A stretch of DNA of 64,000 bases from Geosiphon pyriformis uo1 (lineage: Eukaryota; Fungi; Glomeromycota), in assembly GCA_016748015.1 (NCBI GenBank), contig JAAOMT010000168.1, positions 43,991-107,990 of the forward strand, in the 5' to 3' direction. This document shows, piece after piece, positions 1 to 64,000 of this stretch. A program made the position numbers and the translations under genes. Position 1 is the first letter of the stretch. Each line of letters begins with the position of its first letter. Under the pieces are notes generated by a model, which saw only the letters and a program-made list of their open reading frames with translations, was not told the DNA's origin and searched no databases.

Positions 1-330
1 AAAATTGAGGGTAATTTTTCTGATTTTCTAATTTTCTATCTTTTTGAATCTTTATCATTATTGGAAACTTAAAAGAAAATCACGCGATTTTATTGAGATT
101 ATTTCTGAAACGTTTAATGCGTCAATATATCTATTTTAGGATAAAAAAAATTAGAGTTGTGAACGCCAGTATTGCTTAGAAAAAAAATTTCCTTTTTATT
201 GAATTTTTAATTCGTTGTCATGAAAATATGTTAATTATAATTATTATTAAAAAAAAGTTGTCCATGCAAACATTCGAATTTGTTCGAATTTAAAGTTAAT
301 TATCTAAAAGTATTATTCTTGGTGTCAAAC

Positions 331-422
331 TTATTTGTTTTGTGCATACAACTTCCCAACTAAGGTTTTATTTTATTTGTTTTGTGCATACAACTTCCCA
401 ACTGAGGTTTTATTTTATTTGT
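331..422. repeat. 42-bp direct tandem duplication (2.2 copies)
   Basis: TTATTTGTTTTGTGCATACAACTTCCCAACT(A/G)AGGTTTTATT at 331-372 and 373-414, one mismatch, plus a partial third unit. Confidence 0.95.
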
Positions 423-1406
423 CTCTTGTGAAACATTTTTGGTTTGACTGCATTTTTAGATGCCAACAATAAACTTTATTAAATTAAATTAAGGGATAAG
501 AAAATGATATAAAAAAAAATTTCAAAGCCTTTTAATAAGAATTTCTTTGGCGAAATTATTAAATACAATAATAGATTATTTTATAGAGTATCGTAAATTC
601 AATGCACATAACACTTTATGATGATCTAAATTTCTTAAAATAGAAATATCCAAACTTGAAATTTTGTGTGTCAATTCCTCCTTTTGAGAAAAATTGTAAG
701 GGGACGAAAAGCATCAAACATGTAAATCATGCAGTAAAACGTATGAAAGTTTTGAACAACCCAAAGTAAGATTTCTTTGGAAGACAGACTTCTCACAATC
801 AAGTTCTGTTTAAAAAATATGTTTAATTTTAACTAGTTAAGAATGAAATTCTAAGTTTTTTCTGGCGTTTTATCTACCTTTCATATATTTGCACTATTAT
901 TATTTTATTGTTGAAATGAACGTGTACTATTAATAAGTACAAAATTTGTGCTTTTATTTTGTGTTTGAGAGAGTAGGTTTCTCAAATATTTCACTTTTAT
1001 TCCCAAACTGTAACATAAGAAAATTTTATTTATTAATTTTTAAATCTGAAATTAAATGAATTTTGTGTTGAAAAATATTTTTTAATGAGATTTGAAAAAT
1101 GGTTATTTTGAATCATATAATTTTTTGACTATGAGGGCTATTTATTATTATAGAATATTTTCTTATCAATGATATTTAAATATTAAATATTCATTGTAAT
1201 TAACGTGTATTTTGGGAATTTTGCCACTACTAACTTCAATATTGTAAAAGGTAAAAAAATTTATTTTATTAACTTATAGCATGCAATTTTGTTGATAGAA
1301 AATAAGAAAAATAATAGTGGTTTAAATCTTTAACCATATTAAAAAAGTTTTTAAAATTATTAAAATTAAACCATTTAATTTACAAGACTAACCATTTTCA
1401 TTAATG

Positions 1407-1447
1407 CATATTTGCTCATATTTATCAAATAAATATGAGCAAATATG
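1407..1447. repeat. Perfect inverted repeat, 19-bp arms, 3-nt loop
   Basis: CATATTTGCTCATATTTAT (1407-1425) - CAA - ATAAATATGAGCAAATATG (1429-1447). Confidence 0.95.
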
Positions 1448-2194
1448 ATGTTAGTTTATGGCTGTTTAAACTTATTTTTATAATAATAAAAATAAAATTC
1501 GAGTATATATAAAATCATATTTTGAAGTCTTTGATTTTTTTCTTTACCTTATCTCAGTATACAAAACAAAGGACAATTAAAAAAAATTTGGAATATTTGT
1601 TTGTGATTCTAAGTAAAATAATTGAATAATAGTTATTCCAAATCAGGGTATCATTATAATATTAAATATTATTATTATTATTATTATTATTAGAAACGCA
1701 ATATTTTCTCATTATGGGATTGGAGTTTTATCAAATAATATAAACACTAAATAATAAATATGTTTTTTATCATACTATTATTATATCCTATATTGTAATA
1801 TAAGGAATACAATAGTGAAAGCTAACTTCTAAAGATCTTTATTAAAATTATTATTTTTTGGTTTATTAGACTTTTATGATCAAAATTTTTCGCTCAGTCA
1901 TAGTTTATTTTGGGTAGTAAAATAATCTGCTCAGAAGTAAATAAAATTTACCTCCGAGTTTTTTACTTGATCAAAAAAATACTGAAAATTCGGCTGTTTA
2001 GATATTTCATGCTTTTCGAATGGAGGCTTTTAATATTTGAAGGTGATTTGATTGCAGTAAGTTGAAGACCTCAGAAAATAAATATAAGAGACCAAATACT
2101 CTGAATTAATTGAATTATTGATAATATGTGGATTAATATGTTCTCCAATAGCATAAATACTGATACTTTGGAAAGATTTCTCATACTTTTATCA

Positions 2195-2550
2195 AATGTC
2201 CACTTTCACATTTTATCCAATGATTTCGGGAATTTACTAGATAGTCAGAAATTCTCTGATTTTAGGATCGTTGTTGTTCGAGAACAGAACTTTTCATGCT
2301 CATTCGCAAATTTTAGGAAGATCACAATATTTTCCTATAGCGCACTATCTAATAATTGGGTTAAGCCATTATCTTCACTAAACCTAATTTTCACCTAAAT
2401 TTTTGAAATAATTCTTAGTTAAGGGTTTTTATTTGCTTCAAAGTAGTTTGGCCAATATAAATTCATATATTTTTTTTTTCTGTACAGATATATTTATAAC
2501 AGCGAAATCTCTTTTGATAAACATGGAGTGTTTATCATTTTAGGATTTTT
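2195..2550 (+). pseudogene. BTB/POZ-domain gene relic, frameshifted and truncated by a Gypsy fragment
   Basis: Joining frames gives ILSNDFGNLLDSQKFSDFRIVV / FHAHSQILGRSQYF / ALSNNWVK / IIFTKPN / FEIIL, then an intron-like ~70-nt segment ending tgtacag (~2487), then YIYNSEISFDKHGVFIILGFF. These are typical BTB motifs (F.AH..IL.RS.YF; F..IL.YIY). Confidence 0.8.
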
Positions 2551-3010
2551 TGTTACACTCCCTAATTTATCAAAAGAGGAACTTAAATAGTTTAGTGAAA
2601 ATAATGAAAGCATTATGCCCAAAAGAGCACATGAAACAGATGCTAAATTTGTCTCAGATATTCAAAACAAGTTTTCATAATTTTAAAACTTTGCTTGCTT
2701 GCCAACATAGATTTAAAATTAATATTAAAAATTCCAACAACAACCATGATTTAATTAGCATTTAGATCTAACTTAACAAGAAAAAAGATTACCACAAAAG
2801 GAGGAATAATTAAGACCGGATACATAAGAAATATCATTATTATATTACAGAATGATTTAAACAGAACCTATAAAATAGAACCAATAAAAAAGATAACACA
2901 AATCATATTCTAACCTTTGATTAAAATAGCTAAATTAGTATCAATAAAAATGAGAAAAGAATTAGAAATAATTGTTAAAGGAATTAATAAATTCAAATTA
3001 ATTAGAAAAG
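2551..3010 (+). pseudogene. Retrotransposon-borne dUTPase domain (degenerate)
   Basis: Translation IMPKRAHETDAKF (motif I), LAFRSNL (II), GGIIKTGYIRNI (III), KITQIIF (IV), VKGINKFKLIR (V; restores to RG..GFGSTG by reversing G>A/C>T changes). Confidence 0.8.
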
Positions 3011-6000
3011 TTGTTATACTTATTAACATAATAGAAAAAACTACTAAAAAAAGAAAAATTATATCCACTAGTTATGCTGTTTCTATTCTATTATATTGTA
3101 AATACTTGTTAGAAATACCACAAAAAATCAAGAATCAGTCACAAATATTTAAAGCAAAACCAGAAGTATGTTAAAAAAACTAGAATTATTACCAATTTAT
3201 ATTTGTTAACTAAAAACCACAAAAATTTTAGAATTCTAATTATTAACAACACAAAAAATTATGTAGAAATTCCAGTCAATACAATAATTAGATATTTAAA
3301 TTCAAAGATAGAAAACCAATTATGTAAATATATAGACTTTACATCATAAATTTGAACCCATAAAAATAAATGCTATTTGCTTTAACCAAAACAATTAAAA
3401 CAGGATAAACTTGAAAAATTTAGATTAACTACAAAAAATGCAGCTTTAAATACTATTCAAACAATATACTAATATTTTTACAATTAAAAATAAGTGTGAA
3501 AAAATTGACATAATTCAATACAAAATCAAAATAGAAAATAAATACAATACTAATTAAACAAAAAACATATAAAATACTAGCAATTAGTCATAATATTATC
3601 AAAAAAAAGATAAATTAAATAGTAAATAGCAGATTAATTTAATTGTTTATGAATTCATAATTATTATTAGTAGTAATAATTCAAAAAAAAATAGCAAAAT
3701 CTAATTTTGTATAAAGTATTATAAGTTTAATAATACTACTTATAGTAATAGTTATTTAACATTATAAATTAAAAAGTTTTTAACTTATTTAATAAAAAAA
3801 ATAGTTTTTTATATTTAATTAAACAATAACTATTGGCAAATAGTTATGAATTTAAATAACAAAAAAAAATAGTGTATATAATAAAAAAAAATTTTGAATT
3901 TATAGTAATACTATTTAGCTTGACAAATACATCTACTATATTTTAATAATTAATAAAAATAATTTATTTTAACATATTATAAAAATCAGTAACTGTTTAT
4001 TTAGATAACATAAATGTTTTTTTAAAAATATTTAATAAACATTTTCATTATTTACAATAAATATTTAAAAGATTAAAATATATTAAATTAAAATTAAATG
4101 TTAATAAATGTTTTTTAAAAAAACAGAACTCAATTCTTAAAACATATAATTAAAAAAAAAACATAAAAACTAATTAAGATAAAATTGAAAAAGTTAGAAA
4201 CTTTTAAAATCCAAAAACTTGATTAAACTTAAAAACTTTAACAATTATTGCTTTATTAACTTCAAGCCAAAAATACTAAATATAAATAAATAAATATACA
4301 ATAACAAATTTTTAAAACACTAAAATAAAAGTTTATACAAGTTTTAATTCTAATATATTTAAATTATAGTAAAAAATTTATAATTGTTACAGATTAAAAG
4401 TTAAATATTTATATTAAACATAAAAAACTAATATTAATAACTTATTATAAATAAAACAGTCACAAGAATAAAACAATAATAAAACAACAAAATAAACAAT
4501 AAAAACTATTAATAATTATTATATTATATAATTACTAAATATTTTAAAAAAAACTATCTTAAAATAAACAAAATAAAATATATTAGCAAATTAAACATTA
4601 TATTAACTACTAAAATATATTTTATTAAAGAAATTAATAAAATATAAATAGTTTATTAAAAGTAATAAAAGAGCAAAAAAAAATTGTTTTATTTAACATG
4701 TATTTGATTCAACAATAAAACATTTTAATTAAAAAACAATATTAAAAAAAACCAAAAAAATATATTACTAATTAATAATATATTCAAATATAAAATAATA
4801 TATAAAAAACTGCAATATTTGCCAAAAAAAAAAGAATAAAACCAAATAAACTATTAAAACCAATTAAAATTAAATAACTATTTAATTTAGATTAGAATTG
4901 ACTTAATTGAATTAAAATAATAATAATAAAGACAATAAATATATTACTGTTATCATAAACTATTTTACCAAATGGCCAGAAGTTAAAACTATTCAAAAAG
5001 CTAATACAAAATTAATAATTAAATTTATTTATTAAAATTTAATATATTAACATAAATATTTAAAAAAACTATTATTAAATCAAAAAACTCACTTTATAAA
5101 CAGAATATTAACAAAATTAAGCCAAAATTTTAAAGTAAAAAAATTATTATTATTGTTATATTATTTATAAACAAATAATTTAATTAAAAAATTCAATAAA
5201 ATATTATATAAAGTATTAGTTAAAATTAATTAAAAAAATAAAATTTATTCTTATTATTAATTTTATTGATTTATTAAATAAAACAAGATATTATTTAAAT
5301 AATACTATTTAAATTAATATATAATAAAACAACAATATTATTATTAAAAAGAAAAAGAAAAATATATTTAATAAAACCAATAACAAAAAATATATTTTAA
5401 GAAATATTGTTGAGATAAATATATAACTTAATAGAAACTTTAAAAAAGAAAAACAAAAATAGTTATTCATATTAAAAAATTATAAAAATTATAAAAAAAA
5501 GACATTATTTAAATTTATAATTGAAAACAAAGTATTATTATATTATACAAAAATAGAAAAACAATAAAATAAAAAATTTAATCCAAAATAAGATAGACTA
5601 TTCTATATTAAAAAAATACTTAAAAATAAAATCTATAAATTATAATTAGAAAACTAAATCTTAATTAAAATATATAGTAATTGATTAAAGCTATATTATA
5701 ACAAACTATTAATATTACTTAGTAAACTATAATTAAAAATACAAAAAATACTAGTTAAATTCAAATAATATTTTATAAGATTTAGACCATTTATTATTAT
5801 TAAGATTAACATATTATAAAATTAAATATTTATTATATAAATACAATTAGAATATAATAAAACAAAATAATAAAATAAAAATTACAAATAACATCTACTT
5901 AATAACTTAACAACTGTTTTAATTATTAAAAACCAAAAACTTAAACATAAAATAATAATCAATAGTCAAAATATTTATTATAAAAACACTTAAAAAATTA

Positions 6001-6351
6001 GAAAAATTTTATATAATAAATAAAACAAATAAATAAATAATTATGTAAAAAAAATTATTAAAAAAGTAAAAAAAACTTTTAAAAATCTAATAACATTTAT
6101 TTAACCAAAAAAACTTAAAAAAAGTAACTTAATAATTTACTTAAAAACTATTTATTAATTATATATAATTTTTATAAATATAATAAAATACTATTACATT
6201 TAACTATAAAAACTTAGTTAAAAAAAATGATTAGCTCATAATTCAAAAACTAAAGACTAAATTTTTCAAAATTATAACGAAAAAAAAGTACTTGAACTTA
6301 TCTAAAAAAACTTAAAAGATCTTGTTAAAGCTTAATATTAAAAAAAAATAT

Positions 6352-7095
6352 TTTTATTTATATAAAAAACCAGAAAAAAAAATAAAAAATAAAATAATCA
6401 ATAATAGAATAAACAATTATTAAAACATATAATATTAAAAATTCTAAAAATATTAACAAAAACATTAAAGATTTCAGAAATGCCAAAAATTTATATATAT
6501 ATATAACAAAAGAATTAAAAACCAAAAAAATAGACATTTTAAAATTAAACAAACTTATTTTAAAATCAGTTTAATCTTTATTATCACTTTAATCAAATTA
6601 TAACTAATTTAAAAAACTTATTTATAAACTTCGATTTATTATGTTAAAATCCAAATACTTTTTATATTTGATACTATTAATATCCAATTTATTAACTTAA
6701 TACTATAAAAACAATAGTTTTTGATTATAACTATTAATAAGATACTAATTTTTATTTTAATTATTTTTTTCTTTTTATTGTTTTTTTTATTTACTAATTA
6801 ATTAAAAAAAAGTATTAATATTATAATATTAAAAATTATTTAATAAAAAATGCCAAAAAAACTATAGATATAGTTATAAAAACTAGAATTACTTATTAAA
6901 AAAATACAAATACCAGAATAAATTAGTTACTAAATAAAAAAAACTAATATTAATTATTAATTATATTTATATTAAATTTTTGTTTATTATACAAAAAATT
7001 CTAACTCAAAATCTTAAAAGTACAATAGTTATCTAATTAAGTACCAAGTTATAGAATTATCTATTAATAATTAATTAAAAAATCTATTTATAATA
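6352..7095 (+). repeat. 3' LTR of G1 (family A)
   Basis: Follows the PPT. Shares blocks with the other family A LTRs (TACTAATTAATTAAAAAA; TGTTTATTATACAAAAAA; CACCAAGTTAT) and ends TATAATA (decayed TGTAACA). Confidence 0.7.
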
Positions 7096-7276
7096 CTACA
7101 TAAAATTAAAATTATAATATATAATATATTATAAATACTACATTTTTTTGTTATTAATACTATAAGTTATAATAAATTTATAAATTTTTTTTATTGATTT
7201 TTATTATTAGAAAGATTTAAAATACTTTGTTAATTAAAAAAAATCTAAATAATAAATTTAAGATTGTAAAAAAATT

Positions 7277-9590
7277 AGAAATAAATAAAATAATGGACAT
7301 AAACTCTTTGTTTCCTTAATTTTATGACCATGACCAGAGCTAAGGGTAAAAAGGCTGCACCTGATATCTGTCCTAAGATATCTAATAAAATTTCAACCAG
7401 AGGAGCTCTTTCTGTTGTAGAAGCAATTAGGCAAAACGTTTTAGAAGCCTTCTTCTTACCCAGTAATCGTGAAAAGCTGCCTTTGGTAGCCACTGTATCA
7501 ACTTCCCCATCTTTGGCTGGTTTTTCACCAGTCAAAGTTCTTTCAAAGAGACATATTTGGGTTAGTCCCAGTGTTGCCTCCATCCCGACTAAGAGCCCAA
7601 AAGTTTTTAATAATAGACCAGTAAATAAGCTGGTCTTCCTCTTTATAGACTTAACACCTGGTGCTTCTGGCACCACCTCTTCAAAAAAAATGGTCAAAAA
7701 AACCAAAAGTTCAGAAAAGTAGGGGCAGTCACTTGCCTCTGCTATTGTCACACCGAATCCCTTTGTGGTTCCCAATGAGATCCTAGATGAGATCTCAGTA
7801 GCATCATCTGGCACGTTATCTAAGATGGGCCAAGATCAACCACTGGCTGTGTTACCAAATGTGGTGTTTTTCGGCAGATCATTGCCGGTTTTAGAAGCAA
7901 AACAATCTCCTCCTGTTGGATCACCTGTTTTTGAGAACTGGGCTGATCAAATGGAAACTGATTTATCTCCTTCTCTAGTTTTTAGTGCTACTTTTGGTGG
8001 TGCTTGGGAAACTATTACTAGTCATCAAAGGTTTGCTGGGTGGGTGGCCTCCACTCTGGTGCCTGGTGCTACTTTCAAGACCAAATTGGCTTATGTTAAG
8101 ACTGTTTTTCAGTCTGTACATGGTTTCTTGAGTGCCAAATCTGTTTCAAAAGACAATGTGAAGCTTTTCTGTATGGAGTTTGCTTCTCAACAGTCTTTGG
8201 AAGCTGTGTTTCTGGTTAAGCTTACAGGCTCTGTTCATTTGGCCACTCTTAAAATTGCCAAGTCTTTGGTGGTTTCTGAATTTGGTTCTTCTTCTGCTGC
8301 TGTTGTGCTGCGTAATATGCCTTTGGGTGTGTCTGCTGCTGACATTAAGTTGGCTCTCAGTGTGTTTGGTAGTGTCGCCCATGTTGTACTGAAGCCTGCT
8401 GGCATTTGGCAGTATGTGGTGGTTTATTTTGAAAAGTTAAACTCTGTTGTGTCTGCCTTGAAGCATTGGTCAGTCTTGGTGGGCAAGGATAGTGTTAGAA
8501 TCCTCCCTTTGGTAAATCAAAATAAGACTATTTTGTCTCGTGATAAGTTTAAGGCCAAATTGGTCAATCTTCCCCCTGGTTGTACTGTCTTTGAAATCAG
8601 TGATATGATTTCTCAAATTGGTGGTCGTACATGTTTCATCCCTCGTTCTCCTAATTCTGGTCATTGTTCCCAGTTCGCTTTGGTTACATTTGACTCTCAA
8701 GATGATTTGAATTCTGCTGTAGTCAAGACTGGTACTCTAAGGAAATGCCGTATCTGGTGGAAAACTCCTGGCTGCCAACGCTGCTTTAGGTGTCAAGAAA
8801 TGGGTCATCTGGTTATAGATTGCAAGATTTCCCCACCCCCCACTTCCAAGGTTCCCAAGGTTTTCAAGTCTTGTTTTGTGAGTTCTACTTTATATGCCAA
8901 AACTGCTGCTCCTTCTGGTCTTTCTGAGTTTCCTCCTTTGGTGGCTTCTTTGGCTGCTTCTGTTGTTGATCCTGCTGTTGGTTCTAGATTGAACTCTTTG
9001 GAAAAGCAGATTTCGGATTTGGCTGCTCTGGTTAAGTCTATTGTTGAGCCTGTTGGTTCTTTGATTACTTTAGTGTCTCATTTTCTTGATGATAATGCTG
9101 CTAAGGCTGTTCAGGTTGAGAAAGATCTCATTACTATGAAGAGTGCTGCTAACAATTTTTTTAATCTCTTGGTTGAGATCTTCAAGGACATTGCTTGTCT
9201 TAGATTTGAGGTTGACTTTGGTGATATGAATTATGATGGTATGCTGGCTGCTAAGCCTTCCTTTTTAAGTGAGGACACTATTGAACATGTTATTGCTTTG
9301 TGGTGTATGTCTGGTGCTAAAACCAGAGGCAATATTGAGTCTACTAGATTGTTTCTTAGTGAGTTTATTTTTGACTCTAGGAATCTGAATGGTATCATTG
9401 AGAGAATTTGTGGGTTGGGATTATTTCCACCTACTTTTGATTCAGCGTAGTGAGTCCTTGATTGAGCCGAGTGTCTGATCACATGTAGAAAACACATGAT
9501 TTATGCCTATAATGTAATCTCTTCTGTGGTATCATAGTTTAGGTGGTATTTGGATCTCGTTTATTAAAAATAAAAAAAATAAAAAAAAAA
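7277..9590 (+). mobile_element. ORF1-only non-autonomous LINE-type element (HAL1-like)
   Basis: One ORF1 frame followed directly by a ~115-nt 3' UTR homologous to the UTR after ORF2 in the full LINEs, then poly(A) 9566-9590. Probable TSD AAAAAAATT (7268-7276, 9584-9592). The host L0 ORF1 reads through across the insertion. Confidence 0.85.
7324..9450 (+). CDS. LINE ORF1-type nucleic-acid-binding protein, ~708 codons, one internal TAG (7720-7722, likely from TGG)
   Basis: ORFs 7324-7722 and 7765-9450 are in the same frame. RRM-like VVLRNMPLGVSAADIKLALSVFGSV and AKLVNLPPGCTVFEISDMI, CCHC knuckle CFRCQEMGHLVIDC, coiled-coil-like RLNSLEKQISDLAALVKSIV. Confidence 0.85.
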
Positions 9591-9742
9591 TTGTTTTATT
9601 AAGTAAATATGTTTAAGAAGACTTTAATTCTTTTAAAATTTCACAAAATTATTTAGTTGTTATTTTTTTTAAATTTAAATTTAATTAAGCTAAAAAATTA
9701 TTTATTAATAAAAAAATTTTAGTAAACACTTATTTAAAATAT

Positions 9743-9955
9743 ACAGTTTTGGTAGATGCAGATTGTGTTCTTTTTTTTTGGTTTGAATAGTAATGCTTTT
9801 GTTAGTATAGATACATAGTGTTGTCTTGTCTGGCTTAAGTGACTGGCCACATATAGTAAATACATGAGCTGCATTTAGTGTATTCCACTTAGTTTGGTTC
9901 TTTGTACTAGATAGCAGTTGGACTTTACTCGTAAATTGCATAATAATAATAAAAA
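9743..9955 (+). mobile_element. ~210-bp 5'-truncated LINE tail
   Basis: Encodes the ORF2 C-terminus SFGRCRLCSFFFGLNSNAFVSIDT*, followed by the shared 3' UTR and a (TAA)n/A tail. Confidence 0.8.
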
Positions 9956-12329
9956 TAGATTAATATTAGATTAGATATAGAAATAATAATCAAAAAAATT
10001 CTAGTTAATTTTTTTAAATTAATATTAAAATTGGTATTGACTAATTTTGATAAGATAAAAACAATCAAAATATAACTTATTAATTTATAATAAAAAATAT
10101 TAATTGAATTTGAAAATATTAATATTACTAATTTAATTATTTTTAAATAGTTAATACTTATAAAAAACATTTTGTATATATTATTAAAATTAATATAAAT
10201 AAACAAACATGAAATTTAAAAAACTAATATTATATACTTTTATATATGTTTTTTATTAATATTATGGTTTATAATTTTTTAAATTTACTAATATTATATG
10301 GAAAAATTTTGTGTTATAATATGTAATTTGGTTATATATATTAAAGTTTGCTATATTATAATGTATTTTGATTTAATTATATTTAAAGATATTACTATTT
10401 ATTTAATTCTAGTTTATAAAGATGTGAACTTATTTTAAATTAGTTTAATATTGTTTTTGTATACTAATAATAAACAATTTAGTTATGTTTTAAAAAATTA
10501 TTTAATTAGTAAAAAATTGTTTAATTATAATAAAAAATCTCTTTTTAATTTAAACAAATAATATTTTATATATATATATATATGCAAAAAAACATGTTTC
10601 TGTTTCTTATCTAATTTTTTTTGATAACAAAACAGAAGTTTTAGTAATTATTGGTGCAAATTCTACTTTTTATCAAAAAATTTTTAATAATAAAAGATTT
10701 ATTTAACATTTTGGTTTATAATTTTATGGCTTTGGCTTTAAATTATTATTTAAATATTCTAAAAAAATTTTTAGATTTTTCTGCTAATTAAATATTCGTA
10801 TTTTGCATAAATTGATTTTTTTTTCTTTTTTATTTATTTGAAACTAAGAAAATATATCTACAAAAAATATTTTTGGTCTATTTCTATTAGTGAATAGTTT
10901 TAATTTAAATATAAAGTAAATAAAATATTACCAATTTACCAAGTTATGTCTATTGTAAACAAGTCTTAAAAGCTGTTTACAAATAATTTAAAAATATTAA
11001 CATTTAAAATTAGTAATCTTAAAACCAATATATTGGTTTTGAATAAGTCAGTAAAAACAATTTTAAATTTAATCTGTTTAAATAATAATATAGTATTCGC
11101 TTTTTGTCTCTAATATATAACTTAATTTAAAAAATAACTATATATAATATTAAAAACATAAATATTTTATTAAAAAAAATATTATTATTAAGTATTATTA
11201 AAAATTAAAATACGATTTTTTAATTATTACAAAAACTAAGTTTTATTTTAGCATTAAATCTTAAATTGCTATTAAATTTAAAAGGTTTATATTTGGTTTG
11301 AATTCTGAATTTTTAAATATTAAAATGGCAATAATAATAAATAATTGTTTAACTAAACATGTTTTAAAAATTTTTAAGATTTTTAATAAGCTTTTATTAA
11401 TTCTATTATTGTTTAAAATAGACAATTTATTATAGTTTTGGGTTTGTATATTGGTATTATATTAGATTTATAATGTAAATTTTATTGTAATTAATATATT
11501 AAACACAAATATTTTTATGGTTTTAAAAAAAAATTTTAATGAAAATAATTTTGATTACAATATTAGTTTTAAAAAATTTTTGGATCTGAATCTGTTTAAT
11601 TTGTTTAATAATTTTGGTTTACATAAACTATTAATATAATTTAATTTTAAAGATATTGAAAAATATATAAGCTTTATTTTGGTTAATAATAAATTTTAAA
11701 GCTTGATTCTTAATTAATAAATTTACAAATCAAATAAATTCTTTATTACAGATTATTTAACACTATTAGTAAACATTAGATTAAAAAATCTTTTGGATTT
11801 TTAAATTAATTTTGTGTATAAATAAATTAATAGAAATAAATAAAAATATAAAATCATTAATATTAATAAAAAAGCATAAAAAAGTTTAGCAGTTTGTTAT
11901 CAAATATTATTTTATATATAAAAATAATTTTAAAACTAGTAAAAATTTTTTAGATTTCAATAATATATAAATAATTTTTAACAAAATTTTGTGTAATACA
12001 ATAGTTATTATATTGTTAAAAAATAATTTTAATAAAAATTTGATTAAAAATATTATATTTTTTATATTTTATAAATTAAAATTACTTGTTTTTAAGATTT
12101 TAAAAACATTTAAGTTGAATAATTTGGAAAAATTTAAGATTTTAATAGATAAATAAATTAAGCATAATTCAAATATGATCACAAATTTTCAAAAATAATT
12201 AAATATTAAATATAGTATTTATAAGTCAAATAATTATTGATTTAGTTTAAAAAAATTTATAAATATAATAAGATATATAAATTCAAAATTATTAAAAATT
12301 TATGTATTAAAAATACTATTATTAAGTAT

Positions 12330-15300
12330 TGTTACTTATAGAAATTAAAAATTATAATAATAAGTAAAATAGCTAATCAGAAATAGACATATTAAAAAAA
12401 AATTTTAAGATTTTTTTTGAAAAATTGCAGAATTTCAGAATTCCAGGATTTCTTTTAAAAAATTTTATATAACATAAATTATATATATATAATGAGAGTT
12501 TTAGAAACAGAAAAAGTATTTAACAGAGATAAAACAGTAGTTAGTAATAATTACTTATCCTATACTTTTCTCTTTAAAAGATAGTTTTTTATAACTTAAA
12601 GCAGAATTATATTAATATTAATAAAATATCTAATTATCATTTAATTTATATTATTATTACTTGATTAAAAATATTAATCACTTTCATACTATTAATATTT
12701 TATATTAATAGAACCTAAGACTTAATTATATTGGACTAATAGTTCTTAATCATGGCTATTGACAGGATATTAATTTTTTATTTTCTTTTTTTCTTTTTTT
12801 TCTTTTTTTTTGTTTTGTTTTTTTGTTGTTTACTAATTAATTAAAGAAATTAAAAACTGAATATTTGATGTTAAAATAGCCTAATAAAAAACTTAAGAAC
12901 AAAAATAGAATTTAAAAATAGCTTACCAAAAGAGCATAATTGTCAGAATAAACTGGTTACTATGCTAAAAAAAAATTCATGAAAAAAACCATCAATTAAA
13001 TCTTTTTTTATTATATAAAGAATTCAACCAAAACCTTTAGATTCTAAAATCTTTAAAAATTACCAACATTTCTAGTTATTAAGCACTAAGTTATAGATTT
13101 ATTATTTGTTTTAATATTTCAATTAATTATCTGTAATATTTAATGCTTTTTGTAAAGTATAATCTAACAAAAAACTAGCATCAACATTAACTATTCAGAA
13201 AAATAGCAAACTAAGAAATTATAAGAAAAAATTATTTAGAATTCACGAAATTTTTATTTCAATATTATTAAATTTACTTTGAATTAACAAATAACTATTG
13301 GTCAACAGAATCAGCTTTTAATTTTTATGTTAATGAAAAAATTAAATTCTACTTAAAAAACCAAGAAAATCCAGAAGCTGTCCTTAGAAATTTCTACAAT
13401 GAACTATTACAAAACACTACACTTCTACCAAATTATCTGTTTACACCACTAATCAAATAAATAAACAGAAAAATTAAGAATTACACTTAACAAAAATTTT
13501 CTATTATCTTTACAGACAAAAAAAAATTACAAACTTTAGCAGAAACATCAAAGAAAATACAACTACCTACTTGAAAGAAACCAAAAGTTATTTTACTTAT
13601 TTATCTGTTATATTATCATATACATATTATCAAAATCTATATCACTATTAATTGGAAAAACATTATTATTTAGAATACTTTTCCAAAATAATTAAGAGAA
13701 AGCCAAATTATTAAAAATCTATGGCAATTTTTTTGAAAAATTTAAATTGTAACCAACAACACCATTAGAACTTTAATTACTGCTATTTTAACCAAATTTC
13801 GAATCTACTAATTATTGAAAAAATACTGAATCAGAAGAAAAAAAGACAATAATTAGAGAAATAATAATCAAAATCTGATTTTAATTAATCCAGAAATTAT
13901 AATTTTGATTGTTCAAATCCAGCCAAATCTAAACAATCCAAATTTTACTTCTATTCTTCAGCAAAACTTTATTTCTAATTATTATGATCAATTCACTAGT
14001 TGTACCAATTGTTCATAAAAACAACAATTTATATTAATAATATATGTACCCATTACCAAACTAAAAAAATTTACCAACAAAAAAAACAATGTCCAAATAT
14101 AACTAAACAATATAAAAAAAATCATTACAGATAACAGATGAGATAATACCAGAGTCTTTTAAACTATTTTTTATTTCTTCCAAAATACTGCCAATTTGTA
14201 GTATTAAAATTTTGTAAACAAATTTCAAGATTTTAATATGTTTAAAACTGCATTTCTATAATACTTTAGCAATAATAATAGTATTAATTATCTGTTAATT
14301 AGTTTTATTACAATTATATAAGATGATTCTAAAGTAGTCACTACTTATTTAGAATGCTTTCACAGGAATTTACACCAAATCCAAGCAATTAACATTGACT
14401 ACTTTATAGTATTACAGATTCTAAATCAATTTATTCATAGATTATGCAGTAATTTATTATAACAAGAACACTTAATATATCTAAATACTTTCCAAAATGC
14501 AGTAATACATGTCAGAGATTTTAAATTAGCTGAACTTGAAGCCAATCATGCTCAAACTATTAACTTAGTAATAAACAGATCATTTGAATTAGATTTTAAG
14601 CTAAAACAATTTAGTGATTTTATCAACCAGAAAATCGAGAAATACTTAGCTAATAATTAAGCAATCTATCAGTTTTTTCAATATTACAACAATCAAAAAA
14701 ACTCTAATTGCTTTCAAAATCCATCACATTTATTATTATTATTATTAAATCAACTATGACAATAAAAAATACATAATTATTACCATTATAATAAACAAAA
14801 CCATCTAAAAGCAGATTGTTACTCTAAATTTAATAACCAATAATTAGAAAATCAATATTAAAATCCTAATCACAAATTTCAAATTCAGAATTATGCCAAC
14901 AATTTGTTATTAGAATTATATTTATATTAGCTATATTATTTTTAAATAATACAACAACTAATATATTTATCTCTAGTATATCAAATTCTAGCACCAATAA
15001 TATATTAGCCACTGCCACAAATCATTTATTAAATCCAACCAATTTAAACACTACCACAAAATCTAACTCAAATAACAACCAAAAACCAAAGACTAAAAAT
15101 CACATATATAACAAAACTAAAGATTAACAATGATTATGCACTAACTAATCTTTAGTTTCTTAAACCAGTCATTAGAATCATGTCAATAAAGTTTAAAAAA
15201 TAGGTACATCCAAAACCCGAATTTTTAGAACTATTTAAGCCTTTTGGTTATTTCAAAAAACAATTTATTTAACAACTTAAAAACTTACTACCAACTTACC

Positions 15301-17163
15301 AACAACATTCTACTAATAACTGTTATAGAAGACAAATTACTATTTATTATTTTCCTATTCAAATTAAAAATCCAATCAGAAATACTGTTATTTAGTAAAG
15401 CTATTTTTAACTCCAAACTAATTACTATTATCTATATTAATGTTAAAGTTAATAACTACTTTATCAGACTAATCTTTAATAGTAAGTCAACAGACAGTAT
15501 TATCATATAATAACTCATAAACCAATTAAATTACCAAGTTGATTATATTGCCAGTGCCAAAATTATTATAGTTGATAAAACAATCAAGATTTTTATTGGC
15601 AAAATTAACAACTTTTCTTTTAAAGTCAATAGTATTATTATGTCTATCAAAGTTTTAGTTATGGAAGTTACACAATATTAAGTTTTTATTGGTAATAACT
15701 GGCTGTTCAAAATTAATGTCATGCTTAATTGGAACACTCAGAAATTACAACTTGGTCAAAAAGATTAGCATATTTGGGCACTAGCTACTTACAGTCACTT
15801 TAAAACAAACACTACCACCTAATTATTATTAATTGAGTTTAAAAAAAGAAAAGCCTATTTAAGAAGTTTATTAAGTTTTATAGGCTGACAATGATTATAA
15901 TGAACTACCACTAATTTTATTCTAAAATGACAAAAAAAAAAGAAAAAAAAAGAACAAATCACAAAGTACTACCTTCACAAAAAAAAAATAATGGTTAACA
16001 TATTTTATACTTATTATAATGATTGTGATTTTATTTATAATCTATTATCATACATAATCTATTCAAATCTTAAAGAGAAAAAACCAATTAGTGAATATGC
16101 CCCAGAATTAGAATTAAAAATCAATTACAATTTAGACTCTAACTATGATAACAACAATAGTTTCAATACTGTTTACAATAAAAACAACAACAATGATCAT
16201 TTAAACTTTGACAAAAACCCCAAACAATATATTGTGTTCCCAAATTTCTTACAAGAGCAAAAACTCAAATGATTTAGCAATAATAATAAGAGTATTATGT
16301 TAGAATACAAATACAGAGTTTAATCTTAGATATTTTAAAAAAACTACTATTAGATTGAAATTTCACTTATATATTAGTATAAATTTAGAAGATTTAAAAG
16401 ATTTCGACAAAGCTTAATATTAAAAAAAAAATTATAATAATAAATAAAATAACCAATCAAAAATAGATATAGTAAAAGAAAAAATTCCAGAATTTCTCTT
16501 AAAAAATTGCAGAATTTCAGAATTTCAGAATTTTTTTTAAGGAATTATAAGATTTCAAAAAATTTTGTATAATATAAATTATATATATATAGTAAAAATA
16601 TTAGAAGCAGAAGAAGTATTCAACAGAAATAAAACAATAGTTAACAATAACTACTTATCCTATACTTCTTTTTTCAAAAGATAGTTTTTTATAACTTAAA
16701 CAGAATTATATTAATATTAATAAAATATCTAATTACTATTCAATCTATATTATTATCACTTAATTAAAAATATTAATTACTTTTATACTATTAACATTCT
16801 ATGTTAATAAAATCTAATACTTAATCATATTTAACTAATAGCTTTTAATTATGGCTATTAATAGAATACTAATTTTTTATTTTTATTATTTATTTTTATT
16901 ATTTTTTTTTGTTTTATTTTTTTGTTGTTTACTAATTGATTAAAAAAATTAAGCACTAAATATTTAACATTAAGAATAGTTTGGTAAAAAACTTGAAAAC
17001 AAGAGTAGAAAATTAAAGATAGCTTATTAAAGAATACAAATGTTAAAATAAACTGATTATCATACTAAAAAAAAAAGTCATAAAAGAAATCATCAATTAA
17101 ATTTCTGTTTATTATACAAAAAACTTAATCAAAACTTTCAAACTCCAAAATTTTCAGAAATTA
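12330..17163 (+). mobile_element. Gypsy family A non-autonomous copy G2: LTR-gag-protease-partial dUTPase-LTR, no RT/RH/INT
   Basis: 5' LTR 12330 (TGTTAC) to 13138 (TGTAATA), decayed PBS. Gag aligns with 58080-59700; CCHC relic ~14780-14820; protease relic LIFNSKSTDSII ~15470. dUTPase N-terminus 16226-16390 is joined to the PPT region. 3' LTR ~16425-17163 has lost its last ~80 bp. Confidence 0.85.
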
Positions 17164-17224
17164 TAAATGTATTAAAATAGCTTTTTAAAAAAGTTGTTTT
17201 GAATTATTGGTTAACAATAATAAA

Positions 17225-17754
17225 CTAATTTTAGAATTTATTAAAATTAAAAACAGAATAAATTTAATTATAAAAAGTTAAACCAAAAAATAGATTGTTA
17301 AAAATATAATTTTTTTAATGATAAAGCTATTTGCTTTTTTGGATTATATTAATAACTAAAATTATAAAATAAATTTATCTTAATAAGTTTTTATTGGTTG
17401 TAAAAAGTTTTTTTAAAAAAAAAGCTGCAGATTTTTTAAAAATTACCAATAAAATATGAAAACATTATAGCAAATTTGNNNNNNNNNNNNNNNNNNNNCT
17501 AATTTTAGAATTTATTAAAATTAAAAACAGAATAAATTTAATTATAAAAAGTTAAACCAAAAAATAGATTGTTAAAAATATAATTTTTTTCAATGATAAA
17601 GCTAGTTTGCTTTTTTGGATTATATTAATAACTAAAATTATAAAATAAATTTATCTTAATAAGTTTTTATTGGTTGTAAAAAGTTTTTTTAAAAAAAAAG
17701 CTGCAGATTTTTTAAAAATTACCAATAAAATATGAAAACATTATAGCAAATTTG
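17225..17754. other. 20-N scaffold gap with a ~254-bp sequence duplicated on both sides (assembly artefact)
   Basis: 17225-17478 is repeated almost identically at 17499-17754 across the N run 17479-17498. Confidence 0.9.
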
Positions 17755-20146
17755 GTTTGGTTTGGTTTTTAAATTTTTAATGCTTAGAAAAACACATAAG
17801 TTTTTATGATCTTAAAACTATATAAATAAAAAAACATTTTAATAAACACTAAATTAATTGTTTTAATTGAAACTACAAAAAATATTTTGTTAAAAATTTT
17901 ATTTGAATAGATTTTACAGCTTGTTAAAAATTTTCTATTTTTAAAAAAATAATAATTTTAGTGTTAAAAAGCATATTAATTTAGATTTTTGTATTTGTAA
18001 TTAGTTTTATTGTTAAAAATATATTAAAAAATAGAGTTAATTTTTTAGGATATATATAAAGCTTATAAATTTGTAAACTAATTACATTTAAAAAATAGTT
18101 TAAAAAAAATTAAAATATGTAACAGATTTATTAAATTTTTTGGGCATATTTACAATATTTATACAAATAAAATTATAATAAATTTTAGATTAATAATAAA
18201 TTATAATTAAAATTAAATTAAAATATTTTTGCTCTTTTTGGAAATTTTTTATAACTTTTTTTGGTGTAAAATAAAAATATAAAACACTTTATAAGTATTA
18301 AGTAGATTCTAAATTTGTTATAAAAACTAATAGGATTAAATTTAATATAAAATTAATGTTTTATTTAGCTATTAGTGTTTTATTAATAATACAACTTAAA
18401 TTGATAACTATTATATGACTATACAAAAAATTTTAAATATAATTAATAAATTTTTTAATGTTATAAACATTTCAATTAACATAAATAAAATAATAACTTT
18501 TTTAATTAATTTAAGAATTAAAAAAGTTTTTTTATATATAGATAAAATTTTTATTATAATTATGAAATTTGATAAAGCTTATTAATATTTAGATATTTTT
18601 TTATTAACAAAAAATCTTTTTATTTTTAGTTTAAAAAAAACTAATACAAACATAAAGTTTTTTTCTATAATATTTTATAAAGTTATTTTTAATAAATAGT
18701 TTTTTTATTTGGTTTTGGCTATATTACAACCTATTATTAATTACAAAATTCGGTTTAGTTTTGTCAATAAAAACATGTATAAAAATAAAATTATTTAATT
18801 AGAAAGATATTAAAATATAAATCTAATTTGTTTAAAAACTTTCTAAGTAAAACTGTTTACATCTTTTATTATATAACCTAAAACTATTTAATTAAGTTTA
18901 AACCAAAAATAAAATTGTTTTAATTATATGTTTTACTAATACTAAAAGCATTTTTAATCAATTTTTTAAACATAAATTATTGGATTTGTAAATATTTAAT
19001 TAAGTCTTTTAAAATTTTTCACAATTTTTAGTTAAATTTAAAATTAACTTTACGAACAATTTTTTCGACAATAAGATTTTTTTGGCTATTAATATGCTTA
19101 ATAGCTTTTACTTTAAACAAAATATTTTAGTATTATTTTTGTTAATAAATTATTAAACAGTTATAAACAGTGTTTTAATTAAAAATTTTTTGCTATTAAA
19201 ATACATAAATTTAAAAAACTTGATTTATTTGTATTTTGAATTTTATTATAAATAATAAATTGGTTAATACTACTATTTATTTTTTTGATGTTAATTTAAG
19301 TATAAGTATTAAAATCTATGATTTATTGTTTTTAACTTTAACTAAAATATAAAATATTGTTTTGGTATTTAAATGTGTTTTATTGTTATTTAATATCATA
19401 GTTTTTTCAAATAATTAAGAATTTTTAAATTTTTATAACTAAATTATTATTAAATATTTTTAATTTTTAAAATTGTTTTTAAATTAAATGTTATCATGTT
19501 AAAAACTTGGTTAATTTAAAAATATTTCTGTAAAATAAGTTAAAATTAAAGATTATTTTTGTATTTTATATAATAAATAAACTAATGTATTAATAGATTA
19601 AATTATGTTATTAAGACTTGTTTTTTCAATAAATATTAATAAAATATTCTTAATAGCAGTTAATTAGATAGTTTTTGGTAATACATATTATTTTATTAAA
19701 TTAGTAAATAATACAGTTAAGTACTTTTTATAAGAAACTGAATTAGGTTTAAAGATATTAATTTTTTTATTTATTGATAATATTAGTTAGTATTTTACTA
19801 TTTTAATTTAATATATTAATTTTTATATGACTGCTAAAACCATAAATAAATCTATTATTAATTTATAAATTTATATAATAAAAACTTTATACAAAAAATA
19901 ACCAATAGTTATTTAAAAATAATTATATAATAATAAATATTTAAGTATATTATATATATATTATAAGAAAATAGAGTTTTTAAATTATGTTTTTATTAAT
20001 AACTTGAATTTGTTTATTTATCAAAAATTGTTAAATAAATAATTTTTTTTTAGAAATTTTTAATTAGTATAAAATTAATAATATTATTAATATTTTAATT
20101 ATTAATTTTAAGTTACTTTGATATTGGTTTGTATATTATTTTGTGT

Positions 20147-21078
20147 TTGTAATATTTTTCATTCTATTTGTTATGTATATTAGAAGATTGGTTTTGGTTC
20201 TAAGTTTTTGGCAAATAGTTTGCTTTTAAATGTTGATTGGCTCAGCTCCTCATTGGTTTGGCAACTTAATTTGCACATAACTACTGGTTTTATTAGCAGA
20301 CTTTCAGCTAATGTGCACACTTATTTCATAAAGACTTTATATTATTGGTTGTTTATTGCTATCTGAAAGCATGTTTATAACAAACTTTATCCTAGTGTTT
20401 TATGTTTATATTGTGATAGTGTAGAAGTGTCTGATTATGTATTTTCTTGTAAAATTGATGACTCTGCTTATTGTTAGATATTAGATGTCCATATAGCTTC
20501 CTAAAAAGTGCTTTCTGGTTTCTCTTCTTTTTTATTATGTGTATTACAGCTTTTGTTATTTTGTGTTTTTGATGTTTCTGTTTTTACAGCTCTTTATAAG
20601 GATTTTGTTTTTGATAGATGGCTTTAGAAGACTATTTCTGTTTTTCATAATTTTAAAATTGCTAGTTTAAGAATTATAAAATTTGTGTATTCTTTTTATC
20701 TTACTTTTAAGAATAATATTTAATTGGTTTATGCTAAATATTATGTCTATATAGAAAAGTATAGATTATTTCTACTTAATAGTTCAGCTTTTGTCTCAGT
20801 TTCTGGTTTGGCTTCAGAGTTTTTGGCTAGTGTAGTCAAGTTGTTTGGCATTGCTGAAGCATTTGGCATTAGTTTTGGTTTTCATAAGTCCTGTTTATTT
20901 TTTTCTGGCATTAGTAACTCTGTTTTAATTTATATAGATGCATAGTATTGTTCTGATTAGCTTAAATAGCTGGTTGCATGTAAAGAGTACATGTTTCACA
21001 TCTAGTTTAAATTATTTTTTTGATGTATAGTTCTAGACAGTGTTTGGATCTCACTTATTAAATAATAATAATAATAAA
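20147..21078 (+). mobile_element. 5'-truncated LINE C (~930 bp of ORF2 3' end, 3' UTR, (AAT)n tail)
   Basis: ORF 20724-20945 is homologous to the ORF2 C-termini of copies D and E. 12-bp TSD ATTATTTTGTGT at 20135-20146 and 21079-21090. Confidence 0.85.
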
Positions 21079-21786
21079 ATTATTTTGTGTAAAAATTTTA
21101 TTTTTGATATTTAGTTAATAAAAACTAAAACAGCTTTTAATAATACCAAGAATATTACATTAAAATTAGTTAAATTAATATGTAATTTGGTTATTAATTA
21201 TGGAAATTATATGTGATTATTTAATTTAAGACTATAAATAAAAATAAAACATAAAAATTTGCTAAATAATAATAGTATAATATATATTAATATTGTAGAT
21301 TTGTTAGCTATAATGTCTTATAATATTATGTATTTGCTAAAAAACATGTTATTAGTTTTAAATTAAGAATTAGTTATGTGTTTTTTATTAATATTAAAAT
21401 TAATATATTTATTAATATAGTTTTATAATATTGTTTTAATCAACCAAATAATTAATTATATATAATAAATATATAATTTACTTTTAATTTAAAATTCTAA
21501 ATAGTTATATTATATTATATAAAAAATAATTTCTATTTATTAATAAAAATAATAATAATTTAAATATATAAAAAAAGTTTAAAATATATTAAAAAAACCA
21601 AATAACATATTATAATAATAATTATTTATTTATTAAATAACCAAAAATAAAAACTATCATTTTTTTTTTCTTTTAATGAGTGAGGTCCAAACATTACCTA
21701 ATACAATACATCATAAGAGATCTAAACTAGACATGAATTATGCATTTTTTATATGTGACCAGCTATTTAGGCCAATCAGAACTACA

Positions 21787-24700
21787 CTAAGCATTTATAA
21801 TAACCAACACAGAATCCCTAATACCTGCAAAAAATAAACAAGATGCATGAAAGCCAGAGCTAATGCCAAAAGCCTTTGCAATACCCAACATCTTTATCAC
21901 CCCCGCAGAGAATAATAAAGAAAGACCACACACTAGGCCAGAAACAGAGCTATCTCTAGGAATCAGGCTACACTTCTCTATTAAAGCACGGTGACTTACA
22001 CAAACCAACCAAATCTCATCCCTAAAAGCAAAACAAAAATTTTGCACAAATTCTATCACCTTTTGACAAGCAATCTTTGAGTCCCTGAAAACTGAAACCA
22101 CTTCCTGAAAACAAAGTTTGAACATAAAGCTCTTACAAAATGCCAAACACAACAAAGTGTCAGAAACACAAGAGAGTATAAGCTGCATAAGTTGTGATGA
22201 TGACCAGGGTAAACCAGAGAGTGCTTCCCAGATAGCCACATATATGTTCAACAGCTGGGCGCAGATAGCAGTATCAGAACCACAAAAGAAAACATGATTG
22301 AAAACTTCGACTTTACCATAATACAAGCATAAAACACTGGAATAAGATCTATTATAAAGGCACTTGCAGACAGCAACAGACAGGCAATGATATAAAGCCT
22401 TCATGAAATAAGTACGAGCATCAGCAGAACATTTACCAGTGGAACTAGTGGCCATATACATATCAGAATACCACACAAAAGAAGACTTATGCCAGTTCAC
22501 ATCACCATGCAAACTGGTGACCAAGATCCTAGAACTCGAACCAATCTCCCATTGAGCACAATAAATACAATAGAAAATATCATAAACAAAATATCTAAAA
22601 TTTTCAGAAACAGTCACACCACCTGCCAAAATATAGCACATATTCACATGCAAAGGAAGAAAATGTTCAGACATAGCAGCAGTCATAGCAAGAGTATCCG
22701 CATGCTCATTATCCAAAACACCAGAATGTCTTTTGACTTTAAACCAACAGATGTTCAGATTTTTATTATGAATCAAGTCATAAATGTAACAGCGTTCTAA
22801 CCAGCATCGATTTTGAAAGTCCGGAACCACCAGACCCAGCTCAGATTTACATGCATCCAAAGCCACCTGACTGTCAGAGAACAAATGAACAGAACTAGAG
22901 GGGGAAACACATTCAAGAGCCAGAGCAATAGCCTGCAATTTTGCCATAGTAAAAAACACCAAACCAAAGACTTCAACACCCAAACCCAAATCAACACTAT
23001 CAAAAAAAACAGCAGCACCAGCCCACATGCCAACAGTACCCAAACCAGCCAAAGAACCATCAGTATAAACCAAAATACTATTAGTACTAACACTAAGCAG
23101 ACAATTGTGAATCATAGCAAAATCAATCAAATCTAGGACATTTCGAGGGGCAACCCCACCAACAGCAGAAGACATAATGGAAACAGGAGCCACCATGTTG
23201 ATAAAAGAAACTGAAAGATCAAACCAGACAGGAACTGGCCTATGTGAGTCCAACTGCTTCCAACATTTAAAGATTGCCCAAGTAAAAGCAGCCCCACTGC
23301 AGTTCTGAAGTTAATCTACAAAAGCAACACCATAACACTGAAGAGACGGAAGACATCTGACAAATCTAGACTCACCAAGAACAGATACCATAAAGATCCC
23401 TTTCTGAAGACGAAAAACATTGGCTCCAATGCCAACTAAATAAAAATTATAATCATGAAATATACAAACCAAGTCTGCCAAAAAATTATTGGAAGCACCA
23501 ACACCAATATGAATAGAGGAACTCAAAAGATGGATTGGACACCAACACAAAACTTGCAAGTCATAAGATCTATAAGCAAACAAATGACCCAAAATACCAA
23601 CTGAATTCACAAAACAAACAATAGACGCCACTTTGTGTTCAGCCTAGATTTGTTTAAAAGTCTTCAAGCCATACAATAAGGGATGATACAATACATTATT
23701 GGGAAAATCCAAAGGCAGACCAGATTTTGATTTCAAACCCTTGCAAATTAAAGTATTCCATTTGTTGCACATATTAGGAAGAACAAAGCTGAACTGAGTT
23801 CTGTAATTCACAATAGAGTGGAGAACTGAAGACACCAAATATGAAAATTGTTTATCAGAGATGGTCTTTTTTAACACAAGATTAGCAAAAAACTTGATGT
23901 TCAAGTGAGTTTTAGCAAGACTGGGCTTAGAAAGGCTCTCAGTGGACAAAAAAATACCCAAATACTGATGAAGTTTCCACTTTTTGGCCACAGATATAGG
24001 CATTCCACTTATCAAAAGAGAAGAATTTACAACCCAGTAGTTAATAAGAATGGCCATGATCTTATCATTGTTAATTGAAATGTCATTAAGCCTGAAAAAT
24101 TTGCTAGCAATATCTAAAATGTGTTGTGTTGCTGCTTAACTACTACCAATCCAGATTGTATCATCCACAAAAGTGCCAGCAGCAAGAAATAAAGTTAATC
24201 TAGCTTGAGATTCCACACAACCAGTCTTAAAAACGAAATAAGAATTCAATCTATACCCACATACATTCTCCTGTTTCTTAACTTCGCACAGAAGAGGATC
24301 ATAAAATATCCACCAAAGGAGAAGTAAGAAAACCTCCCCTTGGTCCAAGTCATTATGCACATGATAACCACTTGTTAATCCAAAATCAGTCATAACCCAG
24401 TTGGTATGGCCACTATGAATACTCCCAAAAAATTGGATAAACTTGCTACACATTTTGATTTTAACCAGACTATTCCTGAAATGTTCCTAACCAACAGAAT
24501 TATAAGCCTTTTGCATGTCCTGCAAAACCAGCCAGAGCTCCCAGTTCTTTTTTATAGTGTCCTCAATCACTGAACCAACCATGAAAATGGGGAACTGAGT
24601 CGTAATACTCTTTAAAACTGAAAAATTGTCACTATAAAGAATGTCATACTTGCTGCATGCCAATGAAATCCTGTCAGAAAGAATTTTGGAGAGAATTTTG

Positions 24701-26474
24701 TAAGCTGTCTCAATCAGAGCTATAGGACAAGTATTAGTGAGCATGTCTTCCCATTTATAAGGCTTAGGAATCATTGAAACTCAAGCCTCCTTCCAAACAC
24801 CAGGAATTGATTCATCAGAAAGACAAAAATTGATGAGCACTAAGAGCATATTAAGAACTAAACCATTACAATGTTTCCAGAGTTCATTGGAGATGTTCGA
24901 AAGACTAGCAGCTTTCTCATCAGGCAGATTGGAAATCACACCAAATAATTCAACAAAACTAATACAGTTCATGACATTGGAAAAGACGCCATTAAAAACA
25001 TGTTCCATAGGCTGATACTGACAAGACCAATCCTCAGGCACATCACGAATCACACCTTGCTTTCATGTCCAACCTTCTATTATCTCATCCACTTTATCTT
25101 TAACATGATCAGGCTCTAAGATTAGCTCTTTACCCACCACCAAATAATCTAAAACAACTTTGCAAAAGAGCCACTCCAAGACACTCCTGATAGTGTGACC
25201 TTTGTTTGACTCAAAGCTCTCCATTCTTCTATTGATAGCAGACCTGATATAAAAATTCTTAACACATTTTGACTCTAACAACTTAGAAGCACGATAAGAT
25301 TTCCTGATCTTTAAAAGAACAAATCATATATCATTCAAAGGAAAGCCTGAGAGAAAAAGAGATTTTACCAACGAAGCATTAACAAAATCAAGCAGAATCT
25401 AAGTTTCCAGTAGTAAAGTGAATACATCATGATTGATCAACTGGGAAGCTTTAACCAATTTAGATACCAGCAGCTCCAATCTATAAAACTTGGACAAGGT
25501 TTTGGTAAAAACACTATCATATTCCTTGAACCATTTTTTTTGAAAACCACATTTGCCAAAAAACACAATGTCTTATGAACAGCATTCCACATAGCATCTA
25601 GATCTGAACACATTTTGGCATTCAAAAAATCATCATAGAGCATGGCAGCATTAACCGCCGTTTCATCCTTAAACTTTGACCATAAAGCATCATCAGCACC
25701 TTTAAAATTGTACTTTCAATGATCCTTATTCACCTGTTTACACAATGAGTTTAATTGCACATCAAGCAAACCACCAAGACTCACAGAAACAAAAACAGCC
25801 TTATGATCAGTATTGAAAAACTTCTCAACACCAGCCATACCACAATCTAAAATCACATTAACTAGATTTGACGACACAAATACATAGTCAATAGTTTTGA
25901 CAACTCCCCGAGAATTGTTCCACGTAGCTTTCTTTTTATATAAGTCCTCACTCAAGGAGTTAACCAAATCTAAATCAAAACATTTTTTGAAACTTGCACT
26001 TTTGTGAGAATCATCTTCATTGAAATTGCCACCCAAGATGATGAAAGAGGACTCATTCACCACTCTTGCAATTAAAGAATTAACATTATCTGCCTGAGAG
26101 AAACAAACTGCCAGAGAAGCTCTAGCATACAGCTCCAAAACTGATACAGAAAGATTATTTTTAAAAAGGAGCCTGAGAGAAAAAAGCTGGCCAGAAATAT
26201 CTAAAATTTTGCATATATGCTGAGCCAAAAAATTGTTCATAATGATTGCAACCTCAGAACCCAGGTGACCAGAATCTAAACCAAAAGTAAAAACCCAAAT
26301 GCCATCAAACTTGCTCATAATCTAAGGATGGATCTTATCTTTCAACTTAGTTTCAGTAATAATCAAAATCACATTGTTCATTTTTTTATGCCAACAAATA
26401 ATATTATCCTGTTTTGCAGGATTGTTCATTCCCCTAATGTTACACGTTGCAACTTTCCAAACCAAACTGTTTAT
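21787..26474 (-). pseudogene. LINE D ORF2: APE endonuclease, RT, RNase H, C-terminal Cys/His knuckle
   Basis: APE WKVATCNIRG, GGNFN, TIDYVF, TDH; RT CPIALIE, QDMQKAYNSV, LDQGEVF, TFVDD; RNase H VYTDGS, AKLQAI, SDSQ, KVKRHSG..NEHAD; C-terminal CLYYGKVEVFNHVFFC. Confidence 0.92.
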
Positions 26475-28378
26475 TGAGACTTGAAGAACAACGACAACTT
26501 TGAGCCAGCAAACAACTAATCAAACCTCACTAAAATAGAATTTACCAAAACTTCCAGAGCCACAAATTTAGATTCAAGACTGTTCAACTTAGAAGTTAAG
26601 ACCTTAGAACTGCTTAAGCCAAGAACCAGACCATCAGTAGCAATAAGAAGAGGGGTATTAGAAAGACTATCCAGACTATCCAAGACCATATTGGAAAGGG
26701 AATTTGAATTTGCAACCACAGATGGAACTGAAGCAAGAGGTTAAGAGACAGACATAGCAGGGGTTTCATTTGAAACAGGCACCAAAAACACCAACCTGGC
26801 ACCATTTAGGCGTTTTAGTATACATGCCACTTGGTCCAACAGGAGCCCCAAAGATTATTCCAAAGACAACAAGCAGTCATTTAAAGCAGAGTTAAGTGAG
26901 AAAGTAGAAGAAGGCAGACCACCAGAACCCGGACCACCAGAGGAAAAGAAACTTGAATCAGAACCAACAGAAAGACCAGAAGATGTAGATGCAGAAAAAA
27001 TAATCTGAGCTCACAATTTACTGCCAAAGGCAGCTGGGCAAGAAATGGGAACACTTTTTTTCACATACAACTTGGCAAGTTGGAGGCAATTTTCATCCAA
27101 AGTAACCTGCTTTATAAATGATTTTGGAAGCTTGGAAGTGGAAGCAATCTCAGCATCACACTCCAAAACTGAATGACTAAACTTCCCACACTTATTATAC
27201 TGAACAAAACCCAATTTAGCCCAAGAAAGCTTCACTCTACCAAAAATTAGAACCATGCAAAAAGCCGACTTCAACATTTTGTTAGACTCTAAGCCAACCA
27301 CAGCACAACGAGTCCTATTACCACTTTCTAATGACCGATTAATGACACACGTCTTCTCACTAGTCTCTTCCAAAAGATTTCCAAGATTATGCACAGTTGT
27401 ACCTACAGACAAAGTAAACAAAAGCACCCTAAACTGATCCCTTGATGTGCATGTCTCACAATTTCTCACAGCTTTGGCCATGCACACTGAATCTTTTCTG
27501 ATCAAGAATGACTACTTAGCTGCCAATAGATTTGCTTAACTCGATTTGGCAAACTCCACTACAGCCTTCTGCCACAGCCCAATGAGTTGCAATCGAATTG
27601 ACACCACTTGACCAAACTCAGAAAGAGCTGCAACGATCATTTCCTTTGGCATATCCATGGGAATTTCTTTGATCACCACAGCCCAATCTGAACAAAGCCT
27701 TTGTTTTTTCACATCATTGTTTATGATGATCTCTTTTTGTTTGGCCAATGACGCAGCTTTCCTCATGCTCTCCTCAAAAGTAAATATTGATCAGATGATC
27801 CCTTCAAATTTTGAGGGGGTAGTGGCTCTCCCAAAACCATTGATCTTTGCAAAAATTTTTCTAATCAATTGAGTTTTTGCCATTGCTAATTTGCCTTCAA
27901 CAGCTAAAAGATTGATATCCAAGGCAAAAAATTTTTTGACAAGCACCTCCACTTGAGTTTTGATGATAATAAGATTGACCCATTTGCTATTAAAAGAAAC
28001 TTTCTCTATTGGAAGAGGAAAAAGTTTCACCTCTTTATCCATGGCAAAGTTGGAGGAACTAAGGGGAGAGCCAAAATCTATGCCAGTACTTAATCTATTT
28101 GCTTTTGAAGTATTAACAACTGAATCCAGAAGAGAGCCATTACTACCACCAGACATATCAACGTTATTTTCATCACCAGATAAGCTTTCTACATCAAAAA
28201 AAGCACTATAACTAGAACCAGACTTCAGAGAAATGTTCTGCTTATTGCCAGAATGTTTAACATTCCCAAGAATGACTTTCTTCTTTTAAGTAAAGGAACC
28301 ATCAGCAGGACCATAAAAAGCACCTTTAGACACCTTTTTCTTTAACATACTGCCACTAGAAGCAGTCTCCAAATCCAT
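26471..28378 (-). pseudogene. LINE D ORF1 (RRM-like domains + CCHC relic)
   Basis: AVVIKEIPMDMPKEMIVAALSEFGQV, RVLLFTLSVGTT, knuckle relic YNKCGKFSHSVLEC, C-terminal KVLTSKLNSLESK. Confidence 0.88.
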
Positions 28379-30816
28379 GACAAAAGAGTTATTAGTTAAA
28401 GAAATGTTGATATAATACTAACAAAAAAAAAACAAAAACTTCTTTTTCAGAAAATAACTCATTGGGATTTTTTGGAGATAAGAAAAAAAGAAGTTTGTTT
28501 TTTGACTATCATAAAAGCTAAAACAAAATTAATAACAAAATTTATATATATTTAAACTTGTTTTTTTGACATAAATATTTAAAATAAAAAACTATTATTT
28601 TTATAATATTTTTTTAATTATTTAATAAATAAAATATAATTATTATTTAATATAAAACAATAAATTAAATATTTTAAATTAAAAAACAAATAATTAATAA
28701 TTAATTCAAAATTAATAATATGTTTTTTAGTTATTTTTAGCAAATATACAATACTATAAAATATTGTAATTAGAAAATTTACAATATTAATATATACTAT
28801 ATTATTATTATTAAGCAAATTTTTATATTTTATTTTTGTTTATAGCTTTAAAATAAATAATTATATATAATCTTTATATCCAATAATTAAACTACATATA
28901 CAATTAATTGGTTTTAATATAGTATTTTTAGCAGTATAAAAACCATTTAATTTTTTATTAACTATTTATTAAAAACAAACTTTTTACACAAAACTATCTA
29001 TAATTAATATTAAAAAAACACAAAACCAATATTTAAAATATTGCTAATAATACTAAACTCATATTAATTGAAAACTTTAATGAAAAAACTATTTACTTAA
29101 TAACTTATAACAAACAAATAAATTTAAGTTATAAATAAAAACATAATTTGAAAACTTTATTTTTTTATAATATATATATAATATATTAAAATATTTATTA
29201 TTATATAATTATTTTTAAATAATAATTAATAATTTTTTGTATAAAGTTTTTATTATGTAAATTTGTAAATTAATAATAAATTTACTTGTAATTATATAAA
29301 AGTTAAAATACTATAATAAAATAATAAAATATTAATTAATATTACTAATAAACAAAAAAGTTATTATTTTTATATTCAAACTAATTTTTTATAAAAAATA
29401 TCTAATGTATACTTAATAATTTAATAAAGTAATATATTTTGCCTAATATTATTTGATTATTTATTACCAAAAACACATTATTAATATATATTAAAAAAAT
29501 AAGTTTCAATAATATAATATAATTTGTTAATATATTAATTTACTTATTGCTTAAAACTTTAAAATAATCTTTGATTTTTATTTATTTTACAGAAATGTTT
29601 TTAAATTTATTTAAATTTTTTAATACAATAGTATTAAATTTAAAAATAGTTGTAAAAATTAAAAACTTTTAATAACAATACAAATTTACAAATATTCAAA
29701 AACTCTTAATTATCTAAAAAAATTGTAATAATAAATAATAATTGAATATATTTTAGTGTTAAACAATAACTTGCATCTTAATCAAAGTTAAAAAAAGCAA
29801 ATTATAAATGTTAATATTTATATTTAAATTAATATTAGAAAAATAAGCAATAATATTACTAATAGTAACAAATATATCTAAGTTTTTAATAGATTTATCA
29901 ATAAAAATTGAAATATTATATAAAATACAGCTTGTAAACTAAAATAAACAAAAGTTATAGCACTAATATCTAATACATATATATTGAACAGTTTTTCAAA
30001 AAATAATAAAAATTTTTAATTTAAACTATTTTCTATAATAAAATTCGAAATATAAATAAACTATAGAAAAATAAAGTCTTTTAAATTCATGTATTTTCAA
30101 CACTAAAAATTTTTTTATTTAAAATACAAATTATAATTGTTTAAAAATTTATTGACAAAAACAATACCAAAATATTTAAGAGATTTAATAATTTTAAAAT
30201 ATATAAAAGTCTTAGTACATTTAAGATAAAAAGATTTTGTTTAAAACAAAAAGTATTAGACATACTAACAACTAAAAAAATTTTATTGTTAAAAATATTT
30301 TCAAAATATTTGTTAAAAAATTGTTCATAAAATTAACTTTAAATTTAATAGAAAACTATAAAAAGCTTTAAAAAATTTAATCCAAAATCTGTAAATTTAA
30401 TAATCTATTCTGAAAAATTGGCCAAAAATGTTTTTAATATTAGCAAAACAAATTATTAAAACAACTTTATTCTTAGTCTGAATTTAATTAAATAACTTTA
30501 AATTATATAATAATGAATAATAGATTGTTTTATTTGGAAAGTTTTTAGGCAAATTAGATTAATATTTTAATATTTTTTAATTAAATAGCTTATTTTTTTA
30601 CATATATTCTTATTAATAAAGTTAAACTAAACTTTGTAATTAATAATAGACTATAATAAAATTAAAACTAAATAAAAAAAAATATATTTTTTTTTCTTTC
30701 ATCAATTCCCTGACCACAATGAAAGCAAAAAATAATTTTGAAGTTGTAGCTTTCTACTTTTCTTTCTTTCTTTGTTTTTGTCAGCTATTTCTTCAAATGT
30801 ACTTTTTTTTATTGAT

Positions 30817-32746
30817 ATGTATCTGGTGGGCTTGTCTGCTGATGGCTTTGAGTTTGGAGACTTGTTTAAGTGCCAAGAAAAACCATGTGAATACCATCTA
30901 TTTCTGTAATGTATCTTACAAAAAGCTGAAAAAGACTTTATTTGGTAATGTGGTGGATTTGTCTGCTGGCCCTCTCAGCCTAAAAGATATTGGTGATGCT
31001 GGTATCAAGCCTGTGGTGTTTTAGAGAAGCAAAGTTGGCAGTATTACTAGCAGTGTGAATGGTCTCTTAGATGTTAAAAATATGGCAAACATAGTTGCCA
31101 AAGAAACCAGCTATGCAGAATCAGGTGAGGACAATGATATAGATGAGACTACGCCAAGAAAAATTTGCATTCAGACGTATATGCTTAGCAAACCACTAAA
31201 ACAACCATTGTTTGAACATATAAGTAACAATGATAATGAGCTTAAACTTCCTCCTTGTGTGGTTATTGAATCCAATCAGTCATTACTGTTCAAGTCACAT
31301 GTCCCAATAAAATGGAATTTTGATTTGACAAAATTTTTCACACTTGATATTGAGCTTTCTGCAGTGCCTGAAAAAATGGTTGGTAATAAGTTGATTTTTT
31401 TGAAAAAAAATTTTTATCAAGTGGACAGTTTTGGAAGAGCCTCCACTTCCTCAAAATTTCCTAGAATCATTAGATCTTTCTTTACATCTAAATTGAATCT
31501 AAAAAGGGCTAGGGAATTGGCAATTTGTGAGAAAATTGTGGTAAATGATGGCTTGAAGAAAGTAAACATCTATTCAGATTGAGAGGTAATCATCAAAGAG
31601 ATCCCAGTAGATTTTTCTAAATTAGCAATTAAATCAGTTTTTTCTAAATTTGGTAAGATTGTATCAATTAAAATGCAATTGATTGGTGTGTGGCAAAAAG
31701 CATTGGTGGAGTTTGAATCTCCAGAGATAGCTAACTCTGTTGTCTCCAAATAGTCAATTCTCATAGGTAAAGATTCTGTGCATGTGGCTTTAGCAATTGA
31801 TAATAAACAATCTTGAATTTCAAGGGATCAACATTGGGCTTTGTTGTACACATTACCAGTTGGAATTACTTCTCATGATCTCTCTGATTTGCTGGATTCT
31901 TATGGTAAAAAAACCTGTTTTATTGGTCACAATCTTAATTTTTATGTTTGTGACAAATGTGCTGTGGTTTGTTTTGCTGATGAGACATCCAAGTTGGCTG
32001 CTTTTGGTTTCATTCCGGTCTTTAAGAGTGTGATCTTGCACTGGACTAGTCTCTCTCTGACCTGTTGTGCCAAGTGTAAACAATTTGGTCACATTTCTAA
32101 TGCATGTTCAGTTGGTGGGAATGTTGGAGTTCATGGGAAGCAGGTGGTAATTAATTAGGATCAGTTTCATTTGGCTAGTATTTATAAGAAGAAACAGGCT
32201 TTTGTTGTTCGTCTGGTCTCTTTTGGGGGTAAAACTTGGGCTCAGGTTGCTGGTAGTATTTTGTCTTGTGTGGTTTTTTCAGGTTCTTTTGGTGCTGGTC
32301 AGTCCCCTGGTGCCAAAACATTTTCATTTGCCTCTGTTTCCTCTAGTGGTCTTGACTTGTACAATCATATAACTTTTTTGAAACACTTTTTGGAGCTTTT
32401 GGCTAACCAGATTTCTGGCATTTTGAAAAAATTGAGTTTGGTGGATTCGGTGCCCCTGGTGGTTGCTTCTGAAGTCTTTTCTCTAGTTGTTCCTGTGTCT
32501 GTAGCCTTTGGCTTGAATTCAGATATAGCTTTGGTTGGTAAATTGGTGTCTTCTGTTTCCCCTTCTCTAGTTGTTAATAATATGATCAATAGTTTGAGTT
32601 CAAGTAGTTCTAAGGTTTTGACCACTAAAGTTGGTGGCCTAGAATCTAAGATGTTGGCTTTAGAAATATTGGTTGAATCTGTTTTAGAGAAATTGGACTA
32701 TTTGTGCTCGGGTTTGAGTTTATTGGCTTTTTTCTCTTCTCAATGA
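30817..32746 (+). pseudogene. LINE E ORF1
   Basis: VIIKEIPVDFSKLAIKSVFSKFGKI, LYTLPVGITSHDLSDLL, CCHC knuckle CAKCKQFGHISNAC. Confidence 0.88.
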
Positions 32747-35700
32747 GTGATCTTGTTTGGAAAATTGTGATGTGTAATATAAGAGGTCTGAATAATCTAG
32801 CCAAACAGGCTGATGTTATTCAATAGCACAAAGATATGAACAATCTGATTTCAATTTTTACCAAGACAAAACTCAAGAATAAGGTTTGCTTGTGAATAGT
32901 CAATAAATTTGATAGGGTTCGGATGTTCACGTTTGGTCTGGATTCTGGTCACATGAATTCTGGGGTTGCTATTGCTATAAACTATTCTTTGGCAAAATAT
33001 GTTTACAAAGTTTCTGAGGTGCCTGGTTGACTTTTATCCATCAAATTACTTTTCAAGAATAAACTTTCTGTGTTAATTTTGGGGCTTTACACTGGTGCTT
33101 TGTCTGTGGTTTGGTTTTCACAGACTGGTAAAATCAACTCTCTTATTACAAAGATTGTGAACAAATCTTCTTTTGTCATTCTTGAAGGTAATTTCAATGA
33201 AGATGGTTTATGTAAAAGTGCGAGTTTTAAAAAGTGTATTGATTTGGGGCTGGTTAATTTTTTGTCAGGTAGTCTGGTTCTGAAAAATCCTACATGGGAA
33301 AATTTGAGAAGCATGAAAAAAACAATTGATTACATGTTGGTTTTGGCTAATTTGGTTAATGTGGTAATGGATCATATTGTTGTGGATGTCAATGAACATT
33401 TTGACACTGATTATTAGGCAGTTTCTGTTTCAGTGGATTTGGGTGGTTTGCTAGATATTCAATTAAGCTCTCTTTGTAAACAAACAAACAAAAATCATTG
33501 AAAGTTTGATTTTAAAGATGTTGATAATACAAAGTAGAGCAAGTTTAAAGATGCTATGGCAGCCAATGCTGCCATGTTCTCTGATAATTTCATTGTTTTC
33601 AAGCAATTCTTGAATTTGAATGCAATATGAAATATTGTTTACAGGATTATGACATTGTTGGCTAATGAGATATTCAAGAAAAAGTGGTTTAAAGACTTCA
33701 ATGGTGTCTTTACCAAAGAATTTTCTAGGTTTTATAAACTGGAGTATTTGGTCTCAAAAATTGTTAAGGCTTCTCATGAGATATGTGATGTTAGCTTCAT
33801 TTCTTTTATAAAGTACTGGAATTCTTTGGACAATGCCAAAGTCTCAGTTATTCCGAATCTTGTGAACTCTGGTGCAAAGTCTAATCATGTGTGCTCTGTT
33901 CTTTTTGGGATAAGGAAGTCTTATCATGCCTCCTAGCTTGATGAGTCACATAAGACAGAGAAATCTAGTATTAGATCAGTTATAGATAAAAGAATAGAGA
34001 GTTTTGCTGTCAATAAAGGCCACACAATTAGAAGTGTTTTGGAATGTCTTTTCTGGAAGGTGGTGTTGGATCATTTGGTCTCTGATAATGAGCTAGTTCT
34101 AGATTCTGTTAAGGTTAAGACCAAGATTGATACAATTATGGAGGGCTAGACAAGAAAGAAAGTTGTGTCTGTTTGTGTTTCTAATATGTAGCAGTATTAG
34201 TATTTGCTTTTATCACATATTGATGATAATGCGTTTTCCAAAATTATGGTTCCTGTTGGTTTTAATAAATTGGTTTGTGTGGTTAAGAATTTACCTAATG
34301 GGAAGACTGCTGAGCTATCTGGCATTACAAATAAGATGTGAAAACACACTGACGATAAGATGCTCACTATGCTCTTAGACATTTTCAATCTTTGTTTATT
34401 GTGAGAATCTGTTTCACAATCTTGAAAGAAAGCTTGGGTGTCAATAATCCTTAAGCCTTATGAATAGGAAGATGTCTTGACTAATACTAGACCAATTGCA
34501 TTGATAGAGATGGCTCATAAAGTTCTTTTTAAGTTGTTGTCTAATAAGATTTTCTTGGTCTGTAGTAAATTTGGCATTCTTTACAGTGACAATTTTTCTG
34601 TGCTAAAGGGTATAATGACCCAGTTTTTTATCTTTGCTGTTGGGTCAGTGGTTGAAAATGCTTTAGAAAAGAATTGTGAGTTGTGGTTGGTCTTGCAGGA
34701 TATGCAGAAAGCTTATGACTCTGTGGGTTAGCATCATTTAAGGAATAGCTTGATTCAAATCAAGATATGTGACTGATTTATCTGGTTCTTTGGGAGCATT
34801 TATGGTAATAGAATCAACCGGATCATAACTGATTATGGTTTAACAGAAGGATACTGTGTGCATGATGGTCTGGATCAGGGTGAGGTTTTTTCTCCTCTGC
34901 TTTGGAAAATTTTTTATGACCCCTTGTTATGTGAATTAAATGACAGAAAAGTTTGTGTAGATATTGTATTAATATTAGATTTGTTGCTAAGACAGGCAGG
35001 CTGAAGACTCAGGGTGGAATGACCTCATTTCTTGCTGCTGGTGCTTTTGTTGATAACACAATTTGGGTTGGAAGCAGTCAGGTGGCCACTCAATATATTT
35101 TGGATATTGCTAGTAGTTTTTTTAAGGTCAATGACATTACAATTAACAATGAAAAGACAGTTGCCATCCCCATCAACCAGAGGATTAAGGATGCTTTTTT
35201 GTCAATAAGTGGTCTGCCAATATCTATTGCTCATAAAGAGGAGTGTCATAGATACTTTGGCATTTTTTTGTCTTTCGAGAGCTTGTCCAAGTTTAGCTTG
35301 GTAAAGACTTATTCAGATGTCAGATTTTTTGTCAATTTGGTTTTAAAGAAAGCCATATTAAATAAACAATTCCTTTATTTAGTCTTAGTAATACTGCAGC
35401 CAATAGTCAGTTACAGGACTCAGTTTAGTTTTGTTTCCAAGAATGTGTGTGCTAAGTAAGATGCTTTAATTAGGAGGGGTTTGAGGTTGAAGGCTGGTCT
35501 GCTGAGGGACTTCTTCAATGAGGCTCTTTATCATCCATTGCTATATGACTTGAAATTATTTAAGCAGTTGCAGACTGAATGTAAGATGGCTTCTTTGTTG
35601 AGTTTTTCGAATAATGGTGGACTTGTTGGTCATTTGTTTGAGCATAGAGTCTTGGATTTACAAGTTTTGAGCTGGTTGCCTATTTACTTTTTGTGTCACC

Positions 35701-37424
35701 CTGTCAAGTTGCATGCTAGTCTGGTAAACAATTTCTTGGCAGGTGTAATTAAGATCTTAATAAGTTGTAATATGTCTTTTGACAATTTTTTTCTGTCTGC
35801 TTTCCATTTTTTGGGTGGCACTTCAATGTCTTTTGTACTGAAAGATTCAGTATTTTATGGTGTTTCATATTTGCTTAGAAGATTTGGGATCATATTTGTT
35901 GATTAGTTATATAATAAGAAAGAATTAATTTTTGATTGGAAAAGCTTTTGTCAGTAAAAAAGACTTGATCCAAGAGGCTCTATTCCTTATTGGTTTAATT
36001 TGGCCTGTGATTTCTTGATCAAGTTCTCTATTTCTGTTGTTTTGCCTGTTGCTGGCTCTCAGTTTTTGGATGCTTATGTCTCTGATGTTGTATTTAAGAT
36101 AAGGCAGTGTCTTTTTGTTACTGATCTGGGTGTTATTAATGTCTACACAGATGGATTTTTAAGGAACCTGGATATGCAAAATATGAAGTGTGGTGTGGCT
36201 GCATATTTTTCCGATTTGGATTTGAGTATTAGCATTGGTGTTGATGGTTTGGTGTCCTCTATGTTGGCAGAAATACAAGCAATTATTTTGGCTCTGGAAT
36301 GCATTCTTTTTGGTAGTTCTGTTATAGTGTATTCAGACATTCAGGCTGCCTTAGATGTCTGTGCTGCTGAATTATTACTGGCTTTGCTGGACTTTCGCAG
36401 TTATTGCTAGATAGAATGGCATGGTGCAATGGCAGCTATTAGGAATAAAGAACTTAAAGTTTCTTGGTACAAGGTTAAAAGACATTTGGGCATATTGGGT
36501 AATAAACATGCTAATGAGCTGGCTGGCTTGGCTGCTGGCTCAAATTGTGTACTTTCTGTTTTGATCAAGGACAAGTTTGTTAGGACTGGTGAAGTGGCAA
36601 TGTTTGTGAATATTTGTTGTTTTACTCATAAGATTTTTGGAGCTGTTTATCAAGCTTGTTGGGAGGTTGAACCTGGCTCAAAGATTATTGATGCAAGTAT
36701 GATTAGAGATGTAGATTGGGTTTGTACTACCTTAGTTTGGCATCCTGACTCACACATGGCTGCTGGCTTTACCAGCAGGTTCACAGCTAATTTATGTTCA
36801 TACTTTATAAAGACTTTATACCATTATCTGCTGGTTGCTGTTCGAAAGCATATTTATAATAGCAGATATCCTAGTGTTTTGTGTTTTCATTATAAGGATA
36901 TTGAAGGTTCCAATTATTTTTTTATTTGTCTGTTTGATGCTAAAATTTGTGGTAATCTACTCAAATCCTATTTGGCTCAATGGGATACCCAATCAGGTTT
37001 GAGTCTGTTTTCATCTTGGATTATGCAGATGTTTTTTTTAAGTGTCTCAGAAAATTCTGTTTATTTGGCTTTATGTAAAGGTTTTTTGTTCAAAGATTGG
37101 TATTTGGAGGCTCTGTTTATTTTTGATGGTGCTAAGATTACTGGTGAAAATGTTGTGAAATTTGTTCGAGACTTGGGAGTAGCTCACTGTGCTAATGTAT
37201 GGTTGGTTCATGCCAAATTTAGATCATTTATGGAAAAGAGAGGACTGATCATGTGTGATGAGTCTTTATTGCCTGATGTCTATAGTCTGTTATTTTTGCT
37301 TTCTATTAAAGTTGTTCGATTATTAGGGGTTGCTAAGGCACTCAGTATTAGCTTTGGCTTTTGTAAGTCTTGTTGCTTTTTTTCTGACGTTGTTAATACT
37401 GTGTCTGTTAAGATATATTCATAG
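32743..37424 (+). pseudogene. LINE E ORF2 (APE-RT-RNase H)
   Basis: Starts MSDLVWKIVMCNIRG; TRPIALIE, QDMQKAYDSVG, GLDQGEVFSPLLW, AFVDN (decayed FVDD), VYTDGF, AEIQAI, KVKRHLG..GNKHAN. Confidence 0.92.
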
Positions 37425-39719
37425 TGTTGCTCTGATTGGTCCAAGTGGCTAGTCACATATAAAAAGTGCATAATTTGCATCTAGTTTAAATCACTTAATT
37501 TAATGTATTGTACTAGGTGGCATTTGGGCCTTACTTGTTAAATGAATAAAAAAAATAAAAATAAAAAAACCATTTATTAAAAAAAAATTTATATTTGTAT
37601 TAATTTTTTTTAAACTAAAAATAAAAAAACTTTTTGTTAACAAAAAATATTTAGATATAAATAAAATTTATTGGTTTTATAATTATAATAAAAGATTTAC
37701 TAATATATAAAAAAACTTTTTCAATTCTTAAATTAATTAAAATAATTATTGTTTTATTTATATTAATTAAAATGTTTATAATATTAAAACACTTATTAAG
37801 AATGTTTAAAATCTTTTGTGTAACTATATAATAGTTATTAATTTAGATTATATTATTAATAAAAACATTAATAATTAAGTATAATATTAATTTAATATTA
37901 GATTTAATTCTGTTAGTTTTTATAATAAACTTAAAATTCTATTTAATATCTATAAAAAACTTTATACTTTTTTATCTTACACAAAAAAGAGTCATAAAAT
38001 ATTTTCTATAAAAAGACAAAAACATTTTACTTTAATTTAAATTATTATAAATTTTATAATTTTTTATTAATTTAAAATTTATTATATTTCTATTTATAAA
38101 GTTATTGTAAATATATTTGAAAAATCAGATAAATTTATTACATATTTTAATTCTTTTTAAAATATTTTTTGATGTAATTATCTTATAAAATCGTAAATTT
38201 TACATATATTTTAAAAAACTAACCAAATTTTTCTGTTTTTTTTTTCAATATATTCTTAATAACAAAATTAATTACAAACACAAAAAATTAAGTTAATATG
38301 TCTTTTAATATTAAAAAATTGTTTTTTCTAAGAATTTCAAACTTGTTATAAACTACAAAAATCTAATTAAAAAAAATCTTTGACAAAATTTTTTAGCAAT
38401 TTCAATTAAAACAATTAGCTTAGTATTTATTAAAATGTTTTTCTATTTATATAGTTTTAGAATTATAAAAATCTATGTTTTTTGTTATGTATTAAAAAAT
38501 TTTTTTTTAATAAACACATATTTAAAAGTTACATTAAAACAAATTTATTACAATTTTTTTTTCATCTTATTAGTAATTTTAAAAAAACTTGTAGCTTTTT
38601 TTTTAAAAAAATTTTTTATAATTAATAACTTTTTATCAAAACCAATTTATTTTATAATATCACAAAATATATTGTTATTAATATAATTTAAAATAATCTT
38701 TTTAAAAAATTATTTTAATATATTTTTAATTATAGTGTTTTTATTATTAGCAAAAGTTTTTATATATTTAGTAATAATATTTTTTATGTACAAATTCTTT
38801 ATAGCTTTGAATTTACATATTTTATAATATTTATAAAGTTTTCTAAACTAAACCAAAATTTGTTTAATTTTATAATTATTAGATCTAATATTTAAAAAAT
38901 TTTAAAAACTTGTAACCTAATCTGAATCAAGTTTATTTTACTTATTTATTAAAATTCTAAACTCTTTTAAATTATTCAACTTAAATATTAAAATATAACT
39001 TAATTTTTGTAATAATTAAAATATTATTTTTTAATTTTTTATATTACTTAATAATATTATTTTGTTTAACAGAAACATTTATGTTTTTAATATTATAAAT
39101 AATTGTTTTTTAGATTAAGTTATTATTAGCAATAAAAAAAACCATATTATTATTTAAATAAAATAGATTAAACTTGTTTAAAACTGTTTTAAATAATTTT
39201 TTAACATCAACATTTTAGTTTTTAAATCATTAATTTTAAATATTAAAACTTTTGAGCTATTTAACAACTAAAAGAATTTATTTATTATTTTAAACACAAT
39301 TAAAAAATTTAACAACAGTCTATTAATAATTTTTTGTTTGTGTATTTTTTTTAGTTTTTGGCTAATAAAAAAAAATTTAACTTATATATAATTGCTAAAT
39401 TTTGATTAGCAAAAAATATTAATAAATATTTTAAAATATTTAAACAAAAATTCAAAGCTAAAACCATAATATTATTATTTAAAATATTAATATTATTATT
39501 TAATATTAAAGAATTATAAGAAAAAATATAAAATAAAATAGATTTTGCATTACTAATTATTAATATTTAAGTTTTACTACCAAAAACCAGATAATAAATT
39601 AAAAATTTGTTTTTTTACATATATATATGTAAAATACTACTTATTAAAATTAAACAAATAGCAGTATTTTTAAAAAAAAACCAAATTAAAACACATAATT
39701 ACATAGCAGAAAAATTTTT

Positions 39720-42700
39720 TTTTCTCTTTTTAATCCTCTAACCATAATGAAAGCTTTATTTTATCAAAGTTTTAGCTTTCTTTTTTCCTTTTTACTTTCA
39801 GTTATTTCTTTTAATACACTTCTTTTTGTTGCTATAAACCCAGTGGACACTTCTGTTAATGGTTTTGGTTCTGTTTTGGCTGGGTTGGAGACCCAGTCTA
39901 GCACTAAGAAAAAAGCATGTATTGAGAGTATCTATTCTTATGGTTCTTTGTACAAAAAAACTAAGAATCCTGAAGTTACTGGTGGTTTAGTAAATTTGTC
40001 AGCTGGTCTCATTTCTATCAACATCTTTTAAGTTAAAGCTAAAGAATACAAGGTATTCTGGAATAGTAAGATTGAAAATAACAAATCTAGTATAAGTAGG
40101 GTGTTGGATGTTGAGAACTTAAAAAACATGATAGCTGAAGAGACAAGCTATATTAACTTCAACACTTTAGATACAAATAACATAATAGACAATACAATTT
40201 CAAAAAAGACACAAACAAAGACTTACATCTTGGGACAACCACCAAAAATGCTCTTTTTTAACACTCTAAGTAATGATAATATTAAGTTAGTGCTTCTGGC
40301 ACCTAAATTTGTTGGGTTTAATTGGCTGCTGCGTGCTGAGTTATGTGTCTTGAAAAAACATAGCTTTGAACCAGTTAAATTGTTTGCATTAGATATTAAG
40401 CTATCTACAATATCTGGTAAGACTATAAGTGATAAATTAATTTCTATTAAAAAAATTTTTTATCATGTGGATGGTTTTGGAGGAGCTTCTACTCTCTCAA
40501 AATTCCCAGGAATTATCAGATCATCTTTTACATCTGAATCAAGTTTGAATAAGGCAAAAGATTTGGCAATTTGTGAAAAAATTTTAGTTAATAATGATGT
40601 AAAAAAAACAATTGGTTGTACCAATTGGAAAATAATTGTCAAAGAGATCCCAGTAAATCTTTCCAAATTGGCAATAGAAGTGGTTTTTTCTAAATTTGGT
40701 AAAATCAATTCAATCAGACTATAGCTAATTGGTCTTTGGCAGAAAGCCTTGATTGAGTTTGAATTTTTAAAAGTGACCAGTTTAGTTACTTCTAAATAGT
40801 TGGTTTTTGTGGGTAAAGATTTTGTGCAGATAGCTCTAGCCATTAATAATAAAGATTCATGGATAAATAAGAATTGGCATTGGGCTCTGCTTTACACTTT
40901 TCTAATTGGTACTATTGCTCATGATTTGTCAAATTTGTTTTATTGGGCATAATCCGGTTTTATATGTTTACAATAAAAGTGTTGTCATTTGTTTTGGTAA
41001 TAAAAAGTCAAAAAATGCTGTTATTGGTTTTTTGCCAGTTTTCAAAGATGTAAATTTGTGCTGGACAGGTTTTTCTTTGGCCTGTTGTGCTAAGTGTAAA
41101 CAACTTAGTCATATTTCTGATGTATGTTTAATAGGTAAGAATTCTGGTATATATAGTAAGTAGGTAGTAACTTCTTAAGATTAAGTTCACTTGGCCAATA
41201 TATATAAGAGAAAGCAAACACCAATTATTTACCCAGTTTTTTTTGGCAGAAAAACTTGGGCCCAAGTTACTGGTGGCCCTTCTTTTCATGTGATTTATTT
41301 TGTTGCTTCTGGTGTTGGTTTACTTCCAGGTGTAAAATCTTTTTTGTCAAATTCTATCTTTTTTAAGATCTCTAGTTTAAATGATCATTTGGCATTCTTG
41401 AAGTGCTCTTTGAAGCATTTGATGGATCAAGTTTCTGATATTTTGAAAAAGCTAAGCTTAGTAGAATTAATACCTTTGGTGTCCTCAGTTCTTGCTTTCT
41501 TTCCTATTGGTTCTGAGTCTTTAATCTTAGGTTTAGAATCAAATATGACTTTGGATGATGCACTGGTATCACCAGTTTTTTCTCTCTCTGTTATTGATAA
41601 TGTTGTGTCCAGTTTGAGTAGCTCAAAAGTGCTAACCAATAAGATGGGTGGCTTGGAAATAAAAATGGTGTCTTTGGAAGTGTCAATCAGTTCAGTGTTG
41701 GCTAGATTGAATTGTTTGTGCTCTAATTTGGGTTCTTTGTTACATTCTTTGTTCTAATAAGTGGTCTGATATGGAAATTTACTATATGTAATGTCTAAAG
41801 TATCAATATTCCTATGAAGCAAGTGGATATTGTCTGTTGGCATGTAAATTCTGGTAGTTTTGTGTCTTTTGTTACATAAACTAAATTGTGGTCTAGTGTC
41901 AAGCCATGAATTGCCAATAAGTTTAAAGATGTATGTGTTTTTATATCTGGTTTGGACAAAAGATTTCTTGATGCTGGAGTGGTCATAATTATGAACAATT
42001 TATTGGCTTGTCATGTATCTAAAGTGGAAGAAATTCCTGGTTGGATTATTTCAGTGTGACTGTTATTTAAAGGCAAGCTTTTAATTACAATTTTGAGTTT
42101 GTATGCTGGTGTTTTTCCTGAAACTAGGTTTGATCAAACTTTGGAGGTGAACTCTCTGATTGCAAAAGCTGTTAACTTCAGCACTTTTGTGGTCTTGAGT
42201 AGAGATTTTAATAAGAATAGATCTGAAAAGAGTGCAAGTTATAAGTTCTGTTTGGGTTTGAGTTTGATTAATTTATTTGCTATCCATCATTTGGTGAAAA
42301 CTCTTACATAGAGTAATTTCAGAGGAGTTGAAAAAACAATTAATCACATTTTTATCAGTGAGAATTTATTATTTGCAGTCACCAATCATTAGGTCTGCTT
42401 TGTTTTCAGTTTTTTCAATACTAATTACAATGTCATTATGGTTTTGATTGACTTGAGTGGGCTCTTAAATGTTTATTTGAATAGTCTGCACAAACAGACT
42501 AACAGAGATTATTGGAAGTTTAAAATTAAGAATACTAATTGCTTCAAATAGGCTGAATTTAGGGACTGTTCTTCTGTCAAGCTTTTAATAATTGTTAATA
42601 AATTCTCTGATGCCATATTCTGTGGTAATTTAAATAGTATGTAAGCAATTTTGAAGAAGATGATAGTGGAGTCAGCTGATGAAATATTTTCAAAACATTG

Positions 42701-44831
42701 GTTTAGTGAATTTTAGTGTTCAAGAAATCAACATTTTTCTAAGTTTTTTGGTTTGGAATTGTTGGTTGCCAAAATTGTTAAAACATTTAACTCTGACAAC
42801 ATGTCTGAGGTTAATCATCTTGCAAAAATATGGTCAATTTTAGATGATACTAAGGCTTGCAATTTTGCTGATTTGGTGTATTTAGAGGTAAAATCTGTGG
42901 TGGTTCTCAAACATTTGTTATTAGCTTATAAAGAATACAGAAAGTCTAATATATATAAGTCAAAGTTGGTTAAAAAGGCTTCTATTAGAAAAGCAAATAC
43001 AATACATATGGAAAATTTTTGTTCCAACAAAGGTAGCATAATTTGCAATGTTTTGAAACAACTCTTTTACAAGATAGTTTTGGATCACTTGGTGGTAAAT
43101 AATAAGTTAGTTTTGGAACCAGAAGAGATAAAATCAGGTGTGAATAGAATCATAAAAGGTTGGACAAGAAAACATACAATGCCTCTGATACTACCTGATC
43201 TTTGGACTCACTAGTATGCATTATTAGACTATGTCAGGAAAGATGCTTTTTCTGGTGTGATGGATGTAATTAGTATAAGTAAATTGTTCTTGATTGTTAA
43301 TGGTCTGCTTAATAGTAAAGCCACTGGCTTATTTGGCATTCCTAATGAACTATAGAAACATAACAGTAAGGATGTGTTAGAATGTTTTTTGGTGTTGTTG
43401 AACATGTGTTTAATTGTTGGTAGTGTGCCTGTTTTGTAGATGAGAGCTTGGGTTTTGATAATTTCTAAACCTTATGACTGAGATAAAGTCTTTATGAATA
43501 CACATCCCATAGCTTTGATTGAAACTGCCAAAAAAATTCTATTTAAGATTTTGTTTAATTGTATTTCATTGGCATGCAGCAAGTTTAATGTTCTCTAGGA
43601 TGATAATTTTTTGGTGTTAAGGAGTACATCTACACAATCTCTTATATTTGTTATCAGGTCAGTAGTTGAAGATACTCTTAAAAAAAATAGGGAAATTTAG
43701 TTAGTCCTGCAGAATATGCAGAAAGTATATAATTTAGTTGAGTAGCACCACTTGGAAAATAGCTTGCAGTGTATTAAAATATGTAAGAAATTCATTCAGT
43801 TTTTTGGTAGTATTCATAAGAATAGATTTAACAAAATGATGACTGATTTTAGGTTGTCAAATAGTTATAGGGTGTTTGATAGATTGGATCAGAATGAAGT
43901 TTTTTCACCCCTTCTGTGGAGGATCTTTTATAATTTTCTCTTGTATAAAGTTAAAAGACATAAATATTTGTGTAAGTACTGAATCAATAGTAAATTTGTT
44001 TCAAAGACAGGCAGAGTTAAGAATAGTGGTAGAATAACTTCTTTTTTTGCAGCAAGTGTATTTGTTAATGACACTATTTGAATTGGGAATTTTCAGATCT
44101 TTACTCAGTATGTTTTGAACATTACCAATAAGTTTTTTGAAATCAACAATATTTCTATCAACAGTAAAAAAACAGTGGTTATTCTCATAAATCAGGGTAT
44201 TAGGGTTGCTTTTTTCAATATTTGTGATCAGCCAATCACAATTGTTAAGAAAAGTAATATTCATTATTACCTAAGAATTTTTTGTTTACCAATGGCTTAT
44301 CCAAGCCAAGTATTGCCAAGACTTATTCTGATGTTCATTTTTTGTTAATGTTGTGCTTTGGAAGGCTATTACAGATAAACAATTCTCTTATTTGGTATTA
44401 GCTGTCCTGCAGTCTATAATCAGTTATCAAACTCAGTTCAGTTTTGTTTCATCAAATGTGTGTTGCATGTGAGATGTTATGATCAGAAAAAGTTTCAAAC
44501 TGAAAGCATGTCTGCCCCATAATTTTTTGAATACAGCTTTGTATTATCCCTCTTTGTATGACTTGAAGTCTTTTAAACAAATGCAGTCTGAAGCAAAGAT
44601 GGCTGCTCTGATCTCCTTTTCCAATGCTGTAGACATTCTTGAATATTTGTTTAGTCATAGATTCTTGAACTTGCAAGTTTTAAGTTGGGCTTTTTTGAAT
44701 CCTTTGCAGTTTTTTGTCAAGTTACATGTTAGTCCAGTAAACAATTTTTTAGTTAAAATGGTAAAAATTTTTTTGGGCAATAAGCTTTTATTGGTTAACA
44801 ATTTTCTAAATGTCTTTCATAGTTTTGGTCC
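39720..44831 (+). mobile_element. LINE F, 5'-intact, truncated after RT by an LTR element
   Basis: Same 5' motif (TAACCATAATGAAAGC); ORF1 with CAKCKQLSHISDVC; ORF2 from 41757 with APE and RT motifs (LDQNEVFSPLLW). Switches abruptly to LTR sequence at ~44832. Confidence 0.9.
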
Positions 44832-47610
44832 AAAATTTCTAGCTAGAAAATTAAGAAATTCAAGGAATCTCATATATCATAAATTATGTATATATAATAG
44901 CAGTATCAGAAGCTAAAAAATTAGTTAATTAGACTTGCAAATCATAATAATTAAATACTTTTTCTTTTAAAAATAATTGTTATCAACCAAAATAAAATTA
45001 TATTAATAAAATATTCCTTTAATTTTTCAAATCCATGTTATTATTTACTACTTAATCTGCTGGCATAATAGCTCTTAATCACAGCTATTGACAAGACACT
45101 TATTTCTTATTTTATTTTATTTTATTTTATTTTTTTATTTTCTTTTATTTTTTTATTTTTTTTTATTTTTGTTTGTTAATTTACTAATTGATTAAAAAAT
45201 TAACATACAGAGTCACTGACATCAAAAAGACTGGTAAAAGATCTGTGAAACAAAGATAAAACACTTATAATTGAGGATAGCTTACCAAGAAAATTACTGG
45301 CCATTACACTGAGAAAAAAATTTGACAAAATTGCAATTCCAGAAAGTTACAGATAAAACAATATCTGAATCTCTGTTTATTATGCAAAAAACTTAACCAA
45401 AACCTTTAGATTACAAAAACCTTTAGAAATCAACACTATTATATTAATTGAGCACCAAGTTATGAATTTGTTATTTGTTTTCATATCCCAAATAATCATT
45501 TATAACATTTGGTACTCTCTGTAAGGTATAATCTAACAGAAAACTAATTATTTGTAATATTTGATGCTTTCTGTAAGATATAATTCAACAGAAAACCAGC
45601 ATTAACAACAACCATACAGAAAAGTAACAGACCAAGAGAAAACAAAAAAAAATCACTTAGGATTTGTGAAATTTTTATTTTAGTATTATTTTTAATAAAC
45701 TTGTTAAAATTAAAACTCTAATTATTCAAAATCTGATTATTAAAACCCCAAACATTTGAAAATTACCATTGATAACTCTTTAAAATTTGTTAAATTAAAG
45801 CTTTGATTATTTAAGCCCTAATCATTAAAATCCCAAATATTCAAAACTTACCTTTGATAAACTTTTTAAAATTAAAACTCTAATTATTCAAACCCAATTA
45901 TTAAAACCCCGAACATTCAAAAATTGCTGTTAATAAACTTGTTAAAACTTGTTAAATTAAAACTCCAATTATTCAAGACCCAATTGTTTAAAAACCCAAA
46001 AATTTGAAACTTAATAATTCTAATATCACTATCATACAAAAAAACTTACTGTTAATAAAAACTCATTAAACTTTTAGCAATTCAAACTTTGAAAATTATT
46101 TAAAAACCCAAACATTTGAAGTCTAATAAATTCCAAACTTCACTATCATACAAGAAAACTTATCTCTAATAGTCCAATAAAACTTAATTTCCACAATATT
46201 AATAAATCAGCAAAACTTATTTGATAGTTTTAAATCAAAATATTAGAATGTAGTCACAATTTACTTTCATGTTCATATATTTAAAGAAAAGCCAATCAGT
46301 AAGAACAAATGGAAATCAAAATCAGAACTTAATTTTAATTCAAACCTTACTAATAATAACAATGATTCAAACTCCACTAATAACAGCAATAATTTAAACT
46401 CCACTAATAACAACAATAATTCAAACTTTGTTAATGACAACAACAATTTAAACTTTATCCACAACAATTTAAATTCTGTTTCAAATACTAAACAATATAT
46501 CACACTTCTAGATCTTATAATAAAACTGGAATTAACTTAATTCAACAATAATAATAAGGGCATTATGTTTGAACATATACATAATACAGATGCAAGATTT
46601 GAATTTAGATATTCTAAACAAACCACAATAGTTAAAAACTCCAATTATGTATAAAAATTAGATTTAAAAATAGCAATAGAAATTACAGCAACAATATTGA
46701 TACAAAAGAAAAATTTAGAAAATTTTACAGAAGCTCAATATTAAAGAAAAAAATAATATTATTTATAGAATATAGAAATTATATATTAGTACATAAATTA
46801 GCCAATCAAAATAAACGTAGTAAAAGTGGAATTACAGAATTTCTTTTAGAAGAATTATAGGATTTCAGAATTATAGAATTTCTGTATAAAGAATTACAGA
46901 ATTCTTGAAATTCCAAAATTTCTGGCTAAAAATTAAAGAATTCAAGAAATCTTATATAACATAAATTATGTATATATAACAGTAATATTAGAAGCTAAAA
47001 AATTAATCAATTAGACTTTCAAAGTTAATTAAACTTACAAATCATAATTATTAAATACTTTTCTCTTCAAGAGATAGTTGCTATCAACCAAAATGAAATT
47101 ATATCAATAAAATATCTCTTTAAATCTTCAAATCTATGTTATTATTTACTACTTAATCTATTGGCACAATATTTTTTGATTATGGCTATTGACAAAACAC
47201 TTATTTTTTATTTTTTATTTTATTTTTCTTTATTTATTTATTTTCTTTTATTTTTTTTATTTTTTTTTATTTTTGTTTGTTGATTTATTAATTAATTAAA
47301 AGATTAATGTGTGAAGTTATTGACATTAAAGAAACTGGTAAAAGACCCATAAAACAAAGATAAAATACTTATAATTAAGAATAATTTATCAGGAAGATTA
47401 CCAGCCACTATGCTAAAAAAAAATTTGACAGAATTGCAATTCTGGAAAGCTATGAATAAAACAATACCTAAATCTCTGTTTATTATACAAAAAACTTAAT
47501 CAAAACCTTTAGATTATAAAAATTTTCAGAAACCAACATTATTATATCAATTAAGCACCAAGTTACAAGTTTGTTATTTGTTTTTATATCTCAAATAATC
47601 ATCTGTAATA
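44832..47610 (+). mobile_element. Gypsy family A non-autonomous mini-element G3 (TRIM/LARD-like)
   Basis: Partial 5' LTR 44832-45507 and complete 3' LTR 46757-47610 are closely similar direct repeats. The interior holds a doubled PBS, tandem repeats, an Asn/Ser-rich tract and the dUTPase N-terminus (46493-46705) joined to the PPT. Confidence 0.85.
45695..46180 (+). repeat. Degenerate tandem repeats (~80-90-bp unit, at least 4 copies) inside G3
   Basis: Recurring TTAAAACTC(C/T)AATTATTCAA...TTAAAACCCC.AACATT.GAAA blocks. Confidence 0.75.
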
Positions 47611-50600
47611 CTAGTGCTAATGTAATAAACCCTTGTATTCTCCTAATAATGAATGTAAATTCTGTCTAATCTATTATAAAGATTGGGAACCTATTAGTCT
47701 AATACTCAAAGAAGAACTAAAAAAATACAAAAGTTCTTTGAAAATAAACCACCTGAGATCTAATCACTTGCAATAAAATATAAAAAACTTTTCTTTAAAG
47801 AAAAAAAAATAGACATTAAAAATCTGTTGGTTAGAAATAGCCCAGTTATTTAAAAAAAAAAGGATACCTCTAAATAAACTCATATATTATAATATATCAT
47901 TACTATCAAAAAAACTTACTCCATTTATTTGAAGCCTTATCAATCTAATTAATACAATAATGAGTTTATTAAAAAAGAGATAAACTGAATAAAAAATCTT
48001 GGATTTATACAAAAAACCAAAAGTAAATGGACTTTCTTAGTTATAGTAGTATCCAAAAAAGACAGAACTCTATACTTCTGTGTTGATTATTACCAATTAA
48101 ATGCTATTATTATAAGAGACATATACTTACTTCCCAAAATTGATGTAATGCTAAACAAATTCAATAGTACTGCTTTTTTTTTAATCATTAACTTAACTGC
48201 TGAATTCTGGCAAGTAGAAATAGATCCAGAAAACAAAAAAATAACTGTCTTTATTACCAAATATGGCATTTATGAATTTACAGTTATGCTTTTTGGTTTT
48301 ACTAATACTTTTTTTATTTTTTAATGTCTAATAAACAAAGTGTTTAAATTAATAAAAGAAAACTTTGTTTTAATTTATTTAAATGATATAATAATATACT
48401 CAAAAACCTGAAATAAACTTCTTAAACACTTGCAAAAGATTTTTGATCTTCTTAAAAATACTGGTTTTAAGATAAACCTAATTAAATTTTTTTTTGAATA
48501 ACAATTTTCCCAGTTTTTTGGTTATCTTATTACAAAAGATAGAATCTTTCCTGATCCAGCTAAAGTTGAAAAAGTCTAAAACATTAAACAATCAATAAAT
48601 ATTCCTAAACTATGCTTTTTCTTTGGTTTGGCTTTTACTATTACAAATTTATTAAAAATTTCTCTAAAATTGTCTTTCCTTTCAATTACTATTCAGAAAA
48701 AATATTAATTATTACTGGAGCATTTATCAACAAAAAGCTTTTGAAACTCTAAAAAAAAAACTTATTACTATACTAATATATCTGGTTATAGATTTGGTAC
48801 TGTTTTTTCACAAAAAAATAAAAATAACAGAGAACATATTATAGCATATGTCAGTAGAACGCTCACATCAACAGAAAAAAACTATTCAATTACTAAACAA
48901 AAATGCTTAGCAGTAGTTTGGGCTACTAGTTATTAGAATTAATATCTTTTTGGTGTAAAATTCTTAGTGATAACAGATTATTAAGCTTTGGTTTAGCTAT
49001 ATAACAAAAAAAAACTAGAACATAAATAGATAACTTGCTAAATACTTTACTTAAATAAATTCAACTATAATATACAATACTGCAAAGGAGCAAATTATCA
49101 AAACACCAATGTTTTTTCCAGACTTACTATCCAGTGATAGTACAATCTTTCAACCAAATCATTTTAATTATTAGTATTTTTTTCTTTAACAAACATGATA
49201 ATAGACTTAGATAACTACTCTGCCTTAATAAAATTTTTAGATAAAAGACAATATCTATTAGACTACACTTAATAACAAAAAGAACATTTATACAAACAAT
49301 CAAATTTTTATTTGATTTGCCAAAACCAATTATATAAAAAAAATTAAAAAATTCTAACCACTTTTAGAGAATCATAAGATTTGAGGAAAAAGAAATTGTA
49401 ATATACAACATACATACTAATCTATTAGCTAAACACTTTGAAAAAACTAAAACAATTCAAAAAACTTTAACTTGCTATTATTGGCCTACTTTGGAAAAAG
49501 ACATTGCTGAGTACATCAAAACTTGTAATACTTGCCAAAGAAAAGGAAAACCTAATTGTCAAAAAGATATTCATCTAATCTCTGTTGGTCAATTATTTAA
49601 CAAAATTAACATAAATGTTATTGGACTCTTAATAATAACTTTTGATGACAATAAATATATTATTACAGCTACTGATTATCTTACAAAGTGAGTAGAAGCA
49701 AGAGTCACTCCAGATCAAACAGCAATCTTAATAGCTAATTTCATTTATAAAGATATTATTTATTACTATAGCTATTTCAAAAAACTTTTATCTGATAGAA
49801 AAAGAGCTTCTCTCAGTATACTAGTTAAAAAACTTTGTAGAAAAATGAGAATATGTTATAAACTTTCTTCCTTTTATCACTCTCAGACAAATAACCTAGT
49901 GAAATATTTCAATAGAACACTATGTAAAATCTTAACCAAAACCAGTAAAAAAACAAACTTATAAGACAAAGTACTGTCTTTAGCTTTGTTTGTTTATAAA
50001 ACTGTGAATCATGACATAACAAGTTATGAACTTTTTTATCTATTCTATAAATACATAAAAACACTACTAATAGAAACTGATATTGAAACAATACTTTTTA
50101 AAGAAATCACAATAGGAAATTACAAAGATATTTTGCAAAGAAGATTTGGTATTATTCTTAACTCCTTGGTAGAAACACAAATAATTGTCTTTGAAAAAAT
50201 AAACCAGTTCTAAGAAAAGCTTAAAAAAAAAAAAATCTATAAAACACTTTTTTTAAGTATTAGTAACTTAGTTTTAAAATATTGCTTAGACAGAAACAAT
50301 ATCTATGGTAATAAATTCTCTAACCAGTAAAAAAAACACTTTTTAGTTAACAATGTTTTGAACAATAGTTCTTATATCTTACAAAATTAATATAAAACAA
50401 TCTTTAATAATTATCTTGTTCATGATACATAACTCAAAAAATATTACTAACGATCTGATTAGTTATCTGTTGTAGTAATACTAACCCAAATGATTAGCAA
50501 AAATTAGATATAAATAAATACACCATTTTCAAAACAGAAATATTTTCAATTAACATGAACAATCATTTTTTGGATTAAAATATTCAAAATGGCTTCTATA

Positions 50601-51908
50601 CTCTTCATAAGTATTGGATCAAAAACTATCCAAATGCTATTCTGACTATTAGAAAACAAACCACTATAATTAATAACAATAGAACACATACTGTTATTAA
50701 ACCAAAGAAAACTACTATCAGAAAAAAAAAATTAATAGCAAAATAGATAAATATCTGTTAAAAAATATAATAGCAGCTATACTTTTACTTTCTAGCACAA
50801 TTGAAAAAACAATCCAAGAAATTTTCCCCATAGACAAAAATTTATCATATAGAAGGCAATTAAAACTCTATGGTTGCCTTGGAGAAATTATAGAGAATAT
50901 GAAACTCATGAAGAAAACAACTTCAGAGATACAGGCAGAAATTTTGGGCATTATACAGTTAGATGTTCTAAGAGTTTTGGATACAAAATTCATTTTACTT
51001 CAAGTATTATATATTCTATCCACAAAAAACTTTAACAAACTAGTTAGCTTTAAGTTAGATAAAACTCTTTAAATAAATTATATCATAAATAGCTTGATTT
51101 GGCTAGAGCTCAATCTCTTTGGAGAGGATAATATTATAGTTGAAACCTATATTTCTTATTAATTATCACATGTATTAACTACTGATATTATATAATTAGC
51201 CACTTTATTTTTAGATAGTAATTACTGATCTAATCAATAACCTAACTGTTGACCTAATTATTGATCTAATCATTGACTTAATTATTGACCTAGTTGTTGA
51301 TCTGATCATTGACTACTTTTGATAGTTATATAAGTAATGAATCTTTTAGCTATAAAAAAACATATAAGAACCAAAGAAAAAAATAAAATAAAATAACAAC
51401 TTTATTTTAATCCTTCTCTTATTGCTAATTTCTCTTTTCTTATTTTTAAGTATTTAAATATCTTGGGATAAAAATTACTTATTGACATTTATCTACCTTT
51501 TTCCTAACTTATATAATTATAGCATTTGAAGATTATTAAATAAAATGTGACTAAAGAGTACATTTGATATCTGATATTGAATTCTAAAAGTGCTGACATG
51601 AGGCATAGAATTATATCAGTGTGTAATTATTTGTTGACAGTACAAACTATCTTTCTATCTTCAGATTCTTTGATTATCTTTTGAAAAATATAGTAACTGA
51701 GATATTTTATAAAACTGATCTTACACATTGAATCCATACTCATTCAATTTGCTTTTTGAAGTTAAATTTTCTTTGATTTTTTTTATTACTCTACAATTCT
51801 GTTTTCTCTAACTATCTGTTAGCTTGTTACTCTAACTCATAACAATAGCAAGTTATTTATTATTATTACTAATATATTAAGTCAAGTATTAAAAACACTA
51901 CTATTACA
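47611..51908 (+). mobile_element. Ty3/Gypsy family B copy G4: RT-RNase H-integrase-extra ORF-PPT-3' LTR
   Basis: RT LYFCVDY, GFWQ-like EFWQV, IYLND (YLDD) ~48376; RNase H AYVSRTL..TEKNYS; integrase H..H/CNTC, ATDYLTK, HSQTNNLV; PPT-like GGAGAGGA at 51121; LTR 51135-51908 with decayed TGTAGT..ACTACA ends. Confidence 0.88.
51225..51315 (+). repeat. 12-bp tandem array (~7 copies, consensus TTGACCTAATCA) in the family B LTR
   Basis: tgatctaatcaa taacctaactgt tgacctaattat tgatctaatcat tgacttaattat tgacctagttgt tgatctgatcat. Confidence 0.8.
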
Positions 51909-54900
51909 AAAAAAATCAAATAAACAAGAACATCTAATAATATATGTTAGCCAAAGTTTGAGTTTAACTAAAAAAAACTATAACATTCTAGTATTGAAAT
52001 ACTTAGCTATTTATTAGACTGTTATCAAATAAAAGAAATACTAAATTTAAAAGTTTAATGTATATACTGATTACAAAAAATTGACATCAATTTAAAAGCA
52101 AAAATTTGGAGATAAATATCATATAAAATAAAAAATAAAATTAATACTATTTAATTATACAATACACTATAAAAAAGGAAAAAAAAATAAAAATACTGAC
52201 AGTTTGTTATAAATAAAACAAATCTAAAAACATTTTAATCCAAAAATATAACAAAAAATAAATACTCAAAAATATTAACAACTTCAATATTATATAAATA
52301 CTTAATAATTTAAAGAAAAATTATCTCAAAAAAAACAAAACAACATAAAACAACAATCAAAATATTTTATTACTTATCAAAATATATTATATCAGAAAAA
52401 CAGAAAAGATACAAACCAGTTATTTAAAGTAATTATAGAACCAAAAAAAAAAACAATACTGTTTAACATACACTTAAATTTAACTATAAAACATTTTTAT
52501 AAAAAAGTAATTATAGAAAAAACCAGAAAAAAATACTATTAGTCATTAATATATCCAGATATCATTCAATATGTTCAAAATTGTAATGTTTTTCAAAGAA
52601 GAGAAAAAACAAAACACAGCAACTACTAAAACTAATCAAAGTAGAACAACTATTTGATCAGATTAGAATTGACTTAATAAGACTATTAATAATAACCAGC
52701 AAAGACAACTAATACATAGCAATAGCCATAAAGTATTTTATAAAATAGTCAAAAGCTAAAGCCATTCAAAGAGCAAATGCAAAATTTATAGCCGAATTTG
52801 TATACCAGAATTTGATTTGTCGATCTAAATATCCAAAAAAATTGTTATCAAACCAAAAAACTTATTTTGTAAACAAAACATTAACAGAATTAAGTCAAAA
52901 ATTTAGAATTAAAAAACTATTATTATTTTTATATTATCTACAAACAAATAATTTAATTAAAAAATTCAATAAAACATTATGTAAAGCAATAATCAAGATC
53001 AGTCAAAAAAACCAGAACAAATGAAATTTGTTTATACTATTAGTATTATTTGCTTATTGAACAATAAAACAAGATACTATATAAGCAATATCATTTGAAC
53101 TAATTTATAATAGAACAACAATATTACTAATTAAAATAAATATCAATACATATTCAACAAAACCAATAACAGAAGCCAATTTTTAAGAAAAATTGCTAAG
53201 AAAAACATATAACTTAATAGAAACTTTAAAAAACAACAGATAAAAAGCAGTTAATAACATACAAAAGTTACAAAAAAAACAACATAATAATCAGTAACTA
53301 AATAAACTGGTCGAATTCAAAATTAGAAACAAAGTACTTTTATATTATTCTAAAGTAAAAAAACAATAGAGTAGAAAGTTTGGTTCCAAATAAAATAATC
53401 TATTTTACATTGAAAAATTCTAGAAAATAGAACTTATAAATTAAGATAAAACAATAAAATTTTAACCAAAACAGCACATAATAATTAACTAAAATTAGAT
53501 TACAATATAGTATTATTATTTACTAGTAATATTCTATAATTAAAAGTACAGAGAATACTAATTAAATCAGATAAAATTTTACAAGATTTAGAACCAATTA
53601 TAATCATCTAAAAAACATGAAAAATAGATCAAGATAAAAATATATAAAGACACAATATATGTAATAAAAGCAATAGTAAAAGATAAAAATCTTAGATCAT
53701 ATTTATACAATAACACAAAAATTGTTTTAAGTCATAAATTAACAACAATTGAACATAAAAATTATTATAAATTATTAAACAATTTGTTATAAAAACACAA
53801 AAAAAAAATTACTTTATATTAGTAATTATAAAGCCAAACAAAGCATTAATTAGATAAAATTATAGAAAAAATAAAAAACACTTTTAGAAAAATACCAATA
53901 AAAGAACTAACTAAAAAAGACTAAAAGTTATAAATAAAACAACTTTTAATAGCATATTATTATTATAAATTAAAACAAAAGCTAAATATTCAGAAGTTAT
54001 ATACTAATAAATCCAAAAAAATGTTTAATTAAGAAATAGTACAACAGATTAAAGACTTTATTAAAAAAAAGACAAGTTTTATATTATATATTAAAACAAT
54101 TTATTAATTATATATCATATTTTAAAATTCTTCAAAAATACTATTATATTTAAAAATAAAAATAACCAACTTTCAATTCGAAAACATAAAAACCAGAATT
54201 GAACAAACAGTATTAGAAAAAGAAGTAATAGACTTAATTCAAAATAAAAATTTCAACAGATCTTAATATTGAAGAAAAAGATAATATTACTTATAAAAAA
54301 AGAGCACAAAAAAAAATAAAGAAAAGCAAATTATAAAATAGACCAATAGAAAAATAGTACTCAACAAATAAACATATTTTTAAAAATGTGTATATTCTCA
54401 AAAAATAAACACATTTTCAGAAAATCACAGCACATTTCCAAAAAATAGTACAAATAAAAAGTAAAAATGTATAAGATCTTATATAACACAAATTATGTAT
54501 ATATTGTAAGAGTATTAAAAGCAAAAAAGACAGAACAGTAGTTAATAACAAGTAATTATTTAATATTTCTCTTTTTAAAAGATAGTTTGCTATAATTTGA
54601 AGTAAAATTATATTTATATCTCAATAAAATACTCAATTATTATTTAATTTATGTTATTATTACTTAATTAAAAATTTTTATTCTTTTTATATTATTAACA
54701 ATCAATGTTAATAGAATATAATACTTAATCATACTAGAACAATAGTTTTTGATTATAGCTATTGACAAGATATTAATTTTTTATTTTTATTTTTTATTTT
54801 ATTTTATTTTTTATTTTTTTTTGTTGTTTACTAATTGATTAAGAAATTAAGTGCTAAGTAATTGACATTAAAGATAGTCTGGTAAAAAATTTATGAAACA

Positions 54901-55085
54901 AGAATAAAAAACTTAAGGATAGCTTATCAAAAAAATACAACTGTCAAATTAAACCAGCCACTATACTAAAAAAAAATTTATCAAAAAAACCATTAATTAA
55001 ATTTTTGTTCATTATATAAAAAATTCAACCAACTTTTTTAGATCACAAAACCTTCAGAAAGCACTATTATTAATAGTTATTGAGA
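51909..55085 (+). mobile_element. Gypsy family A copy G5, 3' part (RNase H end-integrase-extra ORF-PPT-LTR)
   Basis: Integrase relics (IRIDLIRLL, FTKW-like, QTNNLIKKFNKTLC); PPT GAAGAAAAAGA 54271-54281; LTR from 54285 aligns with 12330-13080. Confidence 0.82.
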
Positions 55086-55092
55086 ATAAAAT

Positions 55093-55295
55093 TCTGATGT
55101 TTGGTTCAGTTCAGTTTAAGTTTAATCAAATTACTAAACTAAACTGAACTAAACTAAACTCAAACAAAAAATTTGGCAAAATTTTAAACTCAAACTTGAA
55201 CCAAACTTAAAATTACCAAATCTGAACCAAACTCAAACACATGTAACAAGTTTGGTTTAAGTTTAGTTTGAAGTTTATGAACATGTTTAGATTCA
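55093..55295. mobile_element. hAT/MITE-like subterminal repeat region (CpG-decayed GTTCGGTTCG / CGAACCGAAC arrays)
   Basis: gtttggttcagttcagtttaag ... aaactgaactaaactaaactcaaac ... gaaccaaactcaaac in both orientations. No transposase seen. Confidence 0.55.
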
Positions 55296-55539
55296 ATTAT
55301 TAAAAATATTATATTATACTATATTATTATTTAATTTTTTTTAATGGTTCCCGTATCTATGATCAAAAACACTATGCTATTCTTATAGTTTTAGACACTA
55401 AGCAAGTTTTCATATTTGTAATTATATTTTTACCTACAGAAAAGACATGTTCAAAAACAACAGATAATCTTTGGACTGTTAAATAATTACAAACTATATA
55501 TATAAGACAAAAAAATTGTCCAAAAACCAACAAGTGTTT

Positions 55540-57146
55540 TTATTAAGCTAAACTAACTAACAATAGTAATATTATTTCTTTAATTTGCAAAGCCCAAATG
55601 GCTGGTTATTTTATTAATTTGATTCTGAACAAAAAATCTGGACATAACCAAAACTGTTTTTGTTTACATTAATAATATTAGCATTAAAACTAACATAAAA
55701 ATTCTTGAAGCAAAAGAGTAAACCATAATTGTTGACAATAAATGGCTTAAAAAAGCCAAAGTTTTACTTAATTATAAGCTGTGTGAATAAATCATTAAAT
55801 ATTATAAGAAGTTTATTGTGCTTAAATGTTATTATTAGACAATTTTCTAATATTTAAACAGAACCAAGAAGAAAAACAATCTGATAAATCAGATGATAAA
55901 GAGAGCAATAAAAAAGAAAAACCAAAAAAACAAGAAGAAACTGCTAAACTTGTTTACACTATCTTTACCAACAATAGCAAATCACTAGATAATATTAAAG
56001 CTAACAAAAAAAAATTATTGTAAATGACAAGCTGATTTGTTGGCTCTATTATAATATTCTTAAAAAAACCTTTGATAAAAAGCTTAACAAAAAAGCCAAA
56101 TACAGTTATTGGTAACATAGTTCTTATGCTTGATATTAGTGCAATAAACTATTGTATTCTCTCAGTGATAAATAAATGTTTTGTCTAATCTATTACAAAG
56201 ATTAGAAACCAATTATATTAATATCTTGAGAAAAAATAAAAAAAATACAGAAGTTCTTTAAAAATAAATTACCAAAGATATAATTAATAATAGTAATACA
56301 AAAAAAACTCTTTTCAGAAGAAAGAAAAATTGACATTGAAAATTTGCTGGCTAAAAATAATTCAATTATCTTAAAAAAAAAGATATTTTTGGATAGATTT
56401 ATGTAATACAATACACTATTACTATCAGAGAAACTTACTTCATCTATTTAAAGCCTTATTAATTTAATTTTTATAATAATAAACTCATCAAAAAAAAATA
56501 AACTGGATAAAAAATCTTAAATTTATACAAAAAAATAAGAACAAATAAGCATTTCTAATTGTAGTAATATTCAAAAAAAGTAAAACTTTATACTTTAGTA
56601 TTAACTACTAATTAAATATTATAACTAAAAAAACATATATTCACTTCTCAAAATTGATACAATATTAAATCAATTTAATAGTGCTGTTTTCTTTTCAATT
56701 ATTAATTTAACTACTGAATTTTGGCAAGTAAAGATAGATCCAAAAAGCAGAAAAAAAACTGTCTTTATTATTAAATATGATACCTATAAATTTACAGTTA
56801 TGTTTTTTGGTCTTATTAATACTTCTCTCATTTTTCAATGTCTAATAGACAAAGTATTTGAATCAGTAAAAAAAACTTTGTTCTGGTCTATTTAAACAAC
56901 ATAATAGTATACTCAAAAATTTTGAATAAATAACTTGAATATTTATTAAAGATTTTTGATTTCCTTAAAAATACTGGTCTTAAAATCAATTCAATCAAAT
57001 CTTTTTTAAATATTAATTTATTTAATTTCTTAGATATTTTATTACAAAAAATAGAATTTTCCTTGACTCAGCCAAGATTGAAAAGATTTAAAACATTAAA
57101 CAATTAATAAACATTTATAAACTACAATTTTTCTTTGGTTTAACAT
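55540..57146 (+). mobile_element. Gypsy family B internal fragment G6 (protease relic to RT), paralog of 47611-48640
   Basis: 56150-57146 aligns by eye with 47630-48635 (e.g. ACTACTGAATTTTGGCAAGTAAAGATAGATCC). Cut at 57147 by the G7 LTR. Confidence 0.8.
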
Positions 57147-57942
57147 TGTTACTCATAGAATATATGAATTATATATTAGTACATAAATTAGCCAATTAGA
57201 ATAAGACATAGTAAAAGTGAAATTTCAGGATTCCTTTTAGAGAAATTGCAGAATTTCAGAAATTCTAAGATTTTTAGTTAAAAAATTAAAGAATTTAAGA
57301 AATCTCATATAATAAAATTTATGTATATATAGTAGTAGTATTAAAAGCAGAAAGAACAGAATTCTTAGTTTAGAACTTCTAGTTTTATTTCATATTTATC
57401 TTTTTATATGCTAGCATTCTATGACTTGAAATAAAAACATTAAATATCAATAAAATGCTTGTTACTATTACAATCTATTTTTTTACTATCAACAATTTCA
57501 TGTTGATAATTACTAATACTTAACTACACTAGACCAATAGCTTTTGATTATGACCATTAATGAAATACTAACTCTTTCTTGCTTTGGCTTATTTTTTTAT
57601 TTTATTTTATTTTATTTTGTTATTATTTACTAATTAATTAAAAATTAACACACAGAGTTACTAACATCAAAAAGATTGGTAAAAGACTTATAAAACAAGA
57701 GTATAACACTTATTATTGAGCATAATTTACCAAAAAAATTGCCAGCCACCATACTGAGAAAAAAATTTGACAAAATTGCAATTCTAGAAAGCTATGGATA
57801 AACAATATTTGAATCTCTGTCTATTATACAACCAAAACCTTCAGACACCAAAACTTTCAGATATCACTTACTATTAAATTAATTAATCACCAAGTTATGG
57901 GTTTGTTATTTGTTTTCAGATCCCAAATAATTATCTGTAACA
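57147..57942 (+). repeat. 5' LTR of G7 (796 bp)
   Basis: Termini TGTTAC...GTAACA form a perfect 6-bp inverted pair; homologous to the G2, G3 and G5 LTRs. Confidence 0.92.
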
Positions 57943-57960
57943 TTTAGTGCTTTCTGTGAG
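57943..57960 (+). promoter_or_regulatory. Primer-binding site, consensus TT-TGGTGCTTTCTGTGAGG
   Basis: Lies directly after the LTR in G2 (13139), G3 (45508, 45560) and G7. TGG start is complementary to a tRNA CCA end. The tRNA identity (elongator Met or Thr) is unresolved. Confidence 0.7.
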
Positions 57961-60900
57961 ATATAATTCTACAGAGAATTAGCACCAACAACAACTATTC
58001 AAAAGTGATAGAATCAGAAAAAAGAAAAACAAATTATTTAGAATTTGCCAAATTCTTATTTTAATATTACTGTCAACATTTGGAATCAATGAACAACCAA
58101 CTATTAGCAGAATTAGTCTTCAATTTTTATATTAATAAAAAAATTAAATATTTTCTGAGAGAACCAATAAATACTATATCAGCAAGAAAAAATTTTTACA
58201 ACAAATTAATTCAATATACCAGCTTATTATTAAATCACAACTTCGTTTTAATCATTACTGAAATCAACAGAGAAATTGAAAATTACACTCAACAAACATT
58301 TTTTATTACTTATACAGAAAAAGACAAAAGAAAATTACAAACACCAGCAAGAATTTCAAAGCAAATACAATTATCTACTTGGAAGAAACAGAGAGTTGAT
58401 TTACCAGCTAATTCATTATATCATTATACACCTGAAAGTACCATCAATATAATATTAATAGGTGCATTTACAGCAAACACAATAACACTATTAAACAGAA
58501 TTTTGTTTTAAAGTAAACAGAAGAAAGCAGAGTTATTAGGAACTTAAAGCAATTATTTTGAGAAATTTAAATTATGATCCCAAATGCCATCAGAATTTTA
58601 ATCACTGTTATCTCAACCAAATTTTGGAATTGTTAGTCCTTAGAAGGTAATAGAATCAGAAGAAAAAAAAGACGAAAATCAAGAATTTAATTATTAAAAA
58701 CCAATTCCAGAAAACTCAGAAATACAAACTCCAATTATTCCAACTCAGCAAAATTAGAACAATTAAAACCCTGTTTTTAGTATTCTTCAAAACTTATCTC
58801 TAGTAATTATAATTAATCTATCATCAGTTGTCCCAATTACTAAACAACATTAACAGTCACAACAACTACTTTAACCACAATCACAATAACAACCAATAAT
58901 AGCACCAATAGCATATATACCAATTGCCAAATTAGAAAAGTTTACCAGTAAAGAGAATGATACTCAAGTCTGACTAAATAATATCACTAAAGCCATCATG
59001 ACTAATAATTAGGACAACACCAGAGCCCTTTAAGCAATCTTATATTTTTTACAAGATATTGCTGACTTATAATATCAAAGCCTGACACAAAAACTCCAAA
59101 ATTTCAATACTTTTAAAGTTGAATTTTCAAGGTATTTTAGTAATAATAATAGCATTAATTAATTGGTAAATATCTTAACCAGCATTAAACAAGAAGAAAC
59201 TGAAGCTGTTAATACATACTTATAACACTTTCATTGCAATCTGTGCCAAATTCAAGCCATTGATGCCAATTATTTTACAATGACACAAATCTTAAATCAG
59301 TTTATTTGTGGATTATACAGTATTCTACAATGTGTATGTTTATTACATTTAGCTGATCTTTAAGCTGCAGTTACCTACACCAGAGACTTTGAATCAGCTG
59401 AACTAGAAGCCAATCATGTCTAAGCTGTAAACTTAGTAATAAACAAATCATCTAACTTGGACTCAAATTGAAACAATTCAGTAACTCAATTAATTAAAAA
59501 TTGGAAGAATACATAGCTAATAATTAAGCCATTTATCAATCTTTACAATGGCATAATAATTAAAAAAACTTTAATTGATTCCAAAATCAGTCATGTCTAT
59601 CCTTATCAAATTAACAATAGCAGCAAAAAATGTGTATTTGCCACTACTGCTGTAAGTAAAAACACTTAAAAATAAACTGTCAATTAAGATTAAATAATCA
59701 ATAATCAAGAAATCAACATCAAAATCCCAATTACTGGTTTCAAACTCTGAATTATTCTCTAAATCAAGATCAATATCAACCTTATTATCCACAAATAACA
59801 TTACAACCAATATACACATCTTTAATCTATTAAATTCCAGTTTTAATAATTTATAATCTGCAGCCACAAGTAATCTATCAACTCCAATTCATCTCAACAC
59901 TACCACAAAACTTAGCTTAAATGTTATCTGAAAACCAAAGGCTAAGAATCACACATACAGCAAAACTGGATATTAGTAATAGTAATACACCAACTGATCT
60001 CCAGTTCATCAAGTCAGACATTAGAATTCTGCCAGCAGAGTTTGGATATTGGGTACAATCAAAACCCAAATTTCCAGAACTATTTAAGTCTCTTGGTTAT
60101 TTCAGATAATACTCAATTCAACAAACCAGAAACAAAAACAAACATTTACCAACAATATTTCACTTGTAACTATTACTAAAAATAAATTTCTTGCCACAAT
60201 ATTCCTAAAATAGATACTTCATTAAAAACACTATTATTCAGTAGAGCCACCTTAAATACCAAACCTATTATCACCATGTATACTAATACTAAAGTCAATA
60301 GTTAACCCATCAAACTGATTCTTAATAGTGGATCAACAGGCAGCATTATTACATAATAATTTATAAACCAATTAGGTTGCTGAGTTGATTGTACTACCAA
60401 CATCAGAATTATTACTGCTAATAGAATAACAAAAATGCCCATTGATAAGATCAATGACTTTCTTTTTAAAGTCAACAGCATTATCATATTCATAAAAGTT
60501 CTTGTTATAGAAACCACACAGTACTAAGCATTAGTTGGTAATGACTAACTGTTCAAAACCAATGCCATTCTTAACTGAATCACACAAGAATTTCAGCTTA
60601 GTCAAAATGGTCAGCAAATTCAGATATTTGCCATTTGCAGCCATTTTAAAACAAATGCCACTTAACTGCTACCACTAATCAAATTCGAAAAAAAAAAAAA
60701 AAAACCTACCTGGAAAGCCTACCAAATTTCATGAACTAAAGATGACCATAATGAGCTATCATTACTTTTAAACTGGAATGACAAAAGAAAAAGAAAAAAA
60801 GAAGACAAACCCAAAGAAACTACTGCCACAAAAAAAATAATCAGTGGATAAAAAAAATCATACTTAGTAGATACAAAAAAAAACCATTATATATTCTACT

Positions 60901-61803
60901 CAAATATAAAAACTGCAAAAAAAAACTGTTTTCCATAGAAGCATAGATTACACCTAACAAAAACTACTAAACATACACACACTACTACTATAAGTCATAT
61001 TACAGAAAATGCTATAGTTACCTCAAATAGCAAGACAAGTAAAACAATAAATTATGTTTCACTTGTGAAGAACAATTATTCAACAAAAAAATATGGAATA
61101 ACATTTCTGGTTGAGGAGAATGTGTGACATTTTATGTCAATACATGGTCTTTATAAGTGATTTGGTCAGCAGAAAAACATCTTTCAATGCTACATGAAAC
61201 TATGTTTTGTTATGCTTAAACTGTTATTCACATAATAAAAATAAGATCTAAAGTATAACAAGTGCCAAAGTCAAAGGTGTTTTGTCCAGCAAAATTTAAA
61301 AATTAAAAATAACTCACTAAAACCAGTAGAAATTTTTCTTATTTTCAATTTCAACACTTTTTTTAATATTGAAGCCAGTTCAGAAAAATTCTATAAACAT
61401 TACCAGAATTTAGTATTAACCAGACAAAAACAAGAGCAGTATTTAAAACAACTAAACACCCAACTATGTAACTACTGTTTAATACCATGTGACTTTTAGT
61501 ATTGTAATAATTGTGACATTATTTACAATCCATCACCATGTATAATCTATTCAATTTCAGAAAAGAAAGAACCAATTAGTAAATACACAAAAAAATCGGA
61601 ATTGAAATTCAATCTTAATTCAGACTCTAATGATAACAACAATAATAGTTCTAACTCTGTTCACTATAACAGTAACAACAGTAATTTAAACTCCAATTAT
61701 AACTTCAAACAATATATTGCACTCCCAAATCTGTTGATAAAACAGGCAATTAAAGCAGCCAACTTTTTTTTAGACTGCAATTGCTTTAATGATTTTAAAT
61801 CAT

Positions 61804-63548
61804 TGTTATCAATAGAATTTTAGCTATTAACTAGCATAAAATTACTCTTATAATTCCTATTATTAATTAGCATATATTAATACTATTTCAAATTATTACT
61901 TATTAATTAATTAAATTATCAAATAGCACTATTTAATTATTAACCTAATTTGTATTATAGAAATTAAGATGATTAAATTACACAATACTCTGAACTACTT
62001 AACATTTAAAAATTCATTGAAATTTGTAAAAATTTGTTAAAATCATAAATAATTAACCAAAATAGTTAATAGTTTAACAAAATAACTTGTAGTTTGCCAA
62101 AATATATCTTTAGTTTATTGAAATCATAGTAAAGAAGAAAATTCAAGTTTATAAACAAGTACTATAACAAGTTGTATAAAAAAAAAGCTTTTTTTTTCAA
62201 AAAATGTATCTTATTTTCTATTAAATATTTTAATTAGAATCAATAATTCTTTATATATTTTTACAAATTAAAAATAAAAATCAAATATTCAAAAATCCAA
62301 ATCTTTAATTATTATATTTAGAACTGCTAAAACCCAATTAACAATTTGAAATTGATTAGCTACCAATTTCAATAAATTTGTTAATAACTCTAGATCTGAA
62401 TACAAAACGTTTTTTTTGACAAAATTCTATTTTTTTTACATTTTTTATTATAATTATTAGAATAGTCTACAAATGAGATTTCTGTAAAAGAGTTAACTTT
62501 CACAGCAAAGTAATTATACAGTTTTGGTAAGTTTCCAGATAAGTAATTTTTGGGAAAGAGTTGATGTTTATTACAACATAACTATACAAAGTAATTGGCA
62601 TGAAATTGGCCATTTCACTTTTACTAAAGGTTTTTGGTCTCATTTCTTGAAGGTTATTAATGCCTAATTGCTGTAATTTCACGTTTTTTTGAAGTACTTG
62701 AACCTTCAATAACTGAATTTATCTTTTTAAATTATCTTTTATAATTTGAACTGCTGGACTTATAAGTAGAATGGCCAATTTTATGTTAGTTACTTTATGT
62801 AGTTACATTGTTATAAATATCAACTCTTTTCCAGAAATTGCTCATCTAGAAGTTCACTAAATGTGTAGTTACTTTGCTGTAAAAATCAACTTTTTTACAG
62901 AAATCTTGTCTGTAGACAACTCTAATGATTATGATAAAAAAAATTAAAAAATTAAAAAAAATTAAAAAAAATTAAAATTTTGTCAAGGGAAATGTTTTCT
63001 ATCTAGGCCTGAAGTTATTAACAAATTTATTAAAATTGGTAAATAACAATTTCAAGTATAATAATTTAAAAATTTAAGATTTTTGAATATTTGATTTTTA
63101 TTTAATTTTGTAAAAGTATTTAAGAAATAATTGATTCTAATTAAAATATTTACGATAAAATAAATACATTTTCTTGAAAAAAGAAGCTCTTTTTTATACA
63201 ACTTGTTATAGTACTAGTCTTTGAACTTGCATTTTTTTTTTTACTATAATTTCAGCAAACTAAAGATACATTTCAGTGAATTACAAATTATTTCTACAAA
63301 TTATTGATTATTTCAGCCAATTTCTATCTATTTCGGCGAATTTTTGAATATTAAATAGTTTAAGATATTGTGTAATTTGATCATCTTAATTTTTATAGTA
63401 CAAATCGAATTGTTAATTGAATAATAATATTTAATAATTTGATTAACTAATAAGTGTTAATTGAAATAATAATAATATATACTAATTAATGCTAAGAATT
63501 AAAAGAGTAATTCCATGTTAATTAATAGTTAAAATTCTACTGGTAACA
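61804..63548. mobile_element. Non-coding foldback element with ~800-bp inverted arms
   Basis: 61804-~62623 is the reverse complement of ~62761-63548 (e.g. TGTTATCAATAGAATTTT vs AAAATTCTACTGGTAACA; GAAATTGGCCATT vs AATGGCCAATTT). Spacer ~137 bp. Confidence 0.9.
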
Positions 63549-64000
63549 TAATTTTCTCTTCAAGATTGAGTTCTATCAAAATCTAAGCACTATCTGTAAT
63601 ATTGAGATAGTGGTCCAAAATAATCGTGGTAATTTGGTCTGAAAATTGTTGAAATTTCAGTTCTGTAAGTTTGCCAATGTATTGTATTTTTATTAGTTAG
63701 AGTATTAAATTTTATAAGATGTTTTCACAAGTATTAAATAAGTTATAAAGTCTAAGTGCTGCTCTGAGTTTATAGTAAATGTTTGTTGGTTCAGCTGCTG
63801 TCTTGAATCATTGTAAATTTGTTTTTGTATTGCTTCAGAAGTGAGATTTGTTGTTGTAAGTTTTAATTTTCATTAATAAAGTGTTCTTTCAATATAAAAA
63901 TAATTATATATAAGAGTATAGTTATTGTTCTGTTTATTAAAAATTAATAAAAGTTTTTGTTGGATTGTGTCATTTGGTAAAATGTCAATAGGAATAATAA

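Follow-up and report, generated by a model that had tools for sequence, protein, structure and literature searches.

To our knowledge, RIP-like defence is regarded as a trait of the Dikarya. Among the closest described systems, given here and below as far as the cited portions of the sources report them, is the RIP known from Pezizomycotina such as Neurospora crassa (PMC7296669, PMC12543289), with which the Geosiphon locus described here shares a transition-only decay to AT-rich repeats, stops at Trp, Gln and Arg codons, few indels and perhaps a short spill-over. In Zymoseptoria tritici, Dim2-dependent mitotic C>T changes make up >95% of mutations, with >98% at CA and CG spared (PMC8016269). 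In basidiomycetes, a decay of CpG and TpCpG has been linked to Masc2/DNMT1 (PMC4352252), and, as in the present case, a RIP-like change has been claimed outside the Dikarya for Zoophthora radicans and its allies, in the Zoopagomycota, from a dinucleotide index only (PMC11105155). The cited part of a survey of 1,239 genomes places strong RIP signatures, with a CpA preference, in four ascomycete classes only (PMC12543289), and RIP is reported, in the portion cited, as undetected in Gigaspora margarita and Mucoromycotina (10.1101/2021.03.30.436303). A literature search over sources other than the Geosiphon genome papers returned no report of the pattern for Geosiphon.

The stretch that we analyzed (64,000 nucleotides; hereafter the window) is a nest of transposons from Geosiphon pyriformis (Glomeromycotina), an early-branching lineage related to arbuscular mycorrhizal fungi; an earlier note, made from the sequence alone, had rightly supposed a probable non-Dikarya fungus. 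The observed/expected ratio of CpG is 0.15 in the whole window, 0.91 in the first kb and 0.63 in the second, and the CpG counts given in that note recur exactly (8 in 1-300, at GC 0.227, versus 0 in 30721-31020, at GC 0.35). What it called unique flank is not unique throughout: paralogues exist for the part from about 1200 to 2550, at the end of which lies a BTB pseudogene. The features are as follows:

1..2185, unstranded: host flank with CpG kept, the control (CpG o/e 0.91, 0.63; aligned contigs show transitions, transversions and indels mixed)
2186..2550, + strand: frameshifted BTB-BACK-TLD pseudogene of a host family (tblastn to G. pyriformis paralogues; Pfam of paralogue P0123; residue comparison)
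2551..7200, + strand: old Gypsy-type fragment beginning inside dUTPase, GC falling from 0.26 to 0.10, end approximate (translation, composition, self-alignments to RT/integrase copies)
7300..9560, + strand: young LINE ORF1 copy (RRM and zinc knuckle), open frame 7723-9450, reference of the 89-copy analysis
12342..13062, + strand: left LTR copy of pair G2 (against 16422-17163: 92 transitions, 14 transversions)
14015..16016, + strand: gag-protease region of G2 (against the related 58886-60869: 425 transitions, 142 transversions)
16422..17163, + strand: right LTR copy of pair G2 (pair alignment)
17637..21082, + strand: old LINE ORF2 remains whose oldest part has a GC of about 0.12 (alignment to younger LINE)
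21660..28300, - strand: younger LINE copy A, with endonuclease, RT and RNase H and an approximate upper end (alignments, domains)
28578..30680, - strand: old LINE remains, partner of 18700-21493 (self-alignment)
31000..37554, + strand: younger LINE copy B, start approximate (self-alignment)
37574..39561, - strand: old LINE remains, partner of 17637-18670 (self-alignment)
40000..44829, + strand: LINE copy C, almost without CpG, start approximate (composition, self-alignment)
44829..45546, + strand: left LTR copy of pair G3 (87 transitions, 7 transversions in 604 columns)
46912..47608, + strand: right LTR copy of pair G3 (pair alignment)
47618..48629, + strand: Gypsy RT region, partner of 56137-57141 (180 transitions, 33 transversions; RVT_1 below cut-off)
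56137..57141, + strand: Gypsy RT region, partner of 47618-48629 (translation, pair alignment)
58886..60869, + strand: gag-protease region of another Gypsy copy (translation, pair alignment)
61810..63548, unstranded: foldback element with two ~0.8-kb inverted arms (arms: 97 transitions, 24 transversions)

The copies decay to about 11% GC, which is close to the floor of 8% GC predicted from the measured rates; between the old and younger LINE (17783-18996 / 34421-35668), 264 sites are A/T in the old and G/C in the younger copy, and 38 the reverse. The traces of this decay in the reading frames are largely as the earlier note had read them. Set against the intact dUTPase, protease and RT motifs and ancestral codons that we presume, dUTPase motif V reads aaa ttc aaa tta att aga (2989-3006, in a dUTPase-like frame) and Asp has become Asn in the protease (LILNSGS, LIFNSKS) and RT motifs (YLNDII, YLNNII). 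The three LINE ORF2 copies contain 72 stops in 4314 aligned codons, 21 of them opposite another stop; 35 of the other 51 lie opposite W, Q or R, in keeping with breakage mostly at Trp and Gln codons (an all-frame count, 124/250 opposite W/Q/R, was set aside, as it mixes in non-coding frames). Indels are indeed comparatively few: the 4960 columns of the LINE alignment hold 1883 mismatches and 4 gap openings, and LTR pair G3 has 87 transitions and 9 gap runs.

The mutational spectrum was drawn from one LINE ORF1 family (89 genomic copies) and eight window pairs. In ORF1, where the majority state was taken as ancestral and raw counts are inflated by common descent, C>T/G>A changes occupy 2145 of 25369 opportunities (8.46%), T>C 197 of 29274 (0.67%) and transversions 80 of 108380 (0.02-0.10% per type), which places the C>T rate about a hundred-fold (near 115) above that of each transversion type. 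C>T was seen at 363 of 402 possible sites versus 6-20 of 389-520 for each transversion type, and DNA contigs aligned to ORF1 gave the same picture (C>T 263, G>A 231, T>C 82, A>G 74, transversions 60), with 2 and 0 contigs aligning in two further runs. Thus, the changes in the repeats are almost only C:G>T:A transitions, and their extension beyond CpG, as claimed earlier, is borne out by the window repeat pairs, in which 944 of the 1020 C/T discordances lie outside CpG. The two members of an LTR pair, and likewise the two foldback arms, also differ by C/T transitions, and therefore the process acts on chromosomal copies. Since the per-site C>T distance of the LTR pairs is 57-71x their transversion distance, LTR-divergence ages and transposon landscapes of this genome overstate age by a large factor.

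Unpolarised context counts were saturated and were replaced by window-pair and fixed-neighbour counts. By 3′ neighbour, the C>T rate in ORF1 falls from CpG (0.33, from only 14 scorable sites) through CpC (0.15) and CpT (0.08) to CpA (0.05); by 5′ neighbour, it is 0.17-0.19 after C/T versus 0.06-0.09 after A/G. CHG is spared, a G at +2 lowering the rate (only 10 fixed-neighbour sites have it), and the effects of T at -1 and G at +2 are also present in the window DNA pairs. Plain CpG methylation decay was rejected, as the excess is not limited to CpG: 695 of 6925 (10%) were C>T at 112 non-CpG sites with a codon-fixed 3′ neighbour. Even the purine-flanked C (RCA) has changed in 4.8% of cases, 65x one transversion type. 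The recurrence of ACCAA/TTGGT in the oldest copies is real (45 observed versus 7.2 expected from base composition, or 33.7 under an order-2 model), and A comes next after 86 of 98 surviving CC. CpA is not the target but the dinucleotide with the lowest rate, and the younger LINEs accordingly have a negative composite RIP index (about -0.3 to -1.3), unlike Zoophthora, whose signal is such an index. The hottest and nearly vanished CpG recalls the basidiomycete decay, from which the locus departs in that ~93% of discordant sites in window pairs are non-CpG.

Both strands are struck in ORF1 (sense C>T 9.4%, sense G>A 7.8%), with a per-copy strand ratio of chi2 70.1 on 81 copies. The fraction of adjacent same-strand changes is 0.520 versus 0.524 +/- 0.009; no same-strand bursts were seen in the ORF1 copies, and among 300 simulations in which same-strand bursts averaged at least 1.5 scored sites, not one came out as low as observed. 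Hence, the strands are struck independently, one site at a time, and the process, lacking RIP-type bursts, is no evidence of cryptic sex. APOBEC editing of retroelement cDNA, which would act before integration, on one strand and on retroelements only, was discarded in view of the changes on both strands, in paired LTRs and in foldback arms.

A genome-wide AT-biased mutation combined with CpG decay, visible in transposons merely because they are neutral, would agree with the GC of 0.24 in the host flank and with a mild GC>AT excess (144:88) in host BTB paralogues. However, the host DNA speaks so strongly against this explanation that it is largely refuted already and scarcely credible. In 87 BTB paralogues of divergence similar to ORF1, 144 GC>AT transitions accompany 157 transversions, versus 975 and 42 in the ORF1 comparison set (spectra 144:88:157 versus 975:82:42; Fisher p 3e-78), a 25-fold gap in GC>AT per transversion. 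Eight BTB pairs 86-96% identical show 129 transitions and 95 transversions, and eight ORF1 pairs 682 and 32; the shorter BTB proteins stand at 72:70. The flank keeps CpG and TpC, and among the contig differences listed (40 of 192 rows), the 30 below 2551 comprise 14 transitions and 16 transversions. The earlier note had named a repeat spectrum matching that of unique DNA as grounds for withdrawing its proposal; the repeats differ from the host DNA. Thus, the C>T process is confined to transposons and host duplicates largely escape it, with the qualification that the BTB control consists of annotated proteins of genes under selection, so that it may lack heavily struck copies; in three short paralogues, 5-7 GC>AT changes do stand beside 0-1 transversion. 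The BTB pseudogene was dropped as an age-matched control because the junction at 2551, inside dUTPase and without an LTR end, does not fix the order of events; the C>T/G>A changes in its last ~80 nt (rows 2469-2513 among the contig differences listed) are a possible spill-over from the adjoining element. A representative search found two G. pyriformis BTB paralogues, and one with a 60-residue BTB piece found nothing; a piece of LINE RT, scanned against a metagenome collection, gave 274 pattern matches and no relative, and genome index searches short chance matches at most.

The exclusion of repair from transposon heterochromatin, whereby ordinary deamination (or dipyrimidine UV damage, in a surface-living fungus) would be fixed without special methylation, is in line with the site-independent, strand-symmetric accumulation and the effect of pyrimidine neighbours. 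We hold it very unlikely, as transversions are very low in the same DNA, and tandem CC>TT (61 versus 50.4 expected if independent) and the heavily struck RCA sites leave no UV signature. C>G often arises as a by-product of uracil excision; its rate of only 0.02%, together with the hottest CpG, the struck purine-flanked C and the missing same-strand clusters, makes us doubt that a dedicated AID/APOBEC-like cytidine deaminase, recruited to silent transposon chromatin, edits chromosomal DNA base by base, even though its preference for a 5′ pyrimidine and the very high C>T/transversion ratio would suit. Somewhat less improbable is true RIP, with a RID-type enzyme sensing DNA homology before meiosis in an unusual context and at a very low yield per round. 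The changes are transition-only and repeat-confined, strike LTR, LINE and foldback elements alike and perhaps spill over into the pseudogene; arbuscular mycorrhizal fungi are said to keep RID (PMC8298701), and coding duplicates are rarely struck in Neurospora as well (PMC7296669). Against this, 91.9% of clusters are single-strand in Neurospora (PMC7296669), and the cited parts of other sources limit RID to Ascomycota (PMC13297926, PMC5751038). Because CpA is coldest and bursts are absent, the process is not Neurospora-type RIP, and the likeness in mechanism drawn earlier is unsupported; close, apparently linked host duplicates (selected, annotated genes) also escape at 86-96% identity, and negative indices in the younger copies are a further difference.

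The other option of the earlier note, a putative dense non-CpG methylation, fits better than RIP-likeness. We favor, as the probable explanation, a transposon-targeted cytosine methylation in all contexts with a steady, unrepaired C>T change, in the manner of Dim2 in Zymoseptoria. The targets would be chosen by silent chromatin and not by DNA homology, a DIM-2/DNMT1-type methyltransferase would set the context, and deamination, spontaneous or catalyzed by the methyltransferase, would proceed without repair during vegetative growth, both strands accumulating C>T at CpG and non-CpG sites one at a time. Mammalian CpG transition ratios amount to some tens; for partly methylated cytosines that decay spontaneously, a ratio near 115 is high, the sites being mostly non-CpG, and this leaves room for a dedicated deaminase. 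Perhaps a methyltransferase or deaminase acts as an enzyme-driven defence, continuously changing C>T in silenced transposons without sex or DNA pairing, leaning to YCCY and sparing CHG; we put this forward tentatively. As in Z. tritici (PMC8016269), nearly all change is C>T, on both strands and confined to transposon regions, and no sexual cycle would be needed, the mitotic mode being presumed for Geosiphon; the contexts differ (CpG > CpC > CpT > CpA rather than CA), and that mutator was demonstrated by experiment, whereas we infer the one in Geosiphon, of a different phylum.

An early Glomeromycotina lineage thus displays a transposon-confined mutational kill that standard indices miss, and CpA-based surveys would be blind to the process if the enzyme-driven defence is true. 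The context order is also the predicted methylation context in Geosiphon. As far as the cited section goes, 32.5-49.5% of cytosines are methylated in R. irregularis, and the arbuscular mycorrhizal clade is said to retain DNMT1, DNMT2, DNMT5, DIM-2 and RID (PMC8298701). The spared CHG of the Geosiphon transposons agrees with Phycomyces, whose transposons are described, in the portion cited, as methylated at CG and CHH with none at CHG (PMC11258239).

The transposon nest in the window comprises LINEs (with endonuclease, RT and RNase H), a single foldback and Gypsy-type pieces that carry dUTPase. Its youngest copy has a GC fraction of 0.43, its oldest 0.10–0.12. The frame at 7723–9447 is a LINE ORF1: its 575-residue protein, with an RRM and a zinc knuckle, is 100% identical to an annotated Geosiphon pyriformis protein in a protein search and has 303 relatives, G. 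pyriformis being named for every one of the 120 matches listed. The ORF1-only LINE-like copy at 7300–9590, with an A-rich tail (~9565–9590) and no ORF2, may represent a non-autonomous family with copies in the hundreds.

We scored 89 of the 120 stored ORF1 proteins (alignment identity at least 70%), calling changes against the column majority and taking context from the window's codons. C>T and G>A together account for 2145 of 25369 opportunities (8.46%), about 115 times the rate of one transversion type; the reverse transitions, T>C and A>G, reach 0.67%, and every transversion type 0.02–0.10%. The same direction is seen in replacements that cannot involve CpG: P>S 15.8% versus S>P 0.3%, M>I 11.6% versus 0.06% for the reverse, H>Y 9.5% versus 0, and S>F 8.7% versus 0.06%. 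Possible C>T sites are altered in at least one copy in 363 of 402 cases, against 6–20 of 389–520 per transversion type. Public contigs aligned to the ORF1 DNA (C>T 263, G>A 231, T>C 82, A>G 74, transversions 60) all come from a single study that may itself have yielded the window's sequence, and are hence not independent. By our arithmetic, the measured ORF1 rates predict an equilibrium GC near 8%, to which the oldest copies of the window (11.8%) are close.

Eight repeat pairs of the window show transition:transversion ratios of 2.6- to 12.4-fold, with 50–88% of G/C-bearing columns discordant. Per C/G site, the C>T distance exceeds the per-site transversion distance 71-fold in one of the two LTR pairs and 57-fold in the other, 35-fold in the RT pair and 26-fold in the foldback. 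The earlier note had counted 8 CpG in 1–300 and none in 30721–31020, which is correct, and had claimed C>T change beyond CpG; indeed, 944 of 1020 scored C/T differences in these pairs are non-CpG, the ancestral base being assumed to be C. Three LINE ORF2 copies contain 72 stops: 21 lie opposite a stop, and among the remaining 51, 35 lie opposite W, Q or R.

Both strands of ORF1 are mutated (9.4% and 7.8%), and the per-copy strand ratio is binomial (chi2 70.1, 81 copies). Neighbouring changes in the ORF1 copies show no same-strand excess (0.520 versus 0.524 ± 0.009 by chance), and none of 300 simulations of same-strand bursts averaging 1.5 scored sites gave a value as low as that observed; single-strand clusters are reported to make up 91.9% of the RIP clusters of Neurospora (PMC7296669). 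Tandem CC>TT changes (61 versus 50.4 expected) are near independence. At 112 non-CpG sites with a codon-fixed 3′ neighbour and 14 CpG sites, the C>T rate is 0.327 for CpG (the 14 sites), 0.151 for CpC, 0.078 for CpT and 0.051 for CpA. A 5′ C or T gives 0.17–0.19 and A or G 0.06–0.09 (p 5e-7), while G at +2 lowers the rate to 0.038 from 0.122 otherwise (p 0.005; 10 sites). The −1 T and +2 effects recur in the window's DNA pairs, where CpA and CpT are about equal under saturation. Word survival in the oldest copies agrees with these rates: TCA (0.52 of expectation), TCC (0.43) and CCT (0.24) are depleted, and CCA (2.33) and GCC (3.64) in surplus. The recurrence of ACCAA/TTGGT, previously noticed by eye, is borne out there (45 versus 7.2 expected); it is a resistant purine-CC-A word.

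The host control draws on the BTB-BACK-TLD family, of about 90 paralogues in G. pyriformis, one of which adjoins the nest:

1–2550, forward-strand coordinates: host DNA, its 3′ end a frameshifted BTB-BACK-TLD pseudogene

We compared, at the protein level and by the same method in both families, changes private to one copy relative to its three nearest relatives. Of 89 BTB proteins, 87 entered the comparison (median identity to the nearest relative 0.87) and gave 144 GC>AT, 88 AT>GC and 157 transversions; ORF1 (60 of 60, median 0.85) gave 975, 82 and 42, and the next 60 copies 662, 81 and 34. The BTB and ORF1 spectra differ (p 3e-78), and these host genes largely escape the excess; the claim of the earlier note thus withstood, at the protein level, the refuting comparison that the note itself had proposed. 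Eight BTB pairs of 86–96% identity, several with adjacent locus numbers on contigs of equal length, show 129 transitions and 95 transversions, against 682 and 32 in eight ORF1 pairs. BTB proteins below 440 residues, a set that may include dead copies, stand at 72 to 70, and the 30 DNA differences listed below 2551 (40 of 192 rows) comprise 14 transitions and 16 transversions, plus many indels. Against an escape of host genes it counts that the BTB genes are under selection, that the comparison covers annotated proteins only, and that three short BTB paralogues have 5–7 GC>AT and at most one transversion each. The C>T pattern is real, strong and limited to transposons; a genome-wide bias is scarcely credible.

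A steady, site-by-site, strand-symmetric and transposon-confined C>T process with CpG hottest is what all-context methylation followed by unrepaired deamination would be expected to leave. We consider it probable that transposon cytosines are targeted for methylation in all contexts and then deaminate unrepaired. The process would resemble a methylation-linked mutator outside classical RIP: the "RIP-like" label of the earlier note holds for strong, transposon-confined C>T beyond CpG, but not for classical RIP, as CpA is coldest, same-strand bursts are lacking and the composite RIP index is negative in the younger LINEs, rising slightly above zero only in blocks of the highest AT content. A low-yield form of RIP is for these reasons unlikely; a dedicated deaminase appears decidedly unlikely as the source of the same changes, and exclusion of repair from the transposons more improbable still. 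The parallels come from other fungi. Among systems tested by experiment, the closest is a mitotic mutator in Z. tritici that depends on Dim2 and acts in a different context (PMC8016269); in R. irregularis 32.5–49.5% of cytosines are reported methylated (PMC8298701), and Phycomyces transposons are described as carrying CG and CHH methylation, with CHG unmethylated (PMC11258239). AMF are said to retain DIM-2 and RID (PMC8298701), in contrast to accounts restricting RID to Ascomycota (PMC13297926, PMC5751038).

A literature search, with two Geosiphon genome papers outside it, found no earlier report of such a C>T pattern in Geosiphon or Glomeromycotina. Four ascomycete classes carry strong RIP signatures in a published survey, whose sections 7–9 and 12 of 19 supplements contain no entry for Geosiphon (PMC12543289), and the word "RIP" is absent from the description of Geosiphon transposable elements in PMC11952901. 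For G. margarita and Mucoromycotina, it is reported that RIP was not detected (10.1101/2021.03.30.436303), and a claim for Zoophthora radicans is given from the index only (PMC11105155).

At the edge of the nest, the BTB pseudogene (2186–2551) is joined to a Gypsy dUTPase fragment without an LTR end. In its final 62 nt, 6 of 7 residue changes are explicable by C>T/G>A, a small sample that suggests a short spill-over from the transposon. The junctions at 2551, 44829 and about 57100 lie inside dUTPase, RT or LTR rather than at element ends, which suggests deletions or recombination within the nest. The 99% repeat on the two sides of a 20-N gap (17225–17478 and 17499–17754) is likely an assembly overlap artefact. 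The foldback (61810–63548; arms ~0.8 kb, spacer ~125 nt) has the same transition bias as the other repeats. Across 2551–6000, GC drops stepwise from 0.27 to 0.10 away from the host flank; either an edge effect in the mutated domain or the composition of the element itself could account for this.
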